Below are positions 1-64,000 of a stretch of 64,000 nucleotides of DNA, in pieces; position 1 is the first letter of the stretch, and every line of letters begins with the position of its first letter. Where the stretch lies: the IMG/VR virus record IMGVR_UViG_3300046675_000098, one strand, 5' to 3'. Under the pieces are notes generated by a model. The model had not been told where the DNA came from. It did not search any database and was given only the letters and a program-made list of their open reading frames with translations. A program made the position numbers and the translations under genes. The stretch comes from an uncultured virus (IMG/VR IMGVR_UViG_3300046675_000098) (Duplodnaviria > Heunggongvirae > Uroviricota > Caudoviricetes).

Positions 1-43
1 AGACGGGTTCCTACCGTCTGCATGCGCTGCGGTGGCCAAGGCA

Positions 44-421
44 TCAGTCGTTGACGACGGCGCGGTTGGGGCGCCGCTTGAGACCTTCGCTCTCCCGCTC
101 GAAGCCGTAGCCGGTGCCGAAGGCCTGTGAGCCGTGGACGAACTCGCCCAGCATGCTCGGTGCCTCGATCCAGGTGGACGAGCCCATGTGGGCGCGCTCC
201 CGCATCGTCTCGGCCTGGCCCTTCCAGCACGTGACCGGCCGCTCGTTGGCGGTGTCGGCGTAGGCGCCACGGCGGAAGTCGTTGGGCACGTCAGTGTCAG
301 TGGCGATTCCCTCCTCGAAACGAAGGGGACCACGACGCCGATCGTTGCTGGCGATGTCGTGTTCGTACTGGGCTCCTCGGAACTTCTCGGGGCCGAGGGA
401 CGGGACCGGTGCGATGCCCAT
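44..421 (-). CDS. Hypothetical phage protein downstream of terminase
   Basis: 125-aa ORF with GGAGG RBS, co-oriented with terminase; no recognised domain. Confidence 0.7.
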   Translation of the reverse strand: MGIAPVPSLGPEKFRGAQYEHDIASNDRRRGPLRFEEGIATDTDVPNDFRRGAYADTANERPVTCWKGQAETMRERAHMGSSTWIEAPSMLGEFVHGSQAFGTGYGFERESEGLKRRPNRAVVND

Positions 422-467
422 GGGTGACCTCCGTGGGGTCGGTTGGCGGGATCATACGCCTGTTGGC

Positions 468-2084
468 TCAGCGAGACGCGAAGAACGGGCTCTCGCTCAC
501 TTCGACCGAGTCCTCGACCTCGGTCATGGACGCCGCACAGGCTAGGGCCAGGGAGTCAACGAAATCGTCATGGGCCTCCACCTCGTCTGGTGCCTCAACG
601 AGCATTTGCCCTGCTCGGAACACCTTGATGACGTCCGACATCTGTTGACGGAACCGGCGCCAGACACGAGTGCGGCGGGCCTTGGAGTGCCCCGGGTACA
701 CCATCAAGCGCCGGTCGATCAACGTCTGGAGGTTCTTCCACCGGGTACCCTGCGCCTTGGTGTCGGACCCCATGGGGATGACGACACAACGAGAGCCCAG
801 AAGCAGTTGGAGCCGTTCTGCGATGGCGGTACCCATGGCCTGTGCATCGACGGCGACGTAAGCGAGCCGGTAGTTGTCCAGGAAGTCAGCGATGGCGAAG
901 TACTGCTCCTCCCAGGGCTGGTTGTGTAGCTCCAGCCAGTCCAGGACTCGGTGCTCTCGGAAGCCAAACGGATCAGGGTAGTCCCAGTCCACCCAGCACA
1001 CGGTGACCACTGTTGAGTCACGAAGGCGGGCCGGGTCCACCCCGGCCACACATGCGCTCTTGTACCAGGAGCGCACCAGGGGCATGCTGGTGTCCATGAG
1101 TGAGTCCATGACCTCGTCGGTGACGAACTGACCTCGCTCCAGCAACCACTTGATGGCGTAGCTCATCTGGAACTCGTCGCTGTCCTCGCCCAGACGACGC
1201 TTCTCCTTGGAGATGTACTTCGCATAGAGGGGGTTGTACTTGGAGACGATCTTGTAGTCGTACTCGTAGTGGTTGTGCCGACGCATCCGGCTTGTGGCTC
1301 GACGCTTGTTGAGTTGAATCGCCCGGTAGAAGTCACCCTTCACGCGGCTCGGGGTGCCGATCTTGACCATGGTCCCCGCCGTGGCTGCCATCATGGGGTG
1401 CACCGACTTACGCACGACATCGGCGTCAGCATCCTGAGCTTCGTCTATGACGATGACGTGGTAGGTCTTACCCTCGATCTTGGCCTTCGGGTTGCACGTC
1501 TGTCGTCGGGCGAGGCTCCCGTTCTTCAGCCGGATGACCTTCCCCTTCCCCTTCACCTCGTCATCGATCTCGGGGTCCATCAGGAACTCAGTGGCGAAGT
1601 CACTCGTGAGCCGGTCCACGATGCGCCCATGCAGGGTTTCCGACTGGTCTTCGGTGGGCGCGAAGCACCCCACCCAGAGCCCCTTCTTGAACCGGGACAA
1701 CATGTCGAAGCTCAACGCCAGCTTTGGTAACAGCACCATGAGACCGGCGAAGGTGTTGGCCAGGGTCTCGGTCTTGCCCGCCTGACGACTGATGAGCGCC
1801 GTCAGTTCCTCGGCGTCGTTGAGGAGGATCGACTCGATGATGCGGTAGCTGACCTCGCGCTGGTACGGGTAGAAGGGGACCTCGCAGAACTCCTCGATGA
1901 AGAGGATGCACCGCTTGACGAGGTTGTCGATGAACTCGGCCGTTGACTCATCAAGCTCGATCTGATCGGCAGGGTCCTCGTCTAGAACCGCCTCGTCGTC
2001 CTCGTCGTAGACCGGCTCGTCCTGGGCCTGAAAGGCATCAGGCAGGCGCTCGATCAGATCAGTCACCACATCATGGTGGCACAA
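468..2084 (-). CDS. terL: Terminase large subunit
   Basis: PYQ Q-motif, Walker A SRQAGKT, Walker B VIVIDEAQ, coupling motif GTP, RNase H-like nuclease (GVDPA...HDDFVDS); exact start uncertain. Confidence 0.93.
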   Translation of the reverse strand: MCHHDVVTDLIERLPDAFQAQDEPVYDEDDEAVLDEDPADQIELDESTAEFIDNLVKRCILFIEEFCEVPFYPYQREVSYRIIESILLNDAEELTALISRQAGKTETLANTFAGLMVLLPKLALSFDMLSRFKKGLWVGCFAPTEDQSETLHGRIVDRLTSDFATEFLMDPEIDDEVKGKGKVIRLKNGSLARRQTCNPKAKIEGKTYHVIVIDEAQDADADVVRKSVHPMMAATAGTMVKIGTPSRVKGDFYRAIQLNKRRATSRMRRHNHYEYDYKIVSKYNPLYAKYISKEKRRLGEDSDEFQMSYAIKWLLERGQFVTDEVMDSLMDTSMPLVRSWYKSACVAGVDPARLRDSTVVTVCWVDWDYPDPFGFREHRVLDWLELHNQPWEEQYFAIADFLDNYRLAYVAVDAQAMGTAIAERLQLLLGSRCVVIPMGSDTKAQGTRWKNLQTLIDRRLMVYPGHSKARRTRVWRRFRQQMSDVIKVFRAGQMLVEAPDEVEAHDDFVDSLALACAASMTEVEDSVEVSESPFFASR

Positions 2085-2090
2085 CAGGTA

Positions 2091-2833
2091 CTAGACGGTG
2101 TATCTCCTCACCGTCTCATCGAACAGCGCGTTGCCCTTGCCGCGCCAGACCCTCTGGCTACTACGCAGGCCACCGGCTGCCGGACGCACGTCTATCCAGA
2201 CCCGTACCTCGTCCCGGAACAGCCCCCGCCACAAGTCGATGTGCAGGTCCCCGAGAACCAGACTGCGATCCGGCTCACTCCCAGCCATCTTCTCCTCGGT
2301 GCCTGCGGATGGTCTCCCACGCCCGCACGAACGTCACGAAGCCCCACCCCAGGGCCACCATGATCGTCCACAGCATGGCCACGATGGCGATGGCCTTGGG
2401 CCAGCCACCGATGGGTGAGACCGGCGCCTTGGAGTTGTTGAGGCTCTGCGCGAAGAGATGGATCACTTGATGACCTCGATCGCTTGCCACGACAGCAGCA
2501 TCGTGGGCTTGGGGAAGTGCCCGTCAGCATCAACGGGATGGATGATGCTGACAGCGTCCATACTGACCATCACGTTGTCGCACACGTACACGGTGCCGTC
2601 CACAATGACCTTCACCGGCCCGGGTCCTCCTCGTAGTCACCGATGTGACTACGGACCTCAGCCATCTCCTGGGTGATGTCCATGCCCTTGGGCCAGATCA
2701 TCGCCCACAGCTTCTCGTAGAGGCGGAACGTGAGCGGGCTGAAACGCACCGGGGCGCAGTGGATGGCGGCGTTCATCTTGTCGGCGTGGTAGTTCTGCTC
2801 GAAACACCACAGCAGCACCTCATGTACGTCCAT
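2091..2833 (-). other. Cluster of small hypothetical ORFs (2091-2288, 2275-2490 membrane, 2612-2833)
   Basis: Tightly packed co-oriented short ORFs; 2275-2490 has one hydrophobic helix. Confidence 0.5.
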
Positions 2834-2834
2834 G

Positions 2835-2908
2835 TCGGGGTGACAGGACTTGAACCTGCGACCTCTGGTCCCCCAGACCAGCGCGCTAACCAACTGCGCC
2901 ACACCCCG
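2835..2908 (-). tRNA. tRNA-Pro (anticodon GGG)
   Basis: Minus strand CGGGGTG-TGGCGCAGTTGGTTAGCGC-G-CTGGT-CTGGGGG-ACCAG-AGGTC-GCAGG-TTCAAGT-CCTGT-CACCCCG-A folds as a full cloverleaf; CCA not encoded. Confidence 0.95.
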
Positions 2909-2965
2909 GCGAGAAGGGGAACGATCACGCTGTGACCCGGAACGCCCCCCAACTCGACGCTGAAC

Positions 2966-3355
2966 CTAGCTCTTGAAGACACCTTGGGCGACGAAGGACG
3001 TCACCACCGGATCATCGATCGGACCCTGCTTCACGGTGCCGGAGCACTCGTAGGTGGCACTGGGTACGAGGGGCGCCTTGAAGAAGCCGTCCACCTGCGT
3101 GCCGTTGAAGAAGATCTGGAGCGAGTAGGGCTGGAACTTGGAGCCGTCCGGCAGGAACACCGGGCCGCTCCCGTTGCCCTGCACCGTGAACGAGGTGAAG
3201 AAGTTCCCCAGCCCCGGCTGCAAGGGCGTGCAGGTCACGAACGGGAACACGATGGCCTTCTGGCTGTTGAACGGGGCCGCACCAGCCGGGAGAGCCATGC
3301 CCAAGACGGCAGCGCCCCCGACCGCTCCGGCGAGGAGCTTTCGCATGAGTGTCAT
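2966..3355 (-). CDS. Secreted hypothetical protein
   Basis: Sec-type signal peptide MRKLLAGAVGGAAVLGMALPAGA followed by a beta-rich domain with two Cys. Confidence 0.7.
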   Translation of the reverse strand: MTLMRKLLAGAVGGAAVLGMALPAGAAPFNSQKAIVFPFVTCTPLQPGLGNFFTSFTVQGNGSGPVFLPDGSKFQPYSLQIFFNGTQVDGFFKAPLVPSATYECSGTVKQGPIDDPVVTSFVAQGVFKS

Positions 3356-3375
3356 GGTGCGGGACCATAACACGG

Positions 3376-3411
3376 AAGAAGCCCCCGGCCGGGAGGGGCT
3401 AGGGGCTTCTT
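3376..3411. terminator. Intergenic hairpin, probable terminator
   Basis: AAGAAGCCCC...GGGGCTTCTT inverted repeat between genes. Confidence 0.55.
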
Positions 3412-3780
3412 GCCGGAACCTGGATGTCCATCGTGTCACCGAAGAACCACCAAGGACTCCTACTTTACCTCGGATTCGGTGTCTTTACAAGTCGCCGTCG
3501 CCGGGGTGCTGGTGGTGGGACCGTGAGGGTGCCTGCGGCCTCCCGGAAGGAGATCACCGCACGCCTGCTGACCTGGGCCTGGAGGTCATGGACGTCGTCG
3601 TCACCGTTGCCGTGAATCTGCGCCACGTGCTGGCCATGGCGGGCTTCCACGAGCCGCCACAGCCAGTCGAACGCCGCTGCGTCCAGGTTGACCTGGTAGA
3701 AGGGCTCGATCCGCTGGAGATGCTTCTTGCCCTGACCTGCTGGTATCGATGGTGGCCCGGTACCAGCAACGGGCTCCATG

Positions 3781-4290
3781 TCAGGCGGCGGTCTTCTTCG
3801 AGGCACGCTTGGACACGACCTTGGCCGGTGTCGCGGGCCGCTTGGTAGCTGCCTTGGCCGGTGCCGCCTTCTTGGCCGGAGCCTTCTTGACCGCTGGCTT
3901 CCGGACTGCTGCCTTCTTCACGGGGACAGCGGTGCCTCGATGGTTCCCCTTGCGCCGCTCGTAGGCCTCGTGCTGCTTCTGGCGGCAGAGGTTCCCGTGG
4001 CAGCCCGACTGGTAGCGGTAGATGCTGGCGTAGGGGCAGACCGACGAATCGCTGTCGGGCTCGACCGCACAGACCCCCCGCTGGCGGATGGCGATGAGTG
4101 GCAGAGGCTTCCGTCCTGGTCGCTCAGCCTCCAACATCTCGATCCGCTGCTCTAGAGAGTCGATACGGTGCCCATCGTTGAGGACGGGCTTGCGGGGTGC
4201 CGGAGCCTTGACGGGTACCGCCTTGGTCACCGCCTTGGGAGCCCGCTTTCGGGGCTCTCTCGTCTTCGTGGGTGTTGAGGTTCGGGCCAC
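3781..4290 (-). CDS. Basic protein with histone H1-like PAKK repeats and a central Cys cluster
   Basis: KKAAVRKPAVKKAPAKKAAPAKAATK tail; C..C..YRYQSGCHGNLC. Confidence 0.7.
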   Translation of the reverse strand: MARTSTPTKTREPRKRAPKAVTKAVPVKAPAPRKPVLNDGHRIDSLEQRIEMLEAERPGRKPLPLIAIRQRGVCAVEPDSDSSVCPYASIYRYQSGCHGNLCRQKQHEAYERRKGNHRGTAVPVKKAAVRKPAVKKAPAKKAAPAKAATKRPATPAKVVSKRASKKTAA

Positions 4291-4335
4291 GCTGAATCCT
4301 TTCCGTCGTGCTGTGTCATCGTACCAGTGCCCGAA

Positions 4336-4557
4336 TCAGAAGAGTCTCATCTGAGCGGTCTCAGGATGCTCCTCGAAATACCCCTGGAACAGTTCCGTGA
4401 AGGTGGTGAGCAGAAGCTCCATGGCGTCAGTGTCAGTGCTGTCAACGAACCGCAACCTGTCCACGAAGCCCATCTCATCCACCTCCACGACGTCATGGTC
4501 GAGCCCGTAGCGGCGGAAGAGCTTGTTGATCTCAGCGGCGATCTGTTGCAAGGTCAT
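4336..4557 (-). CDS. Hypothetical protein ending in QMRLF
   Basis: ATGA overlap with whiB; acidic 73 aa. Confidence 0.6.
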   Translation of the reverse strand: MTLQQIAAEINKLFRRYGLDHDVVEVDEMGFVDRLRFVDSTDTDAMELLLTTFTELFQGYFEEHPETAQMRLF

Positions 4558-4835
4558 GACGCGACGTTACCCCGTTGCTGTTCCCTACGAAGACGCTGCG
4601 CCCGTGTGCGGATGATGCTCCGTCGTTCCTTGTCACTGGCCCCACCCCACACGCCCCAGCGCTCCCGGTACCGCAGGGCGTGCTCCAGGCACTCGCCCCG
4701 CACCGGACACTTGGCACAGACTCTCTTGGGGGTGTCGGTGTCGCCGCCCCGCTCGGGGAAGAAGAGTTCTGGGTCGATCCCTCGACACGCAGCTTCAGCT
4801 TGCCAATCCAGGCTTGTCTCGTTGTTCCAGAGCAC
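4554..4835 (-). CDS. whiB: WhiB-family Fe-S transcription factor
   Basis: WQAEAAC...DPELFFP...C-xx-CPVRGEC...GVWGG signature and basic C-terminus. Confidence 0.93.
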   Translation of the reverse strand: MLWNNETSLDWQAEAACRGIDPELFFPERGGDTDTPKRVCAKCPVRGECLEHALRYRERWGVWGGASDKERRSIIRTRAQRLRREQQRGNVAS

Positions 4836-5307
4836 GCAACGCCTCCAGGGCCATCTCGGCGTGCGCGACGGCTTGGTTGATCTTGGTCGGGTCGATGATC
4901 CGGGAGTCCCGCCAGACAGACAGGTTGAAACCCGCCATCATGATCTCGACCTCGGCGTAATCGATCAGGTCGCGCAGTGGCAGCGACACGAGACGCGCAC
5001 TGACACTGACGGGGTCAGGAGGCTGGTGGCGGTTCCGACGTACCAGGCCCACGCCACGCTCCGATTTCCGCAGGGTCGAACTCCAGATTCCGAACGCCCA
5101 ACTGCTTGTACACGTCCATGTCGGGCTCAGGATTGGGGTGACACCGGCCCACCTGGATGGCCCTGTGACCGATCCTGAGCCGCACACCACTACCGAGGCG
5201 CCAGGGCTCGGCCCGCTCCCGGAACCAGGCCCGCGACACGATCTTGGATTCGTCGGTGTAGCTCTCCCACCCCACGTACACGCTACGGACGCTCTTGAGG
5301 GTCAGCA

Positions 5308-5721
5308 TCAGTACCCGCCGTCGTAGGGGCGGTAGGGGAAGGTGTTGAGCGTGTGGTTGACGTACTGGCCCTGCGAACCCGCCGACCGGAAGCCCGTCCA
5401 CACAGCCGGAGGCACGGCGTCGTAGACGTAGGGCTGGTTGCCGTTGACCCACTCCAGGATCAACTGACGGCGGCTCGGGCTGTAGCGCCCGCTCGCCACC
5501 CGGGTCGAGTTGAAGTAGTCGTCCTCCCAGTCATCGACGTCGTCAGCGAAGGTGATGACCGCTTCGTGAATCCGCCGCCGTGCACTGGTGGTATCAAGGT
5601 CCGGCCCGGTCCCCATGTCTGAGGACCGGGCCGTGGCGCCGTACCGGGGGCTGCGTTTGCGGCTCTTGGGTGCGTCACCGAAGAGCGACTGCTGTCCAGG
5701 AACCTGCCTACGCTGCGCCAT
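5308..5721 (-). CDS. KTSC-domain protein
   Basis: STRVASGRYSPSRRQLILEWVNG..YVYDAVPPAVWTGFRSAGSQGQYVN matches the KTSC pattern. Confidence 0.8.
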   Translation of the reverse strand: MAQRRQVPGQQSLFGDAPKSRKRSPRYGATARSSDMGTGPDLDTTSARRRIHEAVITFADDVDDWEDDYFNSTRVASGRYSPSRRQLILEWVNGNQPYVYDAVPPAVWTGFRSAGSQGQYVNHTLNTFPYRPYDGGY

Positions 5722-6070
5722 CCCCTTCATCCTGGCTCTCGGGCACGCCACCCGTCCAGCGGAATGTCAGGTTCTTGATGATCTCGTCACGCTGCTCGGG
5801 CCATGTGGTCAGCATCTCGATCACGGTCTTGCACCTGATCACACCCTCGATGATCTGCGGAATCAGGTCTTGGAGATCCTGCGCCGTGAAGGCCAGCGGC
5901 ACTACACACTGCCCCTCGACCCCGGCGTGATGAGCCAACTGCTCCCCTATGGCATCCACAGGGATGACAGCATTCAGTACCAGCACCGGGTCCTGGGTCT
6001 CCTCGAAGAAGGAGATGCCGAGGTTCATCCCCAGGACCCGGGGGATCATCGCAACTTCGTCGTCAGCCAT
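5708..6070 (-). CDS. Hypothetical protein
   Basis: 120-aa ORF in a co-oriented operon. Confidence 0.6.
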   Translation of the reverse strand: MADDEVAMIPRVLGMNLGISFFEETQDPVLVLNAVIPVDAIGEQLAHHAGVEGQCVVPLAFTAQDLQDLIPQIIEGVIRCKTVIEMLTTWPEQRDEIIKNLTFRWTGGVPESQDEGDGAA

Positions 6071-6091
6071 GAGGCCGGACCCTAACAGGGG

Positions 6092-6820
6092 TCAACCGCA
6101 GGCCCGCCCGGTAACCGGGTCGCCGCGAAGGACCCACGGACACCAGCCCTGGGTGTGCCATAGCTCCAGCGACTTGGCCAGATTGAGTTCCGGCTGGACC
6201 TCCTGATACACCGGCATCCAGGCGCACAACTGCATGAGGCCCATGGCGTAGTTGCGCCCGCCGCAGTGGCTCCCGGAGCGAGCCGAGGGGTTGCAGCCCG
6301 ACTCCCGGTGCATGACGTACATCACCGTCCTCATCTGGCTCTCGGGCCAGCCCACGTCGAGCGCCATCTGGTAGTACTGCGGACACTGCGCCCACGACGG
6401 CGGGTCCGGTGGCGCAGCGGGTGTCTCCGGTGGATGGCAGGAGGCGTCGTCGGTGACGCATACGCCCGCCGCTACTCGCACCGCAGGAGCAGGTGTCGGG
6501 TCAGCCGGTATGGCGTCAGCGGTCAGAGCAGCAGCAGGTGGGGCAGGTGCAGCCACCTCGGCGCTCGCAGTCGGCTCCGGTGGAGCAGGAGCCGTAGTCG
6601 TTGGCTCAACCGTCGCAGGTGGCGCTGTCGTCGGTGGAGCAGTGGTTGTGGGATCGGGTAGGGCGGTTGTTGTAGTGGTTGTCGGCACATCGGGTGCCGC
6701 AGTTGTTGGCTCATCAACCGTGGTCACCTCGGTGGATGAATGCTGGGGAAGCAGCACCGCCACGCACAAACCCAAGAGGGCTATCAAGAACGCGTAACGA
6801 TACCGCTGGGTGGATGTCAT
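6092..6820 (-). CDS. Membrane-anchored SLT-type lytic transglycosylase
   Basis: N-terminal TM helix, Pro/Thr linker, catalytic RESGCNPSA and GLMQL motifs. Confidence 0.82.
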   Translation of the reverse strand: MTSTQRYRYAFLIALLGLCVAVLLPQHSSTEVTTVDEPTTAAPDVPTTTTTTALPDPTTTAPPTTAPPATVEPTTTAPAPPEPTASAEVAAPAPPAAALTADAIPADPTPAPAVRVAAGVCVTDDASCHPPETPAAPPDPPSWAQCPQYYQMALDVGWPESQMRTVMYVMHRESGCNPSARSGSHCGGRNYAMGLMQLCAWMPVYQEVQPELNLAKSLELWHTQGWCPWVLRGDPVTGRACG

Positions 6821-7344
6821 GGAACCGTAGCATTGTAAGGTTAGCGCACGGTGTCAAGTCATGAAGGCCTGGGCAGGCGCTTCATCACCTTCGTCTTTGT
6901 TGGCTTAACACCACGCTCGACCTGCATCAGACCATGACCACGAGGATCTGGTACCCAATCGTAGGGACGGCACTTGGGGCAGTCCACGTCGCTGTACCAC
7001 ACGGTGGCGTCTTCACGAGCACAGCGGGCGCCACACTTGGCGACGACGCCCGCATGCGTCTGATCCTTCAACAGGTGCTTCACGCCTCGTCCACGTCCCA
7101 GATGGAGATGTTGAACGTCGCGTCACTGTCGCCCTCGCCCACCTCAAGGTCTTCGGGAAGCTCGATCCTGACAAGCTCCATGATCGCTTCCAAGACCTGC
7201 CCCCTGGTGGCTTGCGCCGTGCCATCCACATGTTCGACCGAGACGTTGAGCGTAAGAGTGAAGTCCATGGTCCCAGTGTAGTGGTGTTAGGGTACGGGAT
7301 GTGTTAAAGTGGGGGAATCTGGTGGAAGATGGGGAGGACGGCCT

Positions 7345-7641
7345 ATGCCCGTGAACGCTGTGGACTACACGAGATGCCGGACCTACGGCCACGCCTGGTT
7401 CGACGCCGACTCAGATTGGAAGTCAGACCGGGGAGTGCCAGTAACGCTGCGCTGTGAGCGCTGCATGATGGAGCGGAGGGAAGTATGGAGCCGGACCAGC
7501 GGACACCTGATGTATCGGACGTACATCAGACCGAGGGACTACCTGTACGCCCGGGGGGAGAGGCCATCGAAGGACGACTTCCGTCTGGCGATGCTGGCCC
7601 TGAGGCTACGGGAGGCCCGCAAGCTCAAGGCGGTCCGGTGA
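7345..7641 (+). CDS. Cys/His zinc-binding hypothetical protein
   Basis: CRTYGHAW...CERC; GGAGG RBS before ATG 7345. Confidence 0.65.
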   Translation: MPVNAVDYTRCRTYGHAWFDADSDWKSDRGVPVTLRCERCMMERREVWSRTSGHLMYRTYIRPRDYLYARGERPSKDDFRLAMLALRLREARKLKAVR

Positions 7642-8039
7642 TGCCACCCATTACCAAGCCCAAGCCCAAACCCAAGCCGTTCGTCTGTGACATCCCCGGC
7701 TGCACGTGGGGACTGGATGGTGGGCCAGCGTCCTACGCCATGCCCCAGCACCTCGGGCTGCACAAGTACCACAAGCACGGCATCAAGGGCGAGACCCGTC
7801 TCACCAGGAAGAGGGCCGGAGAACCACCCCAGCCCCGACCCATCGGCCGACCCCCCAAGAACGGGTCCCCGCCCCAACAACGCAAGATCCGCGCTCTGGA
7901 CGCCGAGGAAGTGTGCCGCATGGTGCTGGAGACGGTGAGCCCCAGTGGAACCATCCCCATCGACGCCATCGGCGCCTACAACGACTGGGTCATGGCGACG
8001 GAGGCGTTCATGCACAAGATGGTGGTGGGTCGTGCCTAG
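7641..8039 (+). CDS. C2H2-type zinc finger plus AT-hook protein
   Basis: KPFVCDIPGC...HLGLHKYHKH and RPIGRPPK. Confidence 0.6.
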   Translation: MPPITKPKPKPKPFVCDIPGCTWGLDGGPASYAMPQHLGLHKYHKHGIKGETRLTRKRAGEPPQPRPIGRPPKNGSPPQQRKIRALDAEEVCRMVLETVSPSGTIPIDAIGAYNDWVMATEAFMHKMVVGRA

Positions 8040-8217
8040 ACCACGAACCAAGGGCCGACAACCTGCCGCTGACGGCCGTGTGTACATAACACTGCGGCTC
8101 GACCCGGGTCTACTGGAACGACTGGACGGGGAGGCCGAGGCGCGCATCGTCAGCCGCACCTTCCTCGTGGAGAAAGCTGTTGACGAGTGGCTTGAGGCGC
8201 ACGAAGGTGCAGCATGA
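8032..8217 (+). CDS. Ribbon-helix-helix (CopG/Arc-like) DNA-binding protein
   Basis: VYITLRLDPGLLERLD...SRTFLVEKAVDEWL. Confidence 0.75.
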   Translation: MPRPRTKGRQPAADGRVYITLRLDPGLLERLDGEAEARIVSRTFLVEKAVDEWLEAHEGAA

Positions 8218-9521
8218 AGCTCGTCACCCAACGCTGCTCCCACTGCACCACATGCAAGGCCTCCCCGGCTCACGCCCTGTACCAGTGCGAGGCCATAATC
8301 AGCCCGCTCAGCCCGGTGGTCACCATGGAGGGCATCCGCCAGATCCAGGAGTCCCTAGCTCAGGAGACCCTGACTCAGGAGACCCTGAATCCGCACATCA
8401 CCAGGACGCGCATCGAGGAAGAGATGAAGAGGGTGAACGAGCTACAGGCCCTTGAGGGGCTGCTGCCCCGGGAACTACTGCCCCACCAACGAAGGATGCT
8501 GGAGCAGGCCTGGAACACAAACCGTGGACAACGGCTCTCAGAGCGGAACCCTCAGGAGCAGAGGGTCCCTCACCCTCAGGACATGGACCACGCGCCGAGC
8601 TTCATCAGCCCCCGGCTCACCAAGACGATCCAGACAGCCTGCAAGCAGGACGAGCGCATGGACTTCGCCTGGACCCAGATCACCGGCCGGGTCCAGTCAG
8701 GCCTGGACGACTACATCGTGCAGGGTGTCTTCGATACGTTGATTCAACTTTTCAAGATATGGGACGACGACAAGGCCCAGCGGGACGAGAGAAACCTCAA
8801 CAACATCCGTTCCCTCGGGGAGGCCGCTCGTGAAGCACTGGACGCCTTCGAGAGCGCCAAAGACCGAGAGAGCGTCCTGTACATGGTGGACACCATGGAA
8901 GAACTAGACGCCGCCCTCTACGACCTCACGCAGAAGGACACCTGATGCCCACTGACACTGACGATCCATGGCAGCACCCTGACACCAAGGCATGGCTGGA
9001 GAACACTCGCAAGAGGCTGCCACCCATGATCCGAGACTCGATGATCACCGTCTCCCTGGTACCAGATGAGGCCCGCAACTCTGACCTCAAGTTCGCCGTC
9101 GAGCTAGGGCTCAGCATCATGTTCGACAAGCCGATCCTGTGCGTTATCAAGCCTGGCATGCAGGTCCCTGAACACTTGGTGCGGGTAGCCGACCTGATCG
9201 TGGAGTGCGACTTGAACAACCCTCGGGACCGAGAGCGCCTGGGAGAGGCCATCGCCAAGTTCGCGAAACAGTACGGCGAACCCAACGATGACGTGGCCTG
9301 AGTGGATGACTCAACTGGAGGTTGACCGCATGCACACGATCCGGCTACGCCGACGCTGGTGGCGGCGGATCAACCTGGAGTGCATCGAGTGCAACGAGTG
9401 CCTGGCCAGTGGGCGCTCAGGGGAACCCTGGCTGACACCAGCCAAGCTGTGGGGCTACGAGCAGATGCACAAGGGTCGAAAGACTCAGGGTCCACCGATT
9501 CCGAATCAGGTACAATCCTGA
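8214..9521 (+). other. Three hypothetical CDS (8214-8945, 8945-9301, 9288-9521)
   Basis: Overlapping start/stop junctions and GC-rich third positions. Confidence 0.6.
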
Positions 9522-9522
9522 C

Positions 9523-10641
9523 ATGACCGCAGGAGGGAAGACCGGTGGCATGGAGGTCACCTACGCCCTACGAGGCGACAAGCTCGTGATCCTGGCCGCA
9601 GACGGCAGTGAGGTCGAGGTGGACAGAGACCGAGTAGCGGAAACACTCGCCACCCGAGAAGCCATCATCAACAGCATCCCCATCGAGATCCGGCCTCAGA
9701 TGGTGCCCGAGCACCGGCTGGACATGGCCCGCACAGCGCTCATCATGAGCCAGTCAGAGTTCTTCGCCAGCAACCCCGACATGGCCCCATACTCCATGGA
9801 GTGGATGCTGGGCGAGATCATGTACGGCGACCTGTACTGGGTCAGCCCCGACATGTGCTCGTTGCTACAACACGCCGCACCGTCACTGCCGCCGACCACG
9901 CTCACGCCCGACCTGCTGCCATCGAAGTCCGGCGTGCTGTTCTTCGCCACGCCGCTCGTGGGGATTGACGCCCGAGCGGACTTCGACCGCATCCTCGTGC
10001 AGGCCATGGTGTGGGGGCCGTCCAAGTACGACATCGAGAAGGGCACCCGAGCCGACGTTCACCACACGTCTCCCGCACACGAACGAGACGTCGCTGTCTA
10101 CACGGTTCCCAGCGACTCCCCAGCGCTCCAGGAGTACGAGCGCTTCACAGGTGACGGCATCTCCATCGCCACCTGGCGCAAGTGGACCATGTGGAGCCCG
10201 CTGGGCCGCACCGACTGGCCCTTCGGCTTCGACACCGAGGGGGAGTTCGCGCCGCCCGACTTCACCGACACGCAGTTGGCCTCCATCATCGAGGACCGCC
10301 GCATCCTGGCTGCCTTCGCCCTGTTGAGTGCACAGGAGAAGATCACCACCACGACCGAGGTGAACCCACCCAACGCCGTACGGAAGCGCCTGACCCGAGC
10401 AGGCCACAAGGTGCCCAAGGTGCGCCTGGTGGACATCCACAAGAGCCACAAGCCGTCGAGTCAGGCCAAGGGTGAGAGGCACGTCGAGTGGACCCACCGT
10501 TGGATCGTCAAGGGTCACTGGCGCCAGCAGGCCTATGGCCCCAAGCGCCAGTTTCGGCGCCCCGTGTACATCTCCAGCCACATCAAGGGACCCGACGACC
10601 TGCCTCTGATTGAACAGGACGTCGTCAAGGTCTGGAAGTAG
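9523..10641 (+). CDS. Conserved-type phage hypothetical protein (HRWIVKGHWRQQAYG C-terminus)
   Basis: 372 aa; TACAAT -10 six nt before ATG (leaderless). Confidence 0.75.
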   Translation: MTAGGKTGGMEVTYALRGDKLVILAADGSEVEVDRDRVAETLATREAIINSIPIEIRPQMVPEHRLDMARTALIMSQSEFFASNPDMAPYSMEWMLGEIMYGDLYWVSPDMCSLLQHAAPSLPPTTLTPDLLPSKSGVLFFATPLVGIDARADFDRILVQAMVWGPSKYDIEKGTRADVHHTSPAHERDVAVYTVPSDSPALQEYERFTGDGISIATWRKWTMWSPLGRTDWPFGFDTEGEFAPPDFTDTQLASIIEDRRILAAFALLSAQEKITTTTEVNPPNAVRKRLTRAGHKVPKVRLVDIHKSHKPSSQAKGERHVEWTHRWIVKGHWRQQAYGPKRQFRRPVYISSHIKGPDDLPLIEQDVVKVWK

Positions 10642-10654
10642 GGTCTCCCGCCTG

Positions 10655-13600
10655 ATGGAGCACTACTTCGACCGCCAGGGAAACCCGATCGGCCTGTTCG
10701 CCTGGGCGCGCATGTTGGAAGCCGGGGACAATCACGTGGCCCAGGACTGGATCAAGGGCGTCCGGATCTCCACCGTGTGGCTGGGGCTCAACCACAACTT
10801 CAGCCTGGAAGGGCCACCACTGATCTTCGAGACGATGATCTTCTCCGAGACGGGCGACCTGGAGATGGACGAGTACTGCTGGCGCTGGTCCACCGAAGTG
10901 CAGGCCTTGGCCGGACACGACCAGGCGCTCGCCCTGGTGCGGGATGCCATGGCCCGCAAGTGTTAGGGTTCTACTTCCTATGAGCGCACCATGGAACCCC
11001 AGCGGGTACCGCGCCCCCCATCGGAACCACCTCCTGAACCGCAGCAAGTGGCACCGGGACAAGCAGTTCCCCTGCTGGTGCGGCGAGAGCCTGGTGCCGC
11101 GCTACCGGATGTTGGTGGATTGCTGCGTTGACTACCTGTACATAGTGGGACCACACGTGTACCTAGACCTGGAGGAGAGCAGTGAGTCCAGAGCGGATCA
11201 GGGAACGGTGTCAGTACCTGATTGAGCGAGGCCAAGGGGACGAGCCCATCTGGACGAGCGCGCAGATGGAGGACATCGTGGTGGCGTACATGCGGGTCCT
11301 TGACGAGTATGCCCGAATCCGCACGGGCATTTCTTAGGGCTATACTGGGGACATGATCGATACGAACGATTTCGGGCGGCGGTTCGCTGACCGGCTCTTC
11401 GACATCTCGGCTGAGAACCAAGGGATCAGCCGGATCGAAGTAGTGCGGCGCTACCACACGGACAGCAAGTACAAGGGGATGGTGGACGCCATCGTGTGGG
11501 CCGCAACGACGGTGATCCAGTCGATCGAGCAAGACGGCTGGGACCCCCTCGGCTCACTGCAAGAGACCTTCCAGCACGAGGTGTCGGGCCTGCTGGACAT
11601 CGATGCACCCGGTTCCGAGCACTGACACTGACAATGGCCCTCGTTCACCTTCAAGCCCTACTACCCAGTTCTGATGGTACTGGCTGGTACGCCGCCGCAG
11701 AAGGCAACATCTGCCGGTGTTCCACCCGCCACTGCCAGAGGCTCGCCGTGGCCTACCACCACCATCCCGGCACCCGTAAGCGGATGTGGCGGAACAAGTA
11801 CCGCTGCATGGAGCACCTACCCCCCGGCCTCAACGTCATGTACGGACGGGTCTGGCTGGACCGACCCCCCAAAGAGTCCGTTCGGCCCACATCGCAGGGT
11901 TCCGCATCGTAGTAATCTCTAGCCATGGCAAGCGTGGCAGAGACAGAGAAGCGCAACCGGTACTGGTTCGAGAACTGGCAGGACTTCACCTGCCAGGTGG
12001 TGGTCTCCACCCCGGCTCAGCGCTCCCTGCACGTCGGGGCCATCGTGAGCGGCCTCTTCGCCTCGATCCCGATCCCCTACCAGAGCCGGGACACCGACTC
12101 GGGCACCTTCGTGATCCGCGACGGGTGCTTCTGGGTGTACTCGCCCCGGGAGACCTACTGCTGGCCCCTGAGCGAGGCCCAGGTCGCTCCCTGCCGTGAC
12201 GGCGTGGAAGTCCGGTGCCCCAACCACCCCGTGGTCACCCTGCGGGGACCGGTAGCAGCCCCGCTCGCTGGTGCCTACGCCAGCATGGGGCGCTTGGAGG
12301 TCTGATGACCTCTGAGGTTCCCATCTACCTGATCCTGTTCGGTGCCCAGGGCTACCGCAGCCACCCGATCCGCTCGATCCGCCACATCGGCATCGAGCGG
12401 ATCGAAGAGGACGGACTCATGGTGGTACCACGTTGCAACGTCCACTACCGAGGCTCGAAAGACCTCAGCCCTCGCCGCTTCCGTGAAGCCGAGGGTGTAG
12501 AGCAGGACTACCCGGTGTGCAAGCGCTGTCTGGCCTGGAAGGAATACGACTACGGCGTATGACCAAGCACAACGTGTTCGTGAACGACAAGGTGCATGTC
12601 CGACGCCGCCAGTGCGAGACGTGCATCTTCGGGAAGAACTCCCCGATCAACACCGAGCGTCGCGACGAAATGGTCGCCAAGTGCGGTGACGAAGGTGTTA
12701 TCCCCTGTCACAAGCACATCCACCAGGATGCGCCGATCGAGCCGGTCTGCCACGGCTTCTACGCCCTCAAGGGCAACATGACCCTGCGCCTGGCGGATGC
12801 GCTCGACTACATCGAATGGTGGGACGACTGATGTCGGCGGCTAGCGAGATGACGGCGGTGCTCAACCGCATGCAGGCCTTACTGGATCACCTCAAAGCAG
12901 AGCCCTGGATCGAGTACGACACGATCTTGGTGCGCTCCGAAGTGATCCTGACAAAGCGGGCCTTCACAGAGCTACAGAAGGTCGCCAAGGCGATCAGCAA
13001 GGTCAGGCCCGAAGACACGAGAGGGCCGGGTGTGCCGTGGTACGAGGGCGTACTGGACGACATGGTATGAGCACCGCCCACCACCGCACCGACTGGGAGG
13101 TCTACGCCGTCAGCGCCTGCTGGGTGGCGATGTGGGTCGTCCTAGCCATCTGCTTCACCATCCTGGCGATCTACGGCACCATGTTCGGCGTGGCCACGAT
13201 GAAGGCGCACTGGCCATGAGCCGCAACAACCGACGCGGTGCAGGCCACAAGAAGCCCGCGCCGAGTGACCGGCGTATGACGCCCCACCATGACCGAGAGG
13301 TGCGGTATTGGACGCCAGGTGAGGATGACGACGTGCCCTTCGGGTTCCACGAGACGAACCTGGCCCCCTGGGAGCAGCCCTACGCCCTAGAGGACGACAA
13401 GGAGCAGGAGTGATCCGCTACTTCCTCCAGGGTCGCTACGGCCCGTGGTACGAGATCGAGGAGATGCAGTGGGCCGAGGCAGTGGGCCTGCCCGTGGTGA
13501 CTCAGCCCGACGACTACCTCTACGAGGAGTACGACCTGCCCCTGATGCGCTGTGTCGTCGTCAACACCGCCAAAGCCTGGAAGGACGACATCAAGCGAGA

Positions 13601-14184
13601 GTTCCCCGGGCTCCAGGACTTGATCTGGTTCCCCGACATGCGCTGCGGCGAGTGCGGAGGCCGTCTGGTGGACGAACTGGCCTCAGAGCCCGACAAGCGA
13701 TACCCGCGCTACGTCCACGCCACCGGCATGATGGACCGCCATGGTGCCTGGCCCGTGGAACAATGGGACTGATGACTGTCGCGCTGATGGGCCTCGATGA
13801 CCGCGTGATGCACCTGCCGAGCGATGAGCACGGCAAGGCGCAGTGCGGCGAGCGCATGCGCGACCCCTGGGCGGCTGGCCCTCTGGAGACGATTGCTCAG
13901 TCGGCTTCCGAAGCCTGTGAAAGCTGCTTCGATTTCTAGCCACTGACACTGACAACTACGGTGCCGCCGTGCACGTGATGTTGGTGGAGCGCCTGGACCG
14001 CCACAACCGGGTCGTGGTAGCACATGGCACCGTCGATGGTCAGGCCGCAGGCGCGTTCGTGCGCTCCCTGGTCACCGACACGATCTCGGCCGAGTGTGAG
14101 GACGGCTGGGATCTGTGGCGCTGGTACGTGCGTCAACACAAGGGCCGACGTCAAGTCAACAAGGTCAACATCTACCGCGCCTAG
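10655..14184 (+). other. Run of about 14 small plus-strand hypothetical CDS, many Cys-rich (e.g. 10655-10966, 11353-11625, 11925-12305, 12560-12831, 13410-13772)
   Basis: Abutting ORFs with ATGA/TGATG junctions; leaderless -10 boxes TATACT at 11341 and TAATCT at 11913. Confidence 0.6.
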
Positions 14185-14351
14185 CTGTCAGTGTCAGTGG
14201 CCCATAGTGGCCCTTATGTCAAGTCGGGCGCTGGTAGCCGCTCAGCGCGTCGTGGCATCGCTTCCGTTCGGTGCTGTCATGATCGGTGATCGGACGCCCA
14301 CATTCGGGACAGCACGGTTCGTCAGTCACGCCGCGACGCTAGACGCTGTCA

Positions 14352-16125
14352 TCATCGGTACACGACCACCATGCCCACGACGCCGCGAAGCAACACGACC
14401 TCGACGCCCAGGCCGTCGAAGTGCGCCCGGATCTCGTCCATGGGCAGGCTCAGGCTCTCCCCGGTGAGCCCCACCACGAGCACCGGGCGCCTCAGTGGCG
14501 CCGGTCGTGGTTCCACAGCAAATAGATCAAGAGGGCTAGGAACACCATGTCGATCAGACTCATCGGTCACTTCCGAACCGTCCTCGTGTTGCGCTCAAGC
14601 CAGTAGATGTCGTTGATGTCCCAGTCGTTCATGCTGATGGCCCCACAGGCGCAGCGGCGCACGAACACGTGCACGTTGTTCTTGTCGGTGTAGCCGCCTC
14701 GGGTCTGCGTCCAGCAGGTGTGACTCTTGGGCGGGACGATGGCGTCGTGCCACGGCACACCGTTGAGGTTCCACATCTCGGTACCAGATGGTGTGTCCTC
14801 ACGGATGAACACCCCCTGCGGCGGCATGTCCTCGGTGACGGTGTTGAAGAACGGCACCTTGTGGCGCCGCATGAGGACCGAGGTGACGACCACGCTGGCG
14901 ACGAAGCTGATCACCAGAGCGATAACGAAGATCCCGATCATGGTCGCTCCCACTGGATCTGCGCCAGGTAGGCCCGAGCACAGGGCAGGCAATAGAACCG
15001 CGACCCTGGAGCTTCATCGCCTTCGATCTCGATGGCCACAGAGGCCCCCTTGTCGCACGACCCACCTTCGGGCATCCACCGACCGAACGGGAGCACGCCC
15101 TGGTAGATCAACATGCGCTGCTGCTCGTCCGAGAGCCCGTTCCAGCACGTGAGCCCGAACCATCCGGTCGTAGGAGTGTCCATCACGGCGCCAGCCTCCG
15201 TAGTGACACCAGGCACCGCTTGCACGTCACGAACTTGGCGTCATGAGGATTCACGGCGCGACCCTTCTTGGTCCCACACAGAGGCACGCCATTGACGCGC
15301 AGGTGGATGGGCGGCTGGCGCTTCATAAGGCTGGACACTCACCCTGCATGTGCTCCCAGCCCGCCTCGTCAGAGCCGAAGCGGAACCACCCGGCCTCGAT
15401 GGGCTTCCCGCACTTGCGGCACGTCACGACCGTCAAGGGCTGCACCATGGTCTCAACGGCCAGCAGCTTCGGCCCTTGACTCAACCCATGCTGCAACTTG
15501 ACCCCGGTGTCGAACCCGGCCTGGTAGAAGCTCTCGTTCTCAGCCCTCGCAGCGTCCAGAGCGGCCTGTAGCTGTTCGATGGCGTCAGCGGCGGCGAGTG
15601 CATCTCGTGGGGAAGCCGTATCCCGTAGCCGTCGCACGAGGTCGCTGTAGTCGCTCATCGCAGCGCCGCCCGCATGGCGTTGACGACGCGGCCCTCACTG
15701 CTGCCGTCCCGGACCATGGGCTGCCACTTGATACCGTCGTCCACCCTCGTGTAGGGCAGGTGCGCGCAGGCTTCCGTGGACGGGCTGACCACCATGATGT
15801 TCATGGCTTCACGCACGGTCCGGTCCCCGGCCAGGAACCGCGCCTGTAGCTCCCCGGGGACCAGATCCGGGAACGGGTCGCTGATCTTGGCCGTCAGACA
15901 ATACGTGTCCACCGTCAGACAGGCCATCACCACCGGATCAGCTTCCGCCCACTGCGCCGCGAACGCCGCCAGGCCCAGCAACACCTCGTCCACGTTGTCG
16001 GCGCCCATGAGCACCACCATCGTGCCCGAGCGCTGCGTGGTGGTGATCTGAGCGTTCCAGCGCTCCCCGGAGAACATCTCCTGGACGAGCTTGATCTCAA
16101 GTTCCAGCCGCTCGTTCACCGTCAT
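14352..16125 (-). other. Run of small minus-strand hypothetical CDS (14352-14570, 14567-14941, 14938-15183, 15323-15658, 15655-16125)
   Basis: Overlapping start/stop junctions. Confidence 0.6.
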
Positions 16126-16394
16126 GCCGCCGCCGTCCGCTCCACCATGGCCCGCAGGCGCTCGATCTTGTCATCCTGACGGCAGACGTCCACGAAGGCG
16201 ATCCCGCCCCATATGCCGTACAGCGGGAAGCCCGCCTCGACGGCCTGGAGCGCCAGGAGAGCGCAGTCGCGCTGCCCCGGGCACCCCTGGCACACCGACA
16301 GCGCCCGAGCCCGCTTGGCCCGCCCCATGCGCCCGATACCCCAGTCGTCGGGGAACATGGACGGAGCATCCGGTAGCTGACAGTTGGTGATCAC
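16122..16394 (-). CDS. whiB: Second, divergent WhiB-like protein
   Basis: C...MFP...CQGCPGQRDC...YGIWGG. Confidence 0.75.
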   Translation of the reverse strand: MITNCQLPDAPSMFPDDWGIGRMGRAKRARALSVCQGCPGQRDCALLALQAVEAGFPLYGIWGGIAFVDVCRQDDKIERLRAMVERTAAA

Positions 16395-16410
16395 TTGCCC
16401 CCCAGCACGT

Positions 16411-16665
16411 TCATGCAGTCCTCTTCTGTCGCGCCGGTACCTTCTTGGCCGGTACCCGCTTCATGACCTTCTTGGGCACTTCCTTGGTCGCCTTGACCGG
16501 CTTCACCGGCTTGTCCAGTTGCGGCGCCAGGAACGGCTCCTCTTGCAGGTAGCCCTCCAGCGCCTTGCGGATGATCGTGTTCCGGGGCACCCCCGAGTTG
16601 TCGCTGAAGGCCACAAGGCGCTCAGCCAGTTCGTCGGGGAGCCGGATGTTCGTGGTATAGGTCAT
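16411..16665 (-). CDS. Ribbon-helix-helix protein with Lys-rich tail
   Basis: TTNIRLPDELAERL...PRNTIIRKALEGYL. Confidence 0.8.
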   Translation of the reverse strand: MTYTTNIRLPDELAERLVAFSDNSGVPRNTIIRKALEGYLQEEPFLAPQLDKPVKPVKATKEVPKKVMKRVPAKKVPARQKRTA

Positions 16666-17030
16666 TACTGGACAGTACCAGTTAGTTCGTCCAACAGTTC
16701 CCGGAGGTTCCCCAGGGCCTCCGTGTTGCGCCCGGGGTAGGGCTCGTAGATGGCCCCCTCATAGAACGAGAGCGCGGCATAGAGCCACGACAAGGCGGCG
16801 TCCAGTTGGCGCTGGGAGATCTCCCCACCACCCCCCAGCGTCGTCAGAGCGGCGACACCCATGTGCACGGGCGTGTCCGTCTTCCTGGACGAGGCCGAGA
16901 CCATGCCCTCCGGAATCGGCACCCCTGGCTGCCACCGCAGCGCCAACTCGAACAGCCGGTCCCAGTGAAAGCTCCGGCGCCCGTCCTCATCCCGAGGCAG
17001 CCGGTAGTACGGCACCGCTTCTAGTTCCAT
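16665..17030 (-). CDS. Hypothetical protein
   Basis: 121 aa; TAGGTT -10 six nt before ATG. Confidence 0.6.
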   Translation of the reverse strand: MELEAVPYYRLPRDEDGRRSFHWDRLFELALRWQPGVPIPEGMVSASSRKTDTPVHMGVAALTTLGGGGEISQRQLDAALSWLYAALSFYEGAIYEPYPGRNTEALGNLRELLDELTGTVQ

Positions 17031-17161
17031 CCCCCTAACCTAGCCCCTGGTACCACCCAGCAACATAGGTCGGAAGGCCCCTTGGTAGGTAGTAGGGGCG
17101 CTCCTGGCCGTGGAAGGACTTGCCGGTCCCTACCCCGTAGGAGCGCCCCTGGAACACTCTA

Positions 17162-17380
17162 CTACTCCTCCCACCGCCCGAGAGCCGCATCCCACTGCCT
17201 CTGAATGGCCCTGGCCCCGGCAAAGTCCCGAGCCACACTCTCGGGCGTGGAAGAGGGCGGCAGCGCCCCATCCAGGAGCCTCACCATCAACTGGTTGGTA
17301 CTGACCCCCTCCACCACCGCCCTAGCCTTCACGCGGCGCCACAACTCCTCGGGCATGCGAATGCTGGAGTTGTGGCTCAC
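17162..17380 (-). CDS. Arc-like ribbon-helix-helix protein
   Basis: SSIRMPEELWRRVKARAVVEGVSTNQLMVRLL. Confidence 0.8.
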   Translation of the reverse strand: MSHNSSIRMPEELWRRVKARAVVEGVSTNQLMVRLLDGALPPSSTPESVARDFAGARAIQRQWDAALGRWEE

Positions 17381-17682
17381 TTGAAGTCCTTGACCCTCTT
17401 CGCGGCCATGGCAGCCATCTTCTTGTCCACCAACCCCTGGAGATCAGTACCACTTGATACCGGCCCAGCAAGGGAGGGCGGTTGAGGGATGCCCTGGCGC
17501 TTACTCACAGCCTGAGGAGGAGCAGCCCTCTTCGAGGACGGCTTCTTGGTGGGGTCTCGTCCCAAGCTCGCTTCGAGCAGCCTGGTGATGAGGTTGTTCA
17601 GTGAACGGCTTTCGGCAGTTGCACTCACTTGCAAGCGCTCGTACAACCGATCGTCCATGCGGATGGTCACATTGCGCGTCAT
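17377..17682 (-). CDS. Arc-like ribbon-helix-helix protein
   Basis: VTIRMDDRLYERLQVSATAESRSLNNLITRLLE; TATCGT -10 six nt before ATG 17682. Confidence 0.8.
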   Translation of the reverse strand: MTRNVTIRMDDRLYERLQVSATAESRSLNNLITRLLEASLGRDPTKKPSSKRAAPPQAVSKRQGIPQPPSLAGPVSSGTDLQGLVDKKMAAMAAKRVKDFK

Positions 17683-17798
17683 ATGCACACGATAGCACTC
17701 ACTTGCACTCATACGCCACCCCCCACACGAGCTACACGAGGAAACACGACAACACGAGGAAATGGCCCTTGACCTGCACAAACGGGTGATCAGGGCCG

Positions 17799-17976
17799 GT
17801 GACATGTGTCACGGGACCATTAATGCGCCCGGGTAGGCCGTATGGCCTACCCACGCACACCCTCTGACCTGGTGTTTCACACCTGGTGAGGTTTGTCAAC
17901 AACATAGGCCGTAGGGCCTATGTTGTGTTACCAGGTGGTAGTGTGCTAGGGGTGCTCATGTTGTGTGAACATGAGC
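17799..17976. repeat. Cluster of palindromes in a long non-coding gap
   Basis: GTGACA-TG-TGTCAC (17799), GGGTAGGCC-GTAT-GGCCTACCC (17831-17852), CAACATAGGCC-GTAG-GGCCTATGTTG (17900-17925), GCTCATGTT-GTGTG-AACATGAGC (17954-17976). Confidence 0.85.
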
Positions 17977-18202
17977 GCATTAGGGCAGGTCACAGTACGT
18001 GCCCATGGTCACGACAGGCGTGTGAGTGTGTCACTCACGCCTAAGGCTAGGTTGGGTAGGGTGTGACTCATGTCATTGCCTGCCCATGGCATGGACGTGA
18101 CTTGACACACCCTGTCTATAGGCTGAACGACCCTTATAGGCCTGGCCCATGGCGCCGAACTACTCCGCACTTGGTACCGAGCGGTACTAGGGGGACAACG
18201 CA

Positions 18203-18228
18203 AAGGGCGCCCTGTGAGGGGCGCCCTT
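18203..18228 (-). terminator. Hairpin terminator after the SNF2 helicase gene
   Basis: AAGGGCGCCC-N6-GGGCGCCCTT. Confidence 0.65.
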
Positions 18229-18270
18229 ATACGGTGTGACCAGGTTGTCAGTGTCAGTGCTCGCCAGGCG

Positions 18271-19815
18271 TCACCCCTCCCGGTAGCTATCGAGCAGTGC
18301 GGCGGCGATGCTGTCGTCGTCCAGGATCGTGGTCGCTGTACCGTCCAGTACGGTGCCAGTCACGGCAGCCTTGTCATTGAGGATCGACATGAGCCGTTCA
18401 TCCACCGTCGCCACGCCATTGGTACCGAGCATGATGTGGCTCACGACCTCGCGAGTCTGGCCGATACGGTCTAGGCGATCCTCGACCTGTTGTAGGTCTC
18501 CGGGCGTCCACGGTAGCTCCGCGACGACGATATGACGGGCCGCCGTGAGCGTGAATCCCACGCCAGCGGCGACGATGTTCCCCGCCAGTACCCGGGCCTT
18601 GCCTGACTGAAAGGCGTCTACGGCAGCTTGTTTCTGGACCGTGGAATCGTTCCCTGTGATGGTCACGGCGCCGAACGCCTCGACCATGGCGCGGATCGTG
18701 TCGGTATGCGTGGCGGCGATGAACACTTGCTCGCCCTCGTCCAGGAGCCCTTGCACGTACTCGACCACGGCCGCGACCTTAGCCTGGCCGATAAGGCGCC
18801 GCAGGGTATTGAGCAGTACCAGAGCCTCAGCCTTGCCTGCGGACTCAGCAGCCTTGTCGCCACGCTCGCCCCGCACGTAGGCAATCAGGTCATCTTGCGC
18901 CCGCACGTAGTCACGTGCAGCCGTCCCGGCCATGGCGGTCCCGACACTGATACGGCCCTTGCCTGGCAGCGTGAGCACTTCCGAACGCAGGCGCCGCAGG
19001 TAGAACGTGGAGACCATGGTCTCGTGAAGCTCACTCAGGTACGCACTCCCACGCGTGCCCCACCGGTCCAGTACCGGACAGTAGCGATTGAGGAACGACC
19101 ACCAGCCGCCGAACACATGATCGACGCCCGCGATACGTAGCTGGGTGGCTAGTTCACTGGGCCGGTTGACGATAGCCGTGCCACTCATGAGCACCCGCAG
19201 TGCACCATGGGGGAGCGTGGCGGCGAGCGCCATGGCGGCACGTGCGCGTTGTGCCTTGTATGACTTGAATCGATGCGCCTCGTCTACCACCAGGGCGCGG
19301 ATGCCCATCGTGGTCAGTACCCCGTTCACTACGTCACGTGACTTCCCGGTCCGCTGGTCAGTCACCTTGACCAGACCGGCCCACTTGCTGAGTACAGCGT
19401 CACCGATCACGTAGAAGTCAGCGTCGGCAGGCAGCACCGGCTTGGTACCAGTCAGCACCACCACGCGGGCACCCGGCACCAGCCGCACAATCTCGTTCCG
19501 CCAGTTGAGCGTGAGGCTAGGGGGACACACAACGAGAGCCGGGTACGTGCTGGGTGCCAGCGCAATGGCGGCGATGGCGGCGAACGTCTTACCCAGGCCC
19601 ATCTCGTCGCCGACGTAGCTACCGCCGAACCGGGCGACGTCGGCATGGATGCGCTGGACTGCCTCGACCTGGTGGTCAAGGAGGGGCAGCGCGAGAGCCG
19701 TGAAGTCGAACGACGTCGTAGCGGCGATGGCGGTGGCGGCGACGACGGTAGGCAGGGCCGCGCTAGGCGTGGCGGCGAAGAATGCGGACAGGGCGTTAGT
19801 GGGTGCGTTGGTCAC
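18271..19815 (-). CDS. SNF2-family (SMARCAL1/HepA-like) DEAH helicase
   Basis: DEMGLGKT, LVVCP, VVDEAH, MSGTAIVNRP, GVGFTLT, QVEDRLDRIGQ; start placed at GTG 19815 from the promoter cassette. Confidence 0.92.
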   Translation of the reverse strand: MTNAPTNALSAFFAATPSAALPTVVAATAIAATTSFDFTALALPLLDHQVEAVQRIHADVARFGGSYVGDEMGLGKTFAAIAAIALAPSTYPALVVCPPSLTLNWRNEIVRLVPGARVVVLTGTKPVLPADADFYVIGDAVLSKWAGLVKVTDQRTGKSRDVVNGVLTTMGIRALVVDEAHRFKSYKAQRARAAMALAATLPHGALRVLMSGTAIVNRPSELATQLRIAGVDHVFGGWWSFLNRYCPVLDRWGTRGSAYLSELHETMVSTFYLRRLRSEVLTLPGKGRISVGTAMAGTAARDYVRAQDDLIAYVRGERGDKAAESAGKAEALVLLNTLRRLIGQAKVAAVVEYVQGLLDEGEQVFIAATHTDTIRAMVEAFGAVTITGNDSTVQKQAAVDAFQSGKARVLAGNIVAAGVGFTLTAARHIVVAELPWTPGDLQQVEDRLDRIGQTREVVSHIMLGTNGVATVDERLMSILNDKAAVTGTVLDGTATTILDDDSIAAALLDSYREG

Positions 19816-19888
19816 GAGAGAAAGCCTATCAGGTAGTTGAGTCAACAGGTGGTCAGGAGGCATAGGCCATTCGGCCTATTTGCCCTGG

Positions 19889-20779
19889 TCAGGCGTGGTG
19901 CATGGGGTACTGCCCACGGTAGTCCGGCGTGCTCGCGAGGCACGGTTCCCCCACGGTCTCGACCAGGTTGGCACCACACTCGGCGCACGCTTCCGACAGG
20001 ATGGCGTCCACGGTCGTGTAGCTAGGCGCTACCACCTTTCCGGACGGACGGGTCACGGGCCGACCGAGCACGTCGGCAGCTTCCTCATAGGTGGGATACC
20101 ACCAGCCGTGACGGGCGGCGCACTTCGGGCCGTACCCGGCCGCGAGGGACCTGTCGTCGTCAATATCAAGTCCGCAGTTACAGCAGAAGCCGTGCAGCTT
20201 CCCGAACGCGGACGCTTCCTCCTGGCTCATGGCATGGGCGACGCCCTCGCTCACGTAGCGCTTGACGATGGCGACACCACCCCGCACGTAGTCGAACGTG
20301 CGCCCACGGAGCACCTTGCACGCCTGATAGCCGTTCTGAGTCGTGTACAGCTTCCACACCGCGGACCCATCGTCCAGCGTGTAGAGACCGTTATCGAGCA
20401 CCAGGGTAGCGGCGGCGACCGTAGCCGCATCCGCCACGGCGCAATCGCCCTCATGATGGAACGTGAGCCACTTCCCGGTGCTTGACTTCTGAATCCACCC
20501 AGCACCGGCCGGAACGTTCCCCTTGCACGTCTGGCACTTTCCGGGGTAGCCGTTCGACCGTTTGGCCGGAGCGGTAGCCGTGGCGGCGACAGTGTTCTTC
20601 ATGCCTAGAAGCGCCTCGATCATGGCGCTAGCCGTGCCGGACTTCCCGCCCGTCAAGGTGCTCTCTAGTTGCGCCATGGCGGCGGGGACGTCATTGATCC
20701 CGGTCTGGTCGGCGGGGATCTGCTGGAGCAGCGAACGGATGAAAGAGATCTGCTTAGGGGAAGCCGGTGCGTTGGTCAC
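19889..20779 (-). CDS. DUF6011-like zinc-binding protein
   Basis: ASPKQISFIRSL N-terminus, YPGKCQTC, and HGFCCNCG..IDDDRSLAAGYGPKCA. Confidence 0.7.
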   Translation of the reverse strand: MTNAPASPKQISFIRSLLQQIPADQTGINDVPAAMAQLESTLTGGKSGTASAMIEALLGMKNTVAATATAPAKRSNGYPGKCQTCKGNVPAGAGWIQKSSTGKWLTFHHEGDCAVADAATVAAATLVLDNGLYTLDDGSAVWKLYTTQNGYQACKVLRGRTFDYVRGGVAIVKRYVSEGVAHAMSQEEASAFGKLHGFCCNCGLDIDDDRSLAAGYGPKCAARHGWWYPTYEEAADVLGRPVTRPSGKVVAPSYTTVDAILSEACAECGANLVETVGEPCLASTPDYRGQYPMHHA

Positions 20780-20844
20780 GATCATGAGTCTAGGCGCTTT
20801 CTTAGGGTCCCGTATGGGCCATACGGCCCTTCTGTTGACTCACC

Positions 20845-23800
20845 TTAGGAGGGGCGGCGGGCCGTCACCACCAGGGGCACCGCGAGACCGTGCGCCACAG
20901 GGCGCCGCAGGCGTCCGGAGCACGTGTCGAACGTGGTCACCAGCACGTGGTCACCACGGTCCTCGACCTTGTGGACCGTGGAGACGTGCGCGAGCACGTC
21001 CCCCGGCCGCAGGTCACCGGCCAGCACAACCGTGCTCACGCCGTCACCTCGGCGTTGCGGCGCGCACGCCGCAGCTTGTCTTGCAGGCTCATAGCCTCAG
21101 CGGCCAGCGTGGGCCAGGCGTTGGCCTGGCAGTTGTGCCACTCGCTCGACAGGGCGAGGATCAGCGTGCTCATTTCGCCCGCTGTGAGCGTGATCGTGGT
21201 GGGTGCGTTGGTCATGAGAGTATCTTACCTCCAAGAGTTGAGTCAACAAATAGGCCATTCGGCCCTTTGGCTCCAAGCTCCAAGGGCTAGCCCTCCCACT
21301 CACTGAGGAAGGCCAGCACGTCAGCCGTGTCCTGTGACGTAGCTCCAAGCACGCGCCCTGTGATGGTGCACGCATCGCCCGCACCGGTCACCGCGTACAG
21401 GTCGCCTCCAAGGTCGTAGAGCACGTGGAAGTTGTACGCACACATGAAGTTGCGCGATACGAAACGGCGGCGCAAGGCAGGCGTGACAGGGACGTCACGC
21501 TCGATCCGCGGCCAGGCGTCAGCCGGGAAGGGCCGCAGGTCCAGGTCCAGCATCACGGCACACGGTTGGCACGTGGGCACGTCACCCAGGATCGGATGCG
21601 AGACCACGCCCGCAGCGGGGCGCACGCACCGGGCGAACCACTTGCACGTGGTCACTTGACCGGCTCCAAGGGCGCCGATGCGAACAGGTTGCTTGCGTAG
21701 TACACGCGTCGCGACTGGTCGCCGTCCCGGTCCAAGAACCGAAAGCCCTTGTAGTTGCCGGTGTCCATGAGCACGTCCTCGATCATGCCAGCGACCGCGT
21801 AGCGGGCCTGCACCTGGTCATCGGCCGAGTTGGCGAGCATGTTGTTGGCGAAGTCGAGCACGCGCTTGACGTTGATCGTCTTGCGAGCCTTGACGTTGGT
21901 GCTGGTCGAGTAGGGCATGAGAGTATCTTACCTCCTTGTTGACTCAACTACTATGGGCCATTTGGCCCTGCTTCTGGCGCTCGTACACAGCGCTGGGATG
22001 TTGTGCCATGGCGCACGCCCTGCACACAGAGACACCACCCATGCGGGTCGTAGCCTCCTGTGAGCACGGACGCAGCCACTCGTCAGACGACTGGCAGGTC
22101 ACCGGTACACCACCCGGACCTCACGAGCCTCTAGGCACTCCTTGACTGTGAAGTCAGCGCGCACCCGGCCACCCTTGTGAGCGAGGTTGTAGCCGACAGC
22201 GAACGTCGTGATGCCGCGGTTCTGTAGCACTCGGATGGCCGAGAACGTAGGCAGCGGTTGGCCGATGTGGTCGGACCAGCCGAGACCGGGGTAGAACACC
22301 TGTTCGATGCGAGCATCGCTCGCCCTCGTGTTGAGGTTCCGACGCGACAGGTGGCGACGGATGGGCAGCGGGGGAGTGTTGTGATTGGTCATGAGATGGC
22401 TTTCATCTGCGTGATGGACCGGCGTGCGCTCTTGCGGCCGGGATGCGGACAGGTGACGATCGCGGTGGGCGAGCACACACCGATGGTGTGCTGGCAGGTC
22501 GGGCACTGGTAGGTGGTCATGAGTACAGCTTACTTGACTGTTGACTCAACACCTATGGGCCATTCGGCCCTAGCTACCGTCAGCACGTGAGCGAAATGTT
22601 GGTGCAGCCGGTCAGCAGCGCGCAGCGCCGCGGCCTCGTTAGCCTCCTGTGAGACCAGGGACGAACGAACCGCCAGGCCGGTCGAGTCGAGCGTGACAAA
22701 GCCGACGTGGTAGCTCACGGTGCCACTCTCGTAGGTGATCGAAGCAGCATCGATGATGCCACCTGGTACGTCGTAGGTCACCAGTGTGGTGTACGTGCTC
22801 TCAGTCATCCCTCGCCCCACGTCTGCACCACGTCACCGGGGAGCACGCGGAACGTGCCACCGCGGATCGTGCCGAAGTCGATGGTCAGCCACTTGCGGCC
22901 GACGATGGTCACGGTGCCGAAGCACACCACGCCGAACATGGCGGGATGGAAGGCCTCGACCGTGTCACCGACCTTGAAGTCGGAGAGTGTGAAGGTGGTG
23001 GTCATGGTGTCCATTCTAGTGAGTAGTTGAGTCAACAGCTATGGGCCATTCGGCCCTAGAGCAGACCCTCGGACGTAAGCAGCTTCACCAGGTCCGCGAG
23101 TCCACCCTCTAGCTCCGTGGCATGCGAGACGAACGCAAAGCGCTCACCGAACGTGAAAGCAGCGTTCACGAAGCAGCAGCTACCCCCGGCCATCATGCCG
23201 ACGTGGCCGATGGCCTTGCCCTCGCGCATGATGGCAGCGCTGGACTTGTTCTTGCGGCGAAGCGTCAACATGGTACCAGTGTACCGGACGTGTTGACTCA
23301 CCACCATGGGCCATTCGGCCCCTTATCTGGTGGTACCAAGTGCTGTCAGTGTCAGTGCGCTCGTCGGACCGTAGCGAGCACCGCAGGCCAGGGCACCACC
23401 CCCAGACTCGGTCCACCATGTGGCGACAGGGGACCAACCTGGTCGCTACGGCCCGAACAACGCACTGACACTGACGGTCTAGAGCCCTTCCTCGTTGGCG
23501 AAGCGCTGCATCATGTTGACGCAATCGTCGCGGTAGCGCTCAGCAGCACACCACGCACTCTCGCCCTTGAACGTCTTGCCTCGCGGCCACGTGGTGGCCC
23601 ACTCAGGGCGCTTGGAGACGCTGACACGGTGGGCGCCATCCTCGTAGCGGTAGCCACCACGTGAGTCGAGCAGCGGCCCGGTCTCGATCTGCACGGCGCC
23701 GATGCGTGAGCCGTAGTAGCCGTTCACGTTGGTGCGGGCGATCGTGCTCCAAGGGCCTGGTGTGCTGTAGCGGGTCATGGGATCAGTCTACCGATCCTGT

Positions 23801-26800
23801 TGACTCAACGCATGAGTCATTCGGCTCATTGCATGCGAAGGCAGGATCGCACTCGTCCTCGCACGCCGCGCAAGGCAAGGGGCACGGTTCATCGTGGCGA
23901 GGATCGTGACAGTGCATCATCGTGCGCTCCAAGCGGCACGCTTGGCCTCGTCCACGCGCATCCGGTGCTGGGCCTCCAAGACCTGGGACTCCAAGACCTC
24001 ACGCTCCGTCCAGCGCTTCACCTCGGAGGCGATCTGGTCAGCCGTGTCATTGCGGCCGATCATGGTCCACACCATCATCGAACCGTTGACGAACGCAGGC
24101 CACGCGATCATCTCGTCGGCGTGCTTCTTGCACGTCACGAACGTGGCCCACCGCCATCCCATGGTGTCGGCCTCGTCCAGTACCACGTCGTTCAACAGGC
24201 AGACGACGATGCGGTTGGCACGTGCGCTGCACCGGCCAGAGCCCTGGCACAGTCGGCCAGCGGCCCGGTTGCGCTCGCAGCGCTCGTATGTCTCTTGGCT
24301 CACGCTGTATCCCATGAGAGTCAGTCTACACTCTCTGTTGACTCAACGCCTGAGTCATTCGACTCATTGTGGATGCGAGCCTCGGGGCCAAAGCCGCACC
24401 AGCACACCCGCATGCCGTACAGATCACAGGGATTGAACCGATGGGTAGCTGACGCGGCCGGGAAGTCATCCGGCGTGACCACGGTGAGCATGGTGGAACG
24501 CTTGGGCCGTTTCGGCTCATTGGTGGTCCAGCCCTCGTCGCTCTCGTTGTCGCGGTACTGGATGACCACCAGGGCACCGGGATTGATCTCCTGGTAGATG
24601 GCAGCCGCACTACGAGGGTGGTAGGCACTCGTGGGATCGAACGGGCCGTGCTGCATGGAGCAGCCATTGACCAGCACCATGTACTGGTAGCGGACCATCT
24701 TGTCGGCCATTAGAACGTGCCCTCGTGCTCGGTGTAGTCGATGCCATCGAGAGCCGCAGCCATCTCGGGCGTGATCAGGGTGTAGCGCTGGATATAGACG
24801 CCATGGTCCACGTCCTCGTCAGTGATGACGACCTCACCCGAACGGATGCGCTGGACTAGCTCGTCAGCGACCTCGTAGTCCTGGATGGTGTCCAGAGCGA
24901 AGGTATCCCAATCGCTCACGAGGTTGACAACCTCGCGGCCTCCAAGGAACTCATGCAGGAAGGCAAAGGGCGCACCGTCGTGGACACCAGGATCACAGCC
25001 GTCGCCATCGGTGTTGTCGAGCCAGATCTGGCCGTCGAAGCGGACGACAGAGCCGCACTTGTAGCAGATGCTCGGGGTGATGGTCATGAATCCTCCTGGT
25101 CGTCGTCCCACTCGTCAGGAGTGGGACCGTTGAAGCGGCGCCCGTTGATAGACGACGCCCGGAGACGCTGACCATCACGGAACGCTTGGCGGTCCGCATC
25201 GTTCCAGCGGTGGAGTGTGCGGCTCATGTTGAACAGTCTACTCCAAGAGTTGACTCAACACATGGGCCATTCGGCTCATTCGGCGCAGACCTCGGCCCAC
25301 TCCAAGGGGAACAGAGCCACCACCGCATCGTCGGACCCTTCACAGGCTCGCAGGTAACGCTTGATCAGCGCTGACTCGTCCTCGGTGCAGTCGATACCGT
25401 CGCGCTTGCGCTGGATGGTGGCCGTCAACTCACTGAGGATGACCACGTTCGGGTTGGTCTCGGGGCCGTCACCGACCACCATGCCGGTACAGGCCTCGTG
25501 ATGGTCACTCACCACGCAGCCACACTCGGGGCACAGGGCCTCGCAGGGGTAGGGCGCGTGGTCCATCTCGTCGTACGAGGCGCCGCACGTAGTGCAGAAG
25601 TCACCGCCACCAGTGTGAGCATGATCCTCGCCCCGCACGTCCTCGTAGGCCTCGATGCGGCCATCCAGGAGCGCCTGACCCGTTATTGAGCCGGGGCCAA
25701 CGATCTGGTTGTTGTTGGCGATGCGCCGGTTGACGTCAGCGATCATGGCGAGCACCGTGGCCCTCGTGTCCAGCAAGGCGTTGGCGTAGCCCGCCTGGTT
25801 GGCCCGCTGCACGTTGTTGCCTGCCTGGTCGTACTCACGGCAGCGCTGCTCGGCGTAGCGAGCCTGGGCAGCCAGGCTGTCAGCTAGTTCTTGCAGGTTG
25901 GTGGGGTTGGTCATGATGAGAGTCTACCTCCCTCTGTTGACTCAACGCCTGAGTCATTCGACTCATCCTCAGGCTTCCAGTTGAACGGGCGACTGAGGCT
26001 CAGCTTGCCTGCGTTCACAAGCTGCTGGATGGCACCAGCGGCCTCGTCCGAGACGTTGGCCTCACGGATGACGTGGAGCAGGTAGGCAGCGTCCAAGGCC
26101 CGACGACGCTGGGTAGCGGCCCTCTGCTCAGCCTGTTCGGCCTCAAACTTGGCACGCTGGGCGCCGATGCGCTTCTGGTAGGTCTCGAAGTCAACGACCT
26201 GGCGCTTGTTGACCAGGTAGTACTGACCCTCTCGGTAGGTGCTCGGCTCACCCTGAGCCTTGTCGGCCTCGACCGTCACGACCAGGACGTAGTCACCGCC
26301 CCGCGACTTGTAGCCGTACCAGTCCTCGATGGACTGGCCTTGCCTCATGTGGACGGGGCCGGGACCACTGCCACTCATGTTGGCCCGAACGACGCGCACG
26401 GTGGTCCACTGCGACTTGTCGGCATCCCAGCCAGTGCGGCCGGAGCGGTTGATCAGGGCGTAGACCTTGCGGCCCTCCCACATTTCCTCGTATTTCATGA
26501 TGTAAGTCTACCTAGTTTCGTAGGGTTCGGGAATGGGTCATTCGGACTGTTAACTCAACACCCTCCAAGGGTGTCAGTGTCAGTGCCTCACCACGGCCCG
26601 CACAGACCGTGATACCGCTCGGTCAGGCCGGAGCCGTCACAGATCGACCAGCGGTAGCGGTAGACCTCGCCCTGGGCGATCGGCCCGGAGCAATCGTCGC
26701 ACTGGTACTCCTTGCGGGCACGCTGTAGGCGTGTCACCACCAGGACCGTGCCGACTTCCTCGTCGTGATGGACCCGAAGCTCGCTCATCCGTACGCCTCC

Positions 26801-28106
26801 ATGATGGCAAGCTCGGCCTGGTACTTGACCAGAGCCTCGGCCGCACCCTTCGCGAGCCGGTTGTAGGCATCAGCGGCGCGGTTGACGTTCTGCGTCAGGC
26901 TCGCCCGACGTGCACCCTCGGCATGTGCGGCCTCGTCGCGCAGGTAGCGCTGGACCGTGGCCTCGACCGCCTCCAAGAGGGGCCGCACGTACGTCTTGGG
27001 CGCTCCACCCATGGCTCGGGCTAGCTCGTAGTCCACCGTGCCGTCCTGGGGGATCACGCCGTAGACCTGGCTGTTGCTGTCGCCCTTGGCGTCGCGCTCG
27101 GCCTGGTTGCGGGCGTACCAGTAGCCCTTGGGCTGGCCCTGGTCGTTGGTGTGGATGTACCGGATGGCGTACTCGTTGCCCCGGTAGACCAGCGTGCCCT
27201 CTACGAACACGTCATCGGTGCTCATGGCACACACCATGAGTCCACCGGTCACCTTGCCGTGGTTCACGTCCATCTGGACGTTGGCGACCCGCTCGTGCCA
27301 CTCGGGCACCGGAACGGAGAGGGGGAGAGTTTCCTCAATGTCGTAGGTCTTGGTCATGAGCACAAGTCTACGCTTGTTGAGTCACCACCGCATGAGGCAA
27401 ACGGACCATTTCGTCAGGTTCCGTGTCAGTGTCAGTGGCCTCGATGGTGGGATCACCGTGCAGAGCAAACGTGTGCTCGCAAGGCTCACCCTTGGGCGGG
27501 GCGAACATGATGCGCTCCACGTCCAGCCGGTCGAGAGCATCCAGCAGAGGCACGCACGCCGTGACCATGGCACCCAGGATGAACAGGGCGCCGATCATCG
27601 CCGCGACCTTGTGCGTGCCCTCCGCGAAAGCGCCTGTGTACACGTAGCCGCCGACCGTGAACAGGACACCGGTAGCGCCCATCCAGCACCAGAAGCGTTT
27701 GCGCTGGCTCATCGTGCGTGCACCGGGCAGTGCTTCCCCTCGTCGTGCAGGATGCCACCGCCCCGAAGCTCACGGCCGGTGCACAGAGACTCCATGGCCT
27801 CAGCACACACGGCCGGATTGTCGAACGTGAGCAGGAGCGTGTACGGACGGGTGCCGTACTCAGCTTTGGCTACGAACGCCACATTGATCCAGTGCTCACG
27901 GTACCGATGCTCTTGTGTCACTCGATCAACCCCCGGTGTCGTGCTTCGCCCTCCAAGCAGTCTCGCATGAGGTCGGTTCCCCAATCCTCTCCAAGACGAC
28001 GACGAAGCTGGGCGTCCGTCATGTCGCGCACGTCCAAGCCGTTGATCATGGCCTGGCCCTTACGGGGACGCTCACCGGGTCCACGTGTCTGCTGGTAGTC
28101 GCTCAC
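20845..28106 (-). other. Array of about 22 small hypothetical CDS in units of 1-3 genes, each unit headed by a promoter cassette (starts e.g. 21215, 21918, 22520, 23005, 23271, 23778, 24315, 25227, 25914, 26498, 27357, 28106)
   Basis: Leaderless starts 6-7 nt after -10; internal ATGA/GTGA overlaps; includes sub-60-aa ORFs missing from the track (21036-21215, 22389-22520, 25084-25227). Confidence 0.75.
23345..23475 (-). ncRNA. Putative structured intergenic RNA/DNA element closed by inverted 13-mers
   Basis: 15-bp perfect terminal stem, inner 14-bp stem (G-U on minus strand), branched head. Confidence 0.45.
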
Positions 28107-28162
28107 GATCACAGTCTACCCGCCATTGTGTTGACTCACCATGAGCCATCCGGCCCATCTTG

Positions 28163-28217
28163 TGGAGCACCGGGGAGTCGAACCCCGCTAGCTACCCATG
28201 CCCCGATGGAGTGCCCC
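28163..28217 (-). ncRNA. tRNA-like mini-RNA (Ala-type acceptor stem plus T-arm, no canonical D/anticodon arms)
   Basis: GGGGCAC...CGGGG-TTCGACT-CCCCG-GTGCTCC-A with G3-U70. Confidence 0.55.
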
Positions 28218-28553
28218 GTCAGTGTCAGTGCTCAGGCCAGCACGAAGAACGCCAGCGTGACCACCACCATGGCCGCAAACAACACCTTGCCAGCCAGGCG
28301 ATGGCGTACTGACCAGGGGTAGCGCTTGCGGTAAGCACGGCGCTTCACTCGGTACCGGCGCTTGACGTCACGGTCCCAGGCTCGGCGCATCTTGCGCTCA
28401 CCACGCCGTGTCTCGACCACGTGCATCCGGCCGTAGACGTCTACAGGCACCTTGATCGAGCAGAGGGGCACGTCGCGAGAGGACCCAGCGGTGCCGTTGA
28501 CGGGAGGAGGAGGACCAGTCAACGGCACCGATGAGGGTGGGGGAGGAGGCAAG

Positions 28554-29135
28554 TCAGACCCCGGCTCGTGCCGCACGCTCACGGGTGACAAGTACCAGCC
28601 ACGCGCCTCCAAGAAGGAGGGCAATCGCTCCAAGGGCCAGCGGAAGCGAGACGGTACCGGTCGTGGGTAGTTCCGTAGGGACGTGCGGTGCAGGAGTGGC
28701 AGCACTGTCCGGCGTACTGACGTCCGGCGTGGTGCTCGGCGTGGGGGGAGCAGTGGTGGCAACGGTGGTCACCACGCTCGGGGGCACGGTCGTCTCCACA
28801 ACGCTGGGGGGAGTCGTGGGGGGCACCGATGATTCTGGCGTGCTCGTGACAGGTGTAGACGTGGGAGGCACGCTGGACTCAGGCACGCTGCTCGGTGCGC
28901 TGCTAGGCGGTACCGATGACTCGGGCACAGACGAGACGGGCACGCTGCTCGGCTCGCTGCTCGGGGTGCTGGACGGCGGCACACTGCTGTCAACCTCCGT
29001 GCTGCTCGGGGTGCTGCTCGGCGTGGACGTGGGCGGTTGGTAGCTGTGACTGCCGTGGGCCGACGCAGAGCCGATGACGAACGCACTCCCGCCGAACATC
29101 ACGGCACCAGCCAGTAGCAGGTGCTTGATGTGCAT
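28554..29135 (-). CDS. LPXTG sortase-anchored Ser/Thr/Pro-rich surface protein
   Basis: Signal peptide MHIKHLLLAGAVMFGGSAFVIGSASA, SSVPP/SSTP repeats, LPTTG + TM + RERAAR. Confidence 0.85.
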   Translation of the reverse strand: MHIKHLLLAGAVMFGGSAFVIGSASAHGSHSYQPPTSTPSSTPSSTEVDSSVPPSSTPSSEPSSVPVSSVPESSVPPSSAPSSVPESSVPPTSTPVTSTPESSVPPTTPPSVVETTVPPSVVTTVATTAPPTPSTTPDVSTPDSAATPAPHVPTELPTTGTVSLPLALGAIALLLGGAWLVLVTRERAARAGV

Positions 29136-29185
29136 GGTTCGGCACCCTATCAGGCTCCAAGATTCATAGGGATAGGCCGTTTGCC

Positions 29186-29845
29186 CTATTGCTTGCAGGC
29201 ACGCCTGTGAGTCAAGCACACCAGGACCACGCCCACCAGCACCGACATGACTCCAACACTCCCCAGGGGCACGCTCGGGCTACCGGTGACCGGCAGGGAG
29301 GCAGCCGGGGCCGTTGTTGCCACATGGTGCGACTTGGGTGGGCCTGTACGGACCTCTGAGGCCGTCTTGTCAGTGTCAGTGGCTACCGGTGACCCTGCCA
29401 GCGCCGTTGACGGCTCCTGCGCCACTACAGCGGTCGTGGTGGTGGGATCAGGCGTGGTAGCTCGGGGACTGTCACAGGACACAGGCTCCTGCGTGGGTGA
29501 TCCAGGGACGATGCACACCGGCACGCCGCCGATGACCGTCTGGTGCGGGGTGGTATCAACCGGGGCCGTGGTCGTGGTAGTGGGCGCGCCACACGCCACG
29601 TCTCGGGATGCAGTCCAAGGAGTGAACACCTTGGTACCGTCTGACAACGTGCCAGCGACCCGGCCGCTCTCGCTCAGAGTGTTGCGAAGCTGAGCCGTGA
29701 TGGCCTTGCTCTCGCCCGGTCCCAGGTCCAAGCCGACGATCCATGAGTCGGCCGTGGCACTCTGACCGTGGAAGGCCAGCGCCGCATCGTTGGTGATGGT
29801 GACTACCACGTGGTAGTCACAGTCCATCGAGCCGTTGGCGATCAT
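29186..29845 (-). CDS. LPXTG-motif protein (LPVTG + TM + basic tail)
   Basis: Thr-rich linker, SLPVTGSPSVPLGSVGVMSVLVGVVLVCLTHRR; no obvious signal peptide at this start. Confidence 0.7.
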   Translation of the reverse strand: MIANGSMDCDYHVVVTITNDAALAFHGQSATADSWIVGLDLGPGESKAITAQLRNTLSESGRVAGTLSDGTKVFTPWTASRDVACGAPTTTTTAPVDTTPHQTVIGGVPVCIVPGSPTQEPVSCDSPRATTPDPTTTTAVVAQEPSTALAGSPVATDTDKTASEVRTGPPKSHHVATTAPAASLPVTGSPSVPLGSVGVMSVLVGVVLVCLTHRRACKQ

Positions 29846-30673
29846 GCCTGGCCCATGATGTTGCGGGCGTCCCGAATGAGAGTCACCAGCGTGCCCGGAG
29901 CGCCGTCAGTGGTGAAGTCGTCAGCGACGTGACGAACGAAGCTCGCAAGCTCGCCCACGTCGTACCCCTCGCTGGGCGAGTCTCCCTCGGGGCTGTCGCC
30001 GTACATGAGCCAGTTGCTCAGCGTCTCGTCCAGGTCGGTGATCTTCTCCATGGCGTCGTCGCCGTAGAACTTGATCTCACAGCCAACAGAGCCGTAGACG
30101 ATGTGGAGCGTGTGACCGGTGCGACCGATGACCTCGACGCCATTGCTGGTGTAGCGCTCGGGCACGCTGGTGAGTTGAACGCTGGTGACGGTGTCCAGCT
30201 TAATCGTCTTGCGCTGGCCGAAGGTGTCCCACAGGCAGATAGCTCGGGCGTTGACGACGTAGTCGGTGTAACTGCTCATGCAGTCAGTCTAGTTGCGTTG
30301 ACTCAACAGCGCATGAGTCGTTCGGCTCATCTTCCAGCACGTCCCACACGTTGGTCACGAACTCGACCAGGGGCAGGATGGGATCACCGCGCTTGCACGT
30401 CCACTGCACCAGGCCCAAGCCGGTCAACCGGCGCACGTGACCTTGTACACAGGACGTGCTGAGACCGGTCCTGTCGCGCAGATCGTGAATGCTCTCCACG
30501 CCGTCCATGACATGGAACAGAAGCTCGGTAGCAGTCGGACCCACGGCCTCGAAGCCACGCATGCGCCAGTAGCCGATCTGCTGCGGTCGCCAGTTGGGAC
30601 CTAGCTGCTGCGGCGCAGAGGGCGGAACTACAAGAGCCTCCGGAGAGGCAGGGTCATCCGGAGGCTCCTGCAT
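29842..30673 (-). other. Two hypothetical CDS (29842-30279; 30284-30673 with winged-helix-like segment)
   Basis: Both start at promoter cassettes; 30284-30673 contains SIHDLRDRTGLSTSCVQGHVRRLTGLGLV. Confidence 0.65.
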
Positions 30674-30898
30674 CGGTTCCAGTGTAGCGGCTTTGGCACC
30701 CTCTACACATGGGCCAAACGGCTCATTCGACTGTCAGTGTCAGTGGGCGAATCGTGATGACTCACCATGACAGGAACGTGTGTTCTTACCCCTCCTTGGG
30801 GGTGCTGCGTGGTGCAGGCTCGGGCGGCGCAGCATCGAGCACAGCATCGAGCAGTTCGCCGGGGTTGGGCAGGGGCTTGACGTCGAGCGGTTCGTCAT

Positions 30899-32152
30899 TC
30901 ATGAAGGCCACGCTTTCGTAAAGATGTTCTGCTTCATGTCCCGGTAGATCTGGTACTTGGTACCACTTGTGGCCTGCCACCCAAAGCTGTCCTCTCGACC
31001 GTCGCCGGTCTTGCGGTCGATGGCACAGAACCAGAAGAACGGGCCGAGACGGTTGGCGTACTGGTTGAGGCAGCCACCGGGGAGGTAGGCGTTGAGCGCA
31101 TCCTGAGCCCGCTGTGACTGCGTGGCCTGATTGCCACCCACGGCGCTACGGGGACAACCGGTCTCGGTGGTCCACAAGCTCACGCCCCGCCCTGGTGCGT
31201 ACTTGTCGATGATGGCGAGCGCCGCCGCCACTGCCTTGGGTGACCATGACGGCCAGTTACCCACGTCCTTGCACGCCGTGTCGGTGTCCAAGTACGGGTG
31301 CCAACCGACAGCATCGCAGGCCGAGAACAGACCTTTCTGGCCGTAGCTCTCGATGGTGGACAACGCGCCACACCCTGGCGGGGACGGCTGGCCGGTGGAC
31401 TGGAACACCGTGTCGGCCGTGGACAGGCCTCCGCTCACGACGATCATCTGAGGCACTGACGCCTTGATCGCCGGGTAGGCAGCCTTCATCATGCGCGTGT
31501 ACTTGCCTCGGTAGGCGTCATCCGTGGACGGCTGGCCGGTCCAGAAGCCGGAGAGATTCTGCTCGTTCCACAACTCGATGGCGGTCACGCCCATGTTCCA
31601 CAGGTGCCCCGCCGCCTTGCTGCACCAGTCGGCATAGTCCCCGTCGTTGGTGGGCGGGTTCTTGTCGTTGGACGCCCCGTTCATCCATTGAGGCAACATG
31701 TACAGAATCGGTAGAGGCTTGATTCCGCGGGTCAGGGCCACTTGGACCCAGCGGTCAGTGTCGGCCCAGTTGTAGACGCCCTTCTGCGGGGACACCTGGC
31801 GCACCGGGTAGTCACCACGCCACCAGCCCGCGCCGACGTCCTTGATTATGTCGCCCTGTTGGGCCAGGAAGTCAGACGGCACGCCCTGCACCTGCTCTAG
31901 CGGCATGGAGAACGCGCCATAGCGCTGGCCGAGAGTCTGTGTGGTCGTGGGCGGCTGGATCGGGGGCTGGATGGGCGGCTCAACCGGGGGTGTGACGGGC
32001 GGCTTGTACGCCGCTAGGGCGTCAGCGTCGGCATTGATCGCCGCCGCTGCGTTGTTGACGTTGGTCGCCTGTTGAGTCAGGGCGGTGCCGACGTTGGTTA
32101 GGGCGGTGGCCTGCTTACGCAGGTCATCGATGACTGGTTGCAGGTCACTCAT
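30899..32152 (-). CDS. Clan-A glycoside hydrolase (GH5/GH39-like) with N-terminal coiled coil and Pro linker
   Basis: Acid/base ELWNEQN, nucleophile WTTETG, DAVGWHPY, YNWADTD. Confidence 0.8.
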   Translation of the reverse strand: MSDLQPVIDDLRKQATALTNVGTALTQQATNVNNAAAAINADADALAAYKPPVTPPVEPPIQPPIQPPTTTQTLGQRYGAFSMPLEQVQGVPSDFLAQQGDIIKDVGAGWWRGDYPVRQVSPQKGVYNWADTDRWVQVALTRGIKPLPILYMLPQWMNGASNDKNPPTNDGDYADWCSKAAGHLWNMGVTAIELWNEQNLSGFWTGQPSTDDAYRGKYTRMMKAAYPAIKASVPQMIVVSGGLSTADTVFQSTGQPSPPGCGALSTIESYGQKGLFSACDAVGWHPYLDTDTACKDVGNWPSWSPKAVAAALAIIDKYAPGRGVSLWTTETGCPRSAVGGNQATQSQRAQDALNAYLPGGCLNQYANRLGPFFWFCAIDRKTGDGREDSFGWQATSGTKYQIYRDMKQNIFTKAWPS

Positions 32153-32178
32153 GCAACCGAACCGTAACACGTCACCAC

Positions 32179-33749
32179 TTACCCCTCAGCGACCAGCCGT
32201 TCAGCCTCCACGAACAGATCCAGGTCGAAGATGCGTACCAGGTGGAAGGCCCGACACAGGTCGCCGCCGTCCTCGTCAACGATGATCCGGTTGTGATCGC
32301 CCTTGACCATGGCATCGATGGCGTCGCGGCAGTCCGGGATGGCGTTGGGGCACTCCATCGCCCACGTCATCCACCACGTGAGCGCATGCTCGGTGCCCTT
32401 GAACAGGATCATCTCGGGCAGGAGTTGAGCCAGCGGGTGTTCAGTCATCCGTCCAGCCTCTTGCACGTGGCGCATTCCGGAGCATCTGATGCGGTGCCCT
32501 TCCACGTGGAGTACGTGATGAGCACGCCACACAGGGTCAGTTCAGCACCACCAGGGATACCACGGACGTGGTGAGCGGCGACGTGCTGCTCAGTTGCCAG
32601 GCCCTCGGCATTGACCGAGACGTCGGGGTAGTTGACCGTAGTCATGACGTCAGGTAGTTCACGACGATGTTGCGGGCGTCGGGCCACTCGATCTCGACCT
32701 GCTCGGCGTAGACAGCAGCCGTGATCTCATCGGAGAAGGGCACCGAGAAGTGCTCAGGCCCAGCGAAGTGCGGACCATCGATGGAGAAGGTGACGGAGTG
32801 GGTGGGAGGCATGGTCTCAGTCTACTCCCTCTGTTGAGTCATCACCATGGGTCATTCGGCCCTCCGTGGTCTGCGCGCCATACCTCGTAACGAGCCTTGA
32901 CGATCACCAGGACTGTCAGTGTCAGTGCACTCAACAGCGCGATGCGCTTCATATCGTGCCCCTGAGCATCACACTCTTGACCGTGACCGTTATCTCGGGA
33001 CTCAGATCTTCGGCCTCAGCAGCGATGGCCTCGGCCAGAGTGTTGATGTTGAGCGTCGGCTCGTCAGGATTGGGCGGCTCGTGATGCACCACCCGCAGCG
33101 TCACCTCGTACTCGTAATCGTGCGCCTTCATGCGTACGGGCCGCTCGGATTGTACGGGCGCACCGTCACGTCACCAGGCTTGTCCCACACCACGGTCCCT
33201 GATTCCAGGTCCAGGATGTACGGGGCATTGTCCCACGTGGGCGACTCCATCCAGTCGGTGAGCCGCAGAGCATCGTCAGGCGCGAAGCCCTGACGCTCCA
33301 TGGTGCGGCGAAGGGACGCCCGCCGCCATGCCTTACGAAACGTCTGACGCTTGCCCATGCTCTGTCCCTCTCGTCTCTTTGACCCACCCTGCCCACCAGG
33401 ACAGAGCATCGTACAGGTTCGGTACCTCGGGGAAAGTCTCGGGGTGACCGAACCAGGTGGAGCGGACCACGCTATTGCCGTGCACGTCGTAGCCCTTGAA
33501 GATGGCGACGTAGTCACTGGTCGTGACCGTCTTGGCCCGGTGGAACAGCGACCGGCGCACGTCCACCAGCCACGCGTACTCGTAGTCGAAGTCAGCGAAC
33601 GCCTGTACCCACATCCACGTGGTGTCGTCCACTCGGGTGCCCTCGGCCGGTTGCACGGCAGCCAGCTTGTTCAGGATGCCCGCTAGCTCGTCGTTCACCA
33701 GATCGGTGCCGTGGATGGCCCGACGTTGGGCCGCAGTAGCAGTCATCAC
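32179..33749 (-). other. Run of small hypothetical CDS (32179-32448, 32445-32645, 32642-32812, 32949-33131, 33128-33358, 33333-33749)
   Basis: Overlapping start/stop junctions. Confidence 0.55.
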
Positions 33750-33870
33750 CGCCCCAATCTAAAGACGGTGATGACGAGAGCGAGCAGAGAGACCGGACGG
33801 ACCCGCCGCTGCTCACGGTACCGGAGCGCTCGGGGCTGCTTCCGCAGCCGCATGGGAGGCATGGGGAGCA

Positions 33871-34674
33871 TCAGACGGCCACCTTCCCCTTGTTGGCGTT
33901 GATGGACGCCATGAGGTCGGACAGGAGGTCAGGACCGGACGGCTGTGCGTCAAGGACCACCGCAGGCTCGACACCCGCCGCCTTGTTGTCCACGTAGGTC
34001 TGGATGGCCTGCGACGTGGTATCGACCAGTACCGGGGCGCTCACGCCCACGCTCTCGATCAGCGCCAGAGCAAGGTCGCTCTCCTGCTTGCTCACGGTCG
34101 CCGTGGGCAGATCGATGGGCTGGCGGATGGCGTCGGCCGTGACCACGTACCGGAGGTCCCCGGCGCAGTCCAGGATGGCGTACCGGGCCGGTCCCCGCAT
34201 GGCGAGCTTCACCAGCGCGACCACCTTGCGCTCCTTCATGGCAGCGAGCAACAGCGTCAGCGCCTTGACACCGGACGGGTCCGACTTGCCCTTCACCCGG
34301 CGTGGCCTGATCTGGTACAGGCCTTCCGTGAGGTACTGGCCCAGGTTGCGGGTCTGGATGAACGTCTCGATGACGGCGATGCCCTTCGGCATGGTTGCGT
34401 CAACGATCTCGTCGTCGTCCAGCGTCACCCACGCACCGGACGTTGCCTCAGCACGGCGCACCACGTCAGCGCGATCGATGATGACACCGGTCGTCTTGTT
34501 GGTGAGCGCACGGCCCACCGGCTGCCAGGCGCCCTCAGCGTCCTTGGTGAACTCCTTGCGGGCGATCCGCACTTCCTCGGTGCCGGTGTAGGCCGAGACC
34601 GGAATGTTGAGCAGACCCCAGGAGATGGTGAAGGAGGTTGTGGCCCGGTTGGGAGTGGGGGCGATTGCTTTCAT
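33871..34674 (-). CDS. ku: Ku-like DNA end-binding protein
   Basis: TISWGLLNIPVSAY N-terminus, WVTLDDDEI, ALVKLAMRG, ESDLALALIES, DLLSDLMASI C-terminus. Confidence 0.85.
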   Translation of the reverse strand: MKAIAPTPNRATTSFTISWGLLNIPVSAYTGTEEVRIARKEFTKDAEGAWQPVGRALTNKTTGVIIDRADVVRRAEATSGAWVTLDDDEIVDATMPKGIAVIETFIQTRNLGQYLTEGLYQIRPRRVKGKSDPSGVKALTLLLAAMKERKVVALVKLAMRGPARYAILDCAGDLRYVVTADAIRQPIDLPTATVSKQESDLALALIESVGVSAPVLVDTTSQAIQTYVDNKAAGVEPAVVLDAQPSGPDLLSDLMASINANKGKVAV

Positions 34675-34738
34675 GTCTCTATTCTACTCTTTCCGTTCCT
34701 TGTACGTATGGGCCGTTCGTACCATTTGGTACCGCCCC

Positions 34739-35785
34739 TCACCCGAATGGTGAGGGGCTGTCGGCGAAGTTGTCGCCAGAGCCAGTGAGCGGGTGCCGGT
34801 TGTCGGCAGCGTTCGCGATCAGGCCCTTGAACGACCGGGACTCGACAATCTCATCGAACACCAGTTTCTCGTCGGCCGTGAACATGGAGCGCAGGACGAA
34901 CAGCGCCATGTCAACGCCATCCTCGATCACGTCTGAGCAGACCCGCATGAGCGCGCTGGTACCAACTGGCGTCCGGATATGGCCGGTGGCCCTCGCCTGG
35001 CGCAGAGCGTCACCCAGCGTGCGAACCGCATCGTTAGGGATCAGCCGGTGCTCGACCGTGGGATCGTAGGCCCATTCCAGGTGCCGGAACCGGTTGGCGA
35101 AGGCCTCATTCAGCGCACCCGCGCCCCGGTAGTTGGGGTTCATGGTGCCGACGATCCACAGGTCGGGACTGATGTGCACGGTCTCAGGCATGAAGCCGTC
35201 GCCGGGGACCTTGACGGCCTTGGCCCGGTTGGTGAACGAACGCCGCCAGTCGGCCATGGGATGCAGGGAGGACGTGACCCGCTCCGGCATCATGTTCACT
35301 TCGTCCAGGTAGAAGATGCCGCCGATCCTGGCAGCCATGTCAGCGATGCCGGGGAGCCAGACGATCTGCTCCTGGCCGGTCTCGGGATTGGTCCAGGCCG
35401 TGGGTTGACCGAACATGTCGAAGTCGGTGATGCCGTTGCTGGCCGAGAGGGTGAACACCGGGACCGGGAGCACCTTGCCATCACGGTTCAGGCCCATGGC
35501 CTCCCCGATGTGGATGGCGAGGACGTTGACGAGCATCGTCTTGCCACCCTGCGTGTCGCCCACCAGCAGGACGTTCTCCCGGCTGGCCCACTTCGCCAAC
35601 AGGTACTCGACGTCAGTCTTGCCATTGGGCAGCTTGCGACTCACGTACTCCTGCACCAGCGCCGGATCGGGCCGGAACATGTCGAGACGAGGGTCATCGA
35701 TGGTCAGCGCGACCGATTCCTCGTGCGTCACCGTCAGGTGGCGGGGAGCGGTGCGCTTCATCACTTTGGTGGGCTGCTCGGTCAC
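34739..35785 (-). CDS. MoxR/CobS-type AAA+ ATPase
   Basis: LVGDTQGGKT, FYLDEVN, GTMNPNYRG..LNEAFANRF. Confidence 0.9.
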   Translation of the reverse strand: MTEQPTKVMKRTAPRHLTVTHEESVALTIDDPRLDMFRPDPALVQEYVSRKLPNGKTDVEYLLAKWASRENVLLVGDTQGGKTMLVNVLAIHIGEAMGLNRDGKVLPVPVFTLSASNGITDFDMFGQPTAWTNPETGQEQIVWLPGIADMAARIGGIFYLDEVNMMPERVTSSLHPMADWRRSFTNRAKAVKVPGDGFMPETVHISPDLWIVGTMNPNYRGAGALNEAFANRFRHLEWAYDPTVEHRLIPNDAVRTLGDALRQARATGHIRTPVGTSALMRVCSDVIEDGVDMALFVLRSMFTADEKLVFDEIVESRSFKGLIANAADNRHPLTGSGDNFADSPSPFG

Positions 35786-35965
35786 TGTCGTCCTCTCGTC
35801 TCAGGTTCGATGCCCATTCTAGCAAGGTCCCGTACCAGGTGCATGGGCCGAAAGCACCATTCTGTTGACTCACTACTCTCTCACGTGTTGACTCACCCAC
35901 CACCAGAGCCGAAATAGGTCTCCCGGCCCATGTAGTGGGTACGGTACCCTGCTAGACTGGTGCTC

Positions 35966-37954
35966 ATGACCGAACCAGACGCCACCCGCACGCTGCGGGA
36001 CGTGAGGCGGCAGCAGGCCAGTGAGCGCCGCCGCCTGAAAGAACAGCAGCAGCGGACCCGAGAGCGGATGGATGCCGTCTCGGACAAGATGAGCACTGAA
36101 CAGGCTGAGCGCATCCGCCGCCACAACGCCGTGGTAACGGGCATGGTGCCCCGCATCACCGGGGCCGTGGACTCGTGGGCAGGCAAGCGCGTGCCCATGA
36201 ACGTCCAGCACCCGGCCAGCCGGTTCTTCGCCGCTACGGACTTTGAGCGCATCACGCTCATGATCCCCGAGACCGAGACCATCGACCTGGACTTTGCGGC
36301 TGACCTGCGTGGACTGGCGTATCACGAGGCCGGACACATCTTGAAGTCGGTCCCCTTCGCCACGCTGGTCAACGCCGTCATGCCTCTCGATGAGAACGTG
36401 GCGAGCCACAGCAACCGCATGCGGAGCCTTTCCAAGATGGTCGATCTGGACCAGGACAAGCTCCACCAGGCGTGGAACGTGCTGGAAGATCAGCGCATGG
36501 AGTCGGCCATGGTGCGGGAGAGCACCAACCTCGGCCGGTACTACAACGTGATCGTCTTGGAGCACGTGCTGCACGGCGGGGTGTCTGACATTGCCTACAT
36601 GTGGGTCTACGGGCGCAAGCACGTGGATGCCGACGTGCGGGCGGCGGCTCGCGCCGCCATGGTCGTCCAAGAGGGTGAGGCAACGGTCCAAGCCGCTGAG
36701 CGCCTGATCGACACGTACAAGCAGTCCAACGACCCGCTCGTCATGTGGGAGTCGGTCGTCAAGTTCGGTCAACTCATCGGGCACTGCTCGAATGGCGGCG
36801 ACCTGGGCAACGGGGCCATGGATGACCATGAGGAAGCCCGCAACCCCGAACCCAAGCCGTTCGACCTTGATGAGTCAACGGAGCCGTCACCAGAGCCAGA
36901 CAGTGAAGGCGAGTGCGACGGCGACGGCGGTGACGGTGAAGATGAGGAAGGCACCGGAGCGCCCGGTGGCGACGGTGACGACAACGACAGTGAGGATGAC
37001 GCTGAGGGTCAAGAGGGTGGTGACACCGCTGACCGCCAGGCTCACGGCGATCCCGATGCCTTCCAAAGCGACACCGGAGCGTCCAAGAGCGTCAACGATG
37101 CCGATTGGAGCCGCCGCCTGGTGACTGACGCTCTCAACAAGGCGAGGGAGTCGCGCAACCGGGACGGGAACGTGCTGGGTGACGTCAAGGCGTACAACCA
37201 AGCCGTGTCCGAGGGCCGGGGGAAACTCCCGGTGGCACGCATCCCCTACACCGTAGAGCCTGACGCCATGGTGACCAGCCAGGCCGTCAAGCTGAATCAG
37301 GCTCTCCGCAACCTCATGGAGCAGGCGCGTGCTGAGTCATCGCCCACGTGGCAGACGCAGCAGCGGGCGGGCGTGCTCGACGTGCGGGCGTACATCACCC
37401 GCCAGCCTGGCGAGATGGAGTTCTACAAGCGCTACGCCGAGGGCGGCGACATGCACCTGCCGAACATGGCGGTGAGCCTGTTGCTTGACGGGTCATCCTC
37501 CATGGATCACCAGGCCCAGCGCCTAGCCATCGCCGCGTTCGGCGTGAAGTCGGCCTGTGACGTGGTGGGCGTGCCCTGCACCGTCACGGTCTACGACACC
37601 GATGCGTACCTGTTGTGGGATGACGAGGATCGTCCGATGGACGTGCCGTACAACATCCTCCCCAGCGGTGGTACCGATCCGAAGCGGGTGCTCGACCTGC
37701 TCGACATGCAGAAGTGCGACAAGGCCAACCACCTGGTCATCATCATGACTGACGGTGCCTGGTCACACCAGTGGCAGACGTCGCTCTCGCTGGCGCACTA
37801 CGCCGCCGCCGACCGGGACATGGTCCTGTTCTACCTGGACTGTGACCCGGCGTACGGGCCGCAGGGCACCGACACGTGCTCGCTGGTGCAGCGCATCGAT
37901 GACCTACAGGAGATTCCCCGGTTCCTGATGCGCTACCTCGTACGGGCGATGTAA
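35966..37954 (+). CDS. vWA-domain partner of MoxR (CobT-like: HExxH region, acidic linker, vWA)
   Basis: YHEAGH, NVLEDQRME, D/E/G-rich linker, MIDAS LLDGSSSM, GGT, IMTDG. Confidence 0.88.
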   Translation: MTEPDATRTLRDVRRQQASERRRLKEQQQRTRERMDAVSDKMSTEQAERIRRHNAVVTGMVPRITGAVDSWAGKRVPMNVQHPASRFFAATDFERITLMIPETETIDLDFAADLRGLAYHEAGHILKSVPFATLVNAVMPLDENVASHSNRMRSLSKMVDLDQDKLHQAWNVLEDQRMESAMVRESTNLGRYYNVIVLEHVLHGGVSDIAYMWVYGRKHVDADVRAAARAAMVVQEGEATVQAAERLIDTYKQSNDPLVMWESVVKFGQLIGHCSNGGDLGNGAMDDHEEARNPEPKPFDLDESTEPSPEPDSEGECDGDGGDGEDEEGTGAPGGDGDDNDSEDDAEGQEGGDTADRQAHGDPDAFQSDTGASKSVNDADWSRRLVTDALNKARESRNRDGNVLGDVKAYNQAVSEGRGKLPVARIPYTVEPDAMVTSQAVKLNQALRNLMEQARAESSPTWQTQQRAGVLDVRAYITRQPGEMEFYKRYAEGGDMHLPNMAVSLLLDGSSSMDHQAQRLAIAAFGVKSACDVVGVPCTVTVYDTDAYLLWDDEDRPMDVPYNILPSGGTDPKRVLDLLDMQKCDKANHLVIIMTDGAWSHQWQTSLSLAHYAAADRDMVLFYLDCDPAYGPQGTDTCSLVQRIDDLQEIPRFLMRYLVRAM

Positions 37955-37991
37955 TCGTGACTCAACACCCACTGACACTGACAGGCAGGCC

Positions 37992-38405
37992 ATGAACAGC
38001 GACACGGCAGGACTCATCCTCAACGTCTACCTCATCATGCGGCGGCACCAACGGGTACTAGCCGCTACCGGGGACAACCGTCTGGCGAACAAGGCCGCAT
38101 GGCACACCTACGGGCTGATCTGGCTAGCCGGGTGGGCGTTCATCGCCCCTCTCGGCTGCCTGTTCCTGGCCCTGTTCTCACCGGGCTTCCTGGTGGCCGC
38201 AGGCATCCTCGCGCTGCTCATCCCGGTCTGGTTCTACGCCTGGTCGGCTGATCGTCGCTGGGAGGCCACGCTGAGTGCTCAGGCCATCGAACCGCCGCCG
38301 ATCCCTGAGCAGTACCCCATGAGTGCCCCTGAGCGCACCATCACCCAGCCGGTGCTCACGGCGTTCTACCGGCCACCGGCCAAGCAGATCAGGTCGGCTC
38401 GATGA
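37992..38405 (+). CDS. Membrane protein
   Basis: Two hydrophobic helices. Confidence 0.65.
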   Translation: MNSDTAGLILNVYLIMRRHQRVLAATGDNRLANKAAWHTYGLIWLAGWAFIAPLGCLFLALFSPGFLVAAGILALLIPVWFYAWSADRRWEATLSAQAIEPPPIPEQYPMSAPERTITQPVLTAFYRPPAKQIRSAR

Positions 38406-38491
38406 GCCGAATGGCTCTGTCGTGACTCACCAGGAGCCGTGTATACTGAGTCAACACAGAACCTCTAGGACAGGATGGAGCACAAGACGAG

Positions 38492-38905
38492 ATGGCAACG
38501 ATTCTCAGATCGTATGACTGGTCACAGGTCAGCCGAGCCAACAAGCGGGCCAGGAGCCGGAGCTACCCCTGGGATGACTGGTTCGATGGCCGCATCTGGC
38601 AGCTAGAGCCGAGGGTGGACTTCGATGGTCCTGCCGTCAGCTTGGAGCGGGTCATCCGGACATCGGCCAACCGTCGCGGTATCAAGGTCCGCATCCGCAT
38701 CGATGGCGACGTCGTCGTCGTGCAGCGCCATGAGGACGGCGATCCCTTCCGGACGATCACCAAGTCCCCGAGCTTGAAGTCGATCAAGGCGGCGAAGGAG
38801 GCCGAGACGAACGGCCACAAGCCCGAGCCGGTCAAGGTCTCGGCCACGAAGAAGGTCGCTCCCGCCACGCCTCGTAAGCGCGTGTTGAAGCGCGTGAGCG
38901 TCTAG
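38492..38905 (+). CDS. Hypothetical basic protein
   Basis: YPWDDWFDG motif, Lys-rich tail, own promoter cassette. Confidence 0.7.
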   Translation: MATILRSYDWSQVSRANKRARSRSYPWDDWFDGRIWQLEPRVDFDGPAVSLERVIRTSANRRGIKVRIRIDGDVVVVQRHEDGDPFRTITKSPSLKSIKAAKEAETNGHKPEPVKVSATKKVAPATPRKRVLKRVSV

Positions 38906-38940
38906 TACCACCCAGCCTCCCCTAGTAAGAGGGGGCGTGT

Positions 38941-39175
38941 AGAAGCCAGGAACCCGCAACCGCATTTGACCCGAAGCACCGCCCACCGGACTCACAGAGT
39001 CCAGGGCACCGCTGGCAGGCACAACCGGGCGCGTAAGTGTTCCTGGCTTCTTGCGTTGTCAGTGTCAGTGCGTGCTATGGTCCCGTACCAGGTGCAAGGG
39101 CTGTCCGATCCCTCCACCAAGGGTCGTGCTCCCCAGCTAAGGACTACCGCCAGTCCGAGACGGCCCTTGCACCTG
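38941..39175 (+). ncRNA. Two adjacent putative structured elements
   Basis: Closing stems AGAAGCCAGGAAC/GTTCCTGGCTTCT (38941-39050) and CAGGTGCAAGGGCTGTC/GACGGCCCTTGCACCTG (39089-39175) with internal hairpins. Confidence 0.45.
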
Positions 39176-39292
39176 CAAGAGTGGAGCGTTGAGTCAACAA
39201 GATGGGCCGAATGGCCCATGTCAGGGTGGTACCACCGGGTGTATACTGGTCCTTGAACCTGAGGAAACCATCCCCACTGAAAGGGCCAGCAC

Positions 39293-40636
39293 GTGATTAC
39301 CGACCACCTTCCCGATTGGATGAGCACCTACGTCAGCGAGACCGCTGCGGAGTTGCAAGTCCCGATCGATGCCGTTGCTCTGCTGAGCCTCGGCGCTCTG
39401 TCCGCTGCCGTGAACGGCGGCGCCACTTCGCTCCCGGTCGATTCCTGGGCCGAGCCGTGCGTGCTCTACACCGTCGCCCTGCTGGCGTCGGGCGAGGGCA
39501 AGTCCCCGGCCTTCACGAAGCTCTTGGAGCCTGTCGTGCGGGCGTTCGAGGAAGTCACTGGCGTGCACCAGGCCACCGATGCCAAGACGCAGACGATCCG
39601 CAACCGGGTCAATCGCAAGCACATCAAGAAGGTCGAGAGCGATGCGCTGCGGGCCGTGGCCAAGGGTTCGATGAGCCTGGAAGAGGCCATCGGGGAAATC
39701 GCCGCCGCCGAGCGGGCCGTCGCCCTGTTCAACAACACCAACATCCCGCTAAAGGTCGTCACCGACGTGACGCCCGCTGGTCTGCTCGATGCCTTGCAGG
39801 ACAACAACGGTCGCGTTGTGATCGCCAGCCCGGAGGCCGAGAGCCTGATGAGCTTCCGGGGAGGGTCCAAGGAGGCCATCCTTAAGGGCTTCGATGGCGA
39901 GACCATGACACAGGGCCGTCGTGGTACCGGTGAGGTCACCATCGCCCGCCCGACCATCACGGCGATGCTGGCGATGCAGCCAGCCATCCTCGGGTCGCTG
40001 GGCGCCGACATGGTCAACCGTGGCGTGATGCCCCGGTTCCTGATCAGCTACCCGGAGTCCATGGTGGGCCACCGTGAGGCTCGCACCGTCCTGGTCTCGC
40101 CTGAGGCTGAGGCTGAGTACGAGGCCGAGATGACCAGGATCGTGACCGCCTACAGCGAGCCACGGCCGAAGCTCATCACCTGGGACCCCGCTGCCAAGCG
40201 TGAGATCGGCACCTGGCGGGTCGAGATCGAGCCGTTGCTGGCGCCGAACGGTCTCTTGGCGTCCATCGCCGCATGGGGTTCCAAGGTGCGTGGGGCGCAC
40301 TTCGTTCGCCTGGCGGCGCTCCTGGGGATCGCCAACGGCCGGGACTTCGTCAACGTGGACGATTGCGTCCAGGCCAAGGCCATCCTGCGCTCGCTCATGA
40401 TCGACGCGAAGCGGGCGTTCGGGGCCATGGGGGCGTCGTTCTCCGACGATGACGTGGTGCACCTGATGAGCATCGTGGAGCGCCTTCCGGAGCGCACGTT
40501 TGCCAAGCGCATGATCATGCGCCGGTCCAACAGGCTTAAGACGCCCGACCGGGCGGGCCAGGCTCTCGACAAGGCCGTGGAGGAAGGTCTGCTGACCTAC
40601 GACGAGGGCACCAAACAGTGGACCTACGTCGAGTAG
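39293..40636 (+). CDS. DUF3987/YfjI-like P-loop protein
   Basis: ASGEGKSPAF, TDVTPAGL, LKGFDG, MQP, RGVMPRFL. Confidence 0.8.
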   Translation: MITDHLPDWMSTYVSETAAELQVPIDAVALLSLGALSAAVNGGATSLPVDSWAEPCVLYTVALLASGEGKSPAFTKLLEPVVRAFEEVTGVHQATDAKTQTIRNRVNRKHIKKVESDALRAVAKGSMSLEEAIGEIAAAERAVALFNNTNIPLKVVTDVTPAGLLDALQDNNGRVVIASPEAESLMSFRGGSKEAILKGFDGETMTQGRRGTGEVTIARPTITAMLAMQPAILGSLGADMVNRGVMPRFLISYPESMVGHREARTVLVSPEAEAEYEAEMTRIVTAYSEPRPKLITWDPAAKREIGTWRVEIEPLLAPNGLLASIAAWGSKVRGAHFVRLAALLGIANGRDFVNVDDCVQAKAILRSLMIDAKRAFGAMGASFSDDDVVHLMSIVERLPERTFAKRMIMRRSNRLKTPDRAGQALDKAVEEGLLTYDEGTKQWTYVE

Positions 40637-40642
40637 ATCCGA

Positions 40643-40668
40643 AGGCCCGGGGCAAACGTCCCGGGCCT
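40643..40668. terminator. Hairpin at a convergent gene junction
   Basis: AGGCCCGGG...CCCGGGCCT. Confidence 0.6.
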
Positions 40669-40681
40669 GCTGCTGTCAGTG

Positions 40682-40957
40682 TCAGTGCCGGTGCCGACTG
40701 GTGTGACACCCACGGCACAGCGGTACCACGTCGTTCTCGTGGCCAGCGTCGTAGCCACGGTGGTGGTGCCACTGATCAGCAGGTTCCCAGCAGTCAACAC
40801 AAGCGTGTAGCCGGACCGGAGGCCGACTCCGAGCTACACGCTTGTGGATGGCGTTCCGACGCCTGCGTTCTTGCTCGCTACCGGGGCCAGGCTCCTGCTC
40901 AGGCCAGTCCTGCCGACCCGTCCAAGAGGGGTCCAGAGGGTGCTCGACTACAGACAC
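40682..40957 (-). CDS. HNH-like zinc-binding nuclease
   Basis: CVDC...WHHHRGY...VVPLCRGCH. Confidence 0.7.
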   Translation of the reverse strand: MSVVEHPLDPSWTGRQDWPEQEPGPGSEQERRRRNAIHKRVARSRPPVRLHACVDCWEPADQWHHHRGYDAGHENDVVPLCRGCHTSRHRH

Positions 40958-40981
40958 GTCCGGAACCTACCCCCAACGGAG

Positions 40982-42340
40982 CTAGTGGCTTGACCATGGG
41001 GTTGGTGAGTCATCCGGGCTCAGGGTCCTCAGAACCTCGTCGCTAGAGACCGGGATGGGCAGTGCCCGAGCCGCCGTTCCAACGCCCTCACCGAACAAAC
41101 GGGACAGCACCCCACCGTTCGCCTTAGCCTCCATGGAGAACCTGAACGTGGCCGAGTCGTCCAGTATGTCCTTCATCTTCGCCATCATGGAGAAGAGCCT
41201 GTCCATCTCGGCCGAGAGCGCTGCGTCAACACCCTGGCCGTCTAGCTGCTCCCCGTACCGGGCGAAGGCCACACGCTGCATCTGCATCTCGATCCCGGCC
41301 TGACAGATGGCCTGGATCTGGTCCTTGGTCCGAGCCTCTACGGGGATGTTGAACGCGCACGTCGCATTCAACTGATGGGCGGGGCAGGTCGCTGCTAGAT
41401 AGCACGTGTTGCACTGCCTGAACGACGTCCCCAAAGTGATGATCGTCTGCATGGTCTCAGTGCGCTGAACACCGTCGCCATCGGTCACCACGCGGTCGTT
41501 GTCCACCATCTCCAAGCCGGGGAGGAGGATCTGCGCTCGCCCTCCTCCGGGGCCGGGTTGGTGCCCGGTCGGTTGATCCACGAGAGCAAGCCGCCGCTCG
41601 CTCGATCCGGTTCCGTCCTGGTCGCTGTAGACCTCGTTGCTTGACAATGGGACCACCGTTCGGGGCGTGTAGCGCTCCTCCCACTCCTGCCAGGACCGGA
41701 TCGCCAGCCGCGACGTCTCCACCGGGTCATCCGCCAGCACCTGGCTGTAGTCCACTCCTAGCCGTTCAATGTCAGCCCGGTGCTTGGGCCGAGCCTCGGC
41801 CTTGCGGTTCCCGGCGTAGCGGTGCAGCTTGTTCCCCGCCCACACCTGGGTCTCCCCGAAGCGCTGGGCCATGAGCCAGGCATAGCTCACCACCATGTCC
41901 AAGCGCTCCACGCCCTTGGTTGCTCCAGTGACGGCGCACAGGATGCTGGCCGTGTACTGGTTCATGATGCGCCGCAGCGTCACAGAGGCCTTCACGGTGT
42001 CATCAGTGAGGCCGACGATGGGCCACACGTTCGGCTCGACACCCTCGCTCCAGAACGGTCCAAAGGCCGCTCCAGGCTCGAAGTGCTTGGCCCACGTGAT
42101 CGGCCCGAGCACCATGTAGGGCTGCTGCTCGATGAACGGCTCAGCCATCTCCCACGTGGTCTCCAAGTCGGCGTAGACGATCCAGAGCGCCCCGTCCGGC
42201 AGGTGGCTGTCCACGTCGAAGTTCTTGCTGGCGATCCGGTCCAGGTTGGTGAGGTTGAGCGCGAAGCGCTCGACACCACACTCGATCAACAGGTTCCGGT
42301 GGCTGGGCTGCTCAGCGCCTGCAAAGAAGAGCTTGGTCAC
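40982..42340 (-). CDS. Large hypothetical protein with C-terminal Cys4 cluster
   Basis: KLFFAG N-terminus; CNTCYLAATCP..C. Confidence 0.75.
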   Translation of the reverse strand: MTKLFFAGAEQPSHRNLLIECGVERFALNLTNLDRIASKNFDVDSHLPDGALWIVYADLETTWEMAEPFIEQQPYMVLGPITWAKHFEPGAAFGPFWSEGVEPNVWPIVGLTDDTVKASVTLRRIMNQYTASILCAVTGATKGVERLDMVVSYAWLMAQRFGETQVWAGNKLHRYAGNRKAEARPKHRADIERLGVDYSQVLADDPVETSRLAIRSWQEWEERYTPRTVVPLSSNEVYSDQDGTGSSERRLALVDQPTGHQPGPGGGRAQILLPGLEMVDNDRVVTDGDGVQRTETMQTIITLGTSFRQCNTCYLAATCPAHQLNATCAFNIPVEARTKDQIQAICQAGIEMQMQRVAFARYGEQLDGQGVDAALSAEMDRLFSMMAKMKDILDDSATFRFSMEAKANGGVLSRLFGEGVGTAARALPIPVSSDEVLRTLSPDDSPTPWSSH

Positions 42341-42426
42341 ACAACAGAGGCTACGTCAGCGCCGCAACAGCAGTACCACGACCACGATGACGATGATCAG
42401 GATGATGAGACCGCTGCCGATGTACA

Positions 42427-43191
42427 TCAGCCGAGCATGGTTCCCTGGTTGGGGTTGAACGATGAACGACGGCCCCGTACCGAGCGCGTGGACGGCAGCG
42501 GCGCTCCAACACGAGGGATCATGTCCTCCCCCGTGCCGGGAAGCACCGGAGTGGATGAGGCCTCGATGATGGGTCCCTGGGGCCTGGGCGTGGGTGCTGG
42601 GCCACCAGGACGGGCGGTAGCCGGTCCAAGGGCACCGATGGCCTGGTTGCCGGAGTCCAGAGCGGGCGTACGTGCCGGTCCTAGCTCCGTCATGGGGCCA
42701 GCGGGCATCGGGTACCCGGGACCGCTCGTTGAGAAGCCCTGGTAGGCCTGTGGCGCCCCTGCGCCGAGCGCCTTCATGCCCTGGGGCACCTCCAAGGGCG
42801 GTAGGCCCTCTTCCTCGCCTCCACGCCGGGAAGCCATGAAGTTGCTGATCCGCCGCCCACCCTCGCGGAGATCCTTACCCACACCGGACCAGTCGCCCGA
42901 TGAACCGCCCCAGGGCCGCAGGTGGGGCTGCTGCCCGGGCTGCTGTGTGGGGCTGGACACGTGGTGGCCCTGCTTGACCTTGCCGTAGAGCGAGCCAGCG
43001 TCGGTGTAGTTGTGTGACGACGACGGGCCGAACCGAGCGCCCGAGAGCACGCTGTGATGCGAACCGCCACCACCCTGGTAGCCGTGGAGCGCCATCGTGT
43101 CCATCCCGGCGAACTGCCCGAGCGAAGCCAAGTGCCGAGCCTGAGTCGCCCCCGCCCCGTACCCGTAGCCCCGCATCACCGGGAGTGCCAT
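42427..43191 (-). CDS. Low-complexity Gly/Pro/His-rich protein
   Basis: GGAGG RBS before ATG 43191; ends NQGTMLG. Confidence 0.6.
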   Translation of the reverse strand: MALPVMRGYGYGAGATQARHLASLGQFAGMDTMALHGYQGGGGSHHSVLSGARFGPSSSHNYTDAGSLYGKVKQGHHVSSPTQQPGQQPHLRPWGGSSGDWSGVGKDLREGGRRISNFMASRRGGEEEGLPPLEVPQGMKALGAGAPQAYQGFSTSGPGYPMPAGPMTELGPARTPALDSGNQAIGALGPATARPGGPAPTPRPQGPIIEASSTPVLPGTGEDMIPRVGAPLPSTRSVRGRRSSFNPNQGTMLG

Positions 43192-43600
43192 GGCTAGCCT
43201 CCGCTCCGTTGACGCAACATGCGCTGCTTGGCGGCACTGGCGTGACCGTGGGTCGCACCGTGGGAGCCTCGGGTGCCGTGTGAGCCCTGCGAGCCCGACG
43301 ACGAGAGGTTCGACCCGGCCACCCTCCAACGAGGTCGTGGGTCGGCGCCCGGTGTTGACATACACACCGCCGTCTTCAACGAGCCTCGCGTCAACGCGGG
43401 CTTCTCACCCGCACCGCAGATACCACCGCCCCGGACGACCTTGATGCGCTTGCCTCCAACCATCTGGGAGTCATCCTGCTCATCACGCTTGGCCGGGACC
43501 ATGTCAGGTACTGTACTCCGTGCTCAGAGACGTGCTCACTCTTGCCCTCTTGGTGGTGCTGTTCGCCCTGGTAGGGCTGTGGGTCACCCATGTTGACTGG

Positions 43601-44107
43601 TCAGGCGTCATCAATGGACCAGCCCCCACCACTACGACTACCGACCTCGTCCACCTGGACGCCGTTCGTCCGGTCATGCTGAGCCTGCTGCAAGGCCACC
43701 AGACGCTCCCAGGCTCGTGGTGGACCGTTCGATGGCAGCCAAGCGGGCCGTAGCATGTGATGAGTCAACAGCAGGCTCGACACCCCCATGCTGTACACCT
43801 GGCGCACCGCGTCAGGGTCCACGTCCAGGTACAGCCCGACCGGCCAACCGGTTCCAAGGGCTTCTCGGACCTGCGAGACCTTCCAAGAGACATCGGTCAG
43901 CACACTGTCGCCCTTGTCCAGCAGAATCTCGTAGCGCACCGTGTTCGAGCGCATGATGCGCTGAGCTTCTTCTCGGGGACTGGTCGTGAGCACAACAGTG
44001 CGGAACTCCGTCGCCAGGCCCCGGTACATGGCCAGGTGCCGGTCGATCTTGTTGTCCTCGATCGACAGCACCCCCTCCAAGGCGATCATCAGCGACTCAC
44101 CCGCCAT
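43601..44107 (-). CDS. HAD-superfamily-like protein with degenerate motif I
   Basis: LMIALEGVL, VVLTT, WK, LYLDVDP. Confidence 0.55.
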   Translation of the reverse strand: MAGESLMIALEGVLSIEDNKIDRHLAMYRGLATEFRTVVLTTSPREEAQRIMRSNTVRYEILLDKGDSVLTDVSWKVSQVREALGTGWPVGLYLDVDPDAVRQVYSMGVSSLLLTHHMLRPAWLPSNGPPRAWERLVALQQAQHDRTNGVQVDEVGSRSGGGWSIDDA

Positions 44108-44514
44108 CAGATGCGCCTCGGTCGTCGGCCCCCTACGGCCTTGCTCCACGCATCACCTGCGTCAGTGCGCTGCGGCGAATGCTTGGGGGCGGGCACCCCT
44201 CGGGTCTCACCAGCGATCTCGTGCCCTTGACTCCAAAGGGACGAAGCTACGCCCTGGCGCTGGAACTGCTTTGAGGTGTACACGCCGATGATCTCACCGG
44301 TCTTGTGGTGCCAAGACATTGACCCCATGGGTCGGTGACCGGGATCAACGTAGGACCCCTCCCACCTCCGTCGTTCCGATGGGTGCTCCTGCGCCCATGA
44401 TGAGTCAGCATGCTCAGGCTCCCATGCCTCGATGGTGTGCACCGAGAGACCACCCATCGACTTGGGGTTGGCCGGATGGAACACCGTGGTGAACTGGGTG
44501 CCCTTGGTCTGCAT
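44107..44514 (-). CDS. GNAT acetyltransferase
   Basis: Acetyl-CoA motif A VYTSKQFQRQGVASSLW; HSPQRTDAGDAW. Confidence 0.8.
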   Translation of the reverse strand: MQTKGTQFTTVFHPANPKSMGGLSVHTIEAWEPEHADSSWAQEHPSERRRWEGSYVDPGHRPMGSMSWHHKTGEIIGVYTSKQFQRQGVASSLWSQGHEIAGETRGVPAPKHSPQRTDAGDAWSKAVGGRRPRRI

Positions 44515-45031
44515 CTAGACCTGCCGAAGTCGGTGCACCGGCTCCACAGTGGTACCAGTCGGTCCCGGCCTCCAAGACACGTTGACGTGCGTGCCCCCGG
44601 AGTGCTGGGCCACCACCTTGCCCACCTTGCCAGTCTCACCGTGCTCGACCATGGTGCCGGTGGGATGCTCCGGCGCTCCCATGGTGGTCGAGAAGCGCGC
44701 CATCACGGCATCGAACTGCTTGGGGTTCAGGTGACCGGCCTTGCCTAGCTCCCGAAGCGGCTTGAGATTCGGCATCACACCACCACCCATGTTGTGCCGT
44801 TCCACCACGCGTTGCCATCGGTGAGAGGTACGGCGTTGGTCACTGAGCCCCAGGTCGTGGCCGGACTGGCGGTGATGCCCGTACCCGTGCCGAACTGGGC
44901 TTTGGAGGGCACCACACGACCAGCCGGGGTGAACGTGCCGGGGGTACCCATGGTCGCCCCGGTCGGACGATAGGCCGTGTCCGTCCACGTGGGAGCGTTC
45001 ATCCACCCGCCACCTGTGAACGCCGAGACCA

Positions 45032-45676
45032 TCAGTGCCCGCCTCGTAGCTTCCGGATGGCCTGTTGTTGAGCCAACGCTTCACGCTGACGCTGGCGCTG
45101 CTTCACCTTCAAGCCGTCCTCGTCGTAGTCGCCACGCTTCATCCGGATCTGCGGGATCACGTAGCTGTGCACGAACGGGCACAGGTGGCACAGGTACATG
45201 CGGTCGTTGGGGGCCATGCCCTTCTGGGACTCGTGGTCTCCAACCATCTTGGACTCGCTGAAGACGTCCATGCACCGGTCCGTGGGCCGGTGGTGCTCGT
45301 TGAAGCACGCCATCGCGTCGTCCTTCAACTGGTCCCGCTCGTCGTACATCAAGCCGTGGGAGTCCTTGAGTCCGGTCTGGATCTGCTTGATGATGTCGGT
45401 GGCCTCCCACGTGAGCTTGTCGATGAAGGCCAGGTCCCACTTCTCCAAGTCAGGGATGTGGATGTCGTCATGGGCGTGACGGCTGACCCAGTCCTCCAAG
45501 GCCGGGTCCCACTTGTGCACCATCGTGGGCATGCCCTTGTCGTCGCGGTAGGTCATGTCAACCTCACGCCCGTCCTCCATCCAGGCAACACGAGCCGGTA
45601 CCAAAGGCGCGCTGGCGGGGGGATCAGGAAGGCGGGTGAGCGTCCGGCAGATGTGACAGGTAGCTAGGCGAGGCAT
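45032..45676 (-). CDS. Zinc-binding hypothetical protein
   Basis: CHIC, CFNEHHRP..C, YLCHLCP. Confidence 0.7.
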   Translation of the reverse strand: MPRLATCHICRTLTRLPDPPASAPLVPARVAWMEDGREVDMTYRDDKGMPTMVHKWDPALEDWVSRHAHDDIHIPDLEKWDLAFIDKLTWEATDIIKQIQTGLKDSHGLMYDERDQLKDDAMACFNEHHRPTDRCMDVFSESKMVGDHESQKGMAPNDRMYLCHLCPFVHSYVIPQIRMKRGDYDEDGLKVKQRQRQREALAQQQAIRKLRGGH

Positions 45677-46290
45677 CAATCCCACTTCTCCAAGGAGCGC
45701 ACCTTGTCACGATAGGTGGGTGGTGCGTCAACAGCGTCCGGGTGCGAGAACCGCTCCGTATGTGCTACCACACGGTCCCACGGGATCTGACTGCGGGTGC
45801 GGGCGTAGGGGTCCACGTTGGACTGGAACCAGTTGTCCCCCTGGTGCACGGCCATCTTGACGATGCGACCCCCGCCGACCACACGGCGGGGCATGTAGCT
45901 GTGCGCCGTCGCCGCCTCGACTCCGGCGTTGGTGCCCTCCCAGCCTGGCTCGATGGCACCCCGCTCGTCGGACTGGACGTAGCCCCGGCTCTTGGCCTGT
46001 TGGAACTCGTCCTCGCTCATGCCCCGGAACACGTGCGTGACATGCCCCGGCAGCGGCGACTCCTTAGGGCCACTGCCACTGACGCCCACGTCCCTGATCC
46101 CCGGCAGCCATGATGACTCACCAAGCTGCTTGATGAGCCGCTGACGCTTGAGTGAGGAGAACGCATGATCAAGGTCACTCGCCTGCATGCGAGTGTTCAA
46201 CCAGTCGGGCGCGTCAGTGTCAACAGGAGTCGAGTGAGGACCCGACTCGATGCCGGGGAAGTCCCGAAGCTGCGTGCCCTTGGGCTGCAT
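45676..46290 (-). CDS. Possible ADP-ribosyltransferase-fold protein
   Basis: HVFRGMSEDEF..AKSRG resembles the ART R-motif; the rest is weak. Confidence 0.4.
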   Translation of the reverse strand: MQPKGTQLRDFPGIESGPHSTPVDTDAPDWLNTRMQASDLDHAFSSLKRQRLIKQLGESSWLPGIRDVGVSGSGPKESPLPGHVTHVFRGMSEDEFQQAKSRGYVQSDERGAIEPGWEGTNAGVEAATAHSYMPRRVVGGGRIVKMAVHQGDNWFQSNVDPYARTRSQIPWDRVVAHTERFSHPDAVDAPPTYRDKVRSLEKWD

Positions 46291-47255
46291 CAGTCATAGC
46301 CCTCACGGTTGAGCGTGCGCCCCTCGTTGATGGCGTCGTCGTCCATGTAAGCCCGATAGTTGCCCGCCGCCTTCCGCGCCGCAAAGCTCGCCTCCAAGCG
46401 AGCATGGGTGTCTTTGCTGGCCTGGCTCCTGGGATCAGCAGCGGACTCCCGATCGGCCTGGTTGTGTACGAGCACAGAGCCGGGACCGAACGGGGTGCCC
46501 AAGTCCGAGGGGCGTCCCACCTTGCGGGCCGGATGGTCAGCCTTGTTCTCGGGGGGAGGTGAACCGTGTCCGGCCATCACTCACTCTGCCCATGCCAAGA
46601 GCGCACTGCTCGACGTGGCACTTCCTGCCGAGTGGGGTAGGGAGCCACATCACCAGCCGTGAAGTGCTCCCGAGCCCGTTCACCAGTGAGATCGCCAGCC
46701 CCGGCGATCGCCTTCCAATGAGCGACAGAATCCCTCGTCATCGACGCCTGATCAACCTTGCGGCCAGGGTGGTTGGCCTTGTCTGGCGCTGGCGGTGATC
46801 CGTGTCCGGCCATCAGTAGCCAGCCGGTTCTTGAACGGGAGGCTGAGCGTTGCCGCCACCCGTGCTGCCGTCACCTGTGTCCCGGCCCACCTGCCGCGCA
46901 GAGTTGTTGGCCTGGTCCTCAGGCGGGTCCGATCCGTATCCAGCCATGGCTACCTCCCGGTGTACTTGTCGCGGCCCTCGCTCAGCCGCTGTCCGGCAAC
47001 CCGGACGGCTGTACGTGCCCGCTTGAGGGTGCGGACGCTCCCACCACGTCCACCGTTCATGGCACCGCCTGCTACATCCCAGGCGAAGCGCGTGCCACGA
47101 TCACTGAGCTTGGAGCCCGAGCCCACCGGAGGCCGGTACTCCCGCACCGCTCCAAGGTCACTCTGCTCCGTCAACATGCCCGAGTCCCGGTGCACTACAC
47201 GACTGGTCTCCAAGGCACGGTCGGGGGGAGGAGGCGAGCCATGTCCGGCCATCAC
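46290..47255 (-). other. Four tandem small paralogous CDS starting MAG[HY]GS (46290-46580, 46577-46813, 46813-46947, 46950-47255)
   Basis: Shared N-termini; overlapping start/stop junctions. Confidence 0.75.
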
Positions 47256-47880
47256 TTCTTCTCCTTCTCGTCCTTCGATCCGAAGGCGGGAGCCTGCTTG
47301 CCGCCGAACTTGGTACCACCCTTGGACGCCGCCTTCTTCTTCTCCTTGGGGGCAGGCTGCTTGGCCATCAGCCCTCCATCACCCGGGGCGTCGAGCCCTT
47401 GTCGGTGAGAGGACGGTCCACGACGTCGCGCCGAGGCAGGTACGCCGAGTACGGCTCGATGGCCTCACCCGCACGGTGGCGCCGAGCGAAGTCGAAGGGG
47501 TCCTGCGGTCGGATCTCGGCGTTGAGGTACTGGAAGGGCATCGTGTTGACTGCACGATCCACCCGCCACTCCATCTCCACGATGCCGCCGACGTTCGGAG
47601 CGATCTGGATGTAGCTGCTGTCGATGCAGCCCTGGCGGAAGTCATCCGTCATGCTGCGGTCTACTGCGTGGGCCATGACTTCTCCTTCGCCACCTACTAG
47701 GGCGCTCCCACCGTACACCCCAGCCTGCCTTCTGGCAGTTCCAACAGGGCTGGAAGATGCCTGTGGTCAGGTCCAACACGGCGCTGTTGAGGCGACACAC
47801 CATGCAAATGCAGTCGTGAGCCGCCCACGGCCCGCCATCGGTGACGATGACGGGCTCGTGGAGTTGCGGCTCCAGGAAGA

Positions 47881-48519
47881 TCAGGACTTGCTGCGAGGGT
47901 CCACGACGGGCGGCTCCCCGGTGACCGGGATCTCGTTGGGGAGGGTGTTGTCGGGGTGCTCCCCGCCGCCACCGGGCTGCGGAGGCTGCTCCGTGGCGTC
48001 GGGCGGCACCTGGGCCTTCGACACCGGCTCGTCGGCATTGATGACGATCTCGGTCATCTGGCCCGCCACCACATCGATGGCGATGGACCCGATGAAGTCG
48101 CCGGAGCCGTCACGGTTGGTGTCGTTGGTGTAGGTGACGCTGGCCGAGCCGACGACACCGGTCGGGATGGCGAAGCACTCCGTGGGGTTGGCGCTCTTGT
48201 TCTGGAGCACCCGGACGATGGCGTTGTCGCTGGACTGCCACACGGCATCGCCTGTGATGTCCACGGGGTTGCCGTAAGCGTCGGTGCCCGACACCGACAG
48301 GTGAACCATTTGGTCGGCGGTCAGTTGCAAGGTGATCTCACTTTCTTCGGGTACGGAACCCTGTTCTGTTGATGAATCTGGGAGGGTGAAGCCTGCTGGC
48401 TTGAGACCGATGACGAGGTGCCAATGGAGGATGCGGGCCTTGGGATCGGGCTTCGGGATGACCTCTGTGTGAGTCCACACATCCCAGCCGAACGGAGCCT
48501 TCCCTTCAACGGGGATCAT
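47881..48519 (-). CDS. Ig-like domain protein
   Basis: LSVSGTDAYGNPV...WQSSDNAIVRV...GSASVTYT beta-sandwich pattern. Confidence 0.65.
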   Translation of the reverse strand: MIPVEGKAPFGWDVWTHTEVIPKPDPKARILHWHLVIGLKPAGFTLPDSSTEQGSVPEESEITLQLTADQMVHLSVSGTDAYGNPVDITGDAVWQSSDNAIVRVLQNKSANPTECFAIPTGVVGSASVTYTNDTNRDGSGDFIGSIAIDVVAGQMTEIVINADEPVSKAQVPPDATEQPPQPGGGGEHPDNTLPNEIPVTGEPPVVDPRSKS

Positions 48520-48552
48520 CGGTAGCGCGTCTGTGATGGTGTCTCCCTCCTT

Positions 48553-48969
48553 TCAGCCCATGGGATTGACGTTGCCGCTGGCGTTGCGAACAGAGCCGTC
48601 CCACATCTGGTCTTCTTCGTAGGCACGACGCATTGTACGCACTTGGGGAGCTACCCAAGACCGACGCTGCGGAGCCCACATCGACGTGTCCAGAATCTCA
48701 CTGATGGTGGCCGGGTCATGAACGTAGCCGAACTGCGGGGGAAACAACTGCTGTGGTACCGGAGGCCGAGTCTGAAGAATCTGCTCCCGAGGCACCTCGG
48801 CCCAACGCATCGCCTCATTGGCAACCAGATCATTCTGACCGTAGCCCGGTCGATCTGCCCAGGGAGCACCACGCTGGCCGTCGTCATACACGATCACCGA
48901 GCCCGCTGTCGCCGCCCCGGACATGGGGTCCAGATACTCGTACCCGTCTTCCAGGAAACGAACGGCCAT
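48553..48969 (-). CDS. Hypothetical protein
   Basis: TAGGGT -10 six nt before ATG. Confidence 0.65.
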   Translation of the reverse strand: MAVRFLEDGYEYLDPMSGAATAGSVIVYDDGQRGAPWADRPGYGQNDLVANEAMRWAEVPREQILQTRPPVPQQLFPPQFGYVHDPATISEILDTSMWAPQRRSWVAPQVRTMRRAYEEDQMWDGSVRNASGNVNPMG

Positions 48970-49036
48970 GAGACGACCCTACTCCATCGTTGTGTCATCA
49001 GGTGCACTGACACTGACAGGTGTCAGTGTCAGTGGC

Positions 49037-50104
49037 TCAGGTGTACGGATACGCCTCGGTCGTAGGCGTCTTGATGTGCACGGCGTTATCACCCTTGGAC
49101 GTGAGCATGACACGACCACCAGGTGCCCTCTTGAACGGCCCCTTGGCCTCGTTGATGTCGGTGTAGTGCAGCACTGGTACGAACTGGTGGCTCCAGGTAC
49201 CACGGGTCTCATGCTCTGACGCTGAAGCCAGGCGATGGTGCCCGCCCGCGAGCATGCGCTTGCCCTCGGTGCCCTTGACGCCCTCTGCTTGACCGACAGC
49301 CTCGCTGAGTCTGATGGGTGACTGAACCCCCTCCTTGCCGATCGACTCGTGCAGAGTGACGCCGGTCTTGGCCTCGATGTGCTTGTAGTTGGGCTCGTCG
49401 TTGGAACCAACGCCTGACTGGTCACTGTCGTAGGTCCAACGCGACGACTGGTGGCCGATCATGTGCCGGTTCCTGATCACCTTCGATGGCACACCAATCT
49501 GCTGCCCCAACTCAAGATCATCCTCGCTGACGTGACCCTTCGACTCGCTCAGCTTGCGGGCGTACAGCGCCGAGTCCGTCTCCGGTGCGTCGTGATAGGA
49601 ACCACCACCTTCCGAGCGCTGGACCCAGTGCTCATGCGGCGCACCTCCTGAGTGCGTGCGCCCGAACTCCTTCCGGTGCCCCGCTTCTCCGGTGTAGGGC
49701 GACGAGCCCGACCAGGTACGCCGGTCCCCCTGGGTGCCTTCTCTGATGGTGCGGTCGTTATCCAGGGGTTGGTACCCGGCGTGGATCTCGGACGGCGTCA
49801 TGAACATCTTCAACTGTTCGCCCTTGGATGCAGCGGGAGAGTCAGGCTGGCGGTACTCACCCTTGCGTGACGCCATGCTCGCTGCGGTGTTGGCAGCCAG
49901 CCGCTCCGTGGTCTGCTCCGGGGTCTCGAAGTGCCCTCCAAGGGTCTCCCGGTGCACACCAGGCTGCTCCGGACCCTGGTTGGCGCGGGCCTCCTTGTAG
50001 TCCTGGTGCTCCTCGAAGGCGGCGGCTGCCTCAGCAGGCCTGCCTCGCTGACCCATGCGACGACGCTGGGACATGAACTGATCGACACCCCGGGCTTGCA
50101 TCAC
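49037..50104 (-). CDS. Protein with C-terminal ParB/Srx-like domain
   Basis: LHESIGKEGVQSPIRL...MLAGGHHRLASA. Confidence 0.65.
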   Translation of the reverse strand: MMQARGVDQFMSQRRRMGQRGRPAEAAAAFEEHQDYKEARANQGPEQPGVHRETLGGHFETPEQTTERLAANTAASMASRKGEYRQPDSPAASKGEQLKMFMTPSEIHAGYQPLDNDRTIREGTQGDRRTWSGSSPYTGEAGHRKEFGRTHSGGAPHEHWVQRSEGGGSYHDAPETDSALYARKLSESKGHVSEDDLELGQQIGVPSKVIRNRHMIGHQSSRWTYDSDQSGVGSNDEPNYKHIEAKTGVTLHESIGKEGVQSPIRLSEAVGQAEGVKGTEGKRMLAGGHHRLASASEHETRGTWSHQFVPVLHYTDINEAKGPFKRAPGGRVMLTSKGDNAVHIKTPTTEAYPYT

Positions 50105-50307
50105 TGCAACATCAAACCAATGGCGACCAGGCAGAGTCCAGCGTCCACCAGCGCCGGAGTCCAGCCCCAGTACGCCGCTCGTGGCTCAGGACCAGGGTTG
50201 CCCCCGAAGATGTGAGCGAGCGCCGCGATACCGAAGAGGATCGCTGCGATCAGAAAGAGAACATCAGCGGTGCCGGTGTTCCCTGATGCGATGTCAGCTA
50301 GCAACAT
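50101..50307 (-). CDS. Small two-TM membrane protein (holin candidate)
   Basis: Two hydrophobic helices, GGAGG RBS, near the endolysin. Confidence 0.55.
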   Translation of the reverse strand: MLLADIASGNTGTADVLFLIAAILFGIAALAHIFGGNPGPEPRAAYWGWTPALVDAGLCLVAIGLMLQ

Positions 50308-50315
50308 GGTTCCTC

Positions 50316-51230
50316 CTAGTGTCTCTCGTACTTGCGTCCGAGATGGCTGCGCCCCGAAGGGAACACTGCGTCCTGGTGTAGCTGGCTCTTGGCGGTGAGG
50401 CTGGTGTTCCCACCCGTCGCCTCGGCGTGAGCTTGAGCACGGTTCCAAGACCCTCGACCTGGTGCTGGCGAGCCCCAGTTGTCCCGGTCATCACTGGGAT
50501 CGTTGGGGTTGATGGGGAAGATCTTGTCGCCCACTGACCAGGGCATGAGCGACAACTGCTCCGGCGTCCGGCCCTTGGGCTGCGTCACTCGCTCCGTGTT
50601 GGTCTGCACCATCGACTTGGGCGTGATCTCCATGGCCGGATCGAACTGCTGTTGACTCAGCGCCACGTCGTGCGGATGCACTGCATAACCCTGGCTGTGC
50701 GCCTCGGCTACGTCCTGATGCCAGGCCCGGAGGTTCTGCGAGGGCCGTGGTACCAGCGCACTCTTGCTGCCGGTGTCCTCGAAGGCGTTGGGGTAGGCGA
50801 CGGGACGGCCAGCGCGCAGGTGCTGGGCGATCTGGGTCACCTCGGGAGCGTCCTTGATACTGGTCGCCATCGCCACGTCGTGCGGGTGGTACGTCAGCCC
50901 CGCCTGGGCGATGTTGAGGTTGGAGTCCGACGTGGTCTGCATGGCCGGGGTCTGGGTCATGCGCCGAGCCCAGATGCGCCCACCGCTAGGCATGTCACTC
51001 TGAGAAGACTTGTCCGTGGGTGACGTGTTGGCTGACACCTGAAGCAGCCGGTCTGAAGCTGCTGTCTGCGTGCCGACGTGGGCGTACTCCCCCTGCTGCC
51101 AGTCGGCACGGTGCGAGGCGTGGAACACGGTGCTGCGGCTCTTGGCCCACTGGTTGAAGGGAAGCTGCCCGGGATGCTCAGCAGCAGGCGCTGCCTGCCC
51201 TCCAAGGTCGAAGGAGAGTTGATCAGCCAT
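50316..51230 (-). CDS. Possible ART-fold protein
   Basis: VFHAS...AHVGT..AA...GRIW...YPNAFEDTGSKSALV resembles phage H-x-E ART-like domains. Confidence 0.45.
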   Translation of the reverse strand: MADQLSFDLGGQAAPAAEHPGQLPFNQWAKSRSTVFHASHRADWQQGEYAHVGTQTAASDRLLQVSANTSPTDKSSQSDMPSGGRIWARRMTQTPAMQTTSDSNLNIAQAGLTYHPHDVAMATSIKDAPEVTQIAQHLRAGRPVAYPNAFEDTGSKSALVPRPSQNLRAWHQDVAEAHSQGYAVHPHDVALSQQQFDPAMEITPKSMVQTNTERVTQPKGRTPEQLSLMPWSVGDKIFPINPNDPSDDRDNWGSPAPGRGSWNRAQAHAEATGGNTSLTAKSQLHQDAVFPSGRSHLGRKYERH

Positions 51231-51961
51231 CAGAACAACGTCCCCTGCTCAGGTTGGGGCTGCTCTGGTGCGGGCCGCGACCCACGGATCATGTTCCGAG
51301 CGGTGCTGCGCCCCTGCATCACCTCTTGGTGACTCAACCTCTCAGCCCCGGTGGGGTCGAACCCGACAGGATCGGTGCGGAACTGTGTCTGGTTGGTGAT
51401 GCTAGGCGCGTCCCCTCCAACGATGCCCCGACTCTGGAGATGCCCCACCAGGGCTGCGCTGTGCTGGGACAGGTCGGTGGAGGGTGTGAGGCTCCGGCCA
51501 TGCTCTTGAAGGGTCCGGTTCTGTGCGATGCCCAGCATCGTGAGGGTCATCGGCCGAGCTTCCTTGGTACCGATCATGGTGTGCACCGTGGACGAACCCG
51601 GCTTGTACTCCGTCCCGAAGAGCCTCTGCTGCCCACCCTCCAACACCGGCTTCATCAGTTCAGACTCAGCGTCGTTCATCCCCCCATGCTGAGCACGCTC
51701 CGCTACGTAGTCCTGAGGCAGGTCCGAGACGTGCCAACGACCACTGCCCTGACCACCACCGCTGCTCATGGCGTAGGAGTATTCGTCAGGCTGATGGAGC
51801 ACGTTCATCGTCTGATGAGCTTGGAAGCCACGCGGGGTCTGATGAACGTAGCTGTAGGTGTCGAGCCCGAGACCCGAGCTAGCTGAGAACTCAGACCGAG
51901 CGAACACAGCACGCTGCGACCTGGACCCGAAGCTCCCGAACTGTGAGCCCTTGGGGTTCAC
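51230..51961 (-). CDS. Hypothetical protein (MNPKGSQF...EQGTLF)
   Basis: 243-aa ORF with coupled start/stop. Confidence 0.65.
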   Translation of the reverse strand: MNPKGSQFGSFGSRSQRAVFARSEFSASSGLGLDTYSYVHQTPRGFQAHQTMNVLHQPDEYSYAMSSGGGQGSGRWHVSDLPQDYVAERAQHGGMNDAESELMKPVLEGGQQRLFGTEYKPGSSTVHTMIGTKEARPMTLTMLGIAQNRTLQEHGRSLTPSTDLSQHSAALVGHLQSRGIVGGDAPSITNQTQFRTDPVGFDPTGAERLSHQEVMQGRSTARNMIRGSRPAPEQPQPEQGTLF

Positions 51962-52158
51962 GTGCCCCGCTTCTTTCTCGTTGCCGCTGCCTTCTTGGCC
52001 ATGTCACTCCGGGCCTTCGGTCCCTTCGCCGCCTCGTTGCTGATCGCTGCCGCCTTGCTCTTGTTCGCCTGGGACTCCGGGTTCTTGCCCTGCTCCTTGA
52101 TGGCCTCGTACTGGTCCGGCTTCTTGATCGAAGGACCAGGGTCTTTCCCTCCGGGCAT
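51958..52158 (-). CDS. Small basic protein (GPSIK..YEA...KAAAISN type)
   Basis: Resembles small actinobacterial basic proteins; AGGAGG RBS. Confidence 0.6.
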   Translation of the reverse strand: MPGGKDPGPSIKKPDQYEAIKEQGKNPESQANKSKAAAISNEAAKGPKARSDMAKKAAATRKKRGT

Positions 52159-52369
52159 CAGATTCCTCCTTCTCCGTCTCGGTCCTCTGTTCCATGGACT
52201 GGATGTACAACACGAGGAACGCCCCAAGTAGGAGAGCGCCGAGGGTAAGGAGAACGGTGGCCGCACCGAGGTTGCCCTGCGGTCCGATGTCCGCAACCAA
52301 CCGCACTCCCGCGATGATGCAGACAGCGGCGACCAAGACGAGGGGCCACCTCCCCAGCGCCTTCCACAT
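52004..52369 (-). CDS. Two-TM membrane protein, holin candidate
   Basis: Two hydrophobic helices, immediately downstream of the amidase. Confidence 0.55.
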   Translation of the reverse strand: MWKALGRWPLVLVAAVCIIAGVRLVADIGPQGNLGAATVLLTLGALLLGAFLVLYIQSMEQRTETEKEESDARRERPWSFDQEAGPVRGHQGAGQEPGVPGEQEQGGSDQQRGGEGTEGPE

Positions 52370-52375
52370 CAGCCA

Positions 52376-53272
52376 TCAAGCACCCTGATAGAAGTTGTCA
52401 TCGGTCCAGTCCACCTTGTCACCAGTGGGCTTGGGGCCGACGAGGGTGATGGTGTTCAACTCAGCCTGCTTGCGATGGATGACGTCCGTCCCATCGATGC
52501 GAGGCGTGACGTTGTCAGGCTGGAAGCCGATCAGCTTGTTGAGTTCGGGTCCCAGGTAACGCATGAAGTGGATGATGCCTTTGTTGTCAGCGTCCCCGGC
52601 GAACCGGGCGTAGGCGTCGTCCACGATGATGAGGGTGTTCACGAGGTCGTTGCCTCCTGGTGTCGGCGTGGGGGTAGGTGCGGGAACATTCCCGGCCTGG
52701 ATGATGCTGGGTAGCAACGGATAGAGGACGTTGCCCGGGCACGCCGTGGCACCCACGTCCCGGTGTCCGTACCACCCAGGCTGCCCACGAGAGATGGCCC
52801 GTGCTAGCACGTCATCGGTGAGCCGTCCGCTGCCGACCATCCACGCCAGCCACGCCTGGAAGACAGCTACAGCCTCAGGTGTCGGCTCGTGGTTGTAAGG
52901 AGGGTGGAAGAAGCCGATGAAGCAGATGCCAATAGACGAGCTATTGAACGCCCGTCCCGTCGAGGGATCAGGCGCCACTGCATGGCAACCCCTGGTGTCA
53001 CCGAAGCCGCCATGGAGCACGCCAGTGGGGTAGACGAGATAGTTGTACTCGATGGCTGCACCGTCACGACCCTCTCCGTAGCTCTCGATCTGGCGGCTGA
53101 ACGCCTCCTCCTGGCCCGCAGGAGGCTGGTTCGAGGCCGAGTGATGCACGACCAGCTTGGTGCACGGCGTGATCGTGGGACGCCCGTTGGCAGGGTCGTA
53201 CCGGGAGGCGAAGCGAGCGCCCCAGTCAACCGGAGGGACAACGAAGGCCGGGGCGTCGGGACACCACGTCAC
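52376..53272 (-). CDS. N-acetylmuramoyl-L-alanine amidase (Amidase_2/PGRP) endolysin
   Basis: VVHHS, IEYNYLV, GCHA, NSSSIGICFIG, GHRDVGATACPG. Confidence 0.9.
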   Translation of the reverse strand: MTWCPDAPAFVVPPVDWGARFASRYDPANGRPTITPCTKLVVHHSASNQPPAGQEEAFSRQIESYGEGRDGAAIEYNYLVYPTGVLHGGFGDTRGCHAVAPDPSTGRAFNSSSIGICFIGFFHPPYNHEPTPEAVAVFQAWLAWMVGSGRLTDDVLARAISRGQPGWYGHRDVGATACPGNVLYPLLPSIIQAGNVPAPTPTPTPGGNDLVNTLIIVDDAYARFAGDADNKGIIHFMRYLGPELNKLIGFQPDNVTPRIDGTDVIHRKQAELNTITLVGPKPTGDKVDWTDDNFYQGA

Positions 53273-53408
53273 TCCTCCTCCTCCTCGGGGCTCACCTGGC
53301 CGTACTCGTCCTCGTCGTACACTTCCAAGGGCACTGACACTGACGGGTCGTCACCCTTGTCAGTGTCAGTGCTCTCTTCACGCCGACGCGGTGGCAGTCG
53401 TTGACTCA

Positions 53409-53963
53409 TCACATCCTCCCTTGTCCGGCGTACGAGACGCCGACCTGGGCTCGTCCGGTGCTCCACGGTGGAGCCTGTGCCATCAGCGCACCGCGACGAT
53501 CGGGATTGATGGGGCTCCACGCCACCGTGCGACCACGTGGGATGCCACGAGGACCCACCGTCTGCTGGTCCCACTTCGCGTCGCCCGTCACCTCGGCTCC
53601 AAGGCCTGGCGGGGCGAACTTCACCCCTGCTGACTCCATCATGAGCCCAGTCATGGGGCCGAACTCGACGGGCCAGAAGTAGTCCGAACCGTCGATCTTC
53701 TCGCCCTTGTGCACACCCCTCGCGTAGGGCCGCTTCTGCGACCGGTCGATGAGGTTCTGCTCCAAGCGATCACGACGCCGGGACTCCAAGGTGCCCAGGT
53801 AGCCGTCCGGATACGTGGCCTCCGGCGTAGCCCGCCACGCCGAGCGCTTCTCATCGAGCACGCTGCGGAAGTACGGCTGCGGCCCGCCCATCGTGGGCAC
53901 GTTGAACGGAGCATCACCAGCAGGGTAGGCCCGTGATTCTTGCCACTGAGAGAAGCTAGGCAT
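53409..53963 (-). CDS. Hypothetical protein
   Basis: 184 aa, YPDGYLGT...RGVHKGEKID. Confidence 0.7.
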   Translation of the reverse strand: MPSFSQWQESRAYPAGDAPFNVPTMGGPQPYFRSVLDEKRSAWRATPEATYPDGYLGTLESRRRDRLEQNLIDRSQKRPYARGVHKGEKIDGSDYFWPVEFGPMTGLMMESAGVKFAPPGLGAEVTGDAKWDQQTVGPRGIPRGRTVAWSPINPDRRGALMAQAPPWSTGRAQVGVSYAGQGRM

Positions 53964-54040
53964 CTACCAGCACCTTCCCGCTGGCCCTGTCCGTGATTGT
54001 TACGTCATCAAGTGATCCATACTTGCCGCGGGATACTACC

Positions 54041-57000
54041 TCAGGTGCGGATGATGTAGTTGACCGTGAGGTACGGCTGCACGTTGTCGCCCGAACCTTG
54101 GGCACTGATGCCGTGGAGATGGTCCGGCGCTCCCTGACCAGCGTCGGTCCAGCCGCTCACGCTGTGGGCGTGGTCTGCTGACTCAGTTCCAGTAGCAGCA
54201 CTGACCTCAAAGATGCTGCGAGGTCCAGTGGTCACACCGAGAGTGCCTGCACCACCCTGAGCAAGGAGATTCGTGCTCTGGTTCCCGGCGTTGTGATAGT
54301 GCGCGGCGTTCCGGCCCGCGGTGGCGAAGTTGCTGGAGTGCTGATGAGCGAGCGAGCGGTCAGACGCTCCCGTATAGCCACTGTGGTTGTGTGAGGGCAT
54401 GGTGGCCACGGTGGTACCACCAGCCTGCCCAAGAGCGGCGAAGTACCCGCCGTCCCTACCGACCGGGACCCGTCCGTTCAGGTTCGGGACGTTGAACGTT
54501 GTTGAGCCATCACCGGCGCCGTATGCGGTACCACACACTGCGAACAGAGCAGCGTAAGTAGTGCGGCTCCGAGCAGCACCGTCACACATCAGGTAGTTCG
54601 TCGGGGCTGTGCTCCCAGCGAAGGCCTGGATCACTCCGGTCGGCTGGTCAGGACCAGGAGGACCCACCGGCCCGCCAGGGTCACCCTTGTCCCCCTTGTC
54701 TCCCTTCGCACCACCCACTGGTATGACGGAAGCGAACGAACTCCCCCCACCGAGAGGGATACCCACGGCATTGGCGATGTTCGCCGTGAACGTGAGGTAG
54801 TCACCTATCTGCATGTCGAACTGGCCGACAGCAGTCGCTTCCAGGTAGGTGCTCGCTGGACCTCCCGGCCCGACCACCGTCGCGATGGCCTGCTGGGTCC
54901 CGGCAGCGTTGTAGTGGATGATGCCCGCTCTGGTGTACTGAACCGCTGCGGTGGACCCGTTCCATGCCACCACCAGAGTCGCCTGGTACCGTCCCTGCGC
55001 CTGGGCGACAACCTGCCTGTTGCTACCCGCCAACGTGAACGAAGTGGCACGTGTCGTCGCCCAGTCCAACGTGTATGTCACGTCGGTACCAGGAGCAGCA
55101 GGCGTGGTCGCCACTGCACCGAACCAGGAACCACCAACGTTGGTGGCACTACCAGGCAGGCCAGGCGCTCCAGGATCACCCTTCATACTGCTCAGGTCTT
55201 CCAGCATGAACCGACTGCCACCATCGGTCCACACCACGCACGTAGTGCTCGACCCGGTTCCTCCTACGCCCAAGGTGTAGATGCCATCGACACTGACGGT
55301 GATCTCCCACTCCCAGTTGATGGCGCCGTAGGTCTGCCCCGCCTTGAAGTACGCGTCCAGGCTGGCTGTAACGGTGCCCGGACCGGTGGCTGTTGACATA
55401 CCAAGGCGCACGTACTGCGCCCAGTCGCCGTTCGTGTGGAAGGCACGGCTGTTGACTGATCCCCGATACCTGACCCCGGCACGCAGGAAGACGTTGCTGA
55501 TCCGGTACATCTCCGTGCCCGGATACGTCGTGGAGAGAGTGAGACCAGCTATCGAGCCGTAGGCGATACCGATGACGCGAGAGAACTGCTGGGCCTGGGC
55601 GCTGCTGAAGATCGACCCCATGTCCACCCAGACCGAGCCGTTCCAGGTCCACAGATGCTGTGAGTCCGAGGCCAACCAGGTGTCATTGATGTTGGCTGTC
55701 AACGGAAGGGTGTTGTAGGTAGTAACGGTACCTTTCACATTGATGCTGGCGCCTTGCGGCCCTGACCCAGCCCGCCAGATCGCCATCGCAGGACTAGTCG
55801 GATCAGTACCAGTACCTGCTGTGACAGTACCGAGTGTGAAGTTCGACCCGGCCTCGTGATAGAAGGCCAGCGCCACCTGATCGCCCTGGTTCAGACGTAG
55901 CTGACCGGAGATGGTGATTGACTCGTAGGCATGCTGCCGATTCGCCATGCTCCGAATCGCTACGACGCCGTTCACTCGAATGGCGAGGAAGGAACCTGCC
56001 GGGAAGACAACACCTGACGTACAGATCCACCCAGTGACGTCATACACACCAGTCGCCGGGATCGATATGCGTGTCGAGGTACCGTCAGGGGTGTAGGTGC
56101 TACCAAGTGCTACGTCCGTGGTGGGCAGAGCAAGCTCTGTCACCGTCGTGGTGGGGATCACATACGCCGTAGAAGCTCGCCGTCTGAACCCATCGAACGT
56201 GCCACCCGGAGGGCCAGGGTCACCCTTGGTGCCGCCTACTGGTGTGATCTCCAACCAACTTGAGGTGACGTTGATGGTGAAGGCAGCGTTCGGGTTGACG
56301 AAGATCTGGATGATGTCCCCGACAGCACAGTCGAGGATTGTCTCGCCCGTCGCCACCGTCCACATCCCGTTGGCACCCAGCGGATTGTTCTGCCCTCGCG
56401 TCGCCTTGACCGTAGCTGTTGAGTCAAGATGACTTATCTGTGTGGAGATGATGGTTCCCGCACCACCGGAGTACCCACTGATCTGTGCTGCTACCCGGTA
56501 CTTCCCCGCCTGCGTAACAATGATATTGGTACCACTAGCGTTGAAGGTGAAGCCGTTGTTCTGGATGGTGGGGTACAGCCACCAGATGACGTTCTGCGTG
56601 TTGGCAGACATGGCTGGTGTACTGCTGCTCGCCTGGGCGTAGAAGTAGCTCGACTGAGCCTGCACGACACTGGGACCGACGTCACCCTTAGAACCACCGA
56701 CCGGGATGATCGAGATAGACGTACCCGTAGTACTGATAGTTGCGCCCGCCCCATTCGGCTGCCATGACGCAACGATGTAGTCACCCACAGACATGCTGAA
56801 CTGCGCTTCATGGCTGGGGCTAGTCCAGCCAGCCGCCGCCATCTGCGTGCCAACAAGATCATGCTGTGCGATCAACGATCCGATCGAGTTGAACTGCTCC
56901 AACCGAAGCTGGGCGTAGTTCATCGCGATGGAGTTGTTGACACTGGCCTCCACCTGCACCCGGTACCGGCCAGCCTGACTGGCGGTGACCCGCTGGTTCG

Positions 57001-57793
57001 ACCCCGCCAGGGTGAAGTTGTTGAGGAAGGAGGCGGGTGGGCTGGCAACCGCCCAAGTGATGATGTTCCAGGCCCCCGACGTATTCCCCGCCGACGCCAA
57101 CGCGAGGTAGGCGTAGCTCGACTGCACCAACGTGACGTCAGGACCCTGCGGTCCCGTCAAACCAGCCGGACCTATCGCTCCCGACTCAGACGTGACAGTG
57201 ATCTGGCCTCGATTAACGGCGTACGTTCCCGCCGTGACCTGAGTGAGACGTACTTGCACCGTGATCGTACGATCACTCGGGCCGCACGAGACGATGCCAG
57301 AGCCAGCGAAGGTGGACCACCCGCTTGCTACGGCGCACGTGCCACCGATCTGCAAGCCCGGGATCGTCGTGTTCGGGGCCTGCATGTCGTAGGACTGAAG
57401 ATCGGTGGTGCCGTTGAGCGTGCTCGCGGTACCAACCACATCAACGTAGACGTTGTAGTCCGTGAGCGCCTTGCCCGCCCATGTCACAGTGCCGATCACG
57501 GTGGCGGTGGTACCAATGGCTGCTGAAGGGACCAATGCCTGCTGCGCGACCAGTGTGGTACCTGATGCCCCACTAGCCGGTGTAGCCCACGTCGTGTCGT
57601 AGTCAGTAGCCGAGCCCTTGACCAGCGCCTGACCTACCGTGCCTCCCGGTGGCACAGTGACTCGGCACCACCGCGTGCCGTCCGAAACGTACACACAGTC
57701 GTCAGTCGTGTTGTAGTACGTGTCACCGTTCGGACCTACCGGAGGAGCGGTAGCCCAAGGCGCAGCGTTGGTAGGTCCGTACTCTCGGGGCAT
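54041..57793 (-). CDS. Tail fibre with repeated beta modules, short collagen linkers and tail-collar domain
   Basis: G-x-y linkers (KGDPGPPG), PTGVIQAFAGSTAPTNYLMCDG...FNVPNLNGRVPVG collar, QPYLTVNYIIRT end. Confidence 0.88.
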   Translation of the reverse strand: MPREYGPTNAAPWATAPPVGPNGDTYYNTTDDCVYVSDGTRWCRVTVPPGGTVGQALVKGSATDYDTTWATPASGASGTTLVAQQALVPSAAIGTTATVIGTVTWAGKALTDYNVYVDVVGTASTLNGTTDLQSYDMQAPNTTIPGLQIGGTCAVASGWSTFAGSGIVSCGPSDRTITVQVRLTQVTAGTYAVNRGQITVTSESGAIGPAGLTGPQGPDVTLVQSSYAYLALASAGNTSGAWNIITWAVASPPASFLNNFTLAGSNQRVTASQAGRYRVQVEASVNNSIAMNYAQLRLEQFNSIGSLIAQHDLVGTQMAAAGWTSPSHEAQFSMSVGDYIVASWQPNGAGATISTTGTSISIIPVGGSKGDVGPSVVQAQSSYFYAQASSSTPAMSANTQNVIWWLYPTIQNNGFTFNASGTNIIVTQAGKYRVAAQISGYSGGAGTIISTQISHLDSTATVKATRGQNNPLGANGMWTVATGETILDCAVGDIIQIFVNPNAAFTINVTSSWLEITPVGGTKGDPGPPGGTFDGFRRRASTAYVIPTTTVTELALPTTDVALGSTYTPDGTSTRISIPATGVYDVTGWICTSGVVFPAGSFLAIRVNGVVAIRSMANRQHAYESITISGQLRLNQGDQVALAFYHEAGSNFTLGTVTAGTGTDPTSPAMAIWRAGSGPQGASINVKGTVTTYNTLPLTANINDTWLASDSQHLWTWNGSVWVDMGSIFSSAQAQQFSRVIGIAYGSIAGLTLSTTYPGTEMYRISNVFLRAGVRYRGSVNSRAFHTNGDWAQYVRLGMSTATGPGTVTASLDAYFKAGQTYGAINWEWEITVSVDGIYTLGVGGTGSSTTCVVWTDGGSRFMLEDLSSMKGDPGAPGLPGSATNVGGSWFGAVATTPAAPGTDVTYTLDWATTRATSFTLAGSNRQVVAQAQGRYQATLVVAWNGSTAAVQYTRAGIIHYNAAGTQQAIATVVGPGGPASTYLEATAVGQFDMQIGDYLTFTANIANAVGIPLGGGSSFASVIPVGGAKGDKGDKGDPGGPVGPPGPDQPTGVIQAFAGSTAPTNYLMCDGAARSRTTYAALFAVCGTAYGAGDGSTTFNVPNLNGRVPVGRDGGYFAALGQAGGTTVATMPSHNHSGYTGASDRSLAHQHSSNFATAGRNAAHYHNAGNQSTNLLAQGGAGTLGVTTGPRSIFEVSAATGTESADHAHSVSGWTDAGQGAPDHLHGISAQGSGDNVQPYLTVNYIIRT

Positions 57794-59712
57794 CAGCCAG
57801 CGACCACTACTCGATACCCGGCTCCAAGGTTCGGGTTGTAGCGGATCGTTGCTGTGTTGACAGAGGTGGCATCCCAATCCACCGAGACAGCAGTGAACGG
57901 AGTGGCACCATTCAGTACCGTCAACTGGATGTCCCTGGTGTTCAGGTTGTGGGTGACCACCTCAGGGCTGGACGTGCCAGCGAGCGCCGCCGCGAACTTG
58001 GTGGCGTACACGGTGGGCGTCACCCACTGCGTGTCGAAGTCCGTAGCCGACTTCTTGGCGAGCACCTGATTGATAGCACCACCTGCTACCACCGCATCGA
58101 GCTTGACCCACGGTGACCAGAAGCTCGCCCGCTGGCCTCGATACCAGACGCCTTGACTGGTACCACCCGTTCCCTCGCTCTGCCAGATCTGTGAGCAGTA
58201 GGTACCGCCACCGTTAATGGGCTGCGTAACGATCAGCACACCCGAGCTACCGATCGACGTCGGAGGAGCGTTGGTGTTCGGGGTCGAGATGTTGTAGATG
58301 CCGGTCTGCGTGAGCGTGTTGAAGTCCACGTTCCCCGGCTGGAGCGGAGGCCCGAGGACACTGTCCCATCCCACTGCATAGTTCGTGGCCGACGTCTTGA
58401 CGAGCGCCTGGGTGATCGTGCCAGCAGTTGGCAGGATGACCGAAGGGTTGACGTGGATCTCGTCGGCGTTGACGACAATGGTTGAGTCACCAGCGATAAC
58501 GTTGAGGGTGGCATCAGCCGAGAGCGCACCACCACCGGTCAGACCAGCACCAGCGATGACTTGCCGAGAGGTCGGCACATAACTGGCGAGCGAGGCCACC
58601 GAGGCAATCACACTCGTGTTCACGTGTAGCTCATCAGCGTTGACGAGGAGACTGGTGTCCCCGGCGATGACGTTGAGCGTGTTGCCGCTCTGCGTCATAC
58701 CGGCGCCAGCGGTTACCGTCCCACCGCCTGCGAACTGCGCCCAGAACATGTTGTCGGTGCCCAACACGAAGCCTGGGTTGTTGGTGCAGACCCAGGCCGT
58801 GTCGGCGTAGAGCGTGCCTTCCTCCACGAACACCGCGGCACCTGGTATCTCAGTCGAGGAGTTGGCGTCCTGTGCTCGTGCCCACGCTCCCACCGCCGCT
58901 ACGTAGATGCCGTTCTGAGCAGCGTTGACCCCAGTCCAACCCCGAGACAACACCCGATCACCAGCCGCCAACACCACCCCATCAAGCGTGCTCAACCCGG
59001 TCAGGGTGACAGGGGAGCCAGGAGCATCAGTAGCCCGCACCGCTTGCTTCCAAGACAGCCCCGCCACGGCGTTGTCCACGTAGCTCTTGTTGGTGGCGTC
59101 ACCGACGCTGACCGGGGTAGCAACGTTGGTGATCAACTGGTTCTGCATGTTGAGTGCACCATTCACCGCCAGAGCGTTGAGATGGATAGCACCATGCTCA
59201 GTATCACCGTGCGGAGGAGAACCGTGGTTGTGATCCTGTCGGGCGACCACGTTCGATGCACCCTGCGACCCAACAGATCCAGATGTCGTGAGAGCGGGGA
59301 TGGCGGTGAACGTGGTCGCCCACGGCGCAGTGCCGTGCACGTGATCAGAACGAGCAACCGTGGTCGAGGCACCCGGAGCAGTGGAGTTACCAGGCCAAGC
59401 CAGAGTGGTGTCAACACCGAAGGCCTCTCGACCATGCTTGTGATCCTCCCGAGCGTAGTTGGTGCCGGTACCAACGACAGGAGCATCACCGACCGCCTGG
59501 GTGGTGACAGTGGCCGCAGGGATGGCTCCTGCTGCCGCCTGCGCCGCGATCCACTGCGAGCCGTTGTACCAGTACAGGACGTTGGCGGTGGTGTTGTAGT
59601 ACACCTGCCCCAGCACTGGAGCCGGAGCGGTGGGCGCGTTCGGGAGGTTCTGGACCCGAGCGTTGCGTAGCTCGTTCTGGGAGAGATCGATGGCGCCGTA
59701 GAACGTGGGCAT
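57793..59712 (-). CDS. Tail fibre / minor tail protein
   Basis: DATNKSYVD, LAAGDRVL..QNGIY, AGAGLTGGG, DFNTLTQTGIY, VTHNLNT motifs. Confidence 0.85.
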   Translation of the reverse strand: MPTFYGAIDLSQNELRNARVQNLPNAPTAPAPVLGQVYYNTTANVLYWYNGSQWIAAQAAAGAIPAATVTTQAVGDAPVVGTGTNYAREDHKHGREAFGVDTTLAWPGNSTAPGASTTVARSDHVHGTAPWATTFTAIPALTTSGSVGSQGASNVVARQDHNHGSPPHGDTEHGAIHLNALAVNGALNMQNQLITNVATPVSVGDATNKSYVDNAVAGLSWKQAVRATDAPGSPVTLTGLSTLDGVVLAAGDRVLSRGWTGVNAAQNGIYVAAVGAWARAQDANSSTEIPGAAVFVEEGTLYADTAWVCTNNPGFVLGTDNMFWAQFAGGGTVTAGAGMTQSGNTLNVIAGDTSLLVNADELHVNTSVIASVASLASYVPTSRQVIAGAGLTGGGALSADATLNVIAGDSTIVVNADEIHVNPSVILPTAGTITQALVKTSATNYAVGWDSVLGPPLQPGNVDFNTLTQTGIYNISTPNTNAPPTSIGSSGVLIVTQPINGGGTYCSQIWQSEGTGGTSQGVWYRGQRASFWSPWVKLDAVVAGGAINQVLAKKSATDFDTQWVTPTVYATKFAAALAGTSSPEVVTHNLNTRDIQLTVLNGATPFTAVSVDWDATSVNTATIRYNPNLGAGYRVVVAG

Positions 59713-59722
59713 GGCGGGTCTC

Positions 59723-60595
59723 CTAGCTCAGGTACGCGTCGCCGCCGAAGGCAGCCGAGAAGGTCAGGGTCACAACAGTTGGACTCGTGTAGGTGATGGC
59801 ACCAGGGACGACCTCACGCCCGCTGGAGTCCACGACCGACACGTTCGGGAAGAAGGGCAGGTTGTGGATGATGGTCCACGTCGTGGCCGGTGTCGTCTGA
59901 TAGTGATGGTAGGAGCCCCCAGGACCACCACCGGCTGGAGCCGTGACGACCCCGGCGCAGTAGATCGGTCCCTCTGGGAGCGGACCCAGGGAGCGCACGA
60001 GGGACACGGAGTAGGTGAAGTACGCCCCGTTGTTGATCGGCGCCGCGAGAACCAGGTACTCCATGCGGGTGTCCGGGTGCCGCTTGTCGTAGAGGTACCA
60101 GTGGAACCCAGCTTGGTAAGTCAACAAGACATCAGTGATGTCCACGCCATGCACCGTCTGAGTGCTCACATAGATCTCAGTCACCGTCGCCTGGTTGGTG
60201 CTGTTCATCCGCAACTCACCGGGCTTCGGGATCAAGGTGGGCACGTCCATCAGTGTGGGTGCATCCACGGAGAACGTCGAGGTGCCAACAGCAGGAGCAC
60301 CCAACGTGAACTCGAACGTGCCTCCTGGTGGTCCTGGTGGGCCTGCTGTCGAGGAGTCCTTGGACTCCGAGCCCACCCACACCGGACGCTCAGCCAGGCC
60401 GCTCTCGAACATGATCCAGCCGGTGTCCCCAGGGTCAGGCCGTGGCCCCGCGAAGTCGTAGACCACGACGATCTCGGTGGCGAAGATCTGAGGGATCTGC
60501 ACCCGAGCCTGGTCAGTCAACAACTCCAAGCACACTGCCTGGTACACGCCACCGTAGCTGACCGAGGTAGCACTGAGCGCACCGCTGTCGGTCAT
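59723..60595 (-). CDS. Minor tail/baseplate protein
   Basis: GWIMFESG..ERPVWVG spike-like N-terminus; WTIIHNLPFFPNVSVVDSSG C-terminus. Confidence 0.7.
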   Translation of the reverse strand: MTDSGALSATSVSYGGVYQAVCLELLTDQARVQIPQIFATEIVVVYDFAGPRPDPGDTGWIMFESGLAERPVWVGSESKDSSTAGPPGPPGGTFEFTLGAPAVGTSTFSVDAPTLMDVPTLIPKPGELRMNSTNQATVTEIYVSTQTVHGVDITDVLLTYQAGFHWYLYDKRHPDTRMEYLVLAAPINNGAYFTYSVSLVRSLGPLPEGPIYCAGVVTAPAGGGPGGSYHHYQTTPATTWTIIHNLPFFPNVSVVDSSGREVVPGAITYTSPTVVTLTFSAAFGGDAYLS

Positions 60596-60598
60596 GGC

Positions 60599-60952
60599 CT
60601 ACCGCCAGAGGGTACGCCACACGACGGCGCTGAGCGTACCGTCACCTCCTGAGTTGGCCACGTTGTCGAAAGCAGGCAGGTAGACCAGGTCGATCCCCAA
60701 GGGGGCAGCGATCCCTCGGGCGATGATCTGCGCCTTCACCGCCTGCCCGACCGCACCGTGACCAATGGCGCGCATGATGGGGGCTTTCCCCTCCTGGATG
60801 GCCCGGACCAGCGCTGTTGCCACAGCATGAGGCGGGCTCGACGCACTCACCTTGAGCAGGTTGTCGTCGTCATCGAAGAAGGTCGTTGCCTCCCTGCGGT
60901 ACCCCGCATCGATGTGATCCACGCTGGCCGGATGCGCCACGCTTGGTGACAC
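60599..60952 (-). CDS. spoVS: SpoVS (Alba-like) family protein
   Basis: LKVSASS.P.AVATAL...AIGHGAVGQAVKAQIIARG..AP.GIDL...PAF. Confidence 0.85.
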   Translation of the reverse strand: MSPSVAHPASVDHIDAGYRREATTFFDDDDNLLKVSASSPPHAVATALVRAIQEGKAPIMRAIGHGAVGQAVKAQIIARGIAAPLGIDLVYLPAFDNVANSGGDGTLSAVVWRTLWR

Positions 60953-61553
60953 TACATCAGACCAGCTAGTCGCCCTTGTCTTCCTCCGGGAGCGGGCTCC
61001 ACGTGAAGGTGGGTGCGTGGTCGGGGACGTCGATGTCCATGGTACCGATGACGCTGGCCCACGACCGAGGGAACACGAGGTTGATCTGCACAGCGACCTC
61101 GTTCGCCGCCAGGCGGATGAGCTTGGAGTTGCCTCTCGGCTTGGCCAAGCGCATCGTCATGTCGCTCTTGATGACGAGGTACACCGTCGTCACCGCTTCC
61201 GCTGGCGTGCCCGGTCTCGTGGGCATCAGGCGACGACTGCGTAGGCCTCGGGCACATCGGTCTGGATCATGCGCCACTCACAGCGTTGACACCAGACCAC
61301 CCGAGGAAGCTGCCCCTCGTTGAGGGCATGCTTCGGGTCACCGAAGTACCGGTGGCCGTGCTTGCGGCACCGTCGCTTGGACGCGCCGCACTCCAAGACG
61401 TAGACGGCGATCTCGCCACCCCGACACGCACTGCATCCTGCTCCATCGCAGTGTGCACAGGTGAGAGTGAACCGCTCAGTCAGTTCGTACTCATCAGCCA
61501 TGCCTCTTAGGGTACGGCAACCTAGTGCGGATGAGAATGGGTCAGACGGCCCG

Positions 61554-61964
61554 TCATGCAGGGGACCGCACCAGACGACGACGGCGGGGCTGCGGAGGCA
61601 CATCGATGGCTGCGAGGGCGAGGTCGTTCCAACGATTGACCGTGGTCAGTAGGTAGTACTGACCCACATCTGTCGTCCCTCGCCGCTTGATGATAACGGC
61701 GCCCTGGAAGAACCCAGCGTTCTCACACTGAGCGTCAAGCTCACGGATGTAGGTGCCGATTGTGATCGTCTTCTCATTCTTGGCTTCGATCATCACCGGC
61801 ACGCCGTCAGCCAGCCTGATGTCTCCCTCGTCCCTCCTACCCTTTTGGGTGATGCGCCTGGCGTAGGGCCAGCCGTTGATCTTCAACCATGAGACGGTGT
61901 GGGACTCGTGTTCGGTTCCCCTCTTCTTCCCCGGGTTAGCCACGCTCAACAGCCGCCTCGACAC
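61554..61964 (-). CDS. PD-(D/E)XK Holliday junction resolvase
   Basis: KKRGTEHE...DEGDI...IEAKNEK. Confidence 0.8.
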   Translation of the reverse strand: MSRRLLSVANPGKKRGTEHESHTVSWLKINGWPYARRITQKGRRDEGDIRLADGVPVMIEAKNEKTITIGTYIRELDAQCENAGFFQGAVIIKRRGTTDVGQYYLLTTVNRWNDLALAAIDVPPQPRRRRLVRSPA

Positions 61965-62406
61965 CCATGACGTGGACCCAGGCGTCCGTCAGCAGGGCGC
62001 TCTGGCGGTAGGTGAACCCGGCATCAGAATCATGACGCTGAAGGCACCAGTACTCGTGGGCCACGAGGTGACCGATGCCGCCGAGCACCTCCCGCAGGCC
62101 GCACTCCCGGTGCATGGGCTGACGGTCAAGGTCGTAAGCCCCCACGAATAGCTCGCCACACAGCACGCAGTTCATCGTGTGAACTCCGTGCCCCGGTCGT
62201 CCTCATCGAACAGCGTCGGCATCGACTCGATCAGCCTGGCACCCTCCAAGCGACCGAGCACCCGTCCCACCTCGATGGCGTTGGCGAACCAGCCCACCAT
62301 CGTGCCCTCTTCCAGGCCGTACGGTCCCGTGCCACCGACCACGAACCCGGCGAAGATGCGACAGAACTCTGAGGCCCACACTCGGGCATCAATGGTGCTG
62401 TGAAGA

Positions 62407-62892
62407 TCAGGTGCTCCAGCTTGCGGCTCGTCCTTCAACGGGTGCCCTTCCTACTCGTCGGGTCAGTTCACGTGACAGCAGAGCGGCGCCCCGCTCCATG
62501 TTGTTCGACAGCACCGTCAACATCTTCACCCGTGCGTGGATGACGTCGTAGCGTGACTGCGCCGCCAACACCTCCGGGTCCAGATCCTTCTCCGCTCGCA
62601 GCACCGTGACCTTGGCACCAGGGTCCCCTGACGTCATGAACATCGCCGTCAGCACCTTGATCTCAGTCTCGATGGTGGCCTCCTCGATCTCAGCCTCGAC
62701 GCGACGCACGTCGATGAAGTTGGCCCACGCGATGTAGGCAGCGAAGATCTCCATGAGCCGCTGGCTGCCAAGGTCCGGGAGGTTGAGGGGGATCTGAGGG
62801 ACGCCTCGCTCAGGCCTTCCGGGCAAGGGCACGCCGTCGTAGCTTGGCGTCGGCCTTGATGACAGGCGTTTGAGCGGCCTCGTGTTTGTCAT
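62407..62892 (-). CDS. Helical/coiled-coil hypothetical protein
   Basis: Helical ORF ending LLSRELTRR, next to the exonuclease. Confidence 0.6.
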   Translation of the reverse strand: MTNTRPLKRLSSRPTPSYDGVPLPGRPERGVPQIPLNLPDLGSQRLMEIFAAYIAWANFIDVRRVEAEIEEATIETEIKVLTAMFMTSGDPGAKVTVLRAEKDLDPEVLAAQSRYDVIHARVKMLTVLSNNMERGAALLSRELTRRVGRAPVEGRAASWST

Positions 62893-63838
62893 GGTTCCGT
62901 ATCTTCCAACATGTGTTGCGGTACTTGCAACCACGGCACGTGGACACCTGCTCGTCGGTGGCCCACGCTGGCCGTGGTGGAGGGCGCAGCGTTTCGAGCG
63001 CCTTGGTCACCAGGTGAGCACCTTCCAAGGCCCGCTCCACCAGACGGTCGTTGAGCTTGACCCGGAACTCCTTGACGTCCTGGTTGGGCTTCCACTCGTA
63101 GAGGAAGATCATCTCCGTGGGCACCGGTACCTCAGCCACCCCGAGCGAGGCCATGTACAGGTACAGCGCGCCCTGGCGCACGTGCACAGGGAAGGGCCGC
63201 TGGATGTCCATCCAGATCTTGTCCAGCGTCTCGTTGTTGAGGTAACGCTCGTACAACTCGGGCGCGTCGAAGCGGAGGCTGTTGATCCCGATGGACTTCA
63301 CCTCCAGCAGACGGAAGGGCTCGCTGTCATCGAACCAGAGCCCACCGTCAGCGTGACCCCCGAGATGGAGGTGCGGTGCGGTGAGTGGTACCTCCTTGTA
63401 CCGAAGGAACTCAACAACAGCACCGCAGTAGAAGCACTCCTTCGGTGCGCGGTCCCACCAACGGCACTGACACTGACGGCACTCGAACACGCCGTAGAGC
63501 ACACCCATCTCCCACAACCACGTCTGCCACTTGCGGTGGATGGTGTGGCCCTCGATCCACACGTTCTCCAACCGGAAGCTGGGGCTGGCGCTCTTGGTGC
63601 CGTCGATGGGGATACCAGCCAGCCGGTAGTAGTCAGCCCGGTAGCACCAGTCCGGCTTGCACATCTCCGAGGGGTGCAACAAAGTCTGGTCCCGCTCTTC
63701 GTCGGGGATCACAGCCTGTCTGAGCACGTGTTTCTTGAGGTCGTCCAGGATGATGTTGCGGTTGCCCACCGACAGGTCCCGCATCTCCCGGAGCACCCGG
63801 TGAGAGATGCTACGTTCAACCGGACGACCCTCGCTCAT
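62810..63838 (-). CDS. Cas4-like PD-(D/E)XK exonuclease
   Basis: HPSEMC..WCYR, GHTIH, GHADG, LEVKS, Q..LY, C-terminal CRGCKYRNTC. Confidence 0.85.
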   Translation of the reverse strand: MSEGRPVERSISHRVLREMRDLSVGNRNIILDDLKKHVLRQAVIPDEERDQTLLHPSEMCKPDWCYRADYYRLAGIPIDGTKSASPSFRLENVWIEGHTIHRKWQTWLWEMGVLYGVFECRQCQCRWWDRAPKECFYCGAVVEFLRYKEVPLTAPHLHLGGHADGGLWFDDSEPFRLLEVKSIGINSLRFDAPELYERYLNNETLDKIWMDIQRPFPVHVRQGALYLYMASLGVAEVPVPTEMIFLYEWKPNQDVKEFRVKLNDRLVERALEGAHLVTKALETLRPPPRPAWATDEQVSTCRGCKYRNTCWKIRNHDKHEAAQTPVIKADAKLRRRALARKA

Positions 63839-63880
63839 GTCCATTCCATCTGTCGAGGACCCACGCCGCGGCACGGAAGC

Positions 63881-64000
63881 TCATGCAATGCGAGGGTCGT
63901 CATCGAAGTAGTCCTCCTCGCGCAGCACCACGTACCGGCGTGTTCCACCCTTCTCCTTGAACTCGATGCAGAAGACGGGTGTCCGGTTGTCGATGAGAGC
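63881..64000 (-). CDS. 3' end of a CDS truncated by the window edge (possible nuclease)
   Basis: ...DNRTPVFCIEFKEKGGTRRYVVLREEDYFDDDPRIA*. Confidence 0.45.
   Translation of the reverse strand, partial: ALIDNRTPVFCIEFKEKGGTRRYVVLREEDYFDDDPRIA

Follow-up and report, generated by a model that had tools for sequence, protein, structure and literature searches.

The 64,000-nucleotide stretch analyzed here (the window) comes from an uncultured, apparently lytic actinophage myovirus related to Streptomyces phage BRock, and it holds 24 exact copies of a 13-mer (consensus CAYTGACAYTGACR) that are under selection genome-wide. The word is restricted to a single myovirus clade, fills the peptide-compatible coding positions of the window phage in both orientations, and is shared with an unrelated small siphovirus, G004. 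Tentatively, and at somewhat less than even confidence, we read it as a tag under selection and without polarity, on which a DNA-handling protein of the phage clade would dock and which G004 would have copied as a co-infecting phage. The initial annotation had proposed a genome-wide site of the protein-binding type; its selected, genome-wide character is supported, and binding by a protein is what we infer from it.

Copy number and authenticity of the word

A recount returned the 24 perfect copies given in the initial annotation, nine on the plus and 15 on the minus strand, the first starting at 290 and the last ending at 63477. Across the whole known genome (~113 kb, with ~5 kb possibly missing) there are 35 copies, 14 plus and 21 minus. 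Allowing up to one mismatch gives 25 copies in the window, whereas 100 dinucleotide shuffles averaged 0.33 and never exceeded two; near copies are scarce, with one single-mismatch site (46071) versus 24 perfect ones. Codon-preserving resampling, proposed as a check in the initial annotation, yielded a mean of 0.1 and a maximum of one copy in 60 runs, far below the 10 observed inside called window genes. Gene calls came from a simple custom caller with a few hand corrections, and gene-based counts may move by a few sites.

The word exceeds 13 nt: C or G precedes and A or G trails all 24 window copies, and the trailing A or G is found in 86 of 88 sites from eight sequence sets. It is an asymmetric direct repeat of a 6-nt tandem unit and has no dyad symmetry. 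Even spacing was ruled out by gap coefficients of variation (0.94 and 0.97) that match random placement. The concern that the word is an assembly or adapter artifact was dismissed because contigs from X13, a run not flagged as a possible source, span all eight copies in 23100–33000 with zero letter differences, and because diverged relatives hold variant forms. A full-text literature search for the word and its variant and reverse spellings returned no phage paper by title, with most subscription papers and bioRxiv supplements outside its coverage.

The sites in the window, with matches in the relatives G006 (a complete genome), G010, and G019, are as follows.

290–302 (−), inside gene 44–421, sense, ATDTD peptide; G010 has the word at the same codon position
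4426–4438 (−), inside gene 4336–4557, sense, STDTD
4998–5010 (+), 4 nt beyond the stop of 5015–5308, antisense; G006 has a copy here in the same orientation
8950–8962 (+), opening codons of gene 8945–9301, sense
11620–11632 (+), provides the TGA stop of 11353–11625, likewise in G010
13941–13953 (+), 1 nt beyond the stop of 13772–13939, opposite 14187 over a convergent junction
14187–14199 (−), convergent junction of (+)/(−) operons, reads with the facing minus-strand operon
18247–18259 (−), 11 nt beyond the stop of the SNF2 helicase gene; G006 match
23345–23357 (−), intergenic, sense, directly upstream of a promoter cassette
23463–23475 (+), 3 nt beyond the stop of 23479–23778, antisense
26573–26585 (−), 2 nt beyond a stop, sense
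27425–27437 (−), inside gene 27368–27712, sense, ATDTD
28218–28230 (−), 1 nt beyond a stop, sense
29369–29381 (−), inside gene 29186–29845, sense, ATDTD
30733–30745 (−), provides the TGA stop of ORF 30740–30898
32915–32927 (−), sense, 21 nt beyond a stop or within a weak 36-aa ORF (ALTLT)
37970–37982 (+), 15 nt beyond the stop of 35966–37954, sense; G006 match
39058–39070 (−), intergenic, antisense, upstream of the DUF3987 gene
40675–40687 (−), just beyond the 3′ end of the DUF3987 gene, convergent junction, reads with the facing minus-strand operon; no other site has a match in G006 and also in G019
46071–46083 (+), one-mismatch copy
49005–49034, intergenic inverted pair, 49005 (+) and 49022 (−), 4 nt separation
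53332–53371, inverted pair, 53332 (+) and 53359 (−), inside gene 53269–53409, TDTD and SVSV; sense copy matched in G006
63465–63477 (+), inside the Cas4-like exonuclease gene, antisense, RQCQC

Position relative to genes and strand

Sixteen of the 24 window copies lie outside genes (4.2 expected), as do 51 of 87 over all sequence sets, and 13 of the 16 intergenic window copies have a stop codon no more than 25 nt away (4.1 expected). Such hugging of stop codons suits a transcription role equally well. A look for RNA data sets containing the phage listed none. Convergent junctions hold site pairs in the window, G013, G019, and G004. Among 87 sites, 23 are near a same-strand stop versus 10 near an opposite-strand stop, a residual sense preference that counts against the non-polar reading. 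The word also occurs inside lytic genes, including those for the major capsid protein, RecA, helicase, and exonuclease.

The sense bias of about 18 in 24, with three of the exceptions in inverted pairs, was reproduced. Sixteen of the sense copies are inside or between same-strand genes and the other two are 14187 and 40675; the antisense copies are 4998, 23463, 39058, 49005, 53332, and 63465. This bias is real and is largely accounted for by coding compatibility. Where the peptide permits the word, the window phage has it at 16 of 16 coding positions (11/11 sense and 5/5 antisense) and G006 at 14 of 17. Motif-less relatives have it at none of eight (G007 0/5, G008 0/3), and their opportunities are themselves seven sense versus one antisense. 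The sense excess is 56:27 among 83 classifiable sites, and in gaps between co-directional genes it is 21:13, which is not significant (P = 0.23).

The initial annotation held that copies inside genes impose peptides. Copies do lie within genes, but the ATDTD peptide at 290 is unchanged in all eight aligned orthologues, BRock among them, and the copy there therefore arose by synonymous change; the word thus does not impose a peptide in every case. Independence from the promoter cassette, also claimed there, is largely borne out: a cassette word lies within 100 nt of eight of 24 window sites (4.4 expected, P ~ 0.05) and four of 30 G006 sites (3.4 expected). Across 88 sites, no downstream position or element is conserved relative to the word. 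A promoter built on tandem −35-like hexamers was ruled out by the lack of a conserved −10 position. In predicted folds, six of six single copies are hairpin-free and two of two inverted pairs form a hairpin trivially, with no structure shared among the folded sites.

Clade distribution and drift

Phylogenetic placement used the following marker.

468–2069 (−), terminase large subunit, 46% identical to that of Streptomyces phage BRock

The motif-bearing myoviruses form a single terminase clade (support 98/95), and the word was not found in its sister clades. BRock was covered for the first 100 of 112.5 kb and G014 for 80 of 83.6 kb. Base preference drifts within the clade. The window phage has C in both halves (C/C) at 35 of 35 sites, and G019 has T/T at seven of nine. 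G006, with 19 plus and 11 minus sites, has T at position 3 in 26 of 30 and most often carries mixed halves (16/30). Site strand tracks local gene direction in the window phage and in G006. Positional conservation, a check the initial annotation suggested, is above chance in G006 (8 of 32 testable sites matched, null 1.5) and G010 (4 of 11, null 0.6), with one of 12 matched in G019, but most positions turn over. A metagenome scan for inverted pairs found 44 stretches, seven from the same myovirus clade and none a host contig rich in sites.

The word in an unrelated siphovirus

G004 carries five exact copies, all outside called genes and all in the C/C variant of the window phage, including one inverted pair immediately downstream of a replication-initiator-like gene. 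It also carries five copies of GTTGAGTC (0.8 expected), which is the second word of the window phage and not that of G006. Its gene overlap with the myoviruses is limited to tail-fibre-like genes, one of which is 65% identical to the window phage and 39% to G006, and this suggests a common host. No regulatory or replication gene common to G004 and the myoviruses was found in 21.5 kb of this incomplete genome, so a host-encoded reader would explain the sharing without a helper relation; G004 could also encode its own copy of the reader in the missing part.

Among the matches listed in exact-word scans of viral contigs, no multi-copy unrelated phage besides G004 was seen; a G+C filter kept 59 of the 249 loci listed, and records were counted for 47 and five loci. 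G475 and G434 were rejected as coding or simple repeats, and G473 as a low-G+C phage with two copies in tail genes. A literature search for motifs shared by satellites and helpers gave nothing relevant by title.

Host genomes

The exact word is not enriched in 401 sampled Actinomycetota genomes, with at most three copies in any, and the Chi-like host word of the initial annotation is thus not supported, though the host may lie outside this sample. The second word, GTTGASTCAACA, has at most four matches in any of the 401. Of the 49 exact matches, 40 were inspected: 38 fall within open frames at least 150 codons long, and no shared locus was seen among the 40. No excess was found at one mismatch in 86 genomes of the order of one top WhiB match. 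Queries with the PKD/GSDH protein and WhiB returned distant matches only among the 401 genomes. A GTDB scan for inverted pairs gave 22 stretches, the actinobacterial ones adjoining TetR-like genes. The motif tallies over the 86 and the 401 genomes draw in part on genomes flagged as unpublished (25 of 86 and at least five of 401), and nothing but negative tallies depends on these.

Candidate readers

A remote-homology screen covered 24 candidate genes. Two adjacent candidate genes of the window are the following.

38492–38905 (+), 137-aa neighbor of the helicase, examined by fold search as a candidate reader
39293–40636 (+), DUF3987 MCM-like helicase encoded as a stand-alone protein; a C-terminal winged helix is predicted

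The DUF3987 module is the leading named candidate, a weak one that we think distinctly unlikely to be the reader; it might be a reader or a client of the word. Its predicted model matches MCM (best E 2e-5), and no PDB sequence match was found. The window, G006, and G019 all have the gene, and searches did not find it in G007, G008, G015, or G537; this co-occurrence amounts to one gain on the tree, a pattern shared by 16 other rows of the gene list. The neighbor at 38492–38905 (top Z 5.2, no Foldseek match at E 0.001) was rejected because its distant homologues sit in motif-less phages. Ku, present in motif-less L752, and a MerR-like gene common to motif-less phages were likewise rejected, as was 7641–8039, which had no usable match in the Atlas search.

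WhiA recognizes a conserved GACAC core, and the initial annotation had linked the word to it. GACAC is missing from eight of nine G019 sites and 12 of 30 G006 sites, and a WhiA role is therefore not supported. The four RHH genes named in the initial annotation exist, but a search for these four proteins in G019, G017, and G004, which are partial records bearing the motif, did not find them; a role for them is likewise unsupported. Searches with L5 gp71 gave nothing better than E 0.13 by tblastn in nine sequence sets, including complete G006, and nothing above threshold by phmmer. Integrase, serine recombinase, and ParB (PF00589, PF07508, and PF02195) were each found in none of five records, again including G006.

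Interpretation

In the favored reading, a putative sequence-specific DNA-binding protein inherited within the myovirus clade would bind the word genome-wide, in either orientation, during lytic growth. Selection would favor the maximal tolerated copy number, in gaps just beyond stops and at every peptide-compatible coding position. The preferred functional class is genome organization or replication/recombination loading; the most likely job would be genome handling, either loading that machinery or marking and organizing phage DNA versus host DNA. Polar transcription termination is not the job proposed, and saturation in both orientations argues against polar silencing. G004 may have copied the window phage's variant and so exploit that machinery in a host that both infect.

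The main rival is a host-encoded reader, which we consider rather improbable: the myovirus clade and G004 would infect one host lineage, and each would on its own have built up copies of the best site for a host protein so as to recruit or titrate it, with base preference drifting as hosts differ. The exact variant and second word common to two unrelated phages, and tail-fibre-like genes as their sole gene overlap, fit this account, but the sampled Actinomycetota show no enrichment, the inspected matches fall mostly in long open frames without a common locus, the order of 86 genomes lacks an excess, and the inverted pairs in actinobacteria adjoin TetR-like genes. Unlikely, too, is a stoperator or insulator, in which a phage regulator on the site would keep transcription from running past gene ends and convergent junctions and would separate early promoter cassettes. 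Such a role would account for the intergenic excess, the closeness to stops, the junction pairs, and the 18 sense copies; against it are the sense copies within lytic genes, the fully used antisense opportunities, the non-significant co-directional bias, the missing gp71 homologue, integrase, and ParB, and the hairpin-free single copies.

Homogenization by 6-nt slippage of CAYTGA and gene conversion, with no binding, appears very improbable. The word does repeat a 6-nt unit in tandem, and one contig of strain X24 has an extra unit at 27422 (depth 4, possibly an error), but mixed halves, the commonest form in G006, are not a product of duplication, the copy at 290 came by synonymous change, flanks of copies are unrelated, orthologous positions are retained above chance, and half-sites are unenriched in the window phage once full sites are masked. 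Least probable of all is a processing or protein-binding site on transcripts: the overall sense excess and closeness to gene ends would fit, but all five antisense coding opportunities are filled, no structure is common to the sites, and opportunities in motif-less relatives are already skewed to sense.

An extension of the docking-tag reading, which we also hold unlikely, is that the tag is a private self-tag, read by the phage's own DNA machinery (for example, an MCM-like helicase module) and separating phage from host DNA. G004 would then have evolved perfect mimicry of the tag's current version, with copies in its own origin region and at its operon junctions, as a means of hijacking that machinery. 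Tag drift between lineages would be the trace of this arms race. The exact copies in an unrelated phage raise the possibility of DNA-tag mimicry between phages and make the question of a host versus phage reader directly testable, and base-preference drift on a resolved phage tree supplies natural specificity variants for finding the reader.

Comparison with known systems

Chi, KOPS, and DNA uptake sequences are short asymmetric words written into tolerant coding sequence and read by DNA-processing machines. They are 5–12 nt long and abundant in the host chromosome, with Chi and KOPS polar along the replichore. The window word, by contrast, is 14 nt, is not enriched in sampled hosts, and is split 14 plus to 21 minus over the known genome.

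Streptomyces satellite–helper pairs are described for MiniFlayer/MindFlayer, MulchRoom/MulchMansion, and Ando/AndoPrime (PMC10690885, PMC13587820). Like those satellites as described, G004 is small, encodes a capsid, has no recognized polymerase or primase, and may have a large lytic phage as its counterpart; unlike them, it has its own tail tube, tape-measure-sized gene, and replication-initiator-like protein, and helper dependence is putative. The portions of these accounts consulted report no shared DNA word for MiniFlayer/MindFlayer-type pairs (PMC10690885, PMC13587820).

Cluster A operators and stoperators (L5 gp71, Bxb1 gp69, TipsytheTRex) are described as 13-bp asymmetric sites, 24–34 per genome, mainly in short intergenic gaps, with a consensus that varies between lineages; they are degenerate and share a single orientation with respect to transcription, and their reader is a temperate phage's two-domain repressor (PMC3029335, PMC9283540). 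The window phage's clade resembles that description in having many 13-bp asymmetric, mostly intergenic sites with a lineage-varying consensus. It differs in that the window copies are perfect, eight of 24 are in genes, both orientations are selected, and six of 24 are antisense. A gp71 homologue, integrase, and ParB were not found in the window phage or complete G006, which therefore argues against a stoperator system; the L5-like silencing put forward in the initial annotation is further disfavored by the filled antisense opportunities and the lack of a significant co-directional bias.

Cluster K, EC, EF, EG, and EI actinophages are described with start-associated or intergenic motifs at a fixed distance upstream of start codons (PMC7302621). 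These are likewise lineage-specific actinophage repeats whose readers are, in that account, not known; unlike them, the window word trails stop codons or sits inside genes and has no fixed place near a ribosome-binding site. Cluster O mycobacteriophages such as Corndog, which lack an integrase, are described as having more than 30 invariant copies of a 17-bp dispersed dyad repeat, about one-third of them coding, with no meaningful orientation and a function given there as not known (PMC4351075). The window phage similarly has invariant copies in gaps and genes and no detected integrase, but its word is an asymmetric 6-nt tandem repeat rather than a palindrome and also occurs in an unrelated phage. 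Corndog and the window phage both have genes for a Ku-like protein (Corndog, PMC4351075) and for a DUF3987 MCM-like helicase (Corndog, PMC4889955), a two-case coincidence and not a test. Perfect dispersed repeats are a recurring feature of actinophages (Cluster O, EC, EG, and others), with a known reader for Cluster A only. To these the window phage adds three points: every compatible coding position is filled, sense and antisense alike; base preference drifts along the phage tree; and the exact word occurs in an unrelated phage.

Copy number and authenticity of the word

The 13-mer CACTGACACTGAC, a tandem of a 6-nt unit, occurs in 24 exact copies in the window (9 on the + strand, 15 on the - strand), plus one copy with one mismatch. 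No more than two matches were found in any of 100 dinucleotide shuffles of the window with one mismatch allowed, which bears out the many-copy claim of the initial annotation. The base 5' of the word is C or G and the base 3' of it is A or G in all 24 copies. Contigs from sequencing run X13 span 8 of 8 copies at 23100-33000 with zero letter differences, so an assembly artefact is excluded; the runs compared may stem from one campaign. A contig from run X24 (depth 4) carries an extra GTGTCA unit at the copy at 27422, an in-frame slippage expansion that may be an error. We are highly confident that the dispersed word is a real, strongly selected feature.

The phage and its relatives

Three further contigs extend the genome. 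Where they overlap the window, G001 and G003 match it at 99.99-100% identity, and G002 has a terminase identical to that of the window and the same site spacing. Together with the window they give a known genome of ~113 kb with 35 copies of the word. Family scans of the window identified a terminase, tail and fibre genes, an SNF2 helicase, a DUF3987 protein, a Cas4-like exonuclease, two WhiB proteins, four RHH proteins, Ku, a TGT-like protein, and SpoVS; the ~113-kb genome also encodes a sheath, capsid, DNA polymerase A, primase, DnaB, and RecA.

Features located in the window (protein-coding genes from family scans)
2834-2908: tRNA-Pro(GGG)
4554-4835 and 16122-16394: two WhiB-family genes
5308-5721: KTSC gene
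33871-34674: Ku-like gene
39293-40636 (+): DUF3987 protein, MCM-like helicase gene
40982-42340: TGT-like gene, possibly for 7-deazaguanine DNA modification
60599-60922: SpoVS gene

The place in G006 (118 kb, complete) that matches the tRNA gene holds tRNA-Pro and tRNA-Ala. The replication module also contains, on the opposite strand, a gene for a 956-aa GSDH plus PKD protein (L208, 16247-19117). The terminase shares 46% identity with its counterpart in Streptomyces phage BRock, a myovirus described as virulent (PMC7453282). Searches of five records, G006 among them, gave no tyrosine integrase, serine recombinase, or ParB. The WhiB proteins and the BRock relationship suggest a host in the Actinomycetota.

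The motif-bearing phages group into a single clade (support 98/95) in a 29-row terminase tree. Many further clade members are represented by proteins alone (43 and 36 homologues). The degenerate word CAYTGACAYTGAC has 30 copies in G006, nine in G019 (60 kb), six each in G010 and G013, and two, two, and three in three contigs of 5-8 kb; it is absent from two 6-kb clade members. Searches of G007 (117 kb, complete), G008, G014, G015, G466, and the initial 100 kb of BRock gave no copy. Base preference at Y of each CAYTGA half differs by lineage: this phage has C/C in 35/35 copies, G019 has T/T in 7/9, and G006 (n = 30) has 16 T/C, 10 T/T, 2 C/T, and 2 C/C. A or G lies directly 3' of the word in 86 of 88 sites, over which no conserved position was found downstream. 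Orthologous site positions are kept above chance and mostly turn over (8/32 matched in G006, 4/11 in G010, and 1/12 in G019).

Selection, orientation, and placement

Codon resampling predicts 0.1 copies in window genes, and 10 were observed. Of all coding positions where the encoded peptide is compatible with the word, this phage fills 16/16 (11 sense, 5 antisense), G006 14/17, G019 1/2, and G004, a contig of a small siphovirus, 0/1; motif-less G007 and G008 fill 0/5 and 0/3. Some coding copies are synonymous changes within an ancestral peptide, and others lie in variable linkers and termini.

A recount confirmed the earlier tally of 18 of 24 copies on the sense strand. Across 87 sites, sense copies significantly outnumber antisense copies within genes (28:9, p 0.003), and the 21:13 ratio in gaps between co-directional genes is not significant (p 0.23). 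We infer that most of the bias is coding compatibility, because coding opportunities in motif-less relatives are already seven sense to one antisense and a TGA stop can be supplied by the sense orientation only, as at 11620 and 30733. Sixteen of the 24 window copies lie outside genes (4.2 expected), and 13 of these 16 fall within the first 25 nt 3' of a stop (4.1 expected). Of the near-stop copies in the window, 10 are on the same strand as the stop and 4 on the opposite strand; across all sets the numbers are 23 and 10. The spacing of copies is random, and single copies formed no hairpin on folding.

The word in a small siphovirus

G004 (18.9 kb) and L418 are contigs of a small siphovirus. 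Its terminase has ~32% identity to the terminases of Arthrobacter and Gordonia phages of 15-17 kb. Its similarity to the myoviruses is limited to tail-fibre-like proteins. Annotation of 29 G004/L418 proteins with PHROGs gave no polymerase, primase, helicase, integrase, or lysin, and the two contigs do not close. In L418 (195-2001), the terminase genes point the opposite way to the portal gene. G004 carries five exact C/C copies, none of them within a called gene:

One copy after the tail tube gene
One inverted pair at a convergent junction
One inverted pair downstream of a replication-initiator-like gene, enclosing the second word of the myovirus in the window, GTTGACTCAAC

We expect a word common to this phage and an unrelated phage to surprise specialists. 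Both this phage and G004 are enriched in the second word, and G006 and G008 are not; in its place G006 uses TGTSACAA and G008 uses TGWGATAC. In G008, a motif-less sister phage (L228-L231), TGWGATAC is itself dispersed (44 copies vs 3.5 expected). An inverted pair in a clade contig (L422, 102-146) encloses the G006-type second word in the same composite layout as in G004. A third word, GGTACCA, is enriched in this phage (124 vs 45 expected), mildly in G004 (12 vs 5.7), and not in G006. An early-gene cassette at window 19800-39300 has three parts in order: an imperfect dyad centred on GAAT, GTTGAGTCAAC, and a -10-like hexamer. Its dyad word is lineage-specific (TGASTCA in this phage, TGTSACA in G006) and is found in G004 too.

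Examples of the early-gene cassette in the window
21239, 23294, 24339, 25251, 25938, 28132, 35866, 39190

Candidate readers and function

The word most likely serves as a docking site for a protein. As its mechanism we tentatively favor a non-polar genome-handling tag with a phage-encoded reader. No homologue of L5 gp71, the stoperator-binding repressor of Cluster A mycobacteriophage, was found in this phage. The four RHH proteins, which the initial annotation suggested testing for binding, were not found in the partial records G019, G017, and G004, and a role for them as readers was not supported. Seventeen rows of the gene list are present in this phage, G006, and G019 or G017, and absent from G007. 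Among them the DUF3987 protein stands out, because the only site matched in all three lineages is at the 3' end of its gene, it was not found in 4/4 motif-less records searched, its model (pLDDT 87) matches MCM helicases, and PMC4889955 places the family among SF6 helicases that carry a C-terminal winged helix, with one member in Corndog. The activity of another family member is described in PMC11724360. This phage also encodes DnaB and a primase, so the DUF3987 protein would be a second helicase. The evidence amounts to one evolutionary gain and makes this protein a weak candidate reader.

The main rival, which we consider rather unlikely, is a site read by the host. Among 401 Actinomycetota genomes, some marked unpublished, none has more than three exact copies, with 49 matches vs 14 for a reversed control. 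Almost all of 40 matches inspected lie within long open frames, and no locus was shared among them. A GTDB scan for inverted pairs gave 22 stretches. Those from actinobacteria, and several from alphaproteobacteria, are perfect palindromes next to genes judged TetR-like by eye. Perfect palindromes of this kind in Actinomycetia and Hyphomicrobiales (L394, L396, L397, L402, L407, L387, L406, L408), with the 13-mer variant as the half, are probably ordinary operators unrelated to the phage word. An unrelated 26-kb phage contig (G021) has two spacerless palindromic versions of the word at 16416 and 19531. Less probable still is a third reading, a stoperator-like roadblock; the residual same-strand excess near stops counts for such a role in transcription.

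Comparison with known systems

Length, asymmetry, and copy number liken the word to Cluster A stoperators, but three of their defining features (PMC3029335; PMC9283540) were tested here and not found. Its behavior is closer to that of the Cluster O repeats, which are palindromic and unexplained (PMC4351075). It differs from start-associated motifs (PMC7302621), and satellite systems (PMC10690885; PMC13587820) offer a further comparison. Chi, KOPS, uptake sequences, and the WhiA core were considered for comparison as well. The word belongs to a known, largely unexplained class of dispersed phage repeats.
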